64,000 nucleotides of DNA from positions 251,136 to 315,135 of the IMG/VR virus record IMGVR_UViG_3300037455_000543, one strand, 5' to 3'. Made by a program: the position numbers and the translations under genes. Below the pieces are notes generated by a model. The model had not been told where the DNA came from and did no database searches. It worked only from the letters and a program-made list of their open reading frames with translations. The stretch's first letter is position 1. Each line of letters opens with the position of its first letter. This DNA is from a virus (Duplodnaviria > Heunggongvirae > Uroviricota > Caudoviricetes). Below, piece after piece: positions 1-64,000 of the stretch.

Positions 1-298
1 CAGTCGGCTTCGGCTTCTTAATTCTGTCAACAATTTGCTGGAATTCTTTTGTCGGCTGTTTGGAGTTATCTTCGTTATAGTTAACGGAAGTTTCACCATG
101 CTCTGTATCTGTATCAACAATATAGAAAAACTTAAGATGCTTTTCAGAACTTGGAGGAGAAATTCTCTTCAAGAACTTTACCATTGCATCATCATTGTTA
201 TAGATATTGCTAACATCGGAAAGAATGGTATTTAAGTCAACCTTAACTTCCTGTTTCTTTTTCTTATCAGCCTCGTTTATAAAATCTCTTAATGACAT
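1..298 (-). CDS. Hypothetical virion-internal protein, truncated by the window edge
   Basis: Open frame from ATG at 298 (MSLRDFINEADKKKK...) to the window start; N-terminus resembles a T4 capsid-targeting sequence. Confidence 0.65.
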   Translation of the reverse strand, partial: MSLRDFINEADKKKKQEVKVDLNTILSDVSNIYNNDDAMVKFLKRISPPSSEKHLKFFYIVDTDTEHGETSVNYNEDNSKQPTKEFQQIVDRIKKPKPT

Positions 299-300
299 TA

Positions 301-768
301 TTATACTCCACAAATTGGTGTCATCTTCTTTGAATAATATCTAAACTTATTTTGACCTTTTATTATTTCATTGAACATATCTGACGCCGCGTCAATTATA
401 AGTTTGTCGCACTTTAAAAATACATGCGGAATGTAATAATAAAATGCCTGGTCTTTTTGAGGTAAAGATTCAACAAATTTTTCAAGTGAATCCCTATATG
501 TATCTCCGAACTTCTTTTCAATCAAGTCAAGTTCTTCTTCCGTAAAATCGTTTTCGTCAAGCCAACCTTTGAAAGTATCTACCTTATAAAGACCAGAAAC
601 TGTTTTACATGGAAAACCAGACATTACAAGTTCATCTCGTAAATCAGTATTTATTTCTATGCAATTATCGCGAATCATTGGTAAACTTGGCTTATATTTA
701 CCAAATTCTTGCCAAATCATAAGGGCTAATTGCTTATCATCTTCTGGATTTACTATAATATTATTCAT
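301..768 (-). CDS. Hypothetical late protein, possible transglutaminase/papain-like fold
   Basis: DNC ... PHVFL ... IIDAASDMF gives a Cys-His-Asp order; TATAAATA at 774-781. Confidence 0.45.
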   Translation of the reverse strand: MNNIIVNPEDDKQLALMIWQEFGKYKPSLPMIRDNCIEINTDLRDELVMSGFPCKTVSGLYKVDTFKGWLDENDFTEEELDLIEKKFGDTYRDSLEKFVESLPQKDQAFYYYIPHVFLKCDKLIIDAASDMFNEIIKGQNKFRYYSKKMTPICGV

Positions 769-858
769 TTATATATTTATAACATTGAAAACCGGTTTAA
801 AAATAAAAACCAGCTAAAAACGCTGGTTTCTATATCAATAAAGGACCGAATTTAATTG

Positions 859-1539
859 TTAGTCTTCGTCGTCTTCGTCTTCGTTGGTAATGTCGTCAAG
901 AGAGACATATTCATTACCAGAACCGTAGCCGATATCTTCTACATTGTCAAGGGAATCATCCATCGCGGTAATATCTTCACTCTCTGTTTCAGGTTCTTCA
1001 GTAGGACCTTCGCCATCAAGTAAATCAGAAATTCCGTCAATATCAGCTTCTTCATCAGAATCCTTAGGATCGAAATCTTCAGTATCTGGAACAGCGTCAA
1101 CAATATTAAGACGAGCGCCACAACATGGACATACCGGATTAGAAAGATCTAAGTCGAATGTTTCATCGTCATCAGCCTTAGGAGTTTTATCGCTAAGTGC
1201 ATCAATCTTGTCTTCGATTACATCTAAGCGAGAGAATACATCCTGATTTTCATCATCGGCTTCAGTATCTTCGTCTTCGGTTTCTTCTTCAGCATCAAGA
1301 TCTGTTAATTCGCCGTCATCTTCTTCAGAATCTTCATCGTCATCAGCGACTGGCTCTGCTAAGTCACTATTGTCGACTTCTTCAGAATCATCTTCAGAAG
1401 TATAGTCCGAGTCATCAGCGCTATCAACAGTATCTTCCTGTTCTTCAGTTTCTTCGGCTTCTTTCTTGGCATCTTCATAGATTGAATATGTTTCATCCAA
1501 TAACCAACTAGCCGCATCAAAAATATCGTATTTTTTCAT
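859..1539 (-). CDS. Highly acidic late protein with CPCCG zinc knuckle (possible head scaffold)
   Basis: D/E-rich; VCPCCGARLNIVD; late box at 1564-1571 and AAGGA SD. Confidence 0.6.
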   Translation of the reverse strand: MKKYDIFDAASWLLDETYSIYEDAKKEAEETEEQEDTVDSADDSDYTSEDDSEEVDNSDLAEPVADDDEDSEEDDGELTDLDAEEETEDEDTEADDENQDVFSRLDVIEDKIDALSDKTPKADDDETFDLDLSNPVCPCCGARLNIVDAVPDTEDFDPKDSDEEADIDGISDLLDGEGPTEEPETESEDITAMDDSLDNVEDIGYGSGNEYVSLDDITNEDEDDED

Positions 1540-1587
1540 CGTAATAAGTCCTTTATTTTATATTATTTATATAAGAAAATCCAGAAA

Positions 1588-2070
1588 TTATGCATTATTC
1601 TGACAATTTAAGCCATAAAGCCTTAATGCCTGAAATAATTCGTTCTCAATATAGAACGGAGAAACTTCGATTCCCTTAGTTTTAACCATATTGGCAATTG
1701 CATTCGCCTTCATTTTTACTATCTTCTTGAGGTCCTTAGTTACGTATAAAAATCTTTCGCCATAGTCATTGACTATATTGCCCATTGAATCTGTTTCTGG
1801 CTCGTCTGTTTCAAGTTCATCTTCGAATATAGACTTAGCCTCATCCTCTATAATAGTCAAAAGATAGTCTGCCAACTTATTCTCGTTGAGCATTGATTCA
1901 TTAACTTTTATAATATCATCACCAGTATATTCCTGTTTTGTAGAATCAACTAAATTTAGTTTCTTTCCACAACACGGGCATACAAGATTATCTGTCCTGA
2001 TATCATAGCTATCACCAGGAACAGAATTATCTTCAAAAAGGTTTTGATAATATCTGTAATAATTATTCAT
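1588..2070 (-). CDS. Late protein with CPCCG zinc knuckle
   Basis: VCPCCGKKLNLVD shared with its neighbour; late box at 2075-2082. Confidence 0.6.
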   Translation of the reverse strand: MNNYYRYYQNLFEDNSVPGDSYDIRTDNLVCPCCGKKLNLVDSTKQEYTGDDIIKVNESMLNENKLADYLLTIIEDEAKSIFEDELETDEPETDSMGNIVNDYGERFLYVTKDLKKIVKMKANAIANMVKTKGIEVSPFYIENELFQALRLYGLNCQNNA

Positions 2071-2077
2071 ATCTTAT

Positions 2078-2725
2078 TTATAACAATTTACTCCATATGT
2101 CATAATGGAATGTCAATTTACATGTCAATTTTGAATCACTTGCGTAATCAAGGCCTTCATTAAATGCAAAATTAGTAATTACGCAATTCTTATATTCATA
2201 TTGTGCCGTTGTTAAAGGAACAGGGTTTGCACCATTTTTGTCAAGTGAAAAACCACGTTTATCTTTAATATTAACAAGTATTTTATTAAAACGCCATACC
2301 CTGCCAAGCACAGAATTATTATCTTTAGGTCCTGTAAATTCAGGGTGATAACCAATTATATCAGAACCAACCTTCCTAAATCTTGAAGTCAACTGTGTAA
2401 TACTATCAATATCGCTATTTTCTGCATCTTCAGCACGGACATCAAAATTTATATCACAGTCGCCACCATATGTTCTTAAAATTGGATAGGAACGTTCAGA
2501 ACCAAAGTATTTTCTGGTAACAATATCAGTCTTATATGTAGGAAGTGTAACGCTTGTTGCAATCAATGTTCCATTAGTAACAGCACAAGCCAAAGCATTA
2601 TTATCTGCAGTAGGTTCATCACTCAAGAACTGGATATCGAACATCCATGTAGCTTGAGGATCAGCCATATGGTAAAAGTTACCATTGGTAAAAATCTTAT
2701 ATTGTCCTGGCGGAATATATGCCAT
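2078..2725 (-). CDS. T4 gp19-like tail tube family protein
   Basis: SVTLP...YFG..RSYP..RTYGGD.INF ... LDYASD..LTCKLTFHYDIW pattern. Confidence 0.7.
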   Translation of the reverse strand: MAYIPPGQYKIFTNGNFYHMADPQATWMFDIQFLSDEPTADNNALACAVTNGTLIATSVTLPTYKTDIVTRKYFGSERSYPILRTYGGDCDINFDVRAEDAENSDIDSITQLTSRFRKVGSDIIGYHPEFTGPKDNNSVLGRVWRFNKILVNIKDKRGFSLDKNGANPVPLTTAQYEYKNCVITNFAFNEGLDYASDSKLTCKLTFHYDIWSKLL

Positions 2726-2728
2726 ATA

Positions 2729-3310
2729 TTAGCTTTCCTTCTTCTCGTTTTTCTTAAACTTCATATAGTCGTATGTAAAGTGAACGCTTCTAGTAATAGC
2801 TTCAGTGCTGTCATAAGAAAACTGAATATCGTCTAATGATACTATTTTACAACCATAAAAAGAATATGTTACTTCTGGTTCTTCCGCATCGAGTTCACTA
2901 TTTTTATATACCTGGACTTCAATTATGTTTTCGTCAATCTTATAATCTTTTCCGCCACTATTATATGCTAAGGCGTCAGAATCTGTAGAAGTCGGATAAT
3001 TCTGGTTCATATTATAGTTTTCATAAATTGACTCAATAATCTTAGTTATTGTATAGTTTTCGTCTTCATTGAACTTGACGGATATCTCGCCAGTAGTATT
3101 AGCTCTAGTAAATTTTTTAAATTCGACACCACCATAAAAAACAGAAACATATTGAGATTCACGTTTACCAACGTTTATATCAACAATAGCACTATTTAAT
3201 ATATCTGCACTATTCTTATCTACACCTTTAAAACTGTTAAAGGATATTTTATAAGTCCAGGCTATAGCTGGAGGTGTTTCATAGAACGCATTTTGCCAAA
3301 TTGAATCCAT
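2729..3310 (-). CDS. T4 gp19-like tail tube family protein (second copy)
   Basis: YGG..K...R..TGEISVKFNEDE ... YSFYGC...LDDIQFSYDS.....VHFTYDY. Confidence 0.7.
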   Translation of the reverse strand: MDSIWQNAFYETPPAIAWTYKISFNSFKGVDKNSADILNSAIVDINVGKRESQYVSVFYGGVEFKKFTRANTTGEISVKFNEDENYTITKIIESIYENYNMNQNYPTSTDSDALAYNSGGKDYKIDENIIEVQVYKNSELDAEEPEVTYSFYGCKIVSLDDIQFSYDSTEAITRSVHFTYDYMKFKKNEKKES

Positions 3311-3348
3311 ATACTATTTATAGTTTTAATTAATGCTATAAATAATAC

Positions 3349-4392
3349 ATGAACGATGTAATTGATGATAATTTAATACCAATGAAGGATCCTTTGATGC
3401 CACCGGAACCTCCGACCGGCAGTAGATCCCGTTTAAAACCGCCTCCGGCTGATTTTGAACCTGGTAAATTCCCTCCAGGTCCTCCAGGTCCACCGCCACC
3501 GGGACCAAGACCGTTCCCGCCGGGTCCTCCAGGACCGCCTCCTCCAGGTCCAAGGCCATTCCCTCCAGGTCCTCCGAGACCTAAGCCGCCGGTACCGCCT
3601 CCACCACCGAACAATTGTGATCCGGTGCTTGAATCTACAATGATTCAAAATATGGCGCAAATGCGTAATTATATCAAGATGATGCTTGGTTCTCCAGTCA
3701 TCTGTATTGAAATTAGCGATGAACAGTTAAATTACATCATTGCCGACATGATTAGATATGTCCAAAGATATTATGCCCGTCAAGGTAACTATCGTGACTA
3801 TCTCGTTATGGAACTTCAACCAGGCAGAACACATTATAAGATTTGTCAGGAACTTGAAGAAGTTGTCGATTTCCAGACCGCCAACTGGATTGGCGATATT
3901 AATGAACTCTTTACATTACCACATAATGCACTTTATGACTCAGTAATGAGTATGAATACTTCTAGTATTTTCCGTGGCGCATGTTATGGTAACTCTGCTG
4001 GTTTTGGTGATGTCTTAGGTAACTGGAATGCTGCACTTATGTGGTTGGAACAAGCAAAACTTGATTTCGGCGAAGCTTATCAAGTAAGATATAACGACAA
4101 AGAAAAAGAATTAAGTATTTGGCCTACTCCTAGACATCCAGTTCGCGGTATCATGGAAGTATATAAACGTCAAAGAAGTGTAAAGATTTTCAATGACATT
4201 ATGTTTAGAAAACTTGTCGTGGCCCGCGCTGGTATGATATGGTGTAATGCTTTGCGTAAATATTCCATTACAATCGCTGGTGGTGGTCAGTTAAATGCTG
4301 ATAGCCTATATTCAAGCTACAAGGAAGAATACGATTACTGCCTTGAAAATATCAGACTTGAATCTCCGAACAGCGACTTCTGGATTGCGTAA
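3349..4392 (+). CDS. T4 gp13-like neck protein with proline-rich N-terminal extension
   Basis: YIKMMLGSPVICIEISDEQL and C-terminal KYSITIAGGGQLNADSLY resemble gp13; late box at 3337-3344. Confidence 0.8.
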   Translation: MNDVIDDNLIPMKDPLMPPEPPTGSRSRLKPPPADFEPGKFPPGPPGPPPPGPRPFPPGPPGPPPPGPRPFPPGPPRPKPPVPPPPPNNCDPVLESTMIQNMAQMRNYIKMMLGSPVICIEISDEQLNYIIADMIRYVQRYYARQGNYRDYLVMELQPGRTHYKICQELEEVVDFQTANWIGDINELFTLPHNALYDSVMSMNTSSIFRGACYGNSAGFGDVLGNWNAALMWLEQAKLDFGEAYQVRYNDKEKELSIWPTPRHPVRGIMEVYKRQRSVKIFNDIMFRKLVVARAGMIWCNALRKYSITIAGGGQLNADSLYSSYKEEYDYCLENIRLESPNSDFWIA

Positions 4393-4407
4393 TGTAAAAA
4401 ATAATAT

Positions 4408-4432
4408 AAAAAGCGGTTTACAAACCGCTTTT
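4408..4432. terminator. Bidirectional intrinsic terminator
   Basis: aaaagcggtt-tac-aaaccgctttt between convergent genes. Confidence 0.8.
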
Positions 4433-5204
4433 ATTTTTCTATATTTAATATCTGAAGTAATCTTTTAGTATTACCTGTTTCTATAATTTCTTTCATTCTT
4501 GAAACAGTGCCAATATATTTAAGATAACTAGGCGGAACATTCTGTGTAACGTATCTGGCCGGACATGTTGTGCCATATTCATTATCATAATGTGTTTTAA
4601 GTCCACTTGGAAGTTTGACAAGATAAATGTATTGTCCATATCCATCTGCGCCTATGCTGTTTATTAAAGTTTTAATTGCTTTAATTACACGTGTATCAAA
4701 ATCTTTATCATCTCGTTCAAGATTACCGGAAATATCTTCCATTTTCCAAAGGTATACACGCTTATCTGGATATACAATACCTCTTTTAACAGTTCCAGAT
4801 TTATCCATTTCTGGATCAAGAGAATCCTTCGCGATTAATCCGGATTTTAAAATTTTTGTTGGAACTACTTTTGTAAAATGAAGGTATATTCCATGATAAA
4901 ATGAATCTTCATCATCATAATATTCACGGTCAATCGTATTTAGTTTTAAAAGATTTATACTATAAGCATTGATATAAGAAATATACCAACCGTATTTCTG
5001 TAAGAGCTTATCAAATTCTGTCATTTTCATATTATGAAGTTCAAGCTCGTCTAATACAGTATTTCTATTAATATCGACTGAATTTATTCCGTTTCCAGAA
5101 GGCACGCTTTGATTATAGTGTATCTGAAAATTATCATTTTTCCACAATACATCCTGGAGTTTATCGGCAGGAACAGCTAATTCTAAAAATTCGTTTAATT
5201 TCAT
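4431..5204 (-). CDS. Putative NAD+-dependent ADP-ribosyltransferase-fold protein (Tpt1/KptA-like)
   Basis: YLHFT...KILKSGL ... RVYLW ... YVTQNVPPSYL; start moved to MKLNEFLE, 4 nt after TATAAATA. Confidence 0.55.
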   Translation of the reverse strand: MKLNEFLELAVPADKLQDVLWKNDNFQIHYNQSVPSGNGINSVDINRNTVLDELELHNMKMTEFDKLLQKYGWYISYINAYSINLLKLNTIDREYYDDEDSFYHGIYLHFTKVVPTKILKSGLIAKDSLDPEMDKSGTVKRGIVYPDKRVYLWKMEDISGNLERDDKDFDTRVIKAIKTLINSIGADGYGQYIYLVKLPSGLKTHYDNEYGTTCPARYVTQNVPPSYLKYIGTVSRMKEIIETGNTKRLLQILNIEK

Positions 5205-5208
5205 ATAG

Positions 5209-5220
5209 TATTTATAAATA
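5209..5220. promoter_or_regulatory. Overlapping divergent T4-type late promoters
   Basis: Palindrome tatttataaata gives TATAAATA on both strands between divergent genes. Confidence 0.7.
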
Positions 5221-5230
5221 GTGCATACGT

Positions 5231-5530
5231 ATGAAATTATATATCTGTCATTATCCTGGTTGCACGTATTGTACTGAAAGTAGAAATAAGATAGATTTTC
5301 ATCATATAATTCCACGTGAATTATGGCCTAGATTAAACCAGAATGTTACATTAAGTTTCTGTCCTACACATCATAGACTTATATATCATCCTGAAGCTAA
5401 ATCAGGTGCACATAGCATAAAATCTGATGATAGTCTTGAAATTCTTGGAGTATTTAAAAGTACTAAAGGCTATTCAGTGCAATATCGAAATATGGACGGA
5501 ATTGAATTCTTTGAAGATTTTGATCAATAA
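5231..5530 (+). CDS. HNH endonuclease-like protein
   Basis: C..PGC..C ... DFHHIIP ... N ... CPTHHRLIYH. Confidence 0.7.
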   Translation: MKLYICHYPGCTYCTESRNKIDFHHIIPRELWPRLNQNVTLSFCPTHHRLIYHPEAKSGAHSIKSDDSLEILGVFKSTKGYSVQYRNMDGIEFFEDFDQ

Positions 5531-5631
5531 GAATTTCAAATAAAAATGTTTATATCGTGTTTACAACGTAGTACAACTTTACTATATTTAACTTATACAA
5601 TGAAAATTGTAAAATAAAAGGAAACATAAAA

Positions 5632-5925
5632 ATGACAAATACACTCAATTCTGATGAATACGTAATGAATACCAAGACTGGTAAGGCATACATCGTAACT
5701 ACTGACACTCTGCAGACTCGCGGTCGTCGTCAGCTTGCTGGTACTGGCATTCGCAACCCTGAACTTACACAGGTTGTTGAGAACCATCTCGAATCACTCG
5801 ACAATACTGCTGCAATCGTTTGCTACCATGCAGAACGCATCCTTCGTGGCAAGCACAAGCAGAGCGCACATGACAAGCAGATTCTTGCCATGTATCGTGC
5901 ACTTCGCAAGATGGTAGTCGCATAA
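5632..5925 (+). CDS. Hypothetical protein
   Basis: AAGGA SD; upstream TTTACA/TATATT promoter. Confidence 0.7.
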   Translation: MTNTLNSDEYVMNTKTGKAYIVTTDTLQTRGRRQLAGTGIRNPELTQVVENHLESLDNTAAIVCYHAERILRGKHKQSAHDKQILAMYRALRKMVVA

Positions 5926-5939
5926 TAAATTAATCACTG

Positions 5940-6596
5940 ATGAATTGTTATTTTGTTAATAATATCAATGTACCTATGTGTACATACGTTCGCCGTGCAG
6001 AATGGTTTGATCGTATTATTGACAAATACTGTTTACCAGCAGATGCAATTTGTATTGCGGGTGGTATATCCGAATATTTGGATATGGAAATAGCTTTTTT
6101 AATAAGATTAGCACAGAGATATCCAAAGGTAGTATATATTTTAGGTGGTTGTGATTTCAAGAGCGATATACCACTCGCAAATAAATTTGAAAGATTCAAT
6201 AATTGTTTTAATAAAATTCAGAAAAATAAATGTACCCCCGAGAGAATAGACGGAAACAAAATATGGGTTGATAAGCTTGTTCTCGGGGGTTCTTTAGGTT
6301 TTGATAGATATGAAAACATATCTAAATGGGACTGGTGGTCCAAAGACAAAGAAGAAATTTATAATTTTGAGAAAAACCGTCTTCTTACAGTCATAAATAA
6401 AGAGCCGATTCCTGACATCGTTTTATCTTATTATTCTCCAGATGCGATGCAAATTGAATCAAAAGCCAAAATATGGCATTATGGATTCGGCAAGAAACAA
6501 GAAATCATAGAAAGAAACGGTAATCTAATTCTAAATAACAGTTGTGATGTTACGAATAGTAAATATTCGAAAAACGATTTTTTAATTAATCTATAA
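5940..6596 (+). CDS. Calcineurin-like metallophosphoesterase homolog with degenerate metal ligands
   Basis: DAICIAGGIS and VVYILGGCD align to AGD and GNHD motifs. Confidence 0.5.
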   Translation: MNCYFVNNINVPMCTYVRRAEWFDRIIDKYCLPADAICIAGGISEYLDMEIAFLIRLAQRYPKVVYILGGCDFKSDIPLANKFERFNNCFNKIQKNKCTPERIDGNKIWVDKLVLGGSLGFDRYENISKWDWWSKDKEEIYNFEKNRLLTVINKEPIPDIVLSYYSPDAMQIESKAKIWHYGFGKKQEIIERNGNLILNNSCDVTNSKYSKNDFLINL

Positions 6597-6606
6597 TGGA
6601 GAAACT

Positions 6607-7281
6607 ATGAGAATCCTAGATAATAATGTCTTGATTGACGAAAACAAATCAGTTGATCGTCTTAGTGCTGGCGTATTTGTTATTCCTGATGTTGGAACAA
6701 TTCCGATGGCATATGGTAGAATTATTAAGGTTGGTGAAGGCCTTGATAATCCGGAACTTGAAAATGACAAGATTCCATTTTTTGTAAAGGAAAATGATTT
6801 TGTTATTTATAATCCAGGTGTTGCCATCCCTATCGAAGTTACAACTAAGAAAGCAGGTACAACAGAAAAGAAGAAATATTTTAAACTCAGTGCAGGTGAA
6901 TGTATGTTAGTTCTTGAAGAAGAAGATGGTAAAACAATCGGTATTAAGAAGATGCTTGAAAACTACATCTTGTTGAAGATGGAATCTAATACCGAAAAGA
7001 AGTCAGGTAATAAGATTTATTGTCCTGAATATAATGCAGATAGCAGTATTGTTACTGGTAAGGTTATTATGACTGGCCCGGGTCGTTATAATTTCAAGCT
7101 CCGTAAGCAAGTTCCTTGTCAAGCACAAGTTGGTGATACTGTCGCATTTGCAAGCGTAAAGAAGATTGCACTTAACATTCCAGTAAAACAGGCTGATGGC
7201 AAGATCGTAAAGGAACAGTATTTTATGATCCCTGATACCGCAGTCGAAGCGATTTTGGAAGACGATGAAGCGCTCAACTAA
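6607..7281 (+). CDS. groES: Co-chaperonin with two tandem GroES domains
   Basis: Two repeats of L.(D/E)N.(V/I)L...G.I..P...G.(I/V)I..G.G...V.(E/G)D.V. Confidence 0.75.
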   Translation: MRILDNNVLIDENKSVDRLSAGVFVIPDVGTIPMAYGRIIKVGEGLDNPELENDKIPFFVKENDFVIYNPGVAIPIEVTTKKAGTTEKKKYFKLSAGECMLVLEEEDGKTIGIKKMLENYILLKMESNTEKKSGNKIYCPEYNADSSIVTGKVIMTGPGRYNFKLRKQVPCQAQVGDTVAFASVKKIALNIPVKQADGKIVKEQYFMIPDTAVEAILEDDEALN

Positions 7282-7582
7282 AATAATTATAGGTATAAGC
7301 ATTTTTGTTTACTCTTTTATAATAGGCATTTGCGGCCTATTCGGCGAGAGTATTCAAAATGCTTTATTTTTCTTTTTAACAAAAATTTTACCATATATCG
7401 GTATTATTGCTGGTTATTTCTTTGCAATCTTTTTACCTATCAGAATTACACAGGCTTTAGAAAATAACAAGCAAAGAAAAGAAGAATATGATAAAGATTT
7501 AGAAATGGTAATGCGTGCACAAAAAGAAAAAGAATTGCAAGAAAATATTCTTAGTGCACTAACTGAAGAGGATAGATTATGA
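7265..7582 (+). CDS. Membrane protein
   Basis: Two hydrophobic segments and a charged tail. Confidence 0.65.
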   Translation: MKRSTKIIIGISIFVYSFIIGICGLFGESIQNALFFFLTKILPYIGIIAGYFFAIFLPIRITQALENNKQRKEEYDKDLEMVMRAQKEKELQENILSALTEEDRL

Positions 7583-8025
7583 GTTCCGAAAATGTAGTTA
7601 GAACAGCAATTAAGCCTACACACTATTGTGATAATGCAGTAAATATTGAACCTATTGAAGTTGCTCGTTATTTAAATTTTGATCTTGGTAACGTATGGAA
7701 GTATTGTGCACGATATCTTTATAAGCACACTCCAGGTACTGATTTAGGTAAAGCTATTTTTTATTTAACAGATTTTCGTAAGAACTGGGTTGACGAGATG
7801 AATGAATGTACCTATGTTCATCATGTTCCGCAAGAAATTGTTGATATAATGATTAAGTTTATCGATGCGGAAACTCGTCCAGAAGTAAAAAATGTTTTTA
7901 CTGTAGTTCTTGAAATCGTAACAGAAAATTGTATTCGCGATATTAAGGAATTTGACTTAGCCAGATACGAATTGTTACAGTATGCTAAGACATTCCCGGA
8001 TGCAGATTTGAAAGACTTAGAATGA
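7579..8025 (+). CDS. DUF3310 (T7 gp1.7-like nucleotide kinase family) protein
   Basis: PTHY...IEPIE...FDLGNVWKY..R...K...DLGKAIFYL. Confidence 0.75.
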   Translation: MSSENVVRTAIKPTHYCDNAVNIEPIEVARYLNFDLGNVWKYCARYLYKHTPGTDLGKAIFYLTDFRKNWVDEMNECTYVHHVPQEIVDIMIKFIDAETRPEVKNVFTVVLEIVTENCIRDIKEFDLARYELLQYAKTFPDADLKDLE

Positions 8026-8032
8026 GGTGACT

Positions 8033-8416
8033 ATGCTTACAATATCTAATGTAAGAGTTCACCCGTTAAAATTCAAGCTCAAAAATGGCGTTGTTGGTTT
8101 AGCGCAAGTAGCATTTAAAGGCGGATTACTTATTACTGGCCTTGAACTTATTGAGCGAAACAATAAACGCTTTATACAATATCCGAAGAACCCAAATAAT
8201 AATAGGGGACTTTGTTATTGTCAACCATTGAACTCTACACTGTCAGGTATTATCGAAAAGAAAGTTTTCGAAGTATATGACAAAATAAAAAATACACAAG
8301 CCGGAAATGTGGAAATAAATGAAGATTTCATGGGTTCTGCCTTAACAGAATTATGTGACACTTTCCATATTAATGACAACGGTGGAGAACAAAATGAAGA
8401 AACCGAAACAGTTTAG
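8033..8416 (+). CDS. spoVG: SpoVG-like nucleic-acid-binding protein
   Basis: ISNVRV...AQVAF...LLITGLELIE...FIQYP...YCQPLN...IEKKVFEVY. Confidence 0.7.
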   Translation: MLTISNVRVHPLKFKLKNGVVGLAQVAFKGGLLITGLELIERNNKRFIQYPKNPNNNRGLCYCQPLNSTLSGIIEKKVFEVYDKIKNTQAGNVEINEDFMGSALTELCDTFHINDNGGEQNEETETV

Positions 8417-8684
8417 CATGCCACCTCTTTTTAAGAGAGACAAGGATATGCTGTCGATTATGAATGATCCAAAGAAAATGAAAGCTTTGAAAGATGTAAT
8501 CGATCAAGCTGCTAAGGTTTCTGAAAATCTTAAACATTTCAAAGACTTGTATACTTGGTATGCTTATGTCATTACCATCTTACCAGACTTTGAAAATTCG
8601 TCTAACTTTAAAAATCAATTGGAAACACTAATAAATGAATATTGTAATGAATCAGAAAGAGATAACGCCCCTGAACATGGTTAA
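8394..8684 (+). CDS. Hypothetical protein
   Basis: GGAG SD; coupled in operon. Confidence 0.6.
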   Translation: MKKPKQFSMPPLFKRDKDMLSIMNDPKKMKALKDVIDQAAKVSENLKHFKDLYTWYAYVITILPDFENSSNFKNQLETLINEYCNESERDNAPEHG

Positions 8685-8859
8685 GACTGTCTATGCGTCA
8701 GTCTTGGAAGACGTGCATGAGCACTTCGAAGATTATGCCAAGGTTTTTGTTAAGAATTATGACTCTTATAATGAAGAAGAGATGAAAGTAATTGTTAATA
8801 AAAACGATGAACTTAGCAAGAAGATTAACACATTTTTAGGAAAGAATAAGCTTGTATGA
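8677..8859 (+). CDS. Hypothetical protein (start uncertain)
   Basis: Overlaps both neighbours in operon. Confidence 0.5.
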   Translation: MVKTVYASVLEDVHEHFEDYAKVFVKNYDSYNEEEMKVIVNKNDELSKKINTFLGKNKLV

Positions 8860-9155
8860 GTTTCGAAATTGGACATACATACGATGCATTAAATGGTAAT
8901 AAATATACTTGTGTATCAGTTGAAAATGGCTTTGGAATATTTAGGTTTAACCAGGTTTTAAAGCGTTTCAAAATTACTAAATATTGCGGAGTAGATTCGG
9001 TTATTCAATACGGCAATGTTTTGTTTAAGTCTGAAAACATTATCCCTGTTGACGATGATGAATTTGATTTGCCAAAACAAGCAGTAACTTACACATTAAA
9101 CAAAAATAATGAAAGGTATATAGATGTTTTTAAACGACACAAAGCAGCAATCTAA
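8856..9155 (+). CDS. Hypothetical protein
   Basis: ATGA coupling; MSFEIGHTY start. Confidence 0.6.
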   Translation: MSFEIGHTYDALNGNKYTCVSVENGFGIFRFNQVLKRFKITKYCGVDSVIQYGNVLFKSENIIPVDDDEFDLPKQAVTYTLNKNNERYIDVFKRHKAAI

Positions 9156-9816
9156 TATAGAAAAGAAACTTAATAATGTTGAGGTCGATGCTCCTGAAAC
9201 TGATGAAACTCAGCAGCAAGATCCAAATGAACCTCAGCCCGTGAATCTTGGTGAACTCGGTAATTATTTTGATATTGTTCGTAATAACTATTTTGAAGTA
9301 AATCGTGTTATCTTTATTATTGGCCCAATTACATGGGAAAATATGATTCATGTCATTCAGAAGCTTTCCTTCTACGATGACGGTTCTAAGAATCCGATTA
9401 CAATTTATATTTCTTCTCCTGGCGGTGAATGTGATGCTGGTTTTGCAGTAATCGACTGTATGAATAAGCTTAAGTCAAAGGGTATTGTTATTAATACAAT
9501 TTGCATGGGTTCTTGTTCTTCTATGGCCTCCGTTATTCTTGCAAGTGGCACTATTGGTAATCGTTATGCATTCCCGTCTTCGAGAATTATGATTCATCAG
9601 GCTGGTATTGAAGCTACTGGTGGTAAACTTCAGGATATTCAGATTATTCAGCATGAACTTCAGGTTTGGACCGACTGTATGAATAAGATTTTTAAGAAAC
9701 AGACAAATAAAACAATCGATGAACTTAAGCAACTTACTTCATTCGATAATTATATGTCTGCATCTGAAGCTAAACGAATTGGTCTTGTTGACCATGTAAA
9801 TGCGAAAATGGTATGA
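9124..9816 (+). CDS. clpP: ClpP-family serine protease
   Basis: YISSPGG, CSSMAS (Ser), RIMIHQ (His), FDNYMSASEA (Asp), GLVD. Confidence 0.92.
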   Translation: MFLNDTKQQSNIEKKLNNVEVDAPETDETQQQDPNEPQPVNLGELGNYFDIVRNNYFEVNRVIFIIGPITWENMIHVIQKLSFYDDGSKNPITIYISSPGGECDAGFAVIDCMNKLKSKGIVINTICMGSCSSMASVILASGTIGNRYAFPSSRIMIHQAGIEATGGKLQDIQIIQHELQVWTDCMNKIFKKQTNKTIDELKQLTSFDNYMSASEAKRIGLVDHVNAKMV

Positions 9817-10067
9817 TTAAAGAAATAGTTGACAATATTTTATCAATAGATAATATAGAAGAAACTTTCTTAGGCCTTGATGATGAAGCTACGAAAGAGT
9901 ATTATGCTTTAGTAATAGCTTCTTTAGGCTATTTTAATTATTTAATTATTTCTAACGTATTTGCTGCATTATTACAGAATATAATTGCAAATGCGAAGTA
10001 TACTAATGAAAATGATTTAAATGAAATTTTCGATTATTTAATGGATTTAAGCTTAAGTGAGATTTAA
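9813..10067 (+). CDS. Hypothetical protein
   Basis: ATGA coupling to clpP. Confidence 0.55.
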   Translation: MIKEIVDNILSIDNIEETFLGLDDEATKEYYALVIASLGYFNYLIISNVFAALLQNIIANAKYTNENDLNEIFDYLMDLSLSEI

Positions 10068-10068
10068 T

Positions 10069-10473
10069 ATGGAAAAAGAAGATCACAAAAAATCATTATT
10101 GACTTATCTTAAAAATTTGTCAAAGACAACTACTACAAAAACTGAAAAAGAAAAAGACGATTATGATGGTATTAAGGCCATTATTGATTTTCTTCATATG
10201 GAAGGCGCAGAAGATTATATTCTTACTATCGCCGAAAAATTAAATTTAGAAAATACATACGATGATTTTTATGAGTTCTTTGAAAATATGGATTCTGTTT
10301 TAAATCTCATTTGTATAAAAGAATCTGAACCAGAAAGATATTATAATGTTGTTCACTATGAAAATATTTTGATAAATATTCTAGCATCTATTATGGGACT
10401 TAAATATAGAATTGTATTAAATCCAGAAGATTTATTACATCCATATTATTTAACACTATCGCGTAAATCATAA
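10069..10473 (+). CDS. Hypothetical protein
   Basis: ORF in operon. Confidence 0.6.
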   Translation: MEKEDHKKSLLTYLKNLSKTTTTKTEKEKDDYDGIKAIIDFLHMEGAEDYILTIAEKLNLENTYDDFYEFFENMDSVLNLICIKESEPERYYNVVHYENILINILASIMGLKYRIVLNPEDLLHPYYLTLSRKS

Positions 10474-10510
10474 AAAGACAATTATAAATATATAAAATTG
10501 GTATTGAATA

Positions 10511-11566
10511 ATGGAAAGTGATTTCTTAAGATATTATCATAGTGAAGGTATGAAACGCGCTGCTACCGAAGAAGAACAATTGGCTCTTCATAAAAAGCAG
10601 ATGGCTATGGAATCTAAAAAGCATCAGTTAGAAGATGATGATGACTTTTATAATGAAGATGTTTCTATGGTAGAAGCCACACGTACAAATGTGCCACCTA
10701 GAAAGCTTCCGCCAAAGAAACCTGTTGCTCCTGCTCCGAGACCAGCTCCGCAACCGGCGCCACGTCCAGCTCCTGCGCCAGCGCCAGTATCTCAGGCAAC
10801 ACGTGTGCGTACACGCGCAACATCACAAATGGATGAAGCTCTTGCAATGATTGATAAAATCACTGACAAGATTACAAGTATGTTTTTTAAATACGGTTTT
10901 GATGGTCTTGAAAAAATTAGCCGTCATTTAAATGAGGATATTGAAGACATTGTAAATCCGCAGCCTGTTTATCGTGAAGATACAAATGCATATAATGTAA
11001 ATGATGAACGTATTTATGAACTTGAAGAAGAAAATAGAAAGCTTCGTAAGTTAATCGAAAAACAGATTGCCTTTAATCAAGAACAAGAAAGGCCAGTAGT
11101 TCGTAAAGAAACAAAACCTGTTATTGAAGAAACTACGATTGATGAAGAAGTTGATGATGTTCCAGAAGAAGAATTAAATGAAGAAATTGATGAAACTTAT
11201 GGAATGCCTGAAACTGATAATAAGAAATTAAACGAAAAATTTATTTCCATGAATGAAAACATGGATATTAATGCTCTGGGAGCATCTTTGTCTCAGCAAG
11301 CTGCAATTCAAAGGCGTACTGAATCTGCTGGTGATACCAGATTAGCTCAAGTACAGGCTCGTGCAGAAATGCTCCAAAATTCAATCAATAAAAAGGTTGA
11401 TGAAAAAATAGCGTCTACAGAAGAACAACAAGCAGAATCATTTGTACAATCTGAAGAACTGGAAATAGTCGACGTAGAAGAACCGACACAACCAGTTGAA
11501 AATGTGAAGTCTACACCTGCTGCAAAATCTACTAAAAAAGTGTCTAAGAAGAAAAAGTCTAAATAA
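10511..11566 (+). CDS. Acidic coiled-coil late protein with PAPRPAP repeats
   Basis: TATAAATA at 10483-10490; low-complexity composition. Confidence 0.65.
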
Positions 11567-11829
11567 TGAAAAATAAAAATAAAAATAAAAAAGATCTGAA
11601 ACCTAAGTCTGAAAAAACTAACATTTCTGAAGTGGAGGTAGAGGGAACAGTAATAGAAGCTAGACCCAATGCCATGTTCGATGTGAAGCTAGACAACGAT
11701 AACGTAGTTCTATGTACAATTTGCGGTAAGATAAGAGTTAATCGAATTCGAATCTTGCCAGGTGATCGCGTTAAAGTAGGTCTGAGCATATATGATTTAA
11801 AGAAAGGGAGAATACTTTTTAGATTATGA
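11566..11829 (+). CDS. infA: Translation initiation factor IF-1
   Basis: [21 protein letters not shown]...[35 protein letters not shown]. Confidence 0.95.
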
Positions 11830-12056
11830 TTCCGGAATATAAAAGAGATAAAGCTAATCCAATTAATATTGAAACAGCATTGCAAGATTTACCAGAAATC
11901 GCTGCTCTTGCTGCACAACAGGACACATGGTCGCAATATGAGCAACCTGCTGATTTCTCTGATATCCCGCCAGAATATCAAAAGTTAATTCCTGATAACG
12001 TTCGCAAAAATCAAGAAGATACGCGAATATATAATATTTGGTTAACAAAACAATAA
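11826..12056 (+). CDS. Hypothetical protein
   Basis: ATGA coupling to infA. Confidence 0.55.
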
Positions 12057-12074
12057 AATAAGAGGTAAAAAATT

Positions 12075-12278
12075 ATGCAAAACGGTAATAACTTTAATGA
12101 TGCAGTTGACTCTGAAGATGTTCTTGTCAATTCTGTTCGTGCAATCAAGCTCTACATCATTGCTCGTATGGATGAAGCCAAGAAGGATAAGACCCCGGAA
12201 CCTATGCTTAAGTTTAAGGAAGGTTACATTAAGGGTCTTGAAGATATCCAGGCATTCGTCAAGAAACTTAGCATTTAA
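12075..12278 (+). CDS. Hypothetical protein
   Basis: GAGG SD; followed by hairpin at ~12296-12328. Confidence 0.65.
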   Translation: MQNGNNFNDAVDSEDVLVNSVRAIKLYIIARMDEAKKDKTPEPMLKFKEGYIKGLEDIQAFVKKLSI

Positions 12279-12385
12279 TTAAGATTTCCAATTAAAAGTT
12301 CATGGTTCTTTCGGACCATGAATTTTTTCTATATTTAATTTGCAAATCCGTATAATACAGCGAGTTGAAGGATAAAAAATAAAAA

Positions 12386-15300
12386 ATGGAAGCATTTAAA
12401 AATTGTTATTATGACGCATATCATAAGACAATATATTTGAAAGAACAACATACAAAAGGTTGGTCAAAATTCAAGTATCAACCATGGTGTTATATAACAG
12501 ACACCACACAGAAATCAAATATATTGGACATTTATAAGCGTCCTGTTATGAAATATGAGTACAAGGACAAGTCAGTCATTGATGCTCTAAAACAAAATCC
12601 AGACATGATTGTTGCTGAATCTGACTTAAAACCAGAAGTCAAATTCATGCATGAAAGATACGATAAAGAAGATTTAAAAGTCGACATTGACGACTGGAAT
12701 ATTGGTCTTTTCGATATCGAAGTCGCGGGTTCATCAAAATTCTATGATACTCATATGATTGAGATCCGTGACTTAGAAAAAGGTAAATTCGAATCAATCG
12801 AATTATTCATTTTCGATACAAGATATAAAAAAGAAGATTGGGAAGTTTTTGATATAGAAAAGAAATGTTGGGTTAAGTATATTAATTCATGCTATGTTTC
12901 TTATGAATTCCCAGCCCCTGAAAAAGCCGATTGGCCGATTAATCTTATTTCTTTATATTCTACCAAGGATAAGAAACTTTATACTTGGGGAACTAAGCCA
13001 TATGATGACTTAGATGAACCTATTGATAATTATTTGTATTGTAGAACTGAAGTAGACCTTGTTCGTAATTTTATGAAATGGTTTGCTCGTCAAGATTTTG
13101 ATATGCTTTCGGGTTGGAACTCAGAAGCATACGATATTCCGTATATTTGTAATAGATGTGCTAAGTTAAGAAAAATTAATAATGTTCAGACTGAATGGGA
13201 ATGTTGTTTAAGTCCGTTCAATAAGCTCCCTGAAAGACACGATATCAAGGACAGAAAGCTTGAAGATGTTGACCTTGGTGCAACCTTTACTATTCCTGGC
13301 TTGTATTTAATTGACTTTATGAAATTGTATAAGACGTTTGGCAATCATCCGCCTCTTCCGTCTTATTCTTTGAACTATATTGCTGCACGTGAACTCAGCG
13401 ATGGAAAATTAAAATATGAAGGCTCCATCAATGAAGTATATAAAGACCAATGGTGTAAGTTTGTTCGATATAACAGAAAAGACGTTACCATTCTGGTTGA
13501 TTTGTTCTATAAACTTAAACTCTTTGAATTAATTATTGAATATGCATTTAACTGTATTGTCACCGTTGATAAAGTTGAAAACAAAGTACCTACGACGACC
13601 GGCTACTTTATTAAGTTCCTTCATGCCACTGGACGTGTTCTTAACGACAAGAAAGAAGAACACATCGACTGGTGGACGAGAGAAGAATGCTATAAGGTAA
13701 AACAGAAAGACGGCTCTATTTATTATCAGAACACAGAATGGGAAAATACTGAAGAATTCAAGAAGTATCTTCTCAAATATGACATGTATAAGCACTTGAA
13801 GACTGAAGAAGAAATCAAGCCTCAAGTTTTAAATATCTGGAAACCTAAGAAAATAAATGGTGTTCAGTATAATGCATGGCAGATGTTCAACCGTGATTTG
13901 GAAGACTTTAAAGAATGGCCGCATCCATTCCCTGAATTCCAGGTAAAGGCAGGTTATTGTTATGACTTCCCGGGCAGATTCGATGACGATATGTCATTCG
14001 ATATTACCTCGTCATATCCGCATCATATTATGATGTTTAACATGTCTCCTGAAACTAAGGTTATTCGTCCTACTCGTTCTCAGATTGAATCTGGTGAAGT
14101 CATTATGACAGACGTTGCAGAAGTCGGATTCTTAAGAACCGATGACGCAATTATGCCTAATGTCATTAAGCAAGTCTTTGATGAAAGAAAGGTTTGGAAA
14201 CAGAAGGAAGAAGAAGCTATTGAAGCTGGCGACAAGGAAATGGAAAACCTTTGTCATAACAGACAGCAGATTAAGAAGCTTATCATTAACAGTATGTATG
14301 GTGTTTCTCTTGCACAAGGCTTCCACTTCTATGACCCGGATATCGCACGTTGTATTTGTCGTTGTGCTCGTGTAACTCTTCGTGACTGGTTATCTCGTTA
14401 TTGTAATGAATACTATGTTTCTACTAAGATGATTAAGGATATTGAAAAGTATTTCAATATTACTCTCAAGAACAAGACTCCGTTAAAGCTCACAAACCGT
14501 GACTTTGCTATTGTCCATAACGATACTGATAGCTGTTACATTTGTGTTCATGAACTTAGAGAACGACTCATCGAAGAAGGCATTTATTCTAACAGGAAAA
14601 CTAAGCCACTACTTCATCCAGTAGACGGAATGACTGACCAAGAACTCGATGCAATGCATAAGAAGAATCGTGAAATCATGGACTACAATAAATCCGTAGC
14701 AGATGAATATCGTGACTTCTTTAGCCATGCAGAAAATATGTTCCAAGATTTCTTTAATCAGGTTCTTGAAATCAGAGCGAAGAAATCGAAGGTCAAACAG
14801 CTTATCAAGTTCAACCGTGAAAATATCTTTAGCAACATGTTCTGCTTTGCAAAGAAACTCTATATCGGTTCTGTTGTCGATAGCGAAGGTGCATTATATC
14901 CGTTAGAAGGTATCGATAAGGAAGTTCTTACCGAAGAAGAAAAGGCATCATTGCCGAAATCTATGCTTAAGCATCCGGAAGGACCTAAGCACAAGATCAT
15001 GGGTGTGCCTATTAAGAAATCCACGATGCCTGACTTCTGTAAGATAGCTGCGGAAAAACTAGCATTCGACATTTCTGCTGGTATGTCTAAGGAAGATGCT
15101 GACGAATTTATTATGAAGGTTTATGAGCAATATCGTAATAGTGATATTAACGATATTTCCGCCGTTATCGGTATTTCTAACTACAAGAAATATATTCCTC
15201 ATGATATCGACTATTACGTGAAGAATGGTCTTGAATTCGAAAAAGGCAAGAACGCATCCGTTATTTTCGGTGCAAAAGCAGCATTAACTTATAACTATAT

Positions 15301-15610
15301 TCTTGCGAAGAAGAAGTTTAAGTTGACGCCAATTCAAAACAATTCCAAGATGAAATACATCTACGTAAAGCCAAATAACGAATTCAAATACAAGAATTTG
15401 GATAAGCATACGATAGAGCCTGTAACATTCGTCGCATTCGTCGACCAGTGGCCAAAGGAATTTGACAACCTGTTCGAGATTGACCATGAGACTATGTTCA
15501 GAAAATCCTTCTGTGCATTGTTTGAATCGATGTATGAGATTAATAAATGGCTAGAGCCTGGAAAACATCTTACCTTGGAAAAATCGACCCTGTGTGACCT
15601 ATTCTGTTAA
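12386..15610 (+). CDS. Family B DNA polymerase (T4 gp43-like)
   Basis: ExoI FDIE, ExoII GWNSEAYDIPY, ExoIII YNRKDV; motifs DITSSYP, KLIINSMYG, NDTDS; clamp-binding-like tail TLCDLFC. Confidence 0.95.
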   Translation: MEAFKNCYYDAYHKTIYLKEQHTKGWSKFKYQPWCYITDTTQKSNILDIYKRPVMKYEYKDKSVIDALKQNPDMIVAESDLKPEVKFMHERYDKEDLKVDIDDWNIGLFDIEVAGSSKFYDTHMIEIRDLEKGKFESIELFIFDTRYKKEDWEVFDIEKKCWVKYINSCYVSYEFPAPEKADWPINLISLYSTKDKKLYTWGTKPYDDLDEPIDNYLYCRTEVDLVRNFMKWFARQDFDMLSGWNSEAYDIPYICNRCAKLRKINNVQTEWECCLSPFNKLPERHDIKDRKLEDVDLGATFTIPGLYLIDFMKLYKTFGNHPPLPSYSLNYIAARELSDGKLKYEGSINEVYKDQWCKFVRYNRKDVTILVDLFYKLKLFELIIEYAFNCIVTVDKVENKVPTTTGYFIKFLHATGRVLNDKKEEHIDWWTREECYKVKQKDGSIYYQNTEWENTEEFKKYLLKYDMYKHLKTEEEIKPQVLNIWKPKKINGVQYNAWQMFNRDLEDFKEWPHPFPEFQVKAGYCYDFPGRFDDDMSFDITSSYPHHIMMFNMSPETKVIRPTRSQIESGEVIMTDVAEVGFLRTDDAIMPNVIKQVFDERKVWKQKEEEAIEAGDKEMENLCHNRQQIKKLIINSMYGVSLAQGFHFYDPDIARCICRCARVTLRDWLSRYCNEYYVSTKMIKDIEKYFNITLKNKTPLKLTNRDFAIVHNDTDSCYICVHELRERLIEEGIYSNRKTKPLLHPVDGMTDQELDAMHKKNREIMDYNKSVADEYRDFFSHAENMFQDFFNQVLEIRAKKSKVKQLIKFNRENIFSNMFCFAKKLYIGSVVDSEGALYPLEGIDKEVLTEEEKASLPKSMLKHPEGPKHKIMGVPIKKSTMPDFCKIAAEKLAFDISAGMSKEDADEFIMKVYEQYRNSDINDISAVIGISNYKKYIPHDIDYYVKNGLEFEKGKNASVIFGAKAALTYNYILAKKKFKLTPIQNNSKMKYIYVKPNNEFKYKNLDKHTIEPVTFVAFVDQWPKEFDNLFEIDHETMFRKSFCALFESMYEINKWLEPGKHLTLEKSTLCDLFC

Positions 15611-15613
15611 AAT

Positions 15614-15640
15614 AAAGGCTGTTTTACAACAGCCTTTTTT
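15614..15640 (+). terminator. Intrinsic terminator
   Basis: aaaggctgtt-ttac-aacagcctttttt. Confidence 0.8.
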
Positions 15641-15654
15641 ATTATAAATAATAT

Positions 15655-18519
15655 ATGAAAAATTTATTACTTGAATCTATTGACAATGAAAGTAGAAAAG
15701 CTGCAGTAAGCTTTTTGAAGAATAATTTCAAACGTTGTTTTACATTAGATAAGCAAGATTTGCCAGAAGATGAAAAGCAAAAATTATGTCAAGAATATGT
15801 AAAATCGGTCGAACTTAGATACTGTGTTCCTTGGGATGCAGGTGGATGTAACTGGACAAAAGCCTTGATTATGGCTATTACCAGAATTCTTAAGCTCGAA
15901 TGTAACCATGAAACATCAAGACCGACAAACCAGCGTATGATTGAACGCCTTAAAAAGGTTTCTTTCGCAGCAATGATGTATAGGCAGAAACAGGTCTGGG
16001 ACGGTGTTCCGAAAGAACAAATTATTTCCAAAGATGCCAATGGCATGAACTTCTACCAGTTGTCCGCTCTTGTTATGCCGATGTATAACGAATTGCTTGA
16101 TATCTATAATAACGGTTATGGTGAAGCTTGGCCAGGTAAAGAAGGTCAACTCGAAGTTGCAACTAGAAGAAAGGCTGAAAAAGAAGCAGCTGATAGACGT
16201 AGATATGAAGAACTTACCGCAAAAGCAGAAGCAGGTGAACAGCTTACTGCTGAAGAGCAAGCATTTGTTGATAGAATAAAAGCAAAAATTGAACAGTTAA
16301 ATGCACAAGCTGCACAAGCTGCACAACAGGCCGCTGCACCTCAAGCTGAAGAACAGGCCGCGGACGATGACGATGAAGAAGATGCAGATGATCCATGGGC
16401 AGAAGATAATGGATTTACTGCTGAACATCCGAGACCTTATATGAAAGGTCGTTTCAGAATTGGTAATACTGGTTATTGGGCAGTAAGAATCGATACATAT
16501 GAACAGTCAAAAACTTGGTGGTGGTGGACATATCCTAACTGTCCATATCCGACAGCAATTGACCATACTTGGTGTATTACTAACCCGAATTCCAGAAACT
16601 TCTTCTATTATGGTATCGGTACTTCTGTAACTGCATACTACGTATTTAAGGAAGGCTTCGAAAAACTTACTAGACCTAATCATTCCGCCAGTGCTCCATA
16701 TGATGAATGGGGTAAGAGTTTGATGTGTATCATGATTAATAGTAGCTTCAATAATAGAAGCACAGAAGTTCATGTATGTGCATCCCGTTATAATCAGGCA
16801 ACACCAGAAAACCGCCACGCAAACGGCCCTGGTTACAGTAACTACTTCTATGAAAAGAAAGTATCGAAGTTATGCGAATTGTTCGGCTGCGACAAACAGG
16901 ATATCTACGATAAATTTGTCTATAAATTAGCGAACCAGGCACAACAAGATGCTACTGCGCCTAATGAAAAAGAAACGACAAAGATTCTAAACAATTTGAA
17001 TAACTGTAATTATATGGATGTCGGAACAGAAATGATATGTCCATATAATGGTTGTGAAGCTGATGGTGCTAGAATACTTAATAAAGATGGCTATTATGCA
17101 GTCTATTATCAAGGCGCTATCGTAACGCCGTGGGTTAAAACACTTAGCCGATATACGACGAACAAAAATGTTTATTTGTATTATTATCTTGATGATAAAT
17201 TATACATAACTAATATAAACGGTAAGCCAATATTTAACGACGCATTAGACAAGAATTGGAGCTTCGATACATATGATAATGACAGAATTATGGTATTAAA
17301 GAATCAAAATAAAAATACATTCTTAGTCTATAATTTAATGACAAAAACTTGGGCTACTGATAGACCAGTATATGGTAAGCTTAAAACCGTCATATATCCA
17401 TATATAGGTCTTACTGATGGAACAATGTATCTATATTCTTCAGTAAAAAATAAGCTTATCGATATAACCGAAAAAGTTAGCCCGTTAATGCGTAATCCGG
17501 GTGATAACATGTATGCTATTTCTGGTTCTAAAAACTTTATTAAATATAGAGATAAAATATATTTAGCAAAGACTGGCGAAATTGTAAACTTCTCTAATGT
17601 AACTACTACTCGTCCAGACTATATTTATTCTAGCTATGATAATGCCCTGTTAACACCAGATGGCACTAAATTAGATATAGCTCGATATAAACAAAACTTG
17701 GCAAATGACGGTTATACAAATCTTGATACGTATTGTAGCACGACATCAGATACCGGAAAATCGTATATTATGGTTTATGGCAGAAAGAACAACAATAAAA
17801 CTGTCAAATATTGTGTTATCAGTACGGATGGTACTACAAAAGAATTAGTTGTTGAATGCCCAGATGGCTATTCAATGACAAATAATCCAACAGCACGTAT
17901 CTATACTATCAGAACAATCAATGGCGATAAAATCATTAAGATTGATAAGGACAATAAGCCTGTATTGATGGGTGAAATGAGCGGAAAATATAACGAGGTT
18001 TATGGAAATGGTAATCATGTATACTTTGTCGTAAAAATCAATAGACATAGAGCAAAGGTATATAATGAAGATTGTAAAGTTGTATTTACTGTTCCTGACA
18101 ATCTCGAAATGCGCACCAGAATCAATAGAGTCGATAACACAGTAGATGGTAATATAATAAGAGTTGCAACTCAACATGGTACCTTCTTGTCATGGACAAA
18201 AACTGGAGCTACTGTTCCTATCATAGGTTCAGATATCATATACATCGGTAATAACTACGTATTTACTAAATATAATGGTGAAGGCCATATATATGACGAT
18301 AGAGGTAAAGAAGTTATGTCTGGTAAGTTCAAACTTAATGCTGGATTCAATAATGAAGGTATTGCTTCTATTATAAGCACGGACGAAGAAAAGAAGATTA
18401 CTTACTTCAATACCGATAACGAGTATTCTGATTCTATCGAAGAGCTTATAGAATCTGTAAAAGTAAAGAAAAAGACTAGAACAGATTATATATTAGAAGC
18501 CGCAGCTTATTTCTGTTAA
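15655..18519 (+). CDS. Large late (probably virion) protein, paralog 1 of 3
   Basis: Shares MYRQKQ.WDG, YP.CP, WCI and (AAY/ASS)FC end with 41612 and 44507; TATAAATA-N4-ATG. Confidence 0.8.
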   Translation: MKNLLLESIDNESRKAAVSFLKNNFKRCFTLDKQDLPEDEKQKLCQEYVKSVELRYCVPWDAGGCNWTKALIMAITRILKLECNHETSRPTNQRMIERLKKVSFAAMMYRQKQVWDGVPKEQIISKDANGMNFYQLSALVMPMYNELLDIYNNGYGEAWPGKEGQLEVATRRKAEKEAADRRRYEELTAKAEAGEQLTAEEQAFVDRIKAKIEQLNAQAAQAAQQAAAPQAEEQAADDDDEEDADDPWAEDNGFTAEHPRPYMKGRFRIGNTGYWAVRIDTYEQSKTWWWWTYPNCPYPTAIDHTWCITNPNSRNFFYYGIGTSVTAYYVFKEGFEKLTRPNHSASAPYDEWGKSLMCIMINSSFNNRSTEVHVCASRYNQATPENRHANGPGYSNYFYEKKVSKLCELFGCDKQDIYDKFVYKLANQAQQDATAPNEKETTKILNNLNNCNYMDVGTEMICPYNGCEADGARILNKDGYYAVYYQGAIVTPWVKTLSRYTTNKNVYLYYYLDDKLYITNINGKPIFNDALDKNWSFDTYDNDRIMVLKNQNKNTFLVYNLMTKTWATDRPVYGKLKTVIYPYIGLTDGTMYLYSSVKNKLIDITEKVSPLMRNPGDNMYAISGSKNFIKYRDKIYLAKTGEIVNFSNVTTTRPDYIYSSYDNALLTPDGTKLDIARYKQNLANDGYTNLDTYCSTTSDTGKSYIMVYGRKNNNKTVKYCVISTDGTTKELVVECPDGYSMTNNPTARIYTIRTINGDKIIKIDKDNKPVLMGEMSGKYNEVYGNGNHVYFVVKINRHRAKVYNEDCKVVFTVPDNLEMRTRINRVDNTVDGNIIRVATQHGTFLSWTKTGATVPIIGSDIIYIGNNYVFTKYNGEGHIYDDRGKEVMSGKFKLNAGFNNEGIASIISTDEEKKITYFNTDNEYSDSIEELIESVKVKKKTRTDYILEAAAYFC

Positions 18520-18522
18520 ATA

Positions 18523-18552
18523 AAAAATGGATGCTTTAAAAGCATCCATTTT
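18523..18552. terminator. Bidirectional terminator
   Basis: aaaatggatgctt-taa-aagcatccatttt. Confidence 0.8.
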
Positions 18553-18569
18553 AATTTTATATTTTATTA

Positions 18570-19856
18570 TTACTTAGAAACGATATAACCGTTTTCTACA
18601 AGTAATCTGAGAGCTTTATTTACCTTGAAGCTTTCTTCAACAGTTGCAGCACCAGTCTTACGAGGAATATCTGTAGAAACTAATCTGTAAGTAATTTCTT
18701 CTGGCTTTCCGCCGTTTTCTTCGGCATCATCAGATTCATACTGATATACACCGTGCGCAATATATTCTCTATTACCGTCATTGATATTAATCTCAAATAC
18801 ATAGTGCTTTGCATTCTTGTCAAGATAGATAGAATCAAATCTTTCATTTGTATTAAGACCGATTGTAAGAGTTTTTCCATCCTTGCTAAATTCATTCCAG
18901 TATCTGGATTCATCTTCGCCAAGGTTAATTCCCTTAATCATATCAGTACGACTCTTTAAAGATAAGCCATGGTGAACAAAGTGCAAAACTGTGTCCTTGT
19001 CCAATCTAAATGTACCAGCTTCGACAGGCGCAATATAAGAACCACCCTTACCAATTAACTTACTATAATCACAAGCTACAATAGCGTCAGAATTATAGTT
19101 AAATCTTGTGCCATACGGAATAGTATTACCACCAACGGTTTCACCATACTGGTTATCAAATGTATTCTTCACCATTGTAATAAATTCTTGCACATCTGTT
19201 GCCTTGGTAAAGCCAAGCCATTCGTTATAGTTTCTTGCAGTAATAATCAATTCATTGACAGTATCTACAAGAATCGGAGTAGAACGCTGTCTACCAGGAA
19301 GAATAACCTTATACTGACCATCAGAAGCTTCTTCAACTCTCGGTGCAAATGCTTCAAGTGCCTTTTTAACAGTTGCCTTGAATTCAGTTTTACCACGAAG
19401 TGTCTTAAGGTCTTTTACTTTAAGCTGTTCGATAAATTTCGCAGCATGTCTTGGACCGAAACCCGGTTGTGGATTAGGCGTAGTAAATCTGGTTCCATTT
19501 TCATAAACATATTTAAGAACCTTAGGCCAGCTTACAATATAAACAAGTTCAGGAACATCAGCTTCGACTGCTTCTACTAGAGCACTAAGGAAATCAAATA
19601 AGTTGGTCAAAAACTTATCGCTAAGAAGTCTTGACTTATTTGAGCCCATCATAACGGCATCATACATCTTATTTAATCTTGCGATTTTTTCACGAACGAT
19701 GTCAAACTGGTTTACGTCACCACCTTTTACACTTACTGCCTTTTTAGCTGGCAAGTCTAAAAACTGATAGAATGAAGGAAGACCGCCAATACCCATAAAT
19801 TCCTTTTCGAATTTACCAGCGGCTTCATCGAGTAAAAATTTCTTAAATTCTTCCAT
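18570..19856 (-). CDS. Late hypothetical protein, probable internal head protein
   Basis: MEEFKKFLLDE start; C-terminal ALRLLVENGYIV; late box at 19880-19887. Confidence 0.7.
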   Translation of the reverse strand: MEEFKKFLLDEAAGKFEKEFMGIGGLPSFYQFLDLPAKKAVSVKGGDVNQFDIVREKIARLNKMYDAVMMGSNKSRLLSDKFLTNLFDFLSALVEAVEADVPELVYIVSWPKVLKYVYENGTRFTTPNPQPGFGPRHAAKFIEQLKVKDLKTLRGKTEFKATVKKALEAFAPRVEEASDGQYKVILPGRQRSTPILVDTVNELIITARNYNEWLGFTKATDVQEFITMVKNTFDNQYGETVGGNTIPYGTRFNYNSDAIVACDYSKLIGKGGSYIAPVEAGTFRLDKDTVLHFVHHGLSLKSRTDMIKGINLGEDESRYWNEFSKDGKTLTIGLNTNERFDSIYLDKNAKHYVFEININDGNREYIAHGVYQYESDDAEENGGKPEEITYRLVSTDIPRKTGAATVEESFKVNKALRLLVENGYIVSK

Positions 19857-19882
19857 ATTTAATCCTTTTAAATTTATATTAT

Positions 19883-20656
19883 TTATAATTTTTGCTTAGC
19901 CATGAAGGAATCTTTCATTTCATTATTTGTCAAAAATTCAATATGCATGTCCTTTAATCTTTTCAACGGCTTTATATTAAGTTCGTTCTCGACAGTCGTT
20001 CCGTGTTTGCCAATAAGATATGCTGTAAATGCCCAATATATGTCATTCGGTTCTGCATAACCCCATACTATTACAGGAATATGAGTATCTTTTTTCTTTG
20101 CATTGCCCCATGCACTGGCAAAAGTATATGCAACATCTGGAGAAGTCGTATAAGAATTATATTCCTTCGACATATTATCAAGATATTTCAACAAATCTTC
20201 AGGTCTCTCGCTTGTCGCTCTCCATGCATCATAGACATCTTTTTTCAAAGAAATTCCACGATAAACCTTTACATAGCCTTTCTTAAACTTATTCAAAAAC
20301 TCAAGAATATCCCTAATCTGTTTCGGAAACTTTTCAGCCATTGCATACAGTTCATCCACAGTCATTATGTCATTATAATAATCCCTGAATTTCTTGAACT
20401 TTTCCGGGTCGTTTTCCATTCCCTTGTCAATAATACCGTCCAATGCCGCAGAAATCAATGTTGCATTATCACGCTTCTTGTTATTCATCCATTTGGCGCC
20501 GTCTCGGTCGGTATACGTATCATCTTCGACATAAGGATATTCAATATCTTTCTTATGTGCATTCATATTGTCTATATGAGTCTGAAACCTGTCAGCATCA
20601 TATAAAGAATAATCTGGATTCTCTGTCAAAAACTGTCTAAAACTCTTCTTCATCAT
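19883..20656 (-). CDS. Putative R-S-E class ADP-ribosyltransferase (Alt/Mod-like)
   Basis: KVYRG, NSYTTS, ENEL motifs; capsid-targeting-like MKKSFRQFLTE. Confidence 0.65.
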   Translation of the reverse strand: MMKKSFRQFLTENPDYSLYDADRFQTHIDNMNAHKKDIEYPYVEDDTYTDRDGAKWMNNKKRDNATLISAALDGIIDKGMENDPEKFKKFRDYYNDIMTVDELYAMAEKFPKQIRDILEFLNKFKKGYVKVYRGISLKKDVYDAWRATSERPEDLLKYLDNMSKEYNSYTTSPDVAYTFASAWGNAKKKDTHIPVIVWGYAEPNDIYWAFTAYLIGKHGTTVENELNIKPLKRLKDMHIEFLTNNEMKDSFMAKQKL

Positions 20657-22113
20657 CCTACCTGCTGCAATGCTACGCCATTCTTTACGATAAATGAATA
20701 CCTGTTACCATTATTGGATGTAATGCCATCAAATGTCATTGTGTCCAAGTCAAAATCAATCCTGTCAAACAACTTAAGTTGTAATCTTATAATACATGCG
20801 CCACGTTTATTGACAACAGTATATTTGTTGTTAGGCAACTTGACAACATAATATTCTTCCGCATGCCATACACTCGGTTCTCGAGAATAGATGTTACCAG
20901 GGGCTCTCTGTATATCCTTCGCCTTGAAATTAAATAATTCCTTACCAGTTACACAGTTGACAAGCTGCATACTCTTGTCTTCGTTATATACCATTATATT
21001 CTCACTGTCAATAACCTTGACAAATCGATTTATCCTTGCGTATTTCTTTCCTATCTGACCTACGCCTTCCTTGTAGATATACCAGTGCCTACCTTCGTTG
21101 GTATCTTCATTATATTCCGTATCGGCTATCGCATATATATTTTCCTTTATTTCAGAAATATACATACCGAAAGGTGTTATCATCTTGTTATTCTTTACGA
21201 ATACGTGAAAACCGCCAAGTCTACATTCCAATACGGCTTTGTCAAAAGAATCAGCTGGCTTTACCTTGTCGAATACCTTTTTCGGATTCTTCGTAGTATC
21301 TAGCTTTGCCTGTATCTGCTTTACATCAAGAATCTGTTTAGCATATCTGCTACACTCTGCATCAATATCATGAACAACCTGCATGTTTTCCAGCTGTTTG
21401 AGGTTATTGATGTTCAATTCATATTCGCCACAGCCCCTATGTCTTCCCATAAGATATGCTGTAAATGCCCAATATACGTCATTCGGTTCTACAATGGCCG
21501 ATATTACAACCGGAACTAAAGTTCTACTATTATATGCATCAGCTGTAAAGCCTCGCGCAATCATCGGACATACGCTAAACGAATTGAATTCCTTAGTCCT
21601 GTTGTCAATCTTGTTCAATAATTCTACAGTCGGTCTACCAGAAGACTTTATGTATTTAATATAGTCTTTTTGGTTCAATATATAACCCCTGTAGACTTTA
21701 ATTCTTCCGGTCTTATACTTTCCTAGGAATTGTAAAATCTCGTCCAGAGTGTCCTTATGACGCGAACGGAGGACGTCAAAATCATCCTCGTTACCACTCC
21801 TATACATCTCAGCTTCTTCTTTGGCTATAGGAATCCCATCATCAGTCATCGAATCTATTATACCGTCCAATGCCGCAGAAATTAATGTCATATCGCTACG
21901 ACTTTTGACTTCTGTCCACTTGATGCCCTTGTTGTCCTGATATCTCTGGTCATCCTGATAAATAACGCCAGCCTTTCTAGCCTTTACCTTGTCAATATGC
22001 TCGGTATTGCCTTCCCTGGCCTTCTTAGCCATATCAAGCTGCTTACCGAGACGCCTCATATCAAGAGACGTGAATTCAGCACTCTCATCTATAAAATCGC
22101 GCACGCTTTTCAT
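20653..22113 (-). CDS. Putative R-S-E ADP-ribosyltransferase with extra beta-rich C-terminal domain
   Basis: KVYRG, NSFS, EYEL; paralog of the downstream gene (TLISAALDGIID, EPND.YWAFTAYL); start MKSVRDFIDE 4 nt after TATAAATA. Confidence 0.65.
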   Translation of the reverse strand: MKSVRDFIDESAEFTSLDMRRLGKQLDMAKKAREGNTEHIDKVKARKAGVIYQDDQRYQDNKGIKWTEVKSRSDMTLISAALDGIIDSMTDDGIPIAKEEAEMYRSGNEDDFDVLRSRHKDTLDEILQFLGKYKTGRIKVYRGYILNQKDYIKYIKSSGRPTVELLNKIDNRTKEFNSFSVCPMIARGFTADAYNSRTLVPVVISAIVEPNDVYWAFTAYLMGRHRGCGEYELNINNLKQLENMQVVHDIDAECSRYAKQILDVKQIQAKLDTTKNPKKVFDKVKPADSFDKAVLECRLGGFHVFVKNNKMITPFGMYISEIKENIYAIADTEYNEDTNEGRHWYIYKEGVGQIGKKYARINRFVKVIDSENIMVYNEDKSMQLVNCVTGKELFNFKAKDIQRAPGNIYSREPSVWHAEEYYVVKLPNNKYTVVNKRGACIIRLQLKLFDRIDFDLDTMTFDGITSNNGNRYSFIVKNGVALQQVG

Positions 22114-22174
22114 AATATATTTATACCTTAAAAAGTATTTACAAACTGCCAAACTATTACTATATTTGATTAAA

Positions 22175-22684
22175 ATGGATGAACATGCAAATTACATACT
22201 TACAAAAGCGGCCAATAAACTGAAGGCAAAATATCCAAACTATAAGATTCATAGGTATAACCATATTTCCAATGTCGAGATACATTCTGACTCTATAGCC
22301 GAACTGGATATAGCCGACGGCGATACCCATATAAGGTTCGAATATTCAGAAGAGATAAATCCTTGGTCTACCACTACCAGCGGACTGCATATGTATGTCG
22401 AAAGACTTTACCGAACGAACCAAAATGTGCCCATGTCCTCCGTATTTCCGGGAACTTCGAATATCCCGTTAGATGTCGACGACATGCTGACCATCGCTGA
22501 CAATATAAACCTGTTCGAAATATTCGACGAACTCTCTTCATACATAAAAATAGCAGGTAATCCAGAAACCAATGCATTATTCCTGCCTACATACTCAAAA
22601 GCCATGTTCGAAAGGATTAAGTTCCTTATAGAACTGGCAAAGATACCTACACATGAGAATATACATCCGGCAATTCGATTCTAA
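22175..22684 (+). CDS. Hypothetical early protein
   Basis: TTTACA(22138)-17-TATATT(22161), then ATG at 22175. Confidence 0.6.
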   Translation: MDEHANYILTKAANKLKAKYPNYKIHRYNHISNVEIHSDSIAELDIADGDTHIRFEYSEEINPWSTTTSGLHMYVERLYRTNQNVPMSSVFPGTSNIPLDVDDMLTIADNINLFEIFDELSSYIKIAGNPETNALFLPTYSKAMFERIKFLIELAKIPTHENIHPAIRF

Positions 22685-23063
22685 TAAACAGACACTGTAT
22701 TATTATATAGACATCAACGACCTCGTGACTACCGATGGCGTGTACGGGGAAGTTCCAGATGTTTCACTATACGAATACGAAGTCCACGAATTTGACGAAA
22801 CCAAGACAAATATCAGGAAAGTCAAGAGGATGAACCTCAGAATCAAGTATTACGAGAAGGAGAAAAACAATAAATACGGAAAATACAGATGCGTAATGCT
22901 CCGTACTGACAAGGATTACCAGATCCGTGCCGTAACAGGCGAATCCAAACACCCGAACAAAATCCTTCTCGACTGGACCACCCTGACACCCAATACAATG
23001 CTCTATATAGCAAACCAGCTCCAGATCGCCATCGCCCTGGACAAAATCGACCAATATATATGA
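22653..23063 (+). CDS. Hypothetical protein with array-type C-terminal helix
   Basis: Ends LYIANQLQIAIALDKI. Confidence 0.6.
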   Translation: MRIYIRQFDSNKQTLYYYIDINDLVTTDGVYGEVPDVSLYEYEVHEFDETKTNIRKVKRMNLRIKYYEKEKNNKYGKYRCVMLRTDKDYQIRAVTGESKHPNKILLDWTTLTPNTMLYIANQLQIAIALDKIDQYI

Positions 23064-23551
23064 CCCAACCACCGATATATACGCCACAAAAACTACCAGA
23101 ACCGGCAGTAATATATAAACCCATCGAAGACCTGTTCAAACCGATTGTCGAAGAAGAAAAACGCCTCTACCAAAACACGGACTATCAAATCGACAACCAC
23201 TGCATAGGCATCAAAAAGTACAGACCGAAAATCGAATTCTCATTCAATGTCATATACCGGTTCGACAACGACAAGCCATACTGGCAAGCCAATATCTGTA
23301 TATCCGGCGAAATCGATATACTTAAAGTCGGCAGCAGAATGCTAGATTTCGAATACTACAAATTCGATACGCTCGAACAGATAACGAAATTCATCAAGTC
23401 CATAGACATAATAAAGATAGCAAATACCTACCTGAGCCTAAACTACCACATGGACGAACAGGGATGTGCGACAGTCAACCCGGATGAATTACATATAATA
23501 CCCGAACTGCAAAATGAAATCCAAATGCACGCAGGTTTAGCATACCTATAA
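23060..23551 (+). CDS. Hypothetical protein
   Basis: ATGA coupling; ends LQNEIQMHAGLAYL. Confidence 0.6.
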   Translation: MTQPPIYTPQKLPEPAVIYKPIEDLFKPIVEEEKRLYQNTDYQIDNHCIGIKKYRPKIEFSFNVIYRFDNDKPYWQANICISGEIDILKVGSRMLDFEYYKFDTLEQITKFIKSIDIIKIANTYLSLNYHMDEQGCATVNPDELHIIPELQNEIQMHAGLAYL

Positions 23552-23552
23552 T

Positions 23553-23580
23553 AAAAAACCGGCCATAATCGACCGGTTTT
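23553..23580. terminator. Bidirectional terminator
   Basis: aaaaaccgg...ccggttttt between convergent genes. Confidence 0.75.
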
Positions 23581-23601
23581 CTTATTTTCTACATATTTTT
23601 A

Positions 23602-24006
23602 TTAATAATCAAGTTTCTGTTCGAGATATGCCATCGCCTTCTGTACATCAGGCTCAGTCTTACTGGTTATCTTTAACGAACCGGCTGTATAATCGGTAGA
23701 ATCCTTAGGGAATACCAAACCAACCTCATCCTCGCTAATTATAAGACGTCCGCAGCCATAACCGTTCTGGTTCCTTAAGATACTGCTGCCATTCTCGCTC
23801 TTGATAACCTTTATTCCCTTATTACGGAAGAATTCAAGCAATGCCATATACCATGCCTTCACATTCTCGTCAGTAAACTGCAACTCCAACTTCGGCGTCA
23901 CTATCTGCGGCTTGCCATGTATCTTATCCGCCAACTTGTCAAACAACCCAACCTCTACCAGATATCCGTTATCCGCAAGTATCTTCTTAGCTTCATTTAT
24001 ATCCAT
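23602..24006 (-). CDS. Late hypothetical protein with N-terminal A..IL..NGY.VE motif
   Basis: Late box at 24027-24034; AAGGA SD. Confidence 0.7.
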   Translation of the reverse strand: MDINEAKKILADNGYLVEVGLFDKLADKIHGKPQIVTPKLELQFTDENVKAWYMALLEFFRNKGIKVIKSENGSSILRNQNGYGCGRLIISEDEVGLVFPKDSTDYTAGSLKITSKTEPDVQKAMAYLEQKLDY

Positions 24007-24025
24007 ATAAATAATCCTTTTTATA

Positions 24026-24415
24026 TTATTTATATAACATACGGCTATCCCCTATACTCTCGAAACCGTTTTTCTCATAAAATATCCTGGATTCAGGCAA
24101 CGTAGACAACCCCACACGACCCATTCCCTTATATATCCCCATAAACATACTCCCAATGCCACAATACCTCATTCCCTTACGTATCTCGAACGAAAAGACA
24201 TATATACCGACATCATCCACCATATGCCTGTATATACATATACCTAACACATACCCGTCATCGTCATATAACATATCCATATATACCGGAAAGGTAAAAC
24301 TACCGTAATCGTTCTTGCCACACATGTCATATGTCAACGAGAACTGGTCCTCGTCTATATCTCCCCAGTCCACCACGTCATTGTGTAAATCATATCTACG
24401 TATATAATATCCCAT
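24026..24415 (-). CDS. GNAT-family acetyltransferase
   Basis: FEIRKGMRYCGIGS (motif A) and FYEKNGF. Confidence 0.75.
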   Translation of the reverse strand: MGYYIRRYDLHNDVVDWGDIDEDQFSLTYDMCGKNDYGSFTFPVYMDMLYDDDGYVLGICIYRHMVDDVGIYVFSFEIRKGMRYCGIGSMFMGIYKGMGRVGLSTLPESRIFYEKNGFESIGDSRMLYK

Positions 24416-24439
24416 AATATAACAATATAGAAAAATTCC

Positions 24440-24960
24440 CCCTTTCGGTAAACCAGATGCAAAAAAATTTTAAAAAAATTTTTGAAACCAAGCCATTTTC
24501 AAAAATAAGCCCGCCCGGGGGAGAAAAACCGTATTATTAGAAAAACCGATTAAGGGAATAACCGAAACCAGATAGGGGATAAACCAAAACCAGATAGGGG
24601 ATAAACCAAAAATTTTTAAAAAATTTTTTATTTTTAGGAGAGACACAGACACACCCGGGGCTAAACCACTAAGGAAATGTTTCGATATTAAACCGTCGGT
24701 ATATATTATATATCGCTAAACACATTTTTTTACAATCGTTTCGTTTTGAATCAGTCGAAAAATTTACACCGGGGTGTCACGGATAGGGGGGCCCCCGGGG
24801 GGCGGGGGGCCCCTATTTTGACGTCGTACTTGCCGTCGTACTACTTGACATTATTTCGATATAACGTCACGGAAGTCGACGTTATCTCAGGCATTTTGAC
24901 GGTCACGGTGACAGTCGCGTTGTCGAATCGAATGTCATCCCTGATGTCGTAGACGGCAAA
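24440..24960. other. Candidate replication origin or genome terminus/packaging locus
   Basis: Non-coding; repeated AAACC, tandem 22-mer, A-tracts, G/C-run hairpin, local GC-skew inversion. Confidence 0.55.
24565..24608 (+). repeat. Perfect tandem 22-bp repeat
   Basis: aaaccagataggggataaacca at 24565-24586 and 24587-24608. Confidence 0.95.
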
Positions 24961-24964
24961 AGGG

Positions 24965-24993
24965 TTTACGAAAATCACGGAGATAATTATATT
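24965..24993 (+). promoter_or_regulatory. Sigma70-type early promoter driving the paralog array
   Basis: TTTACG-17 nt-TATATT, ATG 7 nt downstream. Confidence 0.7.
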
Positions 24994-25000
24994 TGTACCC

Positions 25001-25330
25001 ATGAACGTGTGGATCAATCGCAAGCGAGACTGGACCAAGTCAGGACCGGAGCAGGTGTTCCTGACTGGCGCGAATGGATTCTATCCCGGTGGTTTCATAC
25101 CGGGATCCAATGCCGTAATGCGTTTCGCAGGAATTGAATGCCCAGATGCGAATTTCCGTATACCGGATGATGCTGTTATTGATTGGTACTATGTATTTCC
25201 AGGAGATACTGTAATATACTGGAAAGACGGAATAAGCTCCTGGAACGAGGTCAATGGTATGACAGATGCGATTTCCCTCTGTAACGAGATGCAATTCTTG
25301 AAGGATCTGGAGAAGGTAGATACGATATGA
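25001..25330 (+). CDS. Array paralog 1
   Basis: Ends LCNEMQFLKDLEKV. Confidence 0.7.
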   Translation: MNVWINRKRDWTKSGPEQVFLTGANGFYPGGFIPGSNAVMRFAGIECPDANFRIPDDAVIDWYYVFPGDTVIYWKDGISSWNEVNGMTDAISLCNEMQFLKDLEKVDTI

Positions 25331-25629
25331 CCTGCCATGTAACGACACATATGGGACTTACCGACAGGATGGAGATAGTTACGTCACTGACGCTGAATCA
25401 GGAGACAGGAGGTCTCGACATCAACGGCGTTAGGGAATCGCTCCCTGACACCAAACCGGATCTGCCGATATTCCCGATTGACACCATCGTGGCGTATAAG
25501 GGTACGAAGCTGGAATTCTTCTGTGACGGCAAGTCACATTCATACAGGGTCAAGAACAAGACTGACATGCTCAGGATAATCAACGAGGTTAATTTCCTGC
25601 TAGATCTGGAGGGAGTGAATGCGCTGTGA
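25327..25629 (+). CDS. Array paralog 2
   Basis: Ends RIINEVNFLLDLEGV. Confidence 0.7.
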   Translation: MTCHVTTHMGLTDRMEIVTSLTLNQETGGLDINGVRESLPDTKPDLPIFPIDTIVAYKGTKLEFFCDGKSHSYRVKNKTDMLRIINEVNFLLDLEGVNAL

Positions 25630-25909
25630 GACAGAGACGAGGATTGGCGTAACTGATTCGCTCGAGAACGTGTACTCGCTGGAGAAGATCGGGGAAGAAG
25701 GCGGATTCTGGATATCGGGTGTTCAGCGGGAGTCCGGTGATACGGGGTTACACAGGCAGTTACAGAGACATATCGGCCTGAACCTCGGCGCGAAGGTACT
25801 GTTCGTCGGCAAAGACGGTAAGGAGTTCAGGTACGAGATAAAGACGAAGGCAGATACGCTCAGGATAATCAACGAGGTTAATTTCCTATTGGATCTGGAG
25901 AAGGTATGA
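25619..25909 (+). CDS. Array paralog 3
   Basis: Ends RIINEVNFLLDLEKV. Confidence 0.7.
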   Translation: MRCETETRIGVTDSLENVYSLEKIGEEGGFWISGVQRESGDTGLHRQLQRHIGLNLGAKVLFVGKDGKEFRYEIKTKADTLRIINEVNFLLDLEKV

Positions 25910-26454
25910 TTGTAAAGGTAGTAACGACAGAAGTACATAAGTTTCTGACAAATGCCAAGGAATTCCTGATCGAGGAAGCGAAGAAAGGTAATGCATGTGG
26001 TATGGGAGATATTCCGGATTACATGTGGGAATTCGTGTGCAGTAGGGTAACGGATATCAAGCATAACAATCATTTTTCGGAATTGTACGATATTACTGGT
26101 ACGGTTGCAGAGAGTGATACTGATAAGAAGGAGATGAAACCGGAAAAGGAGAATGTCCAGTACCTTTGGATGATTCCGGCCGTCTTCTACGTGAAGGACG
26201 ACGTTACTGGTACAGACGGGTTAAGTTTTATCGAGACCCACAGCGCGGCAAATGCATTCATTAACGAGATGCAGGTACTTATCGGCCTGAACATGGCAGA
26301 TGATACCGTACAACCTGAATCCGATATGCCGCTTCGTCGTTCTACGTTACCGGAGAAGGCAGAGGATATCGTACCTGATAAGCTTACAGATCTGGATGTT
26401 TCCCTGTTCTACGTTAACAGGGTAGACAGATGTCTCGGGGTTACAGCAGTATGA
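25906..26454 (+). CDS. Array paralog 4 (C-terminally extended)
   Basis: Internal AFINEMQVLIGL. Confidence 0.65.
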   Translation: MIVKVVTTEVHKFLTNAKEFLIEEAKKGNACGMGDIPDYMWEFVCSRVTDIKHNNHFSELYDITGTVAESDTDKKEMKPEKENVQYLWMIPAVFYVKDDVTGTDGLSFIETHSAANAFINEMQVLIGLNMADDTVQPESDMPLRRSTLPEKAEDIVPDKLTDLDVSLFYVNRVDRCLGVTAV

Positions 26455-26849
26455 TGTGTCTGGTGAAGAAGCTCACGCGTGACGGGATGCCGGAGAAACA
26501 GAAGGCAGAGATGCTCAGCAGGCATGTCACCAACGTACGCAAGGCGACCCTGACAACAGGTGTAGCGAATACGGGTCTGCCAGCATTCAATGATCTTGTA
26601 ATTACCGAATTCATGGGATTCGCGAGCTTTGGGGTTCTGGGCAGTAACGTGAATGCGATATACGCAATGAACGGGAAGATATTGAACGAATCTGGCAAGA
26701 ACGAATTCGGTACGACATTCTGCGGTCTCAACGAACAGGTGACATTCACCTCTGACGGGTGGGAACAGACGTACTGCCCGAAGAACATGTCGGAGATTCT
26801 GGTGATGATGAACGAGGTGAGTTTCAAGCTCGCGCTGGAGAATGCATGA
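26451..26849 (+). CDS. Array paralog 5
   Basis: Ends MMNEVSFKLALENA. Confidence 0.7.
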   Translation: MMCLVKKLTRDGMPEKQKAEMLSRHVTNVRKATLTTGVANTGLPAFNDLVITEFMGFASFGVLGSNVNAIYAMNGKILNESGKNEFGTTFCGLNEQVTFTSDGWEQTYCPKNMSEILVMMNEVSFKLALENA

Positions 26850-27184
26850 GAGTGTACGTAGAGAACGATAATGCTCCTGAATCCAACAGCTGCTGTAACG
26901 TGGTCGTATCAGTATGTATGGAGCAGGAACCGGATTGGATTCAGAAGGTACTGCCGAAGGTAGAAAAGCTTGGTCATTACTGTCATATCACCGGTTATTA
27001 CGATATCGATCATGAGCTGGAGGATTCTCCTCATTCTGTCGAGATTCATCCTGGTTGTAACGTCATCGTTCGTACCGGGAAAGGATGCTGCTTGAAGAAA
27101 CACGAATACAGGATTGATTCGGAAGGAGACATCTACAGCTTGTACAACGACATCCTGTTTATGCTCGCAATGGAGAAAGTATGA
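26846..27184 (+). CDS. Array paralog 6
   Basis: Start MRVYVE by ATGA coupling; ends LYNDILFMLAMEKV. Confidence 0.7.
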   Translation: MRVYVENDNAPESNSCCNVVVSVCMEQEPDWIQKVLPKVEKLGHYCHITGYYDIDHELEDSPHSVEIHPGCNVIVRTGKGCCLKKHEYRIDSEGDIYSLYNDILFMLAMEKV

Positions 27185-27597
27185 TTGATATTTGTACCAA
27201 GATTCAGAAGGAAAAGACCGAGAAAACGGGACTCAAAGGTATTACGGTACAGGGTCTTAAAAGCGCGGACTTCGGTCATATGATTATGCGTGACCGGACA
27301 GGTTATAAGTACCTAGAAGTAGGATTGCTTATTACGGCAGATTCGATTCGCATTAAAGAGGAGAAGGAACGTCCGGTATATAAGAATTTTGATGTATGGA
27401 ATGTGGGACAATTGGAAGAGTTTGAAACCAAGACAGTAGAGGAAGAACGTACTGTTGGACAGTATGTGATTCCGCTTGGATCAGAAGTAACGATAAAGTC
27501 CAGTATGAATGGTAAGGAGACATGGAAATTGGATAGTAGTATAACGCAACTTACGAATCAGCTCGATGTACTGATTCCATTGGAGAACGAATGCTGA
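27181..27597 (+). CDS. Array paralog 7
   Basis: GKETW; ends LTNQLDVLIPLENEC. Confidence 0.7.
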   Translation: MIDICTKIQKEKTEKTGLKGITVQGLKSADFGHMIMRDRTGYKYLEVGLLITADSIRIKEEKERPVYKNFDVWNVGQLEEFETKTVEEERTVGQYVIPLGSEVTIKSSMNGKETWKLDSSITQLTNQLDVLIPLENEC

Positions 27598-27980
27598 CAC
27601 TTAAAGTCATATACAATCAGCGCTATCGGGATGCCATGGCTATGACACATAGCGAGATGAAAGAAGTAACAGGAGTATCAATCGGTGATATGGATTTTCG
27701 CGATGTCAAAGGTTACGGGATTACGGTACATGGTATTAGGGTTGAAGGAAAGGAGATTCGTAACGCGAAGATGTACAGATTACAGCTGCCAGATGAACCA
27801 GAAGTAACGAAGAAGTACGACGAGGTAGTATCACGCGGTATGATTACGCAAGGATCTATCGTGACGGCAATATCAAGTATTTCCGGTAAGGAGACGTGGA
27901 ATTTGAATACACCGCTGGATGTCGATGTATGTTGCCGTCAGCTAGAAGTACTGACCGCATTGGAAAATATAAAGGAGTAA
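27591..27980 (+). CDS. Array paralog 8
   Basis: GKETW; ends CRQLEVLTALENIKE. Confidence 0.7.
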   Translation: MLTLKVIYNQRYRDAMAMTHSEMKEVTGVSIGDMDFRDVKGYGITVHGIRVEGKEIRNAKMYRLQLPDEPEVTKKYDEVVSRGMITQGSIVTAISSISGKETWNLNTPLDVDVCCRQLEVLTALENIKE

Positions 27981-27985
27981 GGATT

Positions 27986-28336
27986 ATGTATGCATTAGAA
28001 TCATTGAAGAAAGAATTTCCCACGTTGGTCGAGGATCTTAACCAGTACGATAAGTTCCTTAGACGTTATTACCCGGAAGAGGAGTTGTACAAGATCTACG
28101 ACTCCGATAAGGAAAATTACCATTTCCTCCAGGAAGCGTACGCTGCCAAGCGAGACGGCAACAACGCGTTGTACCTCAAGAACCAATGCAGATACGGACA
28201 GTCGATGAATCACGATGCAGATTTCCTCGCATTCTATCTGAGACAGATGGGTAAGGAGATATCGGCAGATACGACGGCAGAAGAAATGGAACAGATGATT
28301 AAGGACATCAACGATGCGTATATCAGTAAAGTCTGA
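27986..28336 (+). CDS. Unrelated helical hypothetical protein inserted in the array
   Basis: Own SD; lacks the family motif. Confidence 0.65.
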   Translation: MYALESLKKEFPTLVEDLNQYDKFLRRYYPEEELYKIYDSDKENYHFLQEAYAAKRDGNNALYLKNQCRYGQSMNHDADFLAFYLRQMGKEISADTTAEEMEQMIKDINDAYISKV

Positions 28337-28634
28337 TACTAATCCTCTCGGGTACACCATCGATTCTGTTACCGACATCAAGCTATTTGAAGAACCGTAC
28401 CTGAATCAACCCAATTCGTACCTTACGACAGCTCAAGGTCATGGTCGTAATTGGGTCACGTCCTACACCTCTACGGATCGTGGTTACGAGGTAAAGCAAT
28501 TCTATATTGGTCGTAACGCAGAGGTAGAATACGAATCCGAATACGAATCAGGTAAGGTGAAGCTTAGTACAGGAGCAGATTTCAGGGTCTTCGTGAATAA
28601 GGCGAATATGATTATCGCGCTGGAGAATGCGTAA
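28314..28634 (+). CDS. Array paralog 9
   Basis: Ends FVNKANMIIALENA. Confidence 0.7.
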   Translation: MRISVKSDTNPLGYTIDSVTDIKLFEEPYLNQPNSYLTTAQGHGRNWVTSYTSTDRGYEVKQFYIGRNAEVEYESEYESGKVKLSTGADFRVFVNKANMIIALENA

Positions 28635-29023
28635 TGGAAGTACAGATAGGTAAAAGCGCTGCTGATTCAAAGGTGAAGCTGGGTTATATCACTAATGTCA
28701 TACTTGAAAAGTTTGTGGTAGCACCTAACCATGTTCTGGTCATTACCGGGTACAAACCAAATGAACAGGTGATGAAGGCGCAATGGAAGAAAGGTTACGG
28801 ATTATTCCCTGACGGACATACGCAGTACTTCGGAACCAAAAATTATAATGTCTATATAGGAGACGTAGTTCAGGTAACGTCTGATAATGCAGTTAATTGC
28901 GTTACTGTCGAATCAGAAGGTGATTTATATTATTTGAAGAATCTTATTGAGCTGGGAATGGGATTACAGGATGATCCTAAGGATGTAGAATCAACACGTG
29001 TTGGGTACGATGATGAATCTTGA
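28634..29023 (+). CDS. Array paralog 10
   Basis: ESEGDLYYLKNLIELGMGLQD. Confidence 0.7.
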   Translation: MEVQIGKSAADSKVKLGYITNVILEKFVVAPNHVLVITGYKPNEQVMKAQWKKGYGLFPDGHTQYFGTKNYNVYIGDVVQVTSDNAVNCVTVESEGDLYYLKNLIELGMGLQDDPKDVESTRVGYDDES

Positions 29024-29324
29024 GATATTCGATGACAGACAGAGATGTAAGATCCAGCAGGTTACAGGTATCGAACCGTACTACATATGGAGTCCGGCCG
29101 GTTTTACCAGACATATCAGGATCAATGGACATAAGATGGAACTGACAGATGAATTCCAGCAGAAAAAGTATTCTACTGACTCCTTCTTGGGATTGATGGT
29201 AGGAATGAATATCGTTGATCCAGATAATCTCGAACACCAATGGACCTTAGAATCAGAACAGGACATCATGCAGATGTACAATGAATTATCCCTGTTACTG
29301 GGATTGGAGAAAGCAGATGAGTAA
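29010..29324 (+). CDS. Array paralog 11
   Basis: ESEQDIMQMYNELSLLLGLEK. Confidence 0.7.
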   Translation: MMNLEIFDDRQRCKIQQVTGIEPYYIWSPAGFTRHIRINGHKMELTDEFQQKKYSTDSFLGLMVGMNIVDPDNLEHQWTLESEQDIMQMYNELSLLLGLEKADE

Positions 29325-29703
29325 GATCTGGGTTGAATTCCACGACATAACCGTTACTCCGAAGCGCTGGCCAAGGCATGTAATCTTTCCAGGTATTTCT
29401 GTTGCGACCGAGATTCAAGCTTCCTTCCCAAAGTACTATGTTCTCGATATGGCATTTTATCAAACCTCGATCAGGATGGTAGTTGATGTCAGACATGATG
29501 ATGAAACGTACCAGAAATACCTCGAGATATTCGATAATAGAGGTGTAGATAAAGACGCGTTCGGGGTACGACGAGGAGATTGCTCGGGCGCGACAGTACA
29601 TTTCGCAGACGATAAGGAACAGTATTATGATTTCGGCAAAGATACTGATTGGTACAATTTCTACAATGAAGTTTCACTTGCCGTCGCGTTACAGGACATA
29701 TGA
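29317..29703 (+). CDS. Array paralog 12
   Basis: Ends FYNEVSLAVALQDI. Confidence 0.7.
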   Translation: MSKIWVEFHDITVTPKRWPRHVIFPGISVATEIQASFPKYYVLDMAFYQTSIRMVVDVRHDDETYQKYLEIFDNRGVDKDAFGVRRGDCSGATVHFADDKEQYYDFGKDTDWYNFYNEVSLAVALQDI

Positions 29704-30029
29704 TAAGAGTTGACATTACATTCAAGCATTCCGGCATAACAGAATCGTTGTACAACGTGTACCGGATGGATATCGAATACGAATATAATAAGAACGGTAC
29801 GATGACGGCAGAATATCCTGCAATTTCCGGTTACAACAGCGCCGGGGAAGTACGTACTTATCCAGCAGCTTACGGAGATACAGTATCGATCTGTATTGAT
29901 GGAGACGGCAAGGATTCGACAGATGAATTCCTGGTTTCGGATTGGTACGAGGGGAATAAGGATCTATACAATATGCTGGAATTCATTATCGCGATGGAGA
30001 ATGGACATGTACCTGATGATTTATCATAA
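29700..30029 (+). CDS. Array paralog 13
   Basis: LYNMLEFIIAMENG. Confidence 0.7.
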   Translation: MIRVDITFKHSGITESLYNVYRMDIEYEYNKNGTMTAEYPAISGYNSAGEVRTYPAAYGDTVSICIDGDGKDSTDEFLVSDWYEGNKDLYNMLEFIIAMENGHVPDDLS

Positions 30030-30408
30030 GCTTAAACTGTACCTGATTCCTGATATGGTTAAAACCTATTGGTATTGTAACGATGACCATATCCGTATTA
30101 CATCCAACCAAATAAACATATACGAGTACATCAATAACGATTTCGAATACATGTTCATGCCCGAAGATTTCGCTGGATTCACGTCAACACCTTCCTGGAT
30201 GAAGATGATAGAGATTGGCGACAGGGTTTTCTTCGACGGTGATTGGTACAGTATGGTTGTCGCTGGAGATATCAGATATCTACAAAGCTTGATGGAGATG
30301 AAGCTTTCTTTCGAAACAGCAAATGTAGAAAGGGCAGAATCCGAAGAATCTGTCCTATCGATATGTCGCACTGCCGCAGAGGAGAAGAAATATCTACTTG
30401 TGGAGTGA
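30007..30408 (+). CDS. Array paralog 14 (divergent)
   Basis: GDRV...GDIRYLQSLMEMKLSFE; GGAG SD 7 nt upstream. Confidence 0.55.
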   Translation: MYLMIYHKLKLYLIPDMVKTYWYCNDDHIRITSNQINIYEYINNDFEYMFMPEDFAGFTSTPSWMKMIEIGDRVFFDGDWYSMVVAGDIRYLQSLMEMKLSFETANVERAESEESVLSICRTAAEEKKYLLVE

Positions 30409-30864
30409 ATTCATCATGTTCTTCAATCCATTCTTGATCCTGTCAAGCTTCGCCTTCAAAGCTCCTTTAAGATCTGATTTCAAATCCTGACCTTCTTCGC
30501 GTCTTCTGTTCAGCTGTGGAACTTTCTTATTGTATTCAATCCCTTTCTTCGCACGATCCTTAAATGTCTTGACACGAAGCTTCTGTGATTGTTTAATCTT
30601 CGCGTTTCTCTTGCGCTGGGCTTTTCGAGCAGCTTGACGTTTCTTCTGCTTGTACATACCAGTGTCTATCACTTCACGCGGATTTCCGTTCTCGTCATAC
30701 TCTACATGCGTATTGACCTTATCTGTTACCCAGACAATTTCTTTTACTGGAACATTCGCGTCATTTCTTCTTTCACGTACCTTCTTAACGAGTTTCTCAT
30801 CAAGTGACATACCTGATTCTTCGTTAATCCTTTCCGCTTCTGATATGTAATCCTTCCAATTCAT
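30394..30864 (-). CDS. T4 gp68-like basic prohead core protein
   Basis: KKRQAARKAQRKR...R.KTFK.R.K.G; late box at 30869-30876. Confidence 0.55.
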   Translation of the reverse strand: MNWKDYISEAERINEESGMSLDEKLVKKVRERRNDANVPVKEIVWVTDKVNTHVEYDENGNPREVIDTGMYKQKKRQAARKAQRKRNAKIKQSQKLRVKTFKDRAKKGIEYNKKVPQLNRRREEGQDLKSDLKGALKAKLDRIKNGLKNMMNSLHK

Positions 30865-30947
30865 ACATTATTTATAATATAAAAATGACCAGGAGAAATT
30901 CCTGGTCATCTTTTTTGGAGGTTAACATTAAGTTCTAAAAGAGGTCA

Positions 30948-31265
30948 TTACCACTTATCGCTGGGCACAGCCTTTGTTCCCAAAAGATTAAGACCAGCTG
31001 TCACTTCCTCTGCAGTATCGCCTGTTATGATGGCAGCACCCCAATAACCGAAGTCTTTGTGAAAGACAGTCTTATAGAATCCTTTCCGACCAGATTCAGG
31101 AGTCAAGTTTTCATAAGCGAACGTCTTACGCAGACCAAACAGACCAAACATTCTGTCCTTGATGGTTGGATCCTTCTTCAAATCATCGAGCGAATTAAAT
31201 TCCGTCGATTTCGGTTCACCATCCGGTTCCGCAAATGTAGGATAATAAAGTGTAAGCTTTGTCAT
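30948..31265 (-). CDS. Hypothetical early protein
   Basis: AAGGAGG SD. Confidence 0.7.
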   Translation of the reverse strand: MTKLTLYYPTFAEPDGEPKSTEFNSLDDLKKDPTIKDRMFGLFGLRKTFAYENLTPESGRKGFYKTVFHKDFGYWGAAIITGDTAEEVTAGLNLLGTKAVPSDKW

Positions 31266-31275
31266 TTATTCCTCC

Positions 31276-31422
31276 TTAAGCTTTATGCCCCACATTCTGT
31301 CTGACCACAAGCTGGTCACCATCCGTAACCAACATAGGCGTCGAGTATTTCGGTTCAGCCGGTTCGTCATGTTCGTAATGAATTTCAGACGGGCAATACC
31401 AGAAAGTTCTCCATTTGTTCAT
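31276..31422 (-). CDS. Small hypothetical protein (48 aa)
   Basis: MNKWRTFWYC...; GAGG SD and early promoter. Confidence 0.5.
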   Translation of the reverse strand: MNKWRTFWYCPSEIHYEHDEPAEPKYSTPMLVTDGDQLVVRQNVGHKA

Positions 31423-31532
31423 TTTATTAACCTCTTTTGTTGTTCGTTATGTTTATAATATAGTTAAAAATCGGGGTCATGTAAACCTCGATTTATTCTA
31501 ATTATATTTTATGTTGGCCACTTGAAGATTAG

Positions 31533-32279
31533 TTATCTTCTTATCTTTATCCAGACAGTATCGGTATCTTCTCCTATTTTAATCCTGAGATGATTACATA
31601 CTGATTCGACATCAGCATCAATACCGTTTTCAATACAGTCCAGGAGTTTATTCCATGTGATATATTTCGTAACCCTGGTACTTGATTTCTGCTGGATTTC
31701 CGGTTTAACCTTGTATATACCGATTATATCCATCTTCTTGAGTTCAGAGATTTGTTCATCGGTTAGATTCTTGATTGGAACCAGATCATACGAAACCAGC
31801 TTGACCAGGAATGCATTGGCAAGGGTTTTCGTGGTTCTCATATTATAAATCTGCTTGTACTTCTTGTATTCTTCTTGTGTTGCGAATTGTTCAATATTAC
31901 CCAAATCATGTCCGTACATAGATTGAGCATATTTCGCCGTCTGTGTCCAGAGAGATCCATGACCTTTCCTGTAATGTCTGACATCCGGTTGTACCTTATT
32001 GACATACAGGTGAATCATCTCGTGAAGAATCGTATTAACCAGGATCTTCTTGTTATTTAACAACATCGGGTTAATCCAGATGTAATTATGTCCTAGTATT
32101 GTGATTGATAATCCGAATGGGTCTGATTCTTTATCCTCTTCCAGATCGAATATTTTCTTCGCATCTTCTTTCTTGTTCACGAAGATTGTACATTTACCAA
32201 GTTTCGTTCCCAACTCTTTCTGAAAGAAATCTTTGTTGAAAAAATCATAGACATATTGGCAATACTCTAAGTTAAACAT
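31533..32279 (-). CDS. SprT-like zinc metalloprotease
   Basis: TILHEMIH ... GHGSLW. Confidence 0.75.
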   Translation of the reverse strand: MFNLEYCQYVYDFFNKDFFQKELGTKLGKCTIFVNKKEDAKKIFDLEEDKESDPFGLSITILGHNYIWINPMLLNNKKILVNTILHEMIHLYVNKVQPDVRHYRKGHGSLWTQTAKYAQSMYGHDLGNIEQFATQEEYKKYKQIYNMRTTKTLANAFLVKLVSYDLVPIKNLTDEQISELKKMDIIGIYKVKPEIQQKSSTRVTKYITWNKLLDCIENGIDADVESVCNHLRIKIGEDTDTVWIKIRR

Positions 32280-32390
32280 AGTCCTCCCAGAATCTCATAC
32301 ATTATTTATAATGTCGATATTTGAGCCTGTAATAGAAGATACGTAATGTCCTATAAGAAAGATTCAGGAACTTCTTTATCATATTATACC

Positions 32391-32534
32391 TTAGAATTCG
32401 ATAACGCCACAGCCGCTGAGTACCATGCATCCTGAGGCCACCAACATGCCAACGCCAGATCCTGCGCAATAGCCACTTGCAATTCTACCGATACCGAACA
32501 TTGCGACGATTACAGCTGCACCAATTAAAAACAT
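32391..32534 (-). CDS. Small hydrophobic protein (47 aa)
   Basis: MFLIGAAVIVAMFG...; GGAG SD. Confidence 0.5.
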   Translation of the reverse strand: MFLIGAAVIVAMFGIGRIASGYCAGSGVGMLVASGCMVLSGCGVIEF

Positions 32535-32603
32535 TTAAACTCCTTTGGTTATTATTAATATAGGTTTTGTTTTTGGTTTTGTAAATGTCGTAGGATATCT
32601 ATC

Positions 32604-32852
32604 CTACATCAGTCTGTATCGCGGATGTTCGTTAATCTTCTTGATGTTTTCTTCGTATTTCTTCGCAGAATAACTCTTTCCATTGAATTCGATGGTATGG
32701 TCTTCGTAAACGAATCCACAAACCTTACCGTCGTTACGGACAATCATGTTGATGGGTTTCTTCATACCGAGTCTCTTACGTTGTTCTTCAAAGAATTCAG
32801 GAGTGAAGATTTCTACGACACCGTGGTTGGTTTGAACTTTGTTATTTGCCAT
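32604..32852 (-). CDS. Hypothetical early protein
   Basis: Promoter module and SD. Confidence 0.7.
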   Translation of the reverse strand: MANNKVQTNHGVVEIFTPEFFEEQRKRLGMKKPINMIVRNDGKVCGFVYEDHTIEFNGKSYSAKKYEENIKKINEHPRYRLM

Positions 32853-32934
32853 GTTTAACCTCTTCGTTATGTTTATAATATAGAAAAATCCAGACTTTTC
32901 GTAAGCCTGGACATTAAGGATTTGTCATCACCGT

Positions 32935-33159
32935 TTACCCGATGAATATCCATTTACCATAAAGGTCGACATGTTCCAATGATTCAAGTTCAATCTTCGT
33001 GTTCTTGGACAACGAATAAGATCCACCGAAGTTGTCGTCGACTTCAATCATCGCATCGCCATGTCCCTGGTCAATCAAAGCTTTGAGCTTGTCGGCCAGT
33101 TCCTGAACGGTCATTATGTGTTTTTTGTTGTTTTCGAGTTTCTCCTGAAGTGATTCCAT
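32935..33159 (-). CDS. Hypothetical early protein
   Basis: MTVQEL...L.....D phage motif; SD. Confidence 0.7.
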   Translation of the reverse strand: MESLQEKLENNKKHIMTVQELADKLKALIDQGHGDAMIEVDDNFGGSYSLSKNTKIELESLEHVDLYGKWIFIG

Positions 33160-33229
33160 TGTTTAATCTCCTTTGTTTTACATCTATAATATAGTTAAAT
33201 TCTGAAGATTCGTAAATGATTATCCAAGA

Positions 33230-33436
33230 TTAGAAATTATGAAGACTTCCACGAGCTTTGAGGTCATCAAATAAAGACATCCAGGCTTCATGTTCTCTTT
33301 CACGTTCTTCAATATACTTACGACGTTTTTCGTTTTCAATGTCGTTAATGACTTTGAAAATAAAAACAACAACTCCGATATAGAGAAGCATACAGGAACT
33401 GATGATAAGGGAACATGCTAAAGTAGGTTCATTCAT
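33230..33436 (-). CDS. Small membrane protein, probably leaderless
   Basis: TM segment; ATG 6 nt after TATATT. Confidence 0.55.
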   Translation of the reverse strand: MNEPTLACSLIISSCMLLYIGVVVFIFKVINDIENEKRRKYIEEREREHEAWMSLFDDLKARGSLHNF

Positions 33437-33533
33437 ATCTATAATATAGTTAAATTCTGAATATTTGTAAATGAGAAATGACCGGAATATTTCATCCGGT
33501 CATCTCTTGGAGGTTAACATAGAAAACCTTTCG

Positions 33534-33851
33534 TTAAACCAGCGACATAACCAGGCTAATTATTACGACACCGACGAATACGTAGCTAAACATTCCAATG
33601 ATGCACACGATAGAGCCCCACAAATCCTTCATGTGATAGGTCTTGTCGAGCAGCCATTCCATGAGCTTCACACCGACCCAGAGGAGCAGGATGAATCCAA
33701 CAATCATAATCACCACATCCATACCAGTGAGAGTGCACACCGTTCCCGGTGTATTGTGGTTGTTCATCATATGAATCATGTTCATTTGGTTAATCATGTT
33801 TGTGGTATTCATGTTATTCATAATGACGAAATGTGTTGTATTCATATTCAT
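33534..33851 (-). CDS. Membrane protein with M/N-rich N-terminus
   Basis: Two TM segments; GAGG SD. Confidence 0.6.
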   Translation of the reverse strand: MNMNTTHFVIMNNMNTTNMINQMNMIHMMNNHNTPGTVCTLTGMDVVIMIVGFILLLWVGVKLMEWLLDKTYHMKDLWGSIVCIIGMFSYVFVGVVIISLVMSLV

Positions 33852-33954
33852 AACCTCTTCGTTATGTTTATAATATAGATAATTCTGGATTTCTTGTAAA
33901 TGGGAAATGACCAAGATATTTCACTCGGTCATTCTAATAAGAAACAGATATCCG

Positions 33955-34245
33955 TTAGAAATTGATTCCTCTTACGAAACCACCACCGAATCCCCATTTT
34001 CCTTTAGACACAGAATATCCCCAACCATAGTGGAAACCCACATTACCATTATTTTCAACATGGATTTTACCGTCAGGACTCTTTTGACATTCAGAATCAA
34101 TTCCAATAAAACATACTGCAATTGTTAATGCAAATATTGCACCAATGAAAAAGTTCACAGATGAATCATTCTTTCGATTGATATAGCACAGAACCAAAAG
34201 GATTGCGAAGATTGCAAAAGAAATTGCTCCGATGTAAAATAACAT
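33955..34245 (-). CDS. Membrane protein with Gly/aromatic tail
   Basis: AGGAG SD; two TM segments. Confidence 0.6.
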   Translation of the reverse strand: MLFYIGAISFAIFAILLVLCYINRKNDSSVNFFIGAIFALTIAVCFIGIDSECQKSPDGKIHVENNGNVGFHYGWGYSVSKGKWGFGGGFVRGINF

Positions 34246-34255
34246 ATTAATCTCC

Positions 34256-34426
34256 TTAGGATTTATAAGTAAAAGATTCACTTTCCCCGATAGGTTCACC
34301 GTCAAGAACGAGTTGAATCGTCACAGTCTCGTAATTCGGGTCGGAACCATAACCATAACTAGTGTCCGTATCGACACGAATTGACAAATGTTCTTTTAAA
34401 TATGCTTTTAACTGTTCTTCATTCAT
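34256..34426 (-). CDS. Hypothetical protein, probably leaderless
   Basis: ATG 6 nt after TATATT. Confidence 0.55.
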   Translation of the reverse strand: MNEEQLKAYLKEHLSIRVDTDTSYGYGSDPNYETVTIQLVLDGEPIGESESFTYKS

Positions 34427-34499
34427 GTTCATAATATAGAAAAAACCAGAGTTTTCGTAAACCCTGGTTATATAATATTCTTGTTCAATCAACGATACG

Positions 34500-34946
34500 T
34501 TATTTAGTTATTTCGAATGCGACCATATATGGTTCTTTGAAATTCATCAGATCTGGACGGAACTTGATTGAAGGATTGTCGAACATTGCATCATAGAGAT
34601 AATCAGCTCTGTTCTTGAACGCAGTACGGACATTGAACTTGAATTCCTTGAAACCCATCTTCTTGAGTGTTTCGGTCATTTCAGGATAAATCCTGTCAGC
34701 CGAGCTGAGATAAGCAGATACGTCAATGACATTCTCATTCGGGTCATAACATTCTGTTGCTATTTCCCTGAAATCATCATCATATTCTTCGCAGATTTCA
34801 TCCCACAAATCATCACCTTCTGGTGTGTTTCTGATTTCATTCCAATGATTGAACTTTTGAAGAAAACCTTGGAGGAGTTCACTACCTTTAGATTCCACGA
34901 TATATCCTTTTTTATTTAAGATTGTTAATGCTTCGTCAAGTTTCAT
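34500..34946 (-). CDS. Late hypothetical protein with N-terminal A..IL..KGY.VES motif
   Basis: Late box at 34965-34972; AGGAG SD. Confidence 0.7.
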   Translation of the reverse strand: MKLDEALTILNKKGYIVESKGSELLQGFLQKFNHWNEIRNTPEGDDLWDEICEEYDDDFREIATECYDPNENVIDVSAYLSSADRIYPEMTETLKKMGFKEFKFNVRTAFKNRADYLYDAMFDNPSIKFRPDLMNFKEPYMVAFEITK

Positions 34947-35046
34947 AGATTCTCCTATTTTTATTATTTATAAGAGAATCTGGTATTTAATATAGTAAAT
35001 TCTGGGATTTTTGTAAATGGTTTTACGGTAAGAAATTTAACCTCTA

Positions 35047-35274
35047 TTAAAAATTAACCGAAGGTTTATACGACCAGAGTTTGACATCGAGGACATGACA
35101 ATCTCTCGTGACGTCATTCCATTCTCTGTCGACATAACAGAAATGAGGAATATCGCATGCGATGTAGAAATAACCACAGCGAGTCTTTCCGTTCTTCATA
35201 ACGAACATAACGTCGCTCTTATCGGTAGGAAGTTTTTCTTGAGGAGTAAACCATTCAATCGTTGTCGTAATCAT
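35047..35274 (-). CDS. DUF551-like small phage protein
   Basis: IEW.TPQEKLP ... V..W pattern. Confidence 0.55.
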   Translation of the reverse strand: MITTTIEWFTPQEKLPTDKSDVMFVMKNGKTRCGYFYIACDIPHFCYVDREWNDVTRDCHVLDVKLWSYKPSVNF

Positions 35275-35350
35275 ATTAACCTCTTCGTTATGTTTATAAT
35301 ATAGAAAAAACCGGAATTATTGTAAATCCCGGTTTCAACTTATTTTATTC

Positions 35351-35773
35351 TTAGACTCCACGGTCCAGTTCAGGTTTGCATCCTGGTTTCCAGTATTCGA
35401 TTGTTTCATATCCGTCACTGTAATAGTGTTCGGTTTCATATCCCATTTCATGGAAGATTTCTATAGCTTTTTTAACTTCTTCAATCAAACGGAATGAGAT
35501 GATACCGTTGTCGTTACCGGGTTTTAAATAACGTTCAACCTTTTCCTTAACCTGGTCAACCTGTTTTTTAATAAACCGGTCAATGATTTCATTTTCCCAT
35601 TTCTTAATCAGATATTTCTGAATGTCTTCGTAGACTTCATAGTATTTGACATAGTTCGGGTCATCTTCTTCTTTGATTCCCATGTCGTTCAGAATGTTAT
35701 CTGCAACGGAATCAATTGCTTCGTCAACAAGCGAATTGATACGAGTTTCAAAGTTCTTCAAGTCTGTTGCCAT
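35351..35773 (-). CDS. Hypothetical early protein
   Basis: Promoter module and SD. Confidence 0.7.
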   Translation of the reverse strand: MATDLKNFETRINSLVDEAIDSVADNILNDMGIKEEDDPNYVKYYEVYEDIQKYLIKKWENEIIDRFIKKQVDQVKEKVERYLKPGNDNGIISFRLIEEVKKAIEIFHEMGYETEHYYSDGYETIEYWKPGCKPELDRGV

Positions 35774-35854
35774 ATTGTTAATCTCCTTATGTTTATAATA
35801 TAGTAAAAAACACGGTCATAGTAACCGTGTTTAATTCTGAATTTTTTATTCAAG

Positions 35855-36220
35855 TCAACGGCGGTATCTTCTCGAGTAGGAGATAATTATGCATTTCTGG
35901 AGTTCGGCAAAGAACTGGTTCAAAGCAGTTCTTACCTGTTCTTCCGTTATGTCCTTGAAGTATCTCATCGAAATGTCTGAGCCGATCGGTCCATGTCTGC
36001 GGTCTTCGATACGGTTATTGCTTCCGATGTAAGGATTAAGGCAGAGATAACCGGGTCCTTGTCCGCCAGCAGGAAGCACGTAACGCGTTCCCTTATATTC
36101 AAATAATTCATCAGGATAGGATTCTCTCGGAAGGTAGTAATAATCCTTACCACAGGTAGCGTGTGGACCACGTTTAAAGCCGTAGCTTCTAACTATCTGG
36201 TCATATTGTTCAGACGTCAT
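35855..36220 (-). CDS. Hypothetical early protein
   Basis: Promoter module and SD. Confidence 0.7.
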   Translation of the reverse strand: MTSEQYDQIVRSYGFKRGPHATCGKDYYYLPRESYPDELFEYKGTRYVLPAGGQGPGYLCLNPYIGSNNRIEDRRHGPIGSDISMRYFKDITEEQVRTALNQFFAELQKCIIISYSRRYRR

Positions 36221-36347
36221 AGATGTATTATAACCTCTTCGTTATGTTTATAATATAGATAATTCTGGATTTTCTGTAAATAGGAAATGACCAGGATATT
36301 TCACCCGGTCATCCCACAGGAGGTTAACATGAAATTCAGTTTAACGG

Positions 36348-36596
36348 TTAGACAGCAGATTCCAGACACTTGTAACGGACATCATCTTCATTCTCCGAAG
36401 CGAACTCCATTACATAATCCAATGCTTCTTTATCTTCAGATTTGAAGGAGATAACATTGTCATTCTTTTCGAACGAAACCTTTTCAATGTCACCGTCATG
36501 TTCATGATGGATATTAAGACGTTGGAAATCCTCGAGGTCACTGAGACTGTCAAACGCAGCGTCTTCTGTGCAGTAAATAATCTTTCCCTTGAGCAT
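36348..36596 (-). CDS. Hypothetical acidic protein
   Basis: GAGG SD. Confidence 0.65.
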   Translation of the reverse strand: MLKGKIIYCTEDAAFDSLSDLEDFQRLNIHHEHDGDIEKVSFEKNDNVISFKSEDKEALDYVMEFASENEDDVRYKCLESAV

Positions 36597-36605
36597 TCAA
36601 TCCTC

Positions 36606-36890
36606 TTACTTTTCGATTGCTTGGAAGATAAAGTTTCCGACCCAATCCGCTTTCTTACTCCTGCCATTGACCTTGTAGATGAGAGTCACCGAACCAGTGT
36701 CTTCAGAGAAGTAACAAGGACCGGAGTAGTGGAACAGAGTGTCTCCCGTGAACGCATGCATCACCGTCACATCACGGTCGAGTTCGGAAAAGTCGGATTC
36801 GAATTCCTTGTACATCTGCGTGCAGGAGTTACATCCAGTAAAGATGCAGGCCACGAGAATGATGATTGCGAATACGATAAGTTTCTTCAT
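36606..36890 (-). CDS. Putative lipoprotein
   Basis: MKK + hydrophobic stretch + FTGC lipobox. Confidence 0.65.
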   Translation of the reverse strand: MKKLIVFAIIILVACIFTGCNSCTQMYKEFESDFSELDRDVTVMHAFTGDTLFHYSGPCYFSEDTGSVTLIYKVNGRSKKADWVGNFIFQAIEK

Positions 36891-36991
36891 TTTTTAATCT
36901 CCTTGTTGATTACCTTTATAATATAGTAAAACCGTCTACTAATGTAAACGGTCTCTATTGTAAAAAATGTGTCTGGTTATCGATTCAATAT

Positions 36992-37165
36992 TCAGTTAGT
37001 CATCGTCGCGGTAAGTTCAAGAATCTTGTATTTGTCATCTTTTATACCGTAGGTAGACATCGTATGTTTCACTTCATTCATTGCGTCTTCTTCCGAAGCT
37101 CCGTAAACATTGAATTCTGATTTTCTGTCATACCACTTCACTTTTGCGTTCCAACATTTAATCAT
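36992..37165 (-). CDS. Small late protein (57 aa)
   Basis: MIKCWNAKVKWY...; GAGGTG SD; late box at 37185-37192. Confidence 0.55.
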   Translation of the reverse strand: MIKCWNAKVKWYDRKSEFNVYGASEEDAMNEVKHTMSTYGIKDDKYKILELTATMTN

Positions 37166-37192
37166 AAATCACCTCACCATAATATATTTATA

Positions 37193-37510
37193 TCAGAGGT
37201 CGGATAAAATCAGTTCCATGTCGAGTATATCCTTGAATTCATACATATCTACCATTGTCTCTATAAGAAAGTCTTTGGGTTCACCGTTGACCTTTATCGT
37301 AACGTCATATACAGGAAGGAGGATTCCATTCATGATACTTGTATATTGGTCATAATCCACTTTTGGGACGATATACATTGAAAACACTGGTGTTTCCTTA
37401 TCCCCAAGAACATAGGTATGTAGATATGGTTTATTTGTGAATGTGTCCATACCGATAAAACAAGACTTAACAGTTATTTCAGACTCTGCAACGATATGTC
37501 CATCATACAT
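37193..37510 (-). CDS. Outlying member of the 25-30 kb paralog family
   Basis: DVTIKVNGEPKDFLIETMVDMYEFKDILDMELIL. Confidence 0.5.
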   Translation of the reverse strand: MYDGHIVAESEITVKSCFIGMDTFTNKPYLHTYVLGDKETPVFSMYIVPKVDYDQYTSIMNGILLPVYDVTIKVNGEPKDFLIETMVDMYEFKDILDMELILSDL

Positions 37511-37697
37511 GTCATGTTCTTTATATATTATATTAACCATTAAATTAAATATAGAATTATTTTTAAAAACTTTTTCTTTTTAATTTAATTCTGAAAATTT
37601 CGTCCAGTCAATATCCGTAGAGCCAGTTAGCCACTTATTACAGGTAAAAAGAAAGTGGACCGGAGTAGGTCCACAGTCCATGTCTCAGAGACTCAGA

Positions 37698-38096
37698 CTA
37701 GTTGAACATGGTGAAGAGAGAACCAAGGGCGTTCAGTCTTGCACCGAGAAGTCCAATGACTTTGGAAGTTGCAACAGACTTCACATTCTTCATCTTCTGG
37801 TAGACAGTTTCAACCTGTTCGGCAGTCAAGTTGATTTCGAGTTCTTCAGCAGAAGTGATGAAGTCTTCAATCTGGTCAACGACTTCCTTGTCAGTAGTCA
37901 CAGCTTCAAGAACAGTTGCAACCGGAGTTCCAGCGTAAGTTTCCTTCAAGTCGTTCAATGCGTTGAAGACTTTCACAGTAGATTTGATCTGTTCAATCTT
38001 ACCGTTGGAACCGACGTAGTTCTTCACGAGAGTCTGAGCTTCCGGAGAAGTCTGAGAGATGGTGTTGATGAGAGTGAGAAGGATTGTTTTGTTCAT
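37698..38096 (-). CDS. Hypothetical early protein
   Basis: Promoter module, SD, biased codon use. Confidence 0.7.
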   Translation of the reverse strand: MNKTILLTLINTISQTSPEAQTLVKNYVGSNGKIEQIKSTVKVFNALNDLKETYAGTPVATVLEAVTTDKEVVDQIEDFITSAEELEINLTAEQVETVYQKMKNVKSVATSKVIGLLGARLNALGSLFTMFN

Positions 38097-38222
38097 AGTT
38101 ATTAACCTCTTGTTGATGTGTATAATATAGTTAATTTTGGGCCTTTTGTAAATGAGGAAGAGAAGATTCTATTTCTAACGCTTCCTGTGCAATGTCCAGT
38201 TTTTTGCGAAGAATCCTCAATA

Positions 38223-38546
38223 TCAACCGTTAGATTTCAAGTAACCATACAGGAACAATAAACCATAGAATACAATACCAATTATGACATACCAAATAAC
38301 GTCTTTGATTACAGGGTCCAATCCCTTTTCTTTGTGAGCTTCTTTTTCTTTTTCGTATTCTTCAATGGTCTTCTGTTTGGGTTTATAACCATCATAGTAA
38401 CTTTCAAGATACTTTGCACCGTCACCATTTGCACAGTCCAGACACATAATTGCATTGGACATTCCACAGATACGTCCAGTCAGATATCCTTCATGCGGTT
38501 GGATTTCTCGACCACAGTAGATACACTTCTTTACTTCTTCAGCCAT
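38223..38546 (-). CDS. Zinc-finger protein with C-terminal membrane anchor
   Basis: CIYC...CLDC plus TM segment. Confidence 0.65.
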   Translation of the reverse strand: MAEEVKKCIYCGREIQPHEGYLTGRICGMSNAIMCLDCANGDGAKYLESYYDGYKPKQKTIEEYEKEKEAHKEKGLDPVIKDVIWYVIIGIVFYGLLFLYGYLKSNG

Positions 38547-38560
38547 ATTAACCTCCTATC

Positions 38561-38749
38561 TTAATAAATGGAAATTTCCTTGTCTTTGCCATCCGTCGCG
38601 ACATTCATTTCACAGAACTTACCAGAGTCTACATTACGAAGAGGCCACTTCTGATATTTCGGAGGAAGTCTCTGTAAGAACTTAATTAAGTCTTCGACAG
38701 TTTCAACATTCATTGCAAATTTCTTTTGTTTGGCACGCATCCAATTCAT
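38561..38749 (-). CDS. Hypothetical early protein
   Basis: TVEDLI..L..LP motif. Confidence 0.65.
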   Translation of the reverse strand: MNWMRAKQKKFAMNVETVEDLIKFLQRLPPKYQKWPLRNVDSGKFCEMNVATDGKDKEISIY

Positions 38750-38861
38750 TGTTTAATCTCCTTTGTTTTACATCTATAATATAGTTAAATTCTGAATATC
38801 TGTAAATAAGAAATGACCGGAATATTTCATCCGGTCATCTCGTAGGAGGTTAACATGAAAC

Positions 38862-39674
38862 TTATTTAATCATATCCAGGAACTGTTCAACCGTAATCAT
38901 TTCCGTTCCCTGTTTACGGGCTTTGTTTGCCTTACCCGATGTAGAGTTCAGGTCTTGCATAACTAAGTAAGTCAATCCCTTCTTCACGTCGTCGAAGTTT
39001 TCACCGCCGTTTTCTTTAACCATTTTCTGTAAATCACTTCTCTTGTATTCCATTGCTCCAGTGAAACAGAAACTCTTTCCGGTCAATTTACCTTCAACCT
39101 TTTCTTCTTCGGTGATTTCGACATACTTCAACGTTTCCCGCATGTCTTCAATATTCTTGACAATACCTGAATGAAGTTTTTCCGAAAGGATTTCACCAAT
39201 ACCGTCACAGACGAACCGATAAGGGTTTTCACCGACGAAACCTTCGAGGTTTTCAATCTTCTTGGCAGAAATAATCTTGACAATTTGTTTTTCACCGATA
39301 CCGGAAATATTATAACCAGCAATCAACTTTGCAAGAGTCATTTTCTTATGAGAATTGATTTCCTTCTTAATGTTTTCCCAGTTCTTACCGAGAATCGGAC
39401 TTAACACAGTATCACCCTTCTCCTGATCTTTATAGAGTCCAGATACCGTCATGAACAATCCGTTGTCCTGAATGGTCTGAATAGTCGTAAGACCGAGTTC
39501 CTTAATCTTCTGAACGTCCGTCCACTTCAGGATAGTTCCACTAAGCTTGGAAGGACAACAGTTATTCGTACAGAAGATACGGGTATGGTTTTCATTGATG
39601 TCAAGTTCTGAACCACAAGCAGGACAGACAGTAGGAAGATTCCAGTTATGAAGTTTGATAATGTTCTCAATCAT
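38862..39674 (-). CDS. ligA: NAD-dependent DNA ligase, C-terminal part (Zn finger, HhH, BRCT)
   Basis: PTVCPACGS...CTN..CP; GIG HhH motifs; LTGKSFCFTG...R...V...GG...GKANKARKQG. Confidence 0.9.
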   Translation of the reverse strand: MIENIIKLHNWNLPTVCPACGSELDINENHTRIFCTNNCCPSKLSGTILKWTDVQKIKELGLTTIQTIQDNGLFMTVSGLYKDQEKGDTVLSPILGKNWENIKKEINSHKKMTLAKLIAGYNISGIGEKQIVKIISAKKIENLEGFVGENPYRFVCDGIGEILSEKLHSGIVKNIEDMRETLKYVEITEEEKVEGKLTGKSFCFTGAMEYKRSDLQKMVKENGGENFDDVKKGLTYLVMQDLNSTSGKANKARKQGTEMITVEQFLDMIK

Positions 39675-39712
39675 GTTTATAATATAGTAAATTCTGGGTT
39701 TTTTGTAAATGG

Positions 39713-40186
39713 TTATTGTATGATTTCTACTTTGACGCTATCCGATCCATACGCAGTCATTAATGAATCGATATCAAGTTTATGGTTTGATTCAATCTCG
39801 ATGACTTCAAGAGTATCATATTGCGGAACTTCTTCGATGATTTCCTCGATGACTTCTACAGTATCGTACACCGGTTCAATCGGTTTGAATGTTTCCGTAA
39901 CCATGATCGTGTCGTAATCCGATACCTCAACCGTGTCATCCTCATTGATTTCGGGTTCAGTAATTGGATCATTCACGACTTCTTCTACAACTACGGATTC
40001 AACCTGTTGAACAACCTGTGGTTTAGATTCATCGTCAAGAATTGTTCCTGTCATAATCAATACGACGATTATTGCAGAAACCAACATCATTCCGCATCCT
40101 TCGGGAGCTCCATAGTCAGAGAAGACCTTACCCATACCCAATAGGAATACGACGATACAGCAAACAATAATTATTCCTGCAATCAT
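39713..40186 (-). CDS. Membrane protein with acidic tail
   Basis: Two TM segments; YDT(V/I/L)EV repeats. Confidence 0.65.
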   Translation of the reverse strand: MIAGIIIVCCIVVFLLGMGKVFSDYGAPEGCGMMLVSAIIVVLIMTGTILDDESKPQVVQQVESVVVEEVVNDPITEPEINEDDTVEVSDYDTIMVTETFKPIEPVYDTVEVIEEIIEEVPQYDTLEVIEIESNHKLDIDSLMTAYGSDSVKVEIIQ

Positions 40187-40344
40187 TCTTCTTCCCTGAT
40201 GATGTTGATGGATTCGAGAGTTTCACCGAACATGTCGTAGAGTTTGCTTAATAGTTCTTTCTTATTTTCCGCATGCAACTGTGTGGTATGTGCGAACTTA
40301 GCACCCTTGGTGACTTCGATAACGACTACGATGTAATCTTTCAT
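40183..40344 (-). CDS. Small hypothetical protein (53 aa)
   Basis: MKDYIVVVIEV...; GAGG SD; ATGA coupling. Confidence 0.55.
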   Translation of the reverse strand: MKDYIVVVIEVTKGAKFAHTTQLHAENKKELLSKLYDMFGETLESINIIREEE

Positions 40345-40432
40345 TGTTTAACCTCTTGTTTATACTATTAATATAGATCTTTTTATCGATGTTGTAAATG
40401 GCCTCGATTGTAAAACCTAATTAACAGTCTCC

Positions 40433-41545
40433 TTATTCGAATACGTAGCCTTCACGAGACTTACCCGAAGTCAAATCCTTAAGAATTCCAGGAATGATTT
40501 CACCGCACTTCGTGATAAGAACCTTGTGTCCAATCTCGATACCCATGTCTTCCATCATGGAAACGTTCACCAGGTTTGCTCTCTGGACAGTCGTACCACA
40601 GAGGTCAACGGGTTCGGTAATCGCAACGGGAGTCAGAGTACCGTTCTTCAGAGACCATTCAATGTCAATGATAGTGGTTTCTGCCAACGTGTATTTCGGT
40701 TTCAGAGCGATGTTGAACTTCGGACGGTAATTGGTTTCGATATCTTCGTAGTCAATGTCCTGTGTCTTCCACACGAGACCGTCGATATCGTAATCACGTT
40801 CTTCCTTCCAGACTTCACCCATGAGTTCGACAGCTTTCTGCCCGTTCATACTCTTGAGGGAGTAAATCTTATACTTAGGAATCTGGAATCCCTGGTCCTT
40901 CAACCAGTCGAGCATGTCGGATTGGTTACGGAACTTATGTTTTCCCTGTTCACGGACATCATACGCTTTGATAGTAAGGTATTCACAACCGATACCGTCA
41001 AGTCTCTTCATCAGACCACTTGCCGCATTACGACAGTTCTTCTTGTCAGGTGCAGCAATCGCTTTCATCGAACGGTGGAGGAGAACTTCACCACGAATCA
41101 CACCAGTGAATTCTTCCTTCAACTTCTTCGGGTAATCCCTCATCTTCAGGACGTTCAAGGTAATCAAATCACCTTCGATACCGTCACCACGAGTGATACC
41201 GTTTTCGATAACACCGTTGTTGTATTCAAGTTCGATAGAACAACCGTCAAGTTTTTCAGTGGTCAACACGAACTCCGAACCATGTTCACGACACTTACCG
41301 AACCATTCGTCCATTTCTTCAGGAGTGTTCGCCTTGTTCTGAGAACCCATGATAATCTTGTGTTTGACCTTCACGAATCCGTCAACGTGGTCGGAACCGA
41401 CTTCATTCAACAGTTCAGAGTCAGGAAATTCATTCTTCAACTTATCCCAGAGCTGGTCGAATTCGACATCCGACATAATCGGTTTATCGTTGTAATAAGC
41501 ATTCTGGGCTTCTTTAATTTTCTGTTCGAGTTCATTCTTATTCAT
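40433..41545 (-). CDS. ligA: NAD-dependent DNA ligase, N-terminal part (adenylation and OB domains)
   Basis: AYYN..PIMSD.EFD, EKLDG, TRGDG, RGE, RNAASG, IDGLV, KCGEIIP. Confidence 0.92.
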   Translation of the reverse strand: MNKNELEQKIKEAQNAYYNDKPIMSDVEFDQLWDKLKNEFPDSELLNEVGSDHVDGFVKVKHKIIMGSQNKANTPEEMDEWFGKCREHGSEFVLTTEKLDGCSIELEYNNGVIENGITRGDGIEGDLITLNVLKMRDYPKKLKEEFTGVIRGEVLLHRSMKAIAAPDKKNCRNAASGLMKRLDGIGCEYLTIKAYDVREQGKHKFRNQSDMLDWLKDQGFQIPKYKIYSLKSMNGQKAVELMGEVWKEERDYDIDGLVWKTQDIDYEDIETNYRPKFNIALKPKYTLAETTIIDIEWSLKNGTLTPVAITEPVDLCGTTVQRANLVNVSMMEDMGIEIGHKVLITKCGEIIPGILKDLTSGKSREGYVFE

Positions 41546-41611
41546 GTCATATAATATAGAAAAAGGACCGACTTTTGTCAATCCTTTTTATAAGAAATTC
41601 AGAATGCCAGT

Positions 41612-44443
41612 CTAACAGAAGGAGGATGCAATTCTCAAGTATCTCTGGAAAGGTGTCTCCGGCTGTTTAGTTTCCAGCAGTGTGGCCATCTTTCTTCGAT
41701 CCATAGATTCAACCATTTCTTCAGGTGAAGTACTGTATTCGTTGTCGGTATTGAAGAATACGGTCTGGTTTCTCTTCATCACGGAAGCGATACCGTAACT
41801 GTTGAACGGAAGGTTCATCTTCAGAGGACCAGATAATACTACCCTACCTTCATCGTCATAAACCGTAGACGTGTTACCGTTCTTTACCAAGACATAATCG
41901 TTACCGAATGTGTTTACGATTTTACCTGGAATATTCTTTACCTTATTGGTCTTAACCCACCATTTATATTCATTATTATCAGTCTTAATCGTCATGATGT
42001 TCGTACCGTCATCACGATTTTCAAACCCAGTGATTTTTTCACCATGTACATCATCCGGTTTAACAACAGCATTACCGTTTTCATCATAGATTGCTTCAGC
42101 GGTACAGATATAGGTTTTCTTCTTGCCGTCTATGTACACAGCTTTAGCGTCAAGAATCTTATTAGGAATTTCCTTAACACCTTTTGCTGAGATATACCAT
42201 GCCTTAACAAATTCCCCTTGCGGATTGGTTCTATTGACCTTGGCAAAACCTCTGTATTCATATACATAGTAAGAATCACGGTCAGATATGTCATTAAGAA
42301 GAACATTACCATTAGCATCGTATGCAAAAACACCAGTACCGTTTCTGTACCTTCCAGCCATTACAACATTCTTGTCTTCAATGTACGCATCCTTAATACC
42401 AAAGGTATATACGTTTCCACCGTTAGCTTCTATATCAGGAATGGTATCATTGGCAGTATGGACTTTACCATCCGGTGTTACCCATTTTTTGGATGAACCG
42501 ATGATATAAGGAGATTCGAGATTTATGTTTGGTAATACGACAGTTTCACGTGTGGACTTAACATAAGCAGTATGGGTATACCAGTTATATGCAAAATTCG
42601 CATTAACCCTTACGTCAGACATATCATTGGTGTATACTTCATTGAATCCGTCAATCTCATTTCGATTAACCTGCGAAACAGTACCTGTCTTTATGTCAAG
42701 CTTATAAATAACATCTCTGTTTCTGAAGTACGGGAAAGAACCTTTACCAAACGGCAATAACTTAGCGTTGACAAGCTTCTTGGTTATGTACTTGTTTAAC
42801 TTCATGTCATAAACAGAAGATTGGTCATCGCCCGTGATGATAACGAGATAACGGTATTCACCAGACTTATCTTTGTGGACACGAGCACTAGCAAATAATC
42901 CTCTGCTTATAGGAGTAGGAAGAATCGCTTTACCTACATGATAAAACTGTACAGTATGATTAGTCGTTGCATAGAAGAATTCAGGGCAGTTATTTCCTTC
43001 TTCATTATACAATGCTTCAATGTTATTCACCCATTGAGTAAACAGTAATCTCTTATTGATGATATAATTTCTTTTACCAGTATGTCTATCCTTGACAACG
43101 TGATGCGTGATATTATTATTCACATCCCATGGGTATATGTAATATACGCCACGAAGATCCTGGTAATTATCATCGTCGAGTCTCTTATAAAGCTTGCTGA
43201 CATCGAAGTTACAACCGTTGACGTTATTTGCTTGTTCCCCGCCTTCATGGAACTTGAACTTCTGGCAGAATTCATCCTTGGTACAACCTACAATGTCGCA
43301 GAACTTATCGATTCTAGCGTTACAGAAATTATCTGCGAAACCATCCTTATGAGCAACATCGTGATTCTCTTGACCGAAATGGTTATATCTACTACAGAAA
43401 CCAGCAACCATTTCATCTGTCGGTTGGGGATCGCTTGAAAGTCTTACACAGATTAAGCTTGTACCCCACTTATCGTATGGTTCTGTTGCTCTGTTACCGT
43501 CTCTGGTACGGTCAAGCTTTTCGAATCCTTCCTTGAATACATAGTATGCAATCTGGGATCTACCACCCATACCGTACATGTTCCAGTGTCTTGGGTCAGT
43601 ATATGTGATACACCATTGGGCGCCGTTGTGTACCTGATCCCATGGGCAGTTAGGATATGTCCACCAGCACCAGGTCTTAGACTGAGCATGGGTATTGATT
43701 CGTACTGCCCAATAACCTTTGTTACCGATACGGAACTTGCCGTCTGTATAAGGTACATGTCCACCCCAATCCGCGTTTGCAAAAGGATCTTCTTCTACTT
43801 CAACGTGTACTTCCTCTGGATTTTGCGCTGCGTTCCATGCATTAAGCCATTCTCTCTCTGCATCAGTAACTTCTTCCCCAGCATCTATCCTACCCTGAAT
43901 GTCAGCTGCCCTATTCGCATTCGCGTTTCTTGCGTCATCCAACATTCTGTTCTTGCCAACGAACTTATCGCCGTAACCGTTGAGGTATATGTCCATCGCT
44001 TCGTCGTAGAACGGCATTACCACGCTGCTAAGCTTATAGAAGTTCCAACCATTCATATTGGTTGACAACCACTGTACCTGTGGAAGTCCATCCCACATCT
44101 GCTTCTGACGATACATGGTGGCCGCGAAATAAACCTTCTTCAGCGAAGCTTTCATACGGGTATTCGCAGGTCTATCAGTACCGTCGTTACATTCGGTCTT
44201 AAGAATTCTTACCAATCCTTCAACGAGGTTCTTGGTCCAGGAAAGCTTGTGAAGTACATCGATAGGGTGACAGTACTCGCTAACCGCCTTGTCCAGGTAT
44301 TCTTCAGCATCCTGCTTCTTCTTCGCATCTGTTACCTCAGTGTCATTGAACATCGGGAAACATCTTTCGTAATTATCAATAAGGAACTGTATAGCCCTTT
44401 TTCTACTTGCAACATCAGCTGCTTCATTTAATATCATACTCAT
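41612..44443 (-). CDS. Large late protein, paralog 2 of 3
   Basis: Conserved N-domain and WCIT motif; late box at 44448-44455. Confidence 0.8.
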   Translation of the reverse strand: MSMILNEAADVASRKRAIQFLIDNYERCFPMFNDTEVTDAKKKQDAEEYLDKAVSEYCHPIDVLHKLSWTKNLVEGLVRILKTECNDGTDRPANTRMKASLKKVYFAATMYRQKQMWDGLPQVQWLSTNMNGWNFYKLSSVVMPFYDEAMDIYLNGYGDKFVGKNRMLDDARNANANRAADIQGRIDAGEEVTDAEREWLNAWNAAQNPEEVHVEVEEDPFANADWGGHVPYTDGKFRIGNKGYWAVRINTHAQSKTWCWWTYPNCPWDQVHNGAQWCITYTDPRHWNMYGMGGRSQIAYYVFKEGFEKLDRTRDGNRATEPYDKWGTSLICVRLSSDPQPTDEMVAGFCSRYNHFGQENHDVAHKDGFADNFCNARIDKFCDIVGCTKDEFCQKFKFHEGGEQANNVNGCNFDVSKLYKRLDDDNYQDLRGVYYIYPWDVNNNITHHVVKDRHTGKRNYIINKRLLFTQWVNNIEALYNEEGNNCPEFFYATTNHTVQFYHVGKAILPTPISRGLFASARVHKDKSGEYRYLVIITGDDQSSVYDMKLNKYITKKLVNAKLLPFGKGSFPYFRNRDVIYKLDIKTGTVSQVNRNEIDGFNEVYTNDMSDVRVNANFAYNWYTHTAYVKSTRETVVLPNINLESPYIIGSSKKWVTPDGKVHTANDTIPDIEANGGNVYTFGIKDAYIEDKNVVMAGRYRNGTGVFAYDANGNVLLNDISDRDSYYVYEYRGFAKVNRTNPQGEFVKAWYISAKGVKEIPNKILDAKAVYIDGKKKTYICTAEAIYDENGNAVVKPDDVHGEKITGFENRDDGTNIMTIKTDNNEYKWWVKTNKVKNIPGKIVNTFGNDYVLVKNGNTSTVYDDEGRVVLSGPLKMNLPFNSYGIASVMKRNQTVFFNTDNEYSTSPEEMVESMDRRKMATLLETKQPETPFQRYLRIASSFC

Positions 44444-44506
44444 ATACTATTTATAACGTTAAAGACTGCCCCTGTAAGGACAGTCTTCTATAAAATAATC
44501 AGAATT

Positions 44507-47332
44507 TTAGCAGAAATAAGCGGCTATATCTAACCAATCAAGCTTCTGTTTAACCTCTGTACCTTCAGTAAGGATCTTACCTATTCTTCTACGTTCCATG
44601 GATTCAACCAATTCATCCATCGTATCAGACATTTCGTTATCGATGTTGACGTACAACATACGGTTTCTTTTCTTGAAGCTTGCAACGCCGTCAGTACCGA
44701 AACCAGTAACGAACTTATAGACGTCATCGAATACGATTCTTCCCTCGTCATCTACCAATCTGGAGCGATCTGTAAGACGTTTACCAGGGAGGAAGATATA
44801 ACCGAATCCCATAGGAATATATGTTGACTCTGCAGATTCAAGTGGAATAACTTTCTTTATATTGACGTTGAGCATCCAGTATCTTCTGTTATAATCATTG
44901 TCCGTTATACCTATCCTGTACCAACCATATTTCGGATCAGCAACACTAACATTACGGACACTTCTTACCTGCGTTCCAAGGTCATAGATAATTTCCAGGT
45001 TCTTACCGTATATCTTACCGTCATTGGTAAAGAAGAAGAAATCATATCCATTATCGACATTTTCTAATATACTTGTATTTTCCAGAGACTTGGTCGTTAC
45101 TTCTCCATCGACGGTCACAGCAACGTAATATAAAGTCTCGTCATCAAGCTTTTTATGGGTCAATGTCAATGTACCATCCGGACTGGTATGAACTCTTTCC
45201 ATGACCGCATCAGTTTCATAGATCTTTTCACCATTGGTGTTGTAGAATCTGTACTTGTAACAGGTGTCGCCGTTTACACGAGTACGTTCATATGTTACAG
45301 TGATTCTCTTCTTACCGACAGTAGATACTTTCTCGACAGATTCATCTGAAGGAATACGGACTTCCTTACCATCAGCAGTTATATAATGCTTTCCATCGCC
45401 GAAGAATTCATTAGATAAGCTACTGTTTATGGCATATGTTCTAATATCATCTGAGAAATCAAACTTTTCACCTGTTTTCCTACAGTATGCATTAACTTCA
45501 TCATCAATAACAAAACTCTTATTTATTGCATATATAATATTATCCACATTAAAACCAAGCGGTACTGGAACAAGCTTGTGTGACTTACTGTCATAGTACT
45601 TATATTCGAATGCACCGGTTTCTTCGTTCTTTATATCCAAATACGGGAATTGTTTTTCTGTACCGTATTTAACTTCTCCAATGATAGGTGTAGGAGTAAT
45701 CCATCTACGAGTTTTAAGGTTATAGAAAGAATATTTATCGTCGTTAGAAAGACATAGAATATGATTTGGATTGACATGGTACGAATAATTTTGAGGTATC
45801 GGATCAGAAAGCAGCTGATGACCGTCTATATCAAAGAACTGCCTTTTACCATTCTTTATACCTTGGATCCACATGAAATTATTCTTATTTTCCCAAGATA
45901 AGTCTTGACACCATGGGATTATGAATCTACCATCCTTGAATATACTGCTTACTCTATTGGATCTATCATATACCTTATAAAACTTACCATATTCACTAAT
46001 TGATATCGCGCTAAAGTTGAACTTACGGTTATCAACAAACTCACCTTTAACGATCTTCTTCATTACGTCAGCAATATCTATATCGTCATCGTTTTTGAAC
46101 GGGAACAACTCAAAGAACTGATCCTTCGTAATTCCCAGTACAGTACAGAGAGCATCAACCCTTTTGCGTAAGAAGCTATCACCGTATTGAGGACCGTCAC
46201 CCCATTCTCTAGCAGTACCTGGACCGTAATGGTTATACCTGGAAGTTAAGTTTCTTACGAAGTCATTGTCCGGTTTCGTATCTTCGTCGACCATGAGACA
46301 CATCAAACTCCTACCCCATTCATCATTCGGCGCGGAAGCACTTGTCATAGGTCTGGTGAGATTCTGGAATCCTTCCTTGAATATGAAGTATGCAATACAG
46401 CGTGTACCAATACCGTAACCGCCGAAATGAGTACCTGGACCACAGATACACCATCTAGCGCCGATCTGACCAGCAAACGGACAATCCGGCCAACCCCAGT
46501 AGTACCAAGTACTTGCTTGGCTTTTCTGCGTAATCTTTACCGCATAATAACCGTCATTACCAACCTTGAAGATATTTCCCATAAACGGTTTATGTCCATC
46601 CCAGTTGGTTTGTGTCCACGGGTTTTCTTCTACCTGATCATTCTCTTCTTCGACTTCTGCTGCCTGATCCACAGCTCTTGCTGCTTCACGTTCAGCTCTA
46701 GCTCGCATTACGTTCATGAAGTTCTGCTCTTCTGCAGTCAGTTCTTCACCTCTGGCAATTTTTGCTTCAAGTTCTTCCTTTCTGGCAGCATCTGCTGCTT
46801 CCTTCTCGCGACGACGCTGGATTGCTCCTTCTCTGAAAGCTTCCTTGCCAGGCCATACATCTCCGTAACCTTCGTTATAAATCCTTACGAATTCATCGTA
46901 ATGCGGCATCACGACACTGCTGAGCTTGTAGAAACTCCAACCATTCATGTCCTTTGACATGATATCTTCCTTGCGAACCCCATCCCAGACTTGTTTCTGT
47001 CTGTACATCATTGCGGCGAAATACAGCTTGTGCATCTGACCGATCATTCTTTCGTTTGCAGGTCTTGCAGATTCGTCATTACATTCTGTCTTGAGGATTC
47101 TGACACATCCCTGTAACAAAGCTTTTGTCCAGTTACAAGCACGTTCGATATTCCATGGTTCAGCGTACGTGAGTTCAATGTTCTCCTCGTATTGCCTTGC
47201 CTTGACATCTTTTTCTATTGGAGATAGTTTCTGGTCTTCTAACGGGAAACATCTATTGAAATTAGCCTTGAGGAAGTTGATTGCTCCTTTACGGCTCTCA
47301 TTATCGATTGATTCAAGTAATAATTTATTCAT
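44507..47332 (-). CDS. Large late protein, paralog 3 of 3
   Basis: MNKLLLESIDNESRK nearly identical to 15655; late box at 47337-47344. Confidence 0.8.
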   Translation of the reverse strand: MNKLLLESIDNESRKGAINFLKANFNRCFPLEDQKLSPIEKDVKARQYEENIELTYAEPWNIERACNWTKALLQGCVRILKTECNDESARPANERMIGQMHKLYFAAMMYRQKQVWDGVRKEDIMSKDMNGWSFYKLSSVVMPHYDEFVRIYNEGYGDVWPGKEAFREGAIQRRREKEAADAARKEELEAKIARGEELTAEEQNFMNVMRARAEREAARAVDQAAEVEEENDQVEENPWTQTNWDGHKPFMGNIFKVGNDGYYAVKITQKSQASTWYYWGWPDCPFAGQIGARWCICGPGTHFGGYGIGTRCIAYFIFKEGFQNLTRPMTSASAPNDEWGRSLMCLMVDEDTKPDNDFVRNLTSRYNHYGPGTAREWGDGPQYGDSFLRKRVDALCTVLGITKDQFFELFPFKNDDDIDIADVMKKIVKGEFVDNRKFNFSAISISEYGKFYKVYDRSNRVSSIFKDGRFIIPWCQDLSWENKNNFMWIQGIKNGKRQFFDIDGHQLLSDPIPQNYSYHVNPNHILCLSNDDKYSFYNLKTRRWITPTPIIGEVKYGTEKQFPYLDIKNEETGAFEYKYYDSKSHKLVPVPLGFNVDNIIYAINKSFVIDDEVNAYCRKTGEKFDFSDDIRTYAINSSLSNEFFGDGKHYITADGKEVRIPSDESVEKVSTVGKKRITVTYERTRVNGDTCYKYRFYNTNGEKIYETDAVMERVHTSPDGTLTLTHKKLDDETLYYVAVTVDGEVTTKSLENTSILENVDNGYDFFFFTNDGKIYGKNLEIIYDLGTQVRSVRNVSVADPKYGWYRIGITDNDYNRRYWMLNVNIKKVIPLESAESTYIPMGFGYIFLPGKRLTDRSRLVDDEGRIVFDDVYKFVTGFGTDGVASFKKRNRMLYVNIDNEMSDTMDELVESMERRRIGKILTEGTEVKQKLDWLDIAAYFC

Positions 47333-47396
47333 ACAATATTTATAACGAAAAAGACTGCCTCATAAGAGACAGTCTTCAGCAGAATAGGAAATTCTG

Positions 47397-47654
47397 TTAA
47401 TTTTCTTTCTTTTTCCTGATAATTGTATAACGTCTTACCTGTATCTTACGTTGGGATTCGGTGAGACGATATTCCCGACAGGAAGGATTCGTGCAACGGT
47501 GTGTGTAGTAATAACCGCTTCCATAATATACTTCTGTCGGTTCACGTGGCATAATCACTTCATCTGTCACTTTCGTAGTGTCTGATGCCTTCTGGAAGTT
47601 ACCAGCGAAGGCCAAACCAGTCAGGATAAGGGAAATAAGGATTATCTTCTTCAT
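47397..47654 (-). CDS. Secreted small protein
   Basis: MKKIILISLILTGLAFA signal peptide. Confidence 0.6.
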   Translation of the reverse strand: MKKIILISLILTGLAFAGNFQKASDTTKVTDEVIMPREPTEVYYGSGYYYTHRCTNPSCREYRLTESQRKIQVRRYTIIRKKKEN

Positions 47655-47664
47655 TGTAACTCCT

Positions 47665-47904
47665 TTAGGTTTCAGGTTCATAGAACTTCGGGGTTTTACC
47701 AGAGATTCCGACTACATCGAAACGTTCTGCAAGGTCGGGATTGTTTTCGAGGAATTCACGTGCATCCTTAATATGATGGAATGCAAGGGATTCATCGGGG
47801 TCATCCGTTACCTTCACATTACCGACTCCAGCATCGATTCGTTCCTGGAAGTAGTAGTATTTGTAACCGTTCGTTCTCTTGGATTCAAGTGCGTAGTAAA
47901 TCAT
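47665..47904 (-). CDS. Hypothetical early protein
   Basis: Promoter module and SD. Confidence 0.65.
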   Translation of the reverse strand: MIYYALESKRTNGYKYYYFQERIDAGVGNVKVTDDPDESLAFHHIKDAREFLENNPDLAERFDVVGISGKTPKFYEPET

Positions 47905-47985
47905 TTTAACCTCTTGCTTATGTCTATAATATAGAAAAAGGACTGACTTCTGTCAATCCTTCTCTAGGAGATTTATGGTAACAGT

Positions 47986-48474
47986 CTACTTCAGAAGCTT
48001 GATGAGCTGGAGGAGAGCGCCGGTCTTCTTCTTGTTGAGTTCAAAACCGAGGTCCTTGGCAAAGGATTCAACCTTGTCAAAGATTTCGTCGAAGTTCGGG
48101 TCAATGAACGGACGAGTCTGCTGTTCCTTCACATGGTCAGTTTCACCAAGGACAATCTTCTTGATTTCGTGACCAATCTTGAACATTGCTTCACGGTGTT
48201 CATGGACCTTCTTCAGAATCTGCTTACGTTCTTCGATTTCGTGACGGAGAGACATCTTCTTGGATTCGAACGTGTTCATGAGCTGTTCCAGCTTCAGAGT
48301 GCTCTTACCGTCGACACGGAAAGCGACAGATGCCTTCTTATGCTTCTTGTTGAGTTCACGCTTGAGATGCTTCCAGCAACGCTTGTGGTCGTGGTAACGT
48401 TCAATCAGGTTGTCCAGGATGGTGATTTCGGACTGCGTGAGAGTGGTTTGGATATCGATGAGCTTCTTCTTCAT
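47986..48474 (-). CDS. Basic coiled-coil hypothetical protein
   Basis: Promoter module and SD. Confidence 0.7.
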   Translation of the reverse strand: MKKKLIDIQTTLTQSEITILDNLIERYHDHKRCWKHLKRELNKKHKKASVAFRVDGKSTLKLEQLMNTFESKKMSLRHEIEERKQILKKVHEHREAMFKIGHEIKKIVLGETDHVKEQQTRPFIDPNFDEIFDKVESFAKDLGFELNKKKTGALLQLIKLLK

Positions 48475-48544
48475 AAGTTTTTAACCTCTTGTTTTTTGAT
48501 GATTATAATATAGTTAAATGTTTGGGTTTTGTAAACGGGCAAGA

Positions 48545-49153
48545 TTAGATATGATACTTTAAGCCAACCTTTACCTGGAATCTGGTTTTCTTTCCTTCGG
48601 GAATTACGAATTGCGAGTTCAGAGAAGTATAGACAGACATGTGGTAATCAGTCCTTAAACCAGCTTCCAACGTATAGTTCATATCCTCAATCTTATACGG
48701 TAATTTTTCTACGGTGACATCTTCTTCATCGGTCGATACATAAGTTTCTTCGTGGAAAGTATTGAGTTCAACAATCGCCATATAACTCAGGTAGAACATC
48801 TCACCCATGTATACGATACCACCGAGACTTCCTGTCCATATACCATATTCGTCAACTACCGTTCCTTCCTTATTGTCATCGAGGTAACAGTCATACATGA
48901 GGTTTGTCTTACCGTTGACACCGAAAGCGAAGTTGTTATTCACCACATACAGTGCTTCTGCTCCGACACCAGCACTCCCTGCAAACCCGTTCCAGTGTTT
49001 TCCGATACCGCCATGAAGTGTGACATCGAAGTCAACAAAGGGCGAAATCTCAATCTTTTTCATGTCCGCACCGAATGAAATGTGTGCAAGACACAATACC
49101 GCCAGAATGATAGCGATACAGATAGAAGGACCAGGTGAAGTTTGATATTTCAT
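48545..49153 (-). CDS. Putative outer-membrane beta-barrel protein
   Basis: Signal peptide, alternating amphipathic strands, terminal strand FQVKVGLKYHI. Confidence 0.6.
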   Translation of the reverse strand: MKYQTSPGPSICIAIILAVLCLAHISFGADMKKIEISPFVDFDVTLHGGIGKHWNGFAGSAGVGAEALYVVNNNFAFGVNGKTNLMYDCYLDDNKEGTVVDEYGIWTGSLGGIVYMGEMFYLSYMAIVELNTFHEETYVSTDEEDVTVEKLPYKIEDMNYTLEAGLRTDYHMSVYTSLNSQFVIPEGKKTRFQVKVGLKYHI

Positions 49154-49447
49154 AATTTCCTCTTGTTGGTTATAATATAGCAAATTCCGTAGATTCTGTC
49201 AATCCATATTTTTAGAATAAAACGATTTAGTTATCACCCTTGGTCTTGGTTTCCTCGGAACGCGGAGTAGTCGCAATCACGACACCGCAACCAATCAGAA
49301 TCAAACTACCGAATACTGCTACCATATAACCTCCATTGTTATACCTATAATATAGATAATTCTGAACTTTTTGTAAAGAAAAAAGACTGGAATATTTTAT
49401 CCAGTCAACGAAGATAACAATGGACAAAAGGAAAAATAGTCAGTCGG

Positions 49448-49801
49448 CTACTTTCCTTCAGTGAACAGTTTATACTGGTCAAGACAAACGGTTTCGATGA
49501 CATCAATCGTTTCGTTGATCTTGTTTTCCAGAGTGAACGGTGAATCATCGAACAGATTTCCGAAACTGTGCCAGTAGCTTGCTCTTGTGTTATAACGATC
49601 TCCGTCCATTGTAGTCATCACACAGAAGATCATGTCGTCGATATGCTTATAAATCGACAACTTATAACCCTTGTTTTCCTTGTCCCACAGTTCGACAGAA
49701 CCGTACTTCTCTTTAATGAGCAGTTTGCAACGGAAGACGAAATCGCCACTGTTAAAGTTCAGTTTTACGGTATTGCCGTTAATTTCGATTTTATATTTCA
49801 C
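49448..49801 (-). CDS. Hypothetical early protein
   Basis: GTG start with AGGAG SD. Confidence 0.6.
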   Translation of the reverse strand: MKYKIEINGNTVKLNFNSGDFVFRCKLLIKEKYGSVELWDKENKGYKLSIYKHIDDMIFCVMTTMDGDRYNTRASYWHSFGNLFDDSPFTLENKINETIDVIETVCLDQYKLFTEGK

Positions 49802-49991
49802 GTGTTAATCTCCTTTCGATTATGATTATAATATAGTAAATTTCATATGTATTGTCAATACGAAAAAATCAGAATTATTTCATTAGTCATCCGGCGAGGC
49901 CATCGAGAACTGCGCTTAATATAATAAACTTAAAAGAAACCTGCCGAGGGTTAACTCGACAGGTTCAACAGGAGGTTAACATGAAAATCCT

Positions 49992-50978
49992 TTACGGAAC
50001 ATACAGAATTGTGGGATTGTCCTTATGAACATCACACATCTTCATCCAGAACTGATTCTTCAGGCAATAACCGTACCAGTAGAAATCAATCATGTGAAGA
50101 TCCCAATCACTGAGCTTATTCATCTTGAAAGAAATCTTGTTCTTATCCTTCTTAATAGTTTCATGTTCAGGAAGGAAAGATTCGAAATCCTTTGCCTTGT
50201 CCAGATACACATCCGTAAGTTCGAATGTCGTATACTTATTTTCAGGGTCAGTGAAAACTCTTGGAGTAGGTAACGTGATTCCGTTATCCTTACAGAAGTT
50301 ATTCCACTTTTCCGTCATGGTTTGCATATTGAACGGCTTGGAGATGATATGCTTACCATTCTTCGTCGGGATGATAGGAGTTTCATCCATAACACCCTTA
50401 ATAGTTCTTTCGGTAGCAAGTTCAAGACTTACTTCTTCACTAAGTTCAAGCTGATCACAGTAACCCTTTAATTTTTCTGCTTCAGACTTGATATGTCGTA
50501 CATACGGTTCACATTCGAACATCATCCTTAACATATCTTCCTGATACGGAACATATTCCTTATCGAGGTCAACAATCCATGTCTTATCATTTCCAGCAGA
50601 ACATACTTGTCCAGCAGCGGATGCGACGAGATGATAAGGAGAGTTAAACGTTTCACCAGACTTACATTGCTGGGCAATATGCATCATCATTTCCAGTGCG
50701 ATACTCTTGAATGTTCTCTTGTTGAGTCTGATGTAAGCTCGGACATTGAACATATCACACATCTTGATGATATCTTCCTTCACCTTATCGAAATAGTCGA
50801 GCGAGGGGATGAGATAATCCTTGATGGAACGTGAATGCATGTTGCCGTGATAACGCGGGTCAGCCACACCGTTCGTATGAGGGTCATCACTCTGACGCCT
50901 CAGTAATTGCACATAATAGCAATCGCCTTCGTCTTCGAATTTAAGTAAGCTTCTGATTTGGTCAAAATTATTTACCAT
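49992..50978 (-). CDS. Putative AEP (primase-polymerase) superfamily protein
   Basis: WIVDLD and PTKNGKHII resemble the DxD and sxxGxH motifs. Confidence 0.5.
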   Translation of the reverse strand: MVNNFDQIRSLLKFEDEGDCYYVQLLRRQSDDPHTNGVADPRYHGNMHSRSIKDYLIPSLDYFDKVKEDIIKMCDMFNVRAYIRLNKRTFKSIALEMMMHIAQQCKSGETFNSPYHLVASAAGQVCSAGNDKTWIVDLDKEYVPYQEDMLRMMFECEPYVRHIKSEAEKLKGYCDQLELSEEVSLELATERTIKGVMDETPIIPTKNGKHIISKPFNMQTMTEKWNNFCKDNGITLPTPRVFTDPENKYTTFELTDVYLDKAKDFESFLPEHETIKKDKNKISFKMNKLSDWDLHMIDFYWYGYCLKNQFWMKMCDVHKDNPTILYVP

Positions 50979-51051
50979 TGTCGTTAATCCTTCTGTTATT
51001 ATATAATATAGTAAGTTATTACGGTAATGTAAACCTGTTTTACCCTACAGA

Positions 51052-51357
51052 TTACCTTGTGCCATCATCTATCACAACGGATTCTGTTCCATCCTGTGAT
51101 TTGATTTCTGTTGGAAGAACAGCATATTGTGTAACGGATTCGAATGAGCGTGGTTCTGTGACATGACATGCGTATGGCCACCAACCCAACTTCTTACTTC
51201 TCTTGTTCCGAACGAGTTGAACTTGCATCAACGTGTAACGTCTCGTATCTCCCCAGTATGTGCAGACAAGACCAAGAACAACATGGTTAAGCAAATACTC
51301 CATAGAGTTCTCAGTAACTGGTACAAATTGTAACGTAGTTTCCAAAATCTTATTCAT
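51052..51357 (-). CDS. Hypothetical early protein
   Basis: Promoter module and SD. Confidence 0.65.
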   Translation of the reverse strand: MNKILETTLQFVPVTENSMEYLLNHVVLGLVCTYWGDTRRYTLMQVQLVRNKRSKKLGWWPYACHVTEPRSFESVTQYAVLPTEIKSQDGTESVVIDDGTR

Positions 51358-51455
51358 TTATTAACCTCTTCGTTATGCTTATAATATAGTAAAAGACATG
51401 GCCATTGTAACCATGTCTAATTCTGGATTTTCCTTACAGTTTACACCACTGCAAT

Positions 51456-51770
51456 TCAATCGTTGTCATGAGGAACTTCTACGAGTTCAGCGCCGTCACA
51501 GTGATGAATCCGATAGATCTTACCTTCGACTTCTTTAATCTTGATGTCTGCGCCGAAACCGTTATATTCCGCCGGAGTTAAAGATTCAAGGGTTTCGATA
51601 AGGACAGGATCATGACGTTTGATGTTGTAACCAGTTCTGATCTCACTTTCAGTAGGACAACCAACCATGGTTCCGTTACGCTTTTCATAAATCTCCATGA
51701 ACCGGATAATTGCAGTGTCAGAAAGTTTGAATCCACCGTAATCATCATTGTATGCAACTTTAAGTGACAT
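51456..51770 (-). CDS. Conserved phage hypothetical protein
   Basis: N..YGGF.LS..A ... RHDP.L ... Y.I...DG.E pattern. Confidence 0.65.
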   Translation of the reverse strand: MSLKVAYNDDYGGFKLSDTAIIRFMEIYEKRNGTMVGCPTESEIRTGYNIKRHDPVLIETLESLTPAEYNGFGADIKIKEVEGKIYRIHHCDGAELVEVPHDND

Positions 51771-51786
51771 GTTTTATCTCCTTTTA

Positions 51787-52005
51787 TTATCCTTCGTAAC
51801 CGTAAATGAAAATACCATCAGGGCAATGAATTTCATGCTGTACCTTATGAACTCCTGCATGGAAACTATTCCAATACGGTTTGGTATAAGTTCCAGCAAC
51901 GAATCCGGCGAATTGTTCCCTAGTTAATCCCTTCCACCATTCATGGGTTTCGGAATCAAAGATGTTGAAAACTTCGTAAGAGTTGTAGGTTGGTTTTTTC
52001 GACAT
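51787..52005 (-). CDS. Hypothetical early protein
   Basis: Promoter module and SD. Confidence 0.65.
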   Translation of the reverse strand: MSKKPTYNSYEVFNIFDSETHEWWKGLTREQFAGFVAGTYTKPYWNSFHAGVHKVQHEIHCPDGIFIYGYEG

Positions 52006-52080
52006 ATGTTAATCTCCTGTTTGTTTATAATATAGAAAAATCCAGAGTTTTCGTAAACCCTGGATATAATAATGTTCTGT

Positions 52081-52305
52081 TTAGCCAAATGTATAAGACA
52101 CAGTTTTCGTCATCTTCATCACAGTAAGTGTCTGTCCGGGAAAATTCTTTTCGAGATATTCTTTCCGTTCGTTCGCAGACTTTTCGTTATCCCACTTCAT
52201 TGCCCATTCCGGTGAGTTACAATAGACGATATGTTTCTTGCCAGCGAAGGACCAGTTCTGAACTGCTTTCCCTGTTCTGGTATTCAGTATGATGTATTTT
52301 TCCAT
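52081..52305 (-). CDS. Hypothetical protein
   Basis: Coupled to the upstream lipoprotein gene. Confidence 0.6.
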   Translation of the reverse strand: MEKYIILNTRTGKAVQNWSFAGKKHIVYCNSPEWAMKWDNEKSANERKEYLEKNFPGQTLTVMKMTKTVSYTFG

Positions 52306-52306
52306 G

Positions 52307-52582
52307 TTACTTACCGTTATAAAGCGGATTGATTTGTTTCACTGCTTGGTAATTCGAGATGTTATGAAAAGTTCTTCCATCATCACAGATGAGCATCGGA
52401 TAATGCATATATGCTCCAGTGTTTTCCCGTGTCAATCGACCGACACATTCAATACCTCCAGGAAGGATGTAAGTCATGTGAGAGTCTTTGAAGCTCATGT
52501 CATATTGTTCTTGACAACCAGCTGCGACCATTGCTATTCCGATGGGAATCACGACCATTAGAGTAAGGATAAGTTTCTTCAT
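52307..52582 (-). CDS. Putative lipoprotein
   Basis: MKK + hydrophobic stretch + AAGC. Confidence 0.6.
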   Translation of the reverse strand: MKKLILTLMVVIPIGIAMVAAGCQEQYDMSFKDSHMTYILPGGIECVGRLTRENTGAYMHYPMLICDDGRTFHNISNYQAVKQINPLYNGK

Positions 52583-52638
52583 TGTTTAACCTCTTGTTGA
52601 TGTTTATAATATAGTAAATTCTGAATTTTTTGTAAACC

Positions 52639-52851
52639 TTATACTATGGTTCCTATTGTTACAGGCACCCCTACAAAGAACAGTGTCACGAGCAAAGAGA
52701 TGAAAAGGATCTCAGCAATCTTGAGAAGGACATAAGTTCCAATTGCAATGATCGTCTTTCCGAGACAACCACAATTGTTACCGAACTTTCCAACGATAAT
52801 GGCCGTCACAATCACGTTAAAGATGAAGAGAAGAAATCCGAGAAAAGACAT
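52639..52851 (-). CDS. Small membrane protein
   Basis: Two TM segments; GGAGG SD. Confidence 0.6.
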   Translation of the reverse strand: MSFLGFLLFIFNVIVTAIIVGKFGNNCGCLGKTIIAIGTYVLLKIAEILFISLLVTLFFVGVPVTIGTIV

Positions 52852-52933
52852 TCATAACCTCCGTGTTATGATTATAATATAGAAAAAACCGGTTATTTTG
52901 TAACCGGTTCTATTCTGATTTTTCTGTTTCAGC

Positions 52934-53380
52934 CTACTCTTCGAGTTCGAACGAGTATTGTCCCGCGTAACATGGACCTGTGACCTTCTCTTCCAATCCG
53001 TTTTCTTTTTCGAAACATTGTACGATGTCAGAGAGATGGGTACAATCCAAAACACCAACGAACTTACGGAGAACCTTGATTTCGTCCCACGTAATCGGAT
53101 CGGCTTCTTCCAACCAACCTTGTACGTCTTCTACCGACATTTCATAGTATTCATGATTGTCATCATCAACGGTGACTTCGGGATCACATTCGTTGATTCG
53201 GTTGAGCAATTCTTCCTTTTGCTTTTCCGTAACGATAATCTTTTCCTTGCACCATGGACCGGAACCGCATTCGAAATCTACACAATAGAACTTCTTACTT
53301 GCGAGTTCATCTACGGTAAGTTTGCGACGGTCGCGGTTAATGTCAACTGCTCTTCTTAACTTAGGCATTATGTACTCCAT
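52934..53380 (-). CDS. Hypothetical early protein
   Basis: Promoter module upstream. Confidence 0.65.
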   Translation of the reverse strand: MEYIMPKLRRAVDINRDRRKLTVDELASKKFYCVDFECGSGPWCKEKIIVTEKQKEELLNRINECDPEVTVDDDNHEYYEMSVEDVQGWLEEADPITWDEIKVLRKFVGVLDCTHLSDIVQCFEKENGLEEKVTGPCYAGQYSFELEE

Positions 53381-53583
53381 TTGTTAATCGTTATGTTCAT
53401 AATATAGAAAATTCTATTGTTTTTGTAATAAAAAACGACCAGAACTTTTGCTCTAGTCGTCTTTCGGAGGTTAACATGAAACTCTTTTAACAGTAGTATG
53501 CCAGAGTCACACAGAATCCAATCGCAACTGCGAATTCAATAATGTCTTCTGTAATCATTAAGAACTTTTTCATTTTCTACTCC

Positions 53584-53781
53584 TTATCCGACAAATCCCG
53601 CAATTCCACCAAACACGAACGTAATTCCCTTCGCTTCGGTCTTAACGATGTCGGTAACGAAATAGACCGCGGAAGTAATCGTGTTACAGAGATGTTTGAC
53701 ACAGTTATAATCACCAACAATCATTCCGATGACGAAGAAGATTGCGAGAACGATGAGTGTGATAGTCAGGACTTTGGACAT
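53584..53781 (-). CDS. Small membrane protein
   Basis: GGAGG SD; TM segment. Confidence 0.6.
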   Translation of the reverse strand: MSKVLTITLIVLAIFFVIGMIVGDYNCVKHLCNTITSAVYFVTDIVKTEAKGITFVFGGIAGFVG

Positions 53782-53850
53782 GGTGTAACCTCCGTTGTTT
53801 GATTATAATATAGTTAATCTAGGACCATTTGTAAGTGGGAAAACTCAGAA

Positions 53851-54135
53851 TTAACTTTTACAGTCACCAGTGGCACACTTTCTCAAGAATTCTTCAAACA
53901 GGTTGATACCGTATTCTTTGTCATCCCATGGGATTGCAGTTGTCGACCACGGTTCCACGTAGACACAGAACATCGTACCACAGACGAAGACAGATTCGAG
54001 ATCCAGACGATAATGTAAACCGTCCAGATCACTGTCCCAATTATTGGAAAAATTCTTCATCATCGTTTCCGCTTCTTCTACGGTGTCGAATTCGATGACG
54101 AACGTGTGGTGTTTACGGTCAATATTCCATTTCAT
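53851..54135 (-). CDS. Hypothetical early protein
   Basis: Promoter module and SD. Confidence 0.65.
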   Translation of the reverse strand: MKWNIDRKHHTFVIEFDTVEEAETMMKNFSNNWDSDLDGLHYRLDLESVFVCGTMFCVYVEPWSTTAIPWDDKEYGINLFEEFLRKCATGDCKS

Positions 54136-54214
54136 ATTTAACTCTCCTGTTTGTTTATAATATAGAAAAATCCAGAGTTTTCGTAAACCCTGGATATTCT
54201 GGATTTTCTTTCAG

Positions 54215-54433
54215 TTATCGCTTGATTTTTACTTTTTGCGTACATGAATGCAGTTCGCTAGAATGTTTCTTGAAACAATTACTACAGACATATACAAGTA
54301 AATTGTCACGGTTCTTCCCATAAAGTCTGAACGAACCATCATTCTTCTTATGACACCAGTGACAACGTTTTTCTTTGTCGTTTCCACCAAGGTAGTTCAA
54401 CATTTTTGTTTCATCGTTTGAATAGTGAGGCAT
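54215..54433 (-). CDS. Small zinc-finger protein
   Basis: CHWC...CSNC. Confidence 0.6.
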   Translation of the reverse strand: MPHYSNDETKMLNYLGGNDKEKRCHWCHKKNDGSFRLYGKNRDNLLVYVCSNCFKKHSSELHSCTQKVKIKR

Positions 54434-54530
54434 TGTAATCTCCGTTAATCATCCCAACCGTTTTCGTCACCGAAACCTTCTCCAATCGCTTGGATAACCT
54501 GTAGACAGATAGAAAAGAACTTCTTAATCA

Positions 54531-54785
54531 TTATTCAACCTCCTTGAACCAACGTTGGAGATTATCCTTGAGTTCTTTTTCATCTGGAAAAGAATAATCT
54601 TCCGCCCAACAGACCAGAACCGAGAACTGTTTGTCAGAACCAGTGATGAAAAAGTTTTCAAGACCATTTGCATCGTAGTAATTGTCCATACGGTTACAGA
54701 TATATTCTACCTGACTTTCCGTCGCTCCAGAGAGTTCAAGAGTGATGACATCGACGGTGCTGTTGAAGTCAATTTCGATTTCCAT
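54531..54785 (-). CDS. Hypothetical early protein
   Basis: Promoter module and SD. Confidence 0.65.
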   Translation of the reverse strand: MEIEIDFNSTVDVITLELSGATESQVEYICNRMDNYYDANGLENFFITGSDKQFSVLVCWAEDYSFPDEKELKDNLQRWFKEVE

Positions 54786-54979
54786 AAGTTAATCTCCTAT
54801 TTTTATTATAATATAGTTAATTCTGGGCGATTTGTTAATGTAAAATAATCAGAATTGTTTGCTCAGACAGCATTAGTAGCTTTAATCTACAGAAAAGTCA
54901 GGAGTCTTTATCGACTCCCGACCACTTCTTCCGGGTACATACCAGTGGACCAGGTCGGATCGCTCCGGCTTGTTCTGTA

Positions 54980-55318
54980 TTACATACACAATACTGTTAT
55001 CACACTGAAAAACATAAATCCGATCGAAATCTTAGACAGCAAATCAGTCTTAATGTTCTTACATGTTCCACATTCAATTCCGTTCAAATTCCAGATGTAA
55101 GGATTGTATGAATGAAAATCATAACCATTATCCCAGTCATGGAAATGATCATATCTCGGTTCTTCATACATTCCACCGTCTCGAAGAAGTTTGAATCCGT
55201 TTCGACCAACATACTGGATGAGTTCTTTCTTCGTCATCTTATGTTTGACAGTCTGTGTTCCAGCACAGCCAGCCTGATAAGTTACAGACACATTGTAGAT
55301 TCTTTTTTCTTGATTCAT
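54980..55318 (-). CDS. Hypothetical protein whose 3' end is a decayed duplicate of the neighbouring gene
   Basis: In frame after its stop: ...DPTWSTGMYPEE, matching 55475 protein. Confidence 0.5.
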   Translation of the reverse strand: MNQEKRIYNVSVTYQAGCAGTQTVKHKMTKKELIQYVGRNGFKLLRDGGMYEEPRYDHFHDWDNGYDFHSYNPYIWNLNGIECGTCKNIKTDLLSKISIGFMFFSVITVLCM

Positions 55319-55474
55319 AATTAACCTTCCTTTTGTTTCACAAAAGATAGAAAAATTTTTGATTTTTGTATATAAAAAATCTAGAATTATAATTAATCAG
55401 ACAGCATTAGTAGCTTTAATCTACAGAAAAGTCAGGAGTCTTAATTGACTCCCGTCCACTTCAGAGACTGGAGG

Positions 55475-55969
55475 TTAATCCCATTCCTTACAGAGTTTCT
55501 TGTTTTCAAGATCCTTGAAGATTCCCTTCCAGTTGTTGTAACAATCGTCGAAGTATTCTTCCGGGTACATACCGGTGGACCAGGAGGAAGGATCTTCATC
55601 GTGAGAGGGTTCGTCTTCACCACAAATCACACACAATACCATCCTGACAACTTCTCGAATGTCCGGAGATACATAATCCATATCATCCCACTTCGTAGTT
55701 TCACCGTCACTGGTCTGTTCCAGATGATAAACGAGGTGGTAGAACGGATTCTCGTCCTTGTCGTCATGTTTCCAACAGATGGTGAGATGTCCTTCCGTAC
55801 ATTCCGGTTTGTCTTCACAGTAAGTGTGAATCTTGATGATGTCGAAGTTCTTTTCGTAAGTCAACTTTACGTCGACAGACGGGAAAGACCGAGCGATGTA
55901 GACTTGATTACCGAAGTCTTTGTTGATTCGTCCGATGATTTCAAAGATGTTGATGTTTTCTTTTTTCAT
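55475..55969 (-). CDS. Hypothetical early protein
   Basis: Promoter module and SD. Confidence 0.7.
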   Translation of the reverse strand: MKKENINIFEIIGRINKDFGNQVYIARSFPSVDVKLTYEKNFDIIKIHTYCEDKPECTEGHLTICWKHDDKDENPFYHLVYHLEQTSDGETTKWDDMDYVSPDIREVVRMVLCVICGEDEPSHDEDPSSWSTGMYPEEYFDDCYNNWKGIFKDLENKKLCKEWD

Positions 55970-56054
55970 GTGTTAATCTCCTTTCGATTATGACTATAAT
56001 ATAGAAAAAATCCAGAATTGTGTCAACCCTGGATTAAAGATTCTTATGTTGTGG

Positions 56055-56420
56055 TTAGCCATTATAGTCTTTGAAGAACTTCATATAACTGTTCCAAGCT
56101 TTCATGAACTTCGGTTTAGTCAGTGATTCCCAAGACAATACTCTGTCTTCCAGCCTCACTGTGACGGAAGGCATTTTGTCTTCGTCAAAACTGTAATACT
56201 GAACCGTTCCGTCCATGAACTTGATTTCCACACTCTTGAATCCGTCACAATCGTTCATTACGACGGAATAGACATGACCAATCCCTTCGAGACTTGTATT
56301 CGGCCAAAAAGACATTTCAGTTCCATATTTGTTCTTGGTGATGTTCACGATTCCCTTGTCAGACTGAGAGGCGAAGGCGATAGAGACGATGAGGAGAGCG
56401 AAGATGATGATTTTTTTCAT
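56055..56420 (-). CDS. Secreted protein
   Basis: MKKIIIFALLIVSIAFA signal peptide. Confidence 0.65.
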   Translation of the reverse strand: MKKIIIFALLIVSIAFASQSDKGIVNITKNKYGTEMSFWPNTSLEGIGHVYSVVMNDCDGFKSVEIKFMDGTVQYYSFDEDKMPSVTVRLEDRVLSWESLTKPKFMKAWNSYMKFFKDYNG

Positions 56421-56584
56421 GTTATTTTCCTTTTTGTTTGATTACAAGATAGTTAATTCTGAACTTCTTGTAAGTAGAAAATGTTAGAATTTAAATATAC
56501 AGTCGACATTCGTAGACATAATCAACAAAAAAACCTGGACCGTAACAGATCCAGGTTCTTCTCGGAAAGGGGTGATTAACAAAA

Positions 56585-56947
56585 TTACTTGTCGAAGTAC
56601 TGCCAACGAGTCTTTTCAACCTTCTGAATGAACTTTTCGTCCGGAACGAAATAATCATGGTCATTCTGGGTCTTCCATGCTTCGATGTTCTTTTCGACAG
56701 CGGAACGAGTGTAACGACACCAACCATCATGGGGACCAGACCAATCGGTCATATCCTTCTGATGCTGATACTTGATGGGAGTGCAGGTTTCTTCGTCGAA
56801 ACCTTCTTCATCTTCCACAATACCATTCATCTGAGCCTTTTCACGGGCACGACGCTGTTGTTTGGTATCGTGTTTCCACTTCTTCATTCCCCTGTGGGAG
56901 ACACAGCAACACGGACGCTTTGCAACTTTACGATAAGAACGAGACAT
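56585..56947 (-). CDS. Conserved basic phage protein (MSRSYRK type)
   Basis: MSRSYRK...KKWK...RR. Confidence 0.65.
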   Translation of the reverse strand: MSRSYRKVAKRPCCCVSHRGMKKWKHDTKQQRRAREKAQMNGIVEDEEGFDEETCTPIKYQHQKDMTDWSGPHDGWCRYTRSAVEKNIEAWKTQNDHDYFVPDEKFIQKVEKTRWQYFDK

Positions 56948-57022
56948 ATTTTATTTCCTTTTTAATTACGCCACTAAATATATAAAATTTTCAGAACTCT
57001 TAACACACTATCGGATTAAGCT

Positions 57023-57223
57023 TTATTCATTTAGCTCATCAGCCTGAAGCTGGTCAGCCGAATGAGCAGCGAGATATTGTTTACGGAACTTTTCGCCGGA
57101 TCTCTTAACCAACTCTCTTACGAACTCTTCACCAGGATCACAACCTCTGCGTTCTCCTTCCAGCCACTTCTCCACTTCAATCCAGTGGATTTGTTCCATC
57201 ATGTATCTCTGAAAATCGTCCAT
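57023..57223 (-). CDS. DUF4032-like small protein
   Basis: I..EKWLEGERRGCDPG......V......FR. Confidence 0.55.
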   Translation of the reverse strand: MDDFQRYMMEQIHWIEVEKWLEGERRGCDPGEEFVRELVKRSGEKFRKQYLAAHSADQLQADELNE

Positions 57224-57258
57224 AAAAAAGTTCCCCTCCTTTTTTATTTACGGACGGA

Positions 57259-57606
57259 TTACCCGTGACCGGCCGGAGCGTCGATGTGAATCACACGCTT
57301 CAAAGCTCGATATCCTTCAATCGAACCCCACTTCACACCGTCAATCTGCATTTCCCAGAGATCCCAGCGGTTACCGTAACACAGACACTTGTGGTTGATG
57401 ATCTTGACGTGCTTGTCCTTCAGGACCTGCGGTTTCCATTCGTCATCGTCATAAACCTTACGTCCATGAGAATCCCAGTAGATGTCAATCTTGACCTGCT
57501 TGAAATCCCCTTCGAAAAGGACTTCGTCGCCGAGATCCTGAGTCGGAATATGAATGACCGTAGCTTCCATCGGAACGCCGCCAACTTCAATCGTTTCTGT
57601 TGCCAT
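57259..57606 (-). CDS. Hypothetical early protein
   Basis: Start MATETI after GAGG SD. Confidence 0.65.
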   Translation of the reverse strand: MATETIEVGGVPMEATVIHIPTQDLGDEVLFEGDFKQVKIDIYWDSHGRKVYDDDEWKPQVLKDKHVKIINHKCLCYGNRWDLWEMQIDGVKWGSIEGYRALKRVIHIDAPAGHG

Positions 57607-57802
57607 ATTGTATAACCTCTTGTTGATGTGTATAATATAGTAACTTCTGACAATCCTGTCAATAGGTAATATCAGAATTATTTTCTTCAGTAATCCATGG
57701 CCACATATATTCATACTCGCGTTTTAAGACCCTGTTTATAATACCAGTGTAATTACACCTGTAATAATAAATACTGTCCCAGAACGCGAATATGAACGAT
57801 TA

Positions 57803-58438
57803 TTAGTAGTAATTCTGCCAAACCTTCTCGGTCAATCCTGCATCGACAATAACCAACTTGCCTTTAGGGTTGATACCATAATTAGCCATCCTATGTGACA
57901 TCAGGTCGCCGACTGCCATATCATTCTTTACGATGAAATTCACGAACTTTTTCGCAATGTCTGTATTGTGAACCTTCAGCGTCGACGGTGCAACTCCGTG
58001 TTTCTTATAGAGATATTTGTGTAAAAGCTGGTCAAACTGTTTCGGCGACATCTTGAAACGTTCTTTAATATTGGTTCTGTCTGCTCTGGTACAATAATCT
58101 ACGACCAACCAGGCTGGACGAACATGAGGTTCCTTTCGATGAACCTTGCATACGAATTCAGACTTGATTCCTGCTTCTACCTTATTCTGTTCAAGACCTG
58201 CTTCACTGGTTGCGACTTTCAAGACCAAACCATCTTCCAAGAGATAAGCCTGTCTGCTGGAACCTTCACCAATCCTGGGAAGAACAATCGAATTACGGAG
58301 CTTTTCCAGTGCATTGTAGTAGACTTCATAAGAATCAAATACATGGTTCAAGGATATAAAACTGTCACGTTCTTCGCGGTAGAACTTCTTATAATCCTTG
58401 TTCAACCTTGCCAGCAACTGTTTGGTTTCCTTTTTCAT
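57803..58438 (-). CDS. Protein kinase-like protein
   Basis: IGEGSSR (Gly loop), VLKVA, N..E, GDL.....NYG, IVDAG. Confidence 0.7.
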   Translation of the reverse strand: MKKETKQLLARLNKDYKKFYREERDSFISLNHVFDSYEVYYNALEKLRNSIVLPRIGEGSSRQAYLLEDGLVLKVATSEAGLEQNKVEAGIKSEFVCKVHRKEPHVRPAWLVVDYCTRADRTNIKERFKMSPKQFDQLLHKYLYKKHGVAPSTLKVHNTDIAKKFVNFIVKNDMAVGDLMSHRMANYGINPKGKLVIVDAGLTEKVWQNYY

Positions 58439-58745
58439 TATACCTCCCAGATATAAATGTTGGGGTTTGTCTTCTTCAGGTCATTGTAGACACGTTCGAC
58501 TGTCCTGTAATCGGGGTCCTTATAGAGTACTTTTCGACCTTCGCGGATAGAATAGATTTTCTTGCAGTTGATGAATTCCATTACCGAATCTCCTTATCGT
58601 TGAGGGTTACGTCCACAACCTTTAATCCCCACTTCTTTGCGAGTTCCCGAACCAGTTGCGACTTGCTAGGTGCAGTTCTCATTCTTACGGTGAATTCTTC
58701 GTTGAATCCTGTAATTTTTTCATTGAATCCCATTAGACTGTCTCC

Positions 58746-59153
58746 TTACACGTTTACGTCTTCGTTTTCCAACACCACACCATGATCGGTAAGGAACTTG
58801 AGAACCTGTTCACGGTTATAGACACTGAGATCGATGGTGAAGCTGGTGACACCAGTAATGGTCAATGTCTGGGACGATTTGGGATTGCAGAACAGGATAG
58901 TGGAATCTTCACCCATTCGATCATCCAGCTGATCACACTTCTGGAATTCATACCAAGGCTGGAGATTGGACAAGACAAGACCTGTCGGAACATAACGAAC
59001 ATGCGGTGAACACTTCACTTCGTGGATCCTTCCGTAATACTTCATGGGACCCATCTGACCGTGACGGTCCTTATCCTTATGCTGGTTGATGATGATGTTG
59101 AAACCGCGTTCGGTGAAGTTTTGGCAGTTGAGTTCGAGATAATCTTTCTTCAT
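58746..59153 (-). CDS. Hypothetical early protein
   Basis: Promoter module and SD. Confidence 0.65.
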   Translation of the reverse strand: MKKDYLELNCQNFTERGFNIIINQHKDKDRHGQMGPMKYYGRIHEVKCSPHVRYVPTGLVLSNLQPWYEFQKCDQLDDRMGEDSTILFCNPKSSQTLTITGVTSFTIDLSVYNREQVLKFLTDHGVVLENEDVNV

Positions 59154-59233
59154 AATAACCTCATTGTTATGTCTATAATATAAAAAATCCGGATTGAATT
59201 GTCAACCCGGAAAATTCAGAATTATGCGTTCAG

Positions 59234-59521
59234 TCAGGTAGGATCGCCGTAGTATTCCTTGTAGAAGTCGGACTCCAGGAATTCGTTGATTTCATCAATA
59301 AACCCCTGGTTCGTCCCTCGACGAATGAATGACTTTTCGGCGCCGTCATCACACGAGAATGTGATTGGAACTTGTGGAAGATCTCTGAGTCTTTTCGAAT
59401 ATACTACGGTTCTTCCGTCCGTAAGTTCCAAGTCCGTCTTCGTGAATCTGACGTTATACCCAGTGACGTCGACAAACCCATGGTCAGGGCTTTTGATACC
59501 GACAATTTTACGCATCGACAA
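59234..59521 (-). CDS. Hypothetical protein
   Basis: Overlaps upstream gene end. Confidence 0.55.
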   Translation of the reverse strand: MSMRKIVGIKSPDHGFVDVTGYNVRFTKTDLELTDGRTVVYSKRLRDLPQVPITFSCDDGAEKSFIRRGTNQGFIDEINEFLESDFYKEYYGDPT

Positions 59522-60236
59522 CCTTCTTTCCAGTCTTACCGTCTACATACTTTCCGTCGACATATTCGAGAAAGCTGTCCACGTTGTCGATATCGACACT
59601 CCAGCGTTGCTTTTCGCTTGCCATGAAGTTCTTATACCAACTTTCCTGAGTATAGTCTTTCACCTTCGGTGCAGTCTTGTAGTAACGAAGACCGTCATAG
59701 TTGAACTTTACCACAGGATTGGTATAGTCGGCGTCATTCCTCAAGGAAGGAATCCAGTTCTTCATCGGCACGAAGTTGGTAATCAGTTCATTCAAGCGGA
59801 CACAGAACAATATTTCCTGTTCAGTAATCGACTTACTCGATACAGTGTTTATGCCGTTATACCTGGCTTCGCCATGGTTAGAGATGAACATGGAAGACCA
59901 GAACCCGCGGAGTCCCTGACGTTCAGCGAAGTCCTTCGCATGACACCAGACACCAATGACCCGATTGCAACGGATTTTGTCCTTGTTTTTTGCGTTGATG
60001 AGATATCCGTCCTTTCCAGAGAACATTCCAGCCGGATTGAGCAGACCCTGCGGAGTTCCGTGTCCACACATAATCAGAGTGTCATGTTCCTTTTCAATTG
60101 CGGAAGTTACCAGTTCGACAGCATTTGCGGTTTTCTTAGTAATTTCAACAACTTTCACGTTGGGAATTCCCTTCCAGATGTAACGAAGTACAGCGGTATC
60201 GGTGTCACCCATGTTAGAGAAGATTACAGTTGCCAT
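59508..60236 (-). CDS. Putative clan CD (caspase/gingipain-like) cysteine peptidase
   Basis: LIMCGHG and VIGVWCHA His-Cys dyad after hydrophobic strands; GGAG SD before MATVIF. Confidence 0.5.
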   Translation of the reverse strand: MATVIFSNMGDTDTAVLRYIWKGIPNVKVVEITKKTANAVELVTSAIEKEHDTLIMCGHGTPQGLLNPAGMFSGKDGYLINAKNKDKIRCNRVIGVWCHAKDFAERQGLRGFWSSMFISNHGEARYNGINTVSSKSITEQEILFCVRLNELITNFVPMKNWIPSLRNDADYTNPVVKFNYDGLRYYKTAPKVKDYTQESWYKNFMASEKQRWSVDIDNVDSFLEYVDGKYVDGKTGKKVVDA

Positions 60237-60372
60237 TTTTATTGTCTCCAGTTTTATGGTTTCTAATGAACTCAAGTAATCAGGTCATTCTAATCACTCA
60301 TTCATTATACCTATAATATAGTTAAATTCTGAATGTTTGTCAATGGGGAAAGTTTAGAATTATTTCTTCAGT

Positions 60373-60918
60373 TTACTTCCATAGCTTCATGAGCTGAGAA
60401 CCCTTCAGTACTTCCACACCGTCTTCATACATCTTCACACGACACAGTGTCTTGCCGGAGTCGTAAGTCTTACGTTCACGAACTACCTCAATGGTCTTTC
60501 CGTCAATCTGACCCTTGATACTGTCCATCGTAATCGTCCATGCATCACGGTGATTTTTAATTGCCTGAGCCACGGTTGAAACCAGTGCCGGGTCCTTCTT
60601 GATCTTGGTGAACAGCTTGTTTTCCTGCAAACAGTAGAGGAGAGTGTAGAAAAGCTTCTTCTTCCAATCACCGAGGTTTACTGTCTTCCATTCTTCGCCG
60701 TTCAACTGCTTCAGGTTCGTCTTGTTAAAGTCACGACCTGTTCGAGACTTACGGGAGATGTTTTCGACCATGTAGGTATTCGTGTCTGTCTGGATAGTCC
60801 ACGTTTCCTTTTCTTCGGTCTTTTCGTGTGCGGTTACATGCCCCGACTTTGCTGCGGTGACAATCGACTTGATCGTGGCCTCACAAGTAGGAACAACATT
60901 TACATTGGGTTCTGACAT
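60373..60918 (-). CDS. Hypothetical protein
   Basis: AGGAG SD. Confidence 0.7.
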   Translation of the reverse strand: MSEPNVNVVPTCEATIKSIVTAAKSGHVTAHEKTEEKETWTIQTDTNTYMVENISRKSRTGRDFNKTNLKQLNGEEWKTVNLGDWKKKLFYTLLYCLQENKLFTKIKKDPALVSTVAQAIKNHRDAWTITMDSIKGQIDGKTIEVVRERKTYDSGKTLCRVKMYEDGVEVLKGSQLMKLWK

Positions 60919-61017
60919 AGATAGTCTCCTTAATTGAATTTTTACTTAATAAAGATAATTAAATTTGGATATTTTGTAAACCCTTTTCTTCAGACTTAAT
61001 TCATTCGGTTGGCCTTA

Positions 61018-61257
61018 TTAGATTATTACCACTTTTTGGCCATCCTCGCCTTTCTCAGCGGGAACAAACACTTCATAAGAATAATCTGTTCCGTCAAATC
61101 TGTCCCAGGTCCGTCTTGTTTCAACTACCATGGTGTCAACCTTGGGATAAAGATTTACTTTCTGATACCCGCTGCGTTCCATGTCGCTCTGGTACTGAAT
61201 GATTTCCAGCTCAGGATCAAGTTTCTGAAGCTTTTCGATAAGTTCTTTTACTTTCAT
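61018..61257 (-). CDS. Hypothetical phage protein
   Basis: MKVKELIEKLQKLDPELEI motif. Confidence 0.7.
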   Translation of the reverse strand: MKVKELIEKLQKLDPELEIIQYQSDMERSGYQKVNLYPKVDTMVVETRRTWDRFDGTDYSYEVFVPAEKGEDGQKVVII

Positions 61258-61432
61258 TGTTATTCTCCTTTTAATTGTTTAATTCTTGCCGGGATAACCT
61301 TCTTCATGTTACATTCGTCACAGCAGACACCATTCTTAATCACAGGTTCGGCATTGTTACCGTAACCATAGAACGGAAGTCCACAGAAACAGCATGTGTA
61401 TTTCAGGTTCTGTTCACTCATGATTTATCTCC

Positions 61433-61666
61433 TTATTCAATTTCTTCAATCCAGTATGAAACTCCTTCTGACTTGTCATATTTCTTTTCCCGTTTCAGAA
61501 TTCGTTCAGCATTAACCTTGTCGAATTTCTGGGCTTTAGACTTATCAGAAGTCAAATCAATTTCATTCGGACTGTAATCCTTATAATAAGAGGTATTCCA
61601 GTCATAGTCTTTCTTTTTGGCATTCCATACTCGGATTGCAATACAGATTCGATAAAGTTTATCCAT
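61433..61666 (-). CDS. Hypothetical early protein
   Basis: Promoter module upstream. Confidence 0.6.
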   Translation of the reverse strand: MDKLYRICIAIRVWNAKKKDYDWNTSYYKDYSPNEIDLTSDKSKAQKFDKVNAERILKREKKYDKSEGVSYWIEEIE

Positions 61667-61765
61667 TGTTCTCTCTCGTTTATGTCTATAATATAATAAA
61701 TTCTGGTTATTCTGTCAATACATATTTTTAGAATTTATATATCCAGTCAACATTATAAATAGTAC

Positions 61766-62554
61766 ATGAGCAGTTTTAATGACTACGTTATCGACCAAGC
61801 AGTTCAGACAGGTTGTCCCGAGGATTACCTCACTGAGAAGATGTGGTTCGACTATAAGACCCGTAACGGTAAGAAGACAAAGAAGTGGCACACCACCAGA
61901 AAGAATTACCGTATTCAGATCAATAAAAAGACAGGACAGCCGAAAGAAGTATATATCTCCCCAATGGAAAGACTCAAGAGAAAGATTGGTCAAAAGAAAG
62001 CCGCTCTCAAACGTAAGTCCAAGCAGAAGAATATCACAGCAAAACGTCTGAAGTCCTTCGGTGTTCGTCGTAAGACTGGTATGAAGTATAACACAGTAGG
62101 ACATACCAGTACGAAGAAGAAAGCAAGATCCATCAGAACGTATGACCCATACCACGAATACGGTGGATTACATCCCAATATGTACGAATCACAGTTGTTA
62201 CTGGAATTCCCACATATCGAGGTTCTTCCTGACTTCATCTGGGATTTCTATGAAGAATGTGGTAGTTCAGACGGTTCATGGTTAATGCAGTTAGTCTCAC
62301 TGTATAAAGACCACCGCATGGTTTCATTACGACAGGGCGAAGATGATGATAATAACCGTGAGTACGGAGATAACGGAGTTTATAACCTTACTCCAGGAGA
62401 ATTGGAACGAGTAACATATAACCTCTGCAGAGATACATGGTTTATCAAGTACGCGAGAGACGGGTATAAGAAACTCTCTGAAGAAAACAGGGACTTGTTC
62501 GATCTGTACGTTGACGAGCGACTACTGTATAAGATACTTGACGGATATATTTAA
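61766..62554 (+). CDS. gp68-like basic prohead core protein with acidic C-terminal domain
   Basis: SPMERLKRKIGQKKAALKRK...KRLKSF..RRKTG; TATAAATA-N4-ATG. Confidence 0.6.
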   Translation: MSSFNDYVIDQAVQTGCPEDYLTEKMWFDYKTRNGKKTKKWHTTRKNYRIQINKKTGQPKEVYISPMERLKRKIGQKKAALKRKSKQKNITAKRLKSFGVRRKTGMKYNTVGHTSTKKKARSIRTYDPYHEYGGLHPNMYESQLLLEFPHIEVLPDFIWDFYEECGSSDGSWLMQLVSLYKDHRMVSLRQGEDDDNNREYGDNGVYNLTPGELERVTYNLCRDTWFIKYARDGYKKLSEENRDLFDLYVDERLLYKILDGYI

Positions 62555-62605
62555 ATATGAAAAAGACCGGTATGAACACCGGCCTTTAATTTTTCAGGAT
62601 TTCAA

Positions 62606-62875
62606 TTAGATTTCTGTTACCTTGATCGTCGCGTCTACCTCGCCGACATATATCTTATCACCTTGTTTGACATAACCGGACTTCTTTGCCGAGGTCAGCT
62701 TGCTCTTGGCCGCACTTGGACTTACAAACTGTGTCGCCTTGGAAACATCTTCCGTCCACGTTGCCCAACCGGGTTTTGAACCCCAGTACAGTCGTTTTTC
62801 GTTGCCGAAATTACGGTTATTTTCACCGGGTTCCAGTACCAATAACCAGTAATGACCTTTTGCTTCAAATTCCAT
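62606..62875 (-). CDS. Hypothetical protein
   Basis: AGGAG SD. Confidence 0.65.
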   Translation of the reverse strand: MEFEAKGHYWLLVLEPGENNRNFGNEKRLYWGSKPGWATWTEDVSKATQFVSPSAAKSKLTSAKKSGYVKQGDKIYVGEVDATIKVTEI

Positions 62876-63048
62876 AATGCTCCTTTATGCTACAGATTCA
62901 AATTTAAAAGCTTCACTACGTTCTTTATGTTTAACAGCACGGCGAATCTTCTTACGACTGCGATTGTGTTTGGGTGTAGACGAATCATGACGATGCTGAA
63001 TACTGTCGTTTTCCAATACACCTCTTAAGAGTTTGTTATTCTGCATGA

Positions 63049-63198
63049 TTAGTCCTTAAAAGCCTGACGGTTTTCTTTCTGACGGTTGTACTTCTTCTTA
63101 GACGGAACAGTACGGGTACGGAGTGTCAAACCGTTATTACTGTTCGCAATTCGTTCCGCACGCTGACGGACAGATTCCTTTGCTTGATTGTTCTTCAT
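63049..63198 (-). CDS. Small basic protein (49 aa)
   Basis: MKNNQAKE...RTRTVPSKKKYNRQKE; GAGG SD and promoter. Confidence 0.55.
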   Translation of the reverse strand: MKNNQAKESVRQRAERIANSNNGLTLRTRTVPSKKKYNRQKENRQAFKD

Positions 63199-63281
63199 AA
63201 TAACCTCGTTGATTATATTTATAATATAGAAAAATCCAGAGTTTTCGTAAACCCTGGATATTCTGATTTTTCTTTCAGTTA

Positions 63282-63842
63282 TCAGATACTGTCAAGAATG
63301 TCTTTGAATTCATCCATTTCTCTCTGATCTTTTTCTTCTTTTGTTTCTTTCTTGACCGCAAAGTCATCAACAATCTGAATCAACTGTTCGAGTCCAGCAT
63401 CGACAAGCTCAGACATTTTCTTCTTATCGTACTGTTCATCATCCGCGACAGACTCAACCAACATCTTGAAAGCTCTGAGATGATTCTTCAGTTCCGCTGC
63501 CTCGAGTGTAGTTTTCTTTGGCTCAGGTTTTTCTTCCTTCTTCGGTGCAAGTCCGAAGTATTCAGGATCAGGACAATATCTTGGATTCGGAACACAGACG
63601 GAATGTCCTGTATTCGTCGCATCGTACCACTTGTCCACACTCTTGTTGAACTTGTCCCATGATTCAAACTGCCCAGGTCTATTATCATCAGCACTGAAGT
63701 GATCATCGTATTCGATTGCATCAGGCATGCCCAATGCACGAGTCAAAGCTCTGAATACTGGAGCCATGGTCCTATCAAGTCTGTTATTATAAAGTTTTAC
63801 TTTCTTTGGTTCTTTTTTGGTTTCTTTCTTAGTTTCACTCAT
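63282..63842 (-). CDS. Hypothetical protein, probably leaderless
   Basis: ATG 7 nt after TATATT. Confidence 0.65.
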   Translation of the reverse strand: MSETKKETKKEPKKVKLYNNRLDRTMAPVFRALTRALGMPDAIEYDDHFSADDNRPGQFESWDKFNKSVDKWYDATNTGHSVCVPNPRYCPDPEYFGLAPKKEEKPEPKKTTLEAAELKNHLRAFKMLVESVADDEQYDKKKMSELVDAGLEQLIQIVDDFAVKKETKEEKDQREMDEFKDILDSI

Positions 63843-64000
63843 GTTATATAATATAGAAAAAGCCAGAGTTATTGTAAACCCTGGTTTTAGAAATTGTTTT
63901 ATTGTGATTAGTCTTCGTCCTCGTCTTCGTAATTGTATTCAATAGCAACACGTTCGAAAACCTTCTTGTAATCATCACCCTCGACACTGAACTTGTAGAC

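Follow-up and report, generated by a model that had tools for sequence, protein, structure and literature searches.

Described systems of long-range start-site pairing

Pairing between distant parts of one mRNA has been described for single bacterial genes. In Staphylococcus aureus, a pyrimidine-rich anti-SD word (UCCCCUG) in the icaR 3' UTR is complementary to the SD of its own transcript and binds the 5' UTR over a long range (PMC3868564), and the hbs mRNA of Bacillus subtilis shows a comparable 5'/3'-UTR interaction (PMC5737220). Reporter libraries of 8-mers and 12-mers in B. subtilis (preprint PMC12697547) indicate that aSD-like 8- to 12-mers more than 450-500 nt away from the RBS pair with it, with a shorter mRNA half-life and less translation, and that such words are normally selected against within bacterial genes. 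In phage T4, the RBSs of e, soc, 49 and I-TevI are hidden in read-through RNA, with an anti-RBS upstream of the promoter and the RBS downstream (PMC3014915).

We analysed a window of 64,000 nucleotides (positions 251,136 to 315,135 of virus record IMGVR_UViG_3300037455_000543), in which a short box resembles each of these cases in part. As in icaR, an anti-SD word lies in the 3' UTR and is complementary to the SD of the same predicted transcript; unlike icaR and hbs, the word is an invariant 8-mer found on ~30 unrelated phage transcripts, it is fixed by a terminator and borne by mobile cassettes, and its pairing is a prediction. Whereas aSD-like words are depleted from native B. subtilis genes, the phages conserve one, a sign of selection for its effect. 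The T4 arrangement recurs in the order of the elements, but the predicted partner is the unit's own upstream TIR, and the match to the downstream start is inconsistent.

An anti-SD core precedes stand-alone terminators of the early block

The word GGAGGTTAACAT has six exact copies on the + strand of the window (Table 1), compared to 0.01 expected from shuffles, and each of them lies, as the original prediction had it, between the stop codon of a minus-strand gene and a terminator hairpin. All six are on minus-strand mRNAs, about 5-23 nt past a stop codon, and are followed within 0-7 nt by an intrinsic terminator hairpin with a T-tail. Four of these sites match the 16-mer GGAGGTTAACATGAAA exactly, and the other two differ from it by two mismatches; across the whole 424,163-bp genome, the six sites were the sole matches with up to two mismatches and none occurred in the opposite orientation. 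The orientation is strictly mRNA-sense. The 16-mer as a unit is nevertheless not the conserved element of the motif that had been proposed: what is conserved is an anti-SD 8-mer core, UAACCUCC (in DNA form TAACCTCC), which includes a stop codon and in this phage is extended to (UUUC)AUGUUAACCUCC.

The core has nine copies in the 424-kb phage, all within a single 58-kb early-gene block on the minus strand, two of them just past the right end of the window (genome positions 315760 and 317255). On the sense strand of this block, 9 of 11 TAACCTC words have a terminator hairpin within 15 nt on their 3' side, although such positions make up only ~2% of the block, a bias far from random. The hairpins adjoining the box fall in at least four sequence families, which bears out the claim that at least three unrelated hairpins are involved. 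The partial copy at 55470 is real, its TAA serving as a stop codon, whereas the element proposed at 56566 lacks the core and is unsupported. Against Rfam, no match reached the gathering score, the sole match being BSnc120 (31 bits vs. a gathering score of 114 bits).

Three other descriptions of the box were rejected. Its UAA is in frame with the real stop codon in only 2 of 6 copies and is not an in-frame back-up stop; a fixed distance between box and promoter holds for only ~6 of 10 copies; and a mini-ORF on the minus strand (AUG UUA ACC UCC...) that would extend into the hairpin has no SD and inconsistent frames and lengths, its AUG being missing in the variants and in the type 2 copies of relatives described below.

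Table 1. Positions in the window of box copies, adjoining hairpins and an example of an early promoter
Feature	Position	Strand	Remarks
Box	30917..30932	-	mRNA CUUAAUGUUAACCUCC; 3' UTR of ORF 30948-31265
Terminator hairpin, GATGAC family	30882..30912	-	A-tract before, T-tract after; + strand also scores as terminator
Box	33509..33524	-	mRNA UUCUAUGUUAACCUCC; 3' UTR of 33534-33914 gene
Terminator hairpin, GATGAC family	33474..33507	-	followed by promoter 33471-33443
Box	36319..36334	-	UUUCAUGUUAACCUCC; 3' UTR of ORF 36348-36596
Terminator hairpin, GATGAC family	36280..36317	-	followed by promoter 36280-36252
Box	38845..38860	-	UUUCAUGUUAACCUCC; 1 nt past stop of ligase C-half (38862-39674)
Terminator hairpin, GATGAC family	38810..38841	-	followed by promoter 38806-38778
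Early promoter, TTTACA-N17-TATATT	40370..40398	-	first TIR of unit SD-led (GAGGUUAAAC)
Weak variant CCAUAAAUCUCC	47966..47977	-	without core; precedes promoter-embedded hairpin
Box	49971..49986	-	UUUCAUGUUAACCUCC; 3' UTR of 328-aa gene 49992-50978
Terminator hairpin	49937..49966	-	family unrelated to GATGAC (CCTGTCGAG...CTCGGCAGG)
Box	53466..53481	-	UUUCAUGUUAACCUCC; 5 nt past stop of 28-codon ORF (53487-53573)
Terminator hairpin	53430..53465	-	diverged from G002 ortholog via compensatory changes
Core-only copy UAACCUCC	55470..55477	-	UAA is stop codon of gene 55475-55969
Folded region with CGGGAGTC hairpin	55418-55469	-	directly after core-only copy

The core is invariant in relatives while the hairpin drifts

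The core recurs in three relatives, again ahead of a hairpin of this kind, and in two of the three its setting differs (type 2, UUUUUCCA-UAACCUCC-UGAUGAUGA). Across an alignment of 16 copies from four phages, TAACCTCC does not vary and makes up 8 of the 13 invariant columns, while the adjoining hairpin keeps 98% of its pairing, 8 of 12 pairs having changed on both sides. The orientation of the box to transcription is constant in ~30 copies. The box at 53466, the upstream gene of which is the 28-codon ORF and not the 65-aa gene, is orthologous to the copy at 17237 of relative G002, and within this pair the box is constant and the hairpin has changed by compensatory substitutions.

A search with the motif-plus-promoter pattern found G002 as the only relative among viral contigs and unrelated DNA only among metagenome contigs; megablast against deposited phage genomes gave no match, and a search for relatives carrying the ligase C-half found none. 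Scanning viral contigs with the 16-mer yielded at least 118 matches but is uninformative, because these are ordinary gene starts of unrelated phages.

The box is carried by PeSL-like cassettes

The setting of the box resembles the PeSL cassettes of T4-like phages (PMC2839356, PMC4122927) in its sigma-70-like TTTACA-N17-TATATT promoters fused to stem-loops with an SD and ATG, and in the repetition of these units between small ORFans of a hyperplastic region, with cassette-bounded indels, in a Gp23-type phage (Pfam Gp23 match 1.9e-68). The promoter recurs in ~30 intergenic gaps, with 13 minus-strand sites in 10 kb; the stem-loop lies by or overlaps the promoter, an SD and a start codon occupy the 3' end, and 16 hairpins have the -35 element in the loop. 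Gene content is mosaic among relatives, a one-gene insertion has cassettes at its bounds, and strain deletions are joined inside cassettes. Unlike the box-bearing cassettes, the published PeSLs are described with an AT-rich upstream region and no anti-SD box. The box marks stand-alone terminators only, not the hairpins that hold a -35 element. Neither the plus-oriented early cassettes at 340-380 kb nor most of those in the minus-strand block that holds the nine copies have it, so that it is not a general requirement. Ends of metatranscriptome contigs were considered as RNA 3' ends and rejected: since contigs from DNA runs also end at the repeated cassettes, the metatranscriptome contigs are silent on RNA ends, strand and level.

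Predicted pairing of the box with the first start site of its own unit

The box complements the consensus of the early start sites, GAGGUUA(A), and GAGGTTA occurs in 27 sense TIRs of the early block. Box pairing of -12 kcal/mol or stronger is reached by 30% of the TIRs in the early block vs. 6% elsewhere, and the median for late leaderless genes is -5.1; the complementarity to the phage's own early RBSs that had been proposed thus holds for the early TIR class and not for late or leaderless genes. When whole predicted units were folded as ensembles, all 22 box-bearing units (7 from this phage, 15 from relatives) had the box paired with the first SD, at P 0.64-1.00, compared to a median P of 0.05 in 17 units without a box and 0.00 for the internal SDs of box-bearing units. 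These MFE and ensemble predictions, made on RNAs of 300-1500 nt, ignore ribosomes and co-transcriptional folding. They are also partly circular, since complementarity to the TIR consensus is part of how the box is defined; when the core was replaced in silico, the SD became free in only 2 of 5 units.

We tentatively favour, as the leading explanation, that the box is an anti-RBS element in the 3' UTR of early units, carried by PeSL-like cassettes and repressing through 5'-3' fold-back; in this T4-like giant rumen phage it would probably limit translation of its own mRNA. The core (UAACCUCC) is built into the 3' UTR of early units that would end at a stand-alone intrinsic terminator. Once the 3' end is transcribed, the single-stranded box would bind the SD and spacer (GAGGUUA/GGAGGUUA) at the first gene after the promoter of that mRNA; by hiding the start site, the fold-back would end new initiation after the first co-transcriptional rounds, and mRNA decay would probably be faster. 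The analysis shows the position, orientation, invariance, complementarity and predicted pairing of the box; formation of this pairing in vivo, with repression as its outcome, we infer. This reading is directly testable in reporters, because the box is short, its partner is defined and the compensatory mutations are obvious. It speaks against fold-back that a single box can mask only one TIR of a multi-gene unit.

The original prediction had offered two mechanisms, fold-back and action in trans; the former is backed in silico by the folding above, and the argument for the latter is weakened. That argument came from the ligase C-half, which indeed has no SD leader, beginning directly past its -10 element, so that a transcript from its own promoter would be leaderless and carry a box without an SD to bind, a point that also speaks against fold-back. 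The argument for action in trans fails, however, because a longer SD-led transcript, from promoter 40398-40370, also carries box 38845, the predicted partner of which is the first TIR of that unit (P 1.00).

Alternative explanations

Among the alternatives, the one that survives best, although we consider it unlikely, is that the box has no RNA function and is a DNA site (e.g., for a phage DNA-binding or recombination protein) or a relic, inverted copy of a start site that spreads with the mobile cassettes and is homogenised along with them. The region is a shuffled mosaic with cassette-bounded indels both between relatives and among strains, copies occur at non-orthologous places, the ortholog of the 328-aa gene has no box in three relatives, the motif is an inverted copy of the cassette's own TIR, and the core includes a stop codon, while type 2 adds UGAUGAUGA. 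Homogenisation, however, should even out the linker and hairpin too, and both vary freely; the observed strain junctions lie in promoter/TIR parts and not at the box, and the orientation to transcription is constant in the ~30 copies.

Enterobacterial small RNAs derived from 3' UTRs (e.g., CpxQ and SroC) have a single-stranded seed directly 5' of an intrinsic terminator. The phage box, too, lies just 5' of a terminator, and it is somewhat less probable than a DNA site, though conceivable, that decay leaves stable box-plus-terminator fragments that titrate SD-led early, and perhaps host, start sites; that such fragments would help to shut early translation, with leaderless late mRNAs immune, we regard as doubtful to the same degree. 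The seed adjoins the terminator, the box complements the early TIR class as a whole and not late genes, which are largely leaderless (TATAAATA-N4-ATG in 24/37), nine copies are on transcripts from near-consensus promoters, and within the last 130 nt CCUCC is predicted to be unpaired (P > 0.5) in 9 of 13 copies, although in full-length units the box is predicted to be cis-paired. Unlike the seeds of CpxQ or SroC, this putative seed is generic for a whole class of start sites; the typical duplex is short (7-9 bp) and about as strong as SD:16S pairing, so that action in trans would need a large excess, and host SDs would match CCUCC only.

A combination of both, in which self-switch-off is joined by box-terminator fragments that decoy the 16S tail as a clade-wide, cassette-borne translational timer, appears less probable again. 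If it were true, each early unit with such a terminator would silence its own SD-led first gene on completion and ribosomes would shift from SD-led early to leaderless late messages, an RNA-only counterpart of the early shut-off by RegB/RegA in T4; a Pfam search for RegB, run without a positive control, gave no match.

We consider it quite improbable that the box acts on read-through past the terminator, by pairing with the start of the next gene so that this gene is translated from its own promoter only. The order of anti-RBS, terminator, promoter and RBS is that of the T4 cases (PMC3014915), in MFE structures of read-through RNA the boxes at 38845 and 49971 pair with the downstream TIR, and 13 bp (-17.5 kcal/mol) link the variant box at genome position 317255 to its downstream TIR. 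The downstream match is inconsistent, however, with percentile ranks from 0.01 to 1.0, and several downstream genes lack an SD or appear leaderless (at 30864, at 33436 and after 3-4 type 2 copies in relatives); moreover, there is no T4-style temporal logic, because the downstream promoters share the same early class. A search for cognate specificity, towards either the downstream TIR or that of the box-adjoining gene, found none.

Least probable is a plus-strand translation start (SD, spacer, ATG, AAA) loading ribosomes on antisense RNA or a mini-ORF: the 16-mer reads as a perfect start site, used as an ordinary gene start in many unrelated phages, and the -10 element is symmetric (TATAAT on the + strand), but translated MK.. 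minigenes, named beforehand as a finding that would speak against an RNA role, are poorly supported, with unconserved ORFs of 4, 4, 15 and 38 aa, ATT or ATA in two window copies, the ATG of type 2 merely 2 nt past GGAGG, an invariant spacer beside a variable ATG (the reverse of what a start site needs) and no + strand promoter of at least 9/12 upstream of any copy.

Consequences of a conserved anti-SD word

Since anti-SD words are usually counter-selected within bacterial genes, a phage lineage that keeps one in a set position on many unrelated early transcripts would be a natural case of modular, long-range RBS occlusion. As the box travels with mobile promoter/terminator cassettes, newly captured genes would inherit a built-in limit on their expression, which may suit toxic host-takeover genes. 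The weak variant at 47966 lacks the core, but it too is predicted to pair with the SD of its own unit (P 0.85).

Early block and cassettes of the phage

The virus record (424,163 bp, 35% G+C) has direct terminal repeats, and the window covers its bases 251136-315135. The gene products of the phage (G000) include a capsid protein of the T4 Gp23 type (Pfam, 1.9e-68) and a homolog of the T4 translational repressor RegA; a Pfam search run without a positive control gave no match to RegB. DNA near-identical to the phage is present in gut metagenomes and metatranscriptomes of cattle, sheep and goat. From about 30.4 kb to past the right end of the window, the minus strand carries nearly all genes, and the roughly 50 ORFs of this early block, small for the most part, are all preceded by the same promoter, TTTACA-N17-TATATT, and have start sites of the form GAGGTTAA..ATG or GGAGATTAA..ATG. 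Many gaps hold the -35 element within a hairpin whose T-run is the promoter spacer, which is the promoter-early stem-loop architecture known in T4-like phages (PMC2839356, PMC4122927). Promoter-embedded cassettes open, right at the stop codon, with a conserved word, (GA)TAACTGAA(A), that differs from the box described below and which supplies stops in two frames.

Gene content varies as a mosaic from one relative to the next (about 72% protein identity), and strains in the sequencing runs segregate for deletions bounded by cassettes. In contigs from one DNA run and from two RNA-library runs, the two-gene cassette between the two NAD-ligase halves is missing, so strains without the ligase-splitting insertion coexist with the others; this joint and two further ones all lie inside cassette sequences.

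Coordinates of features in the window and, where stated, in the genome
Feature	Coordinates	Strand	Remarks
RegA-type repressor	genome 236587-236898		outside window; Pfam Translat_reg, 1.7e-22
Partial box copy	55470		
Box copies	genome 315760, 317255		just past right end of window
28-codon hydrophobic ORF	53487-53573	-	own SD; between gene 53584-53781 and box
Box-free 3' UTR with AAAUCCUUAAU	32853-32934		predicted pairing with first SD, P 0.90
Box-free 3' UTR with UUUCCUUUU	49428-49447 region		predicted pairing with first SD, P 0.70
Promoter of 1,558-nt unit	40398-40370		
Promoter of ligase C-half	39675-39712		ATG ~6-7 nt past -10
Promoter of gene 33230-33436	33437-33471		ATG ~6-7 nt past -10
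Promoter-like TTGATA-17-TATAAT	39655-39683	+	11/12
TATAAATA examples	44444-44506, 47333-47396, 30865-30947		
(GA)TAACTGAA(A) sites	54136-54214, 52006-52080; genome 314-323 kb		
Contig joint 40360 to 39673	39673-40360		two-gene cassette lost
Contig joint	38555-38777		62-aa gene lost
Contig joint	33173-36231		3-kb loss
94-aa protein	36606-36890		95% identity to counterpart in relative G002; weak PHROG match, recombination directionality factors (8.7e-06)

A conserved box between stop codon and terminator

The 12-mer GGAGGTTAACAT occurs in six copies, on the + strand every time (0.01 expected), four of which extend to an identical 16-mer, and a genome scan in both orientations that allowed 2 mismatches gave no others. 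Read as mRNA, every copy of this anti-ribosome-binding-site box follows the order stop codon, 5-23 nt, (UUUC)AUGUUAACCUCC, 0-7 nt, hairpin and T-run, usually with a promoter after the T-run. The 58-kb early block contains TAACCTC 11 times on the sense strand, and in nine cases (the six copies, the partial copy and the two just past the window) a terminator hairpin follows within 15 nt; such intervals cover roughly 2% of the block, and by our own arithmetic the binomial chance of this placement is about 1e-14. The box is a mark of stand-alone terminators, being present in 0 of 16 promoter-embedded hairpins. The six exact, single-orientation copies of the original prediction were confirmed, their orientation is always mRNA sense, their position in the early block is far from random, and the conserved unit proved shorter and more widespread than had been reported. 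At one site, a 28-codon ORF separates gene and box; at the orthologous site in G002 this ORF is missing and the box directly follows the gene.

Among the three relatives, G002 (a 47.5-kb fragment) has four 16-mer copies, one with a single mismatch, with the same anatomy as in G000, different hairpins and mostly non-orthologous positions. The 12-mer is absent from G001 (complete, 415.7 kb) and from the fragment G003, which carry the box in a second setting, UUUUUCCA-UAACCUCC-UGAUGAUGA (type 2, the form in G000 being type 1), preceding a GATGAC...GUCAU hairpin family also found beside type 1; G002 has one type 2 copy besides its type 1 copies. At one orthologous site, behind the gene 33534-33914 homolog, G000 carries type 1 and G001 and G002 carry type 2, which makes the two types homologous. 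Across 16 aligned copies from four phages, TAACCTCC does not vary (8 of 13 invariant columns), and in the adjacent hairpin 98.4% of cells are paired, 8 of 12 pairs are altered on both sides, and the covariation score is 0.55 vs. 0.26 in shuffles (0 of 500 as high). In the ortholog pair 53466/G002:17237, the box is identical and the promoter almost so, with the hairpin rewritten with compensation. Invariance of the box beside a compensating hairpin argues for selection on its primary sequence.

Predicted pairing of the box with early start sites

The box is complementary to the early start-site consensus, GGAGGTTA; within the early block, 27 occurrences of GAGGTTA are sense translation initiation regions (TIRs). 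Duplexes with the 16-mer at -12 kcal/mol or better are formed by 30% of early-block TIRs vs. 6% of other genes; with shuffled motifs the share is 0-4%, and genes with the late motif TATAAATA have a median of -5.1 kcal/mol. Those copies in the relatives in which the final C differs (TAACCTCA/G/T) still match the commonest form, AGAGGTTA.

Ensemble folding of whole predicted transcripts, from 7 nt past the -10 element through the terminator, predicts pairing of the box with the Shine-Dalgarno sequence (SD) of the promoter-proximal gene in all six window units (P 0.74-1.00), and of 0.00 with internal SDs; among the six is the 1,558-nt unit terminating after the ligase C-half (P 1.00). The same holds for one more G000 unit and for 15 from the three relatives (P 0.64-1.00), so that 22 of 22 agree, compared to a median of 0.05 in 17 SD-led early-block units without a box, a contrast that is partly built in because the box is defined by TIR complementarity. 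Three of these 17 reach at least 0.6, each with an anti-SD-like 3' UTR of its own, one of which is the variant at 47966 in the original prediction. Weaker pyrimidine words in two box-free 3' UTRs are likewise predicted to pair with the first SD of their unit. No competing local structure that would block 5'-3' pairing is predicted. The best-supported reading, in which we have moderate confidence, is that the box would fold back from the 3' UTR onto the SD of the promoter-proximal gene in the same mRNA. The 3'-UTR anti-SD of icaR (PMC3868564) acts in the manner predicted here. Experimental precedent also comes from B. subtilis, where pairing of anti-SD-like 8-mers at +467 with the SD lowers the half-life of the mRNA from 11 min to 1.7 min, and protein falls by 44% even when a 12-mer lies over 500 nt downstream (PMC12697547).

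Alternative explanations

Of the two mechanisms originally proposed, fold-back is predicted in every box-bearing unit folded. Action in trans by box-plus-terminator fragments is less probable; it would suit the anatomy and the many leaderless late genes of the phage, but typical duplexes are short. A block of the downstream start site in read-through RNA, as for T4 e, soc and 49 (PMC3014915), agrees with part of the copies, but other copies disagree, and several of the downstream genes lack an SD. Also less probable is a role at the DNA level or a pure relic, since either would leave the invariance of the box beside a freely drifting hairpin unexplained. The box kept with the hairpin rewritten argues against simple co-duplication or homogenisation of the cassette. 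The box as a + strand start site is weak on five grounds: the ATG opens unrelated ORFs of 4, 4, 15 and 38 codons, ATT or ATA replaces ATG in two window copies, the type 2 ATG is just 2 nt past GGAGG, the ATG varies beside an invariant spacer TTA, and no + strand promoter scoring at least 9/12 lies upstream of any copy.

Putative leaderless genes

Genome-wide, TATAAATA lies no more than 22 nt from the start codon in 37 predicted genes, 24 of them as TATAAATA-N4-ATG, with a gap of exactly 4 nt and no SD, which suggests that these 24 are expressed as leaderless late mRNAs from T4-type late promoters. Early mRNAs of the ligase C-half and of gene 33230-33436 would also be leaderless, because of the short distance from -10 to ATG, and in the relatives several downstream genes adjoining the box look leaderless likewise. 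The + strand promoter-like sequence shares its -10 with the ligase C-half promoter, whose -10 element is symmetric, and divergent transcription is possible at this one cassette.
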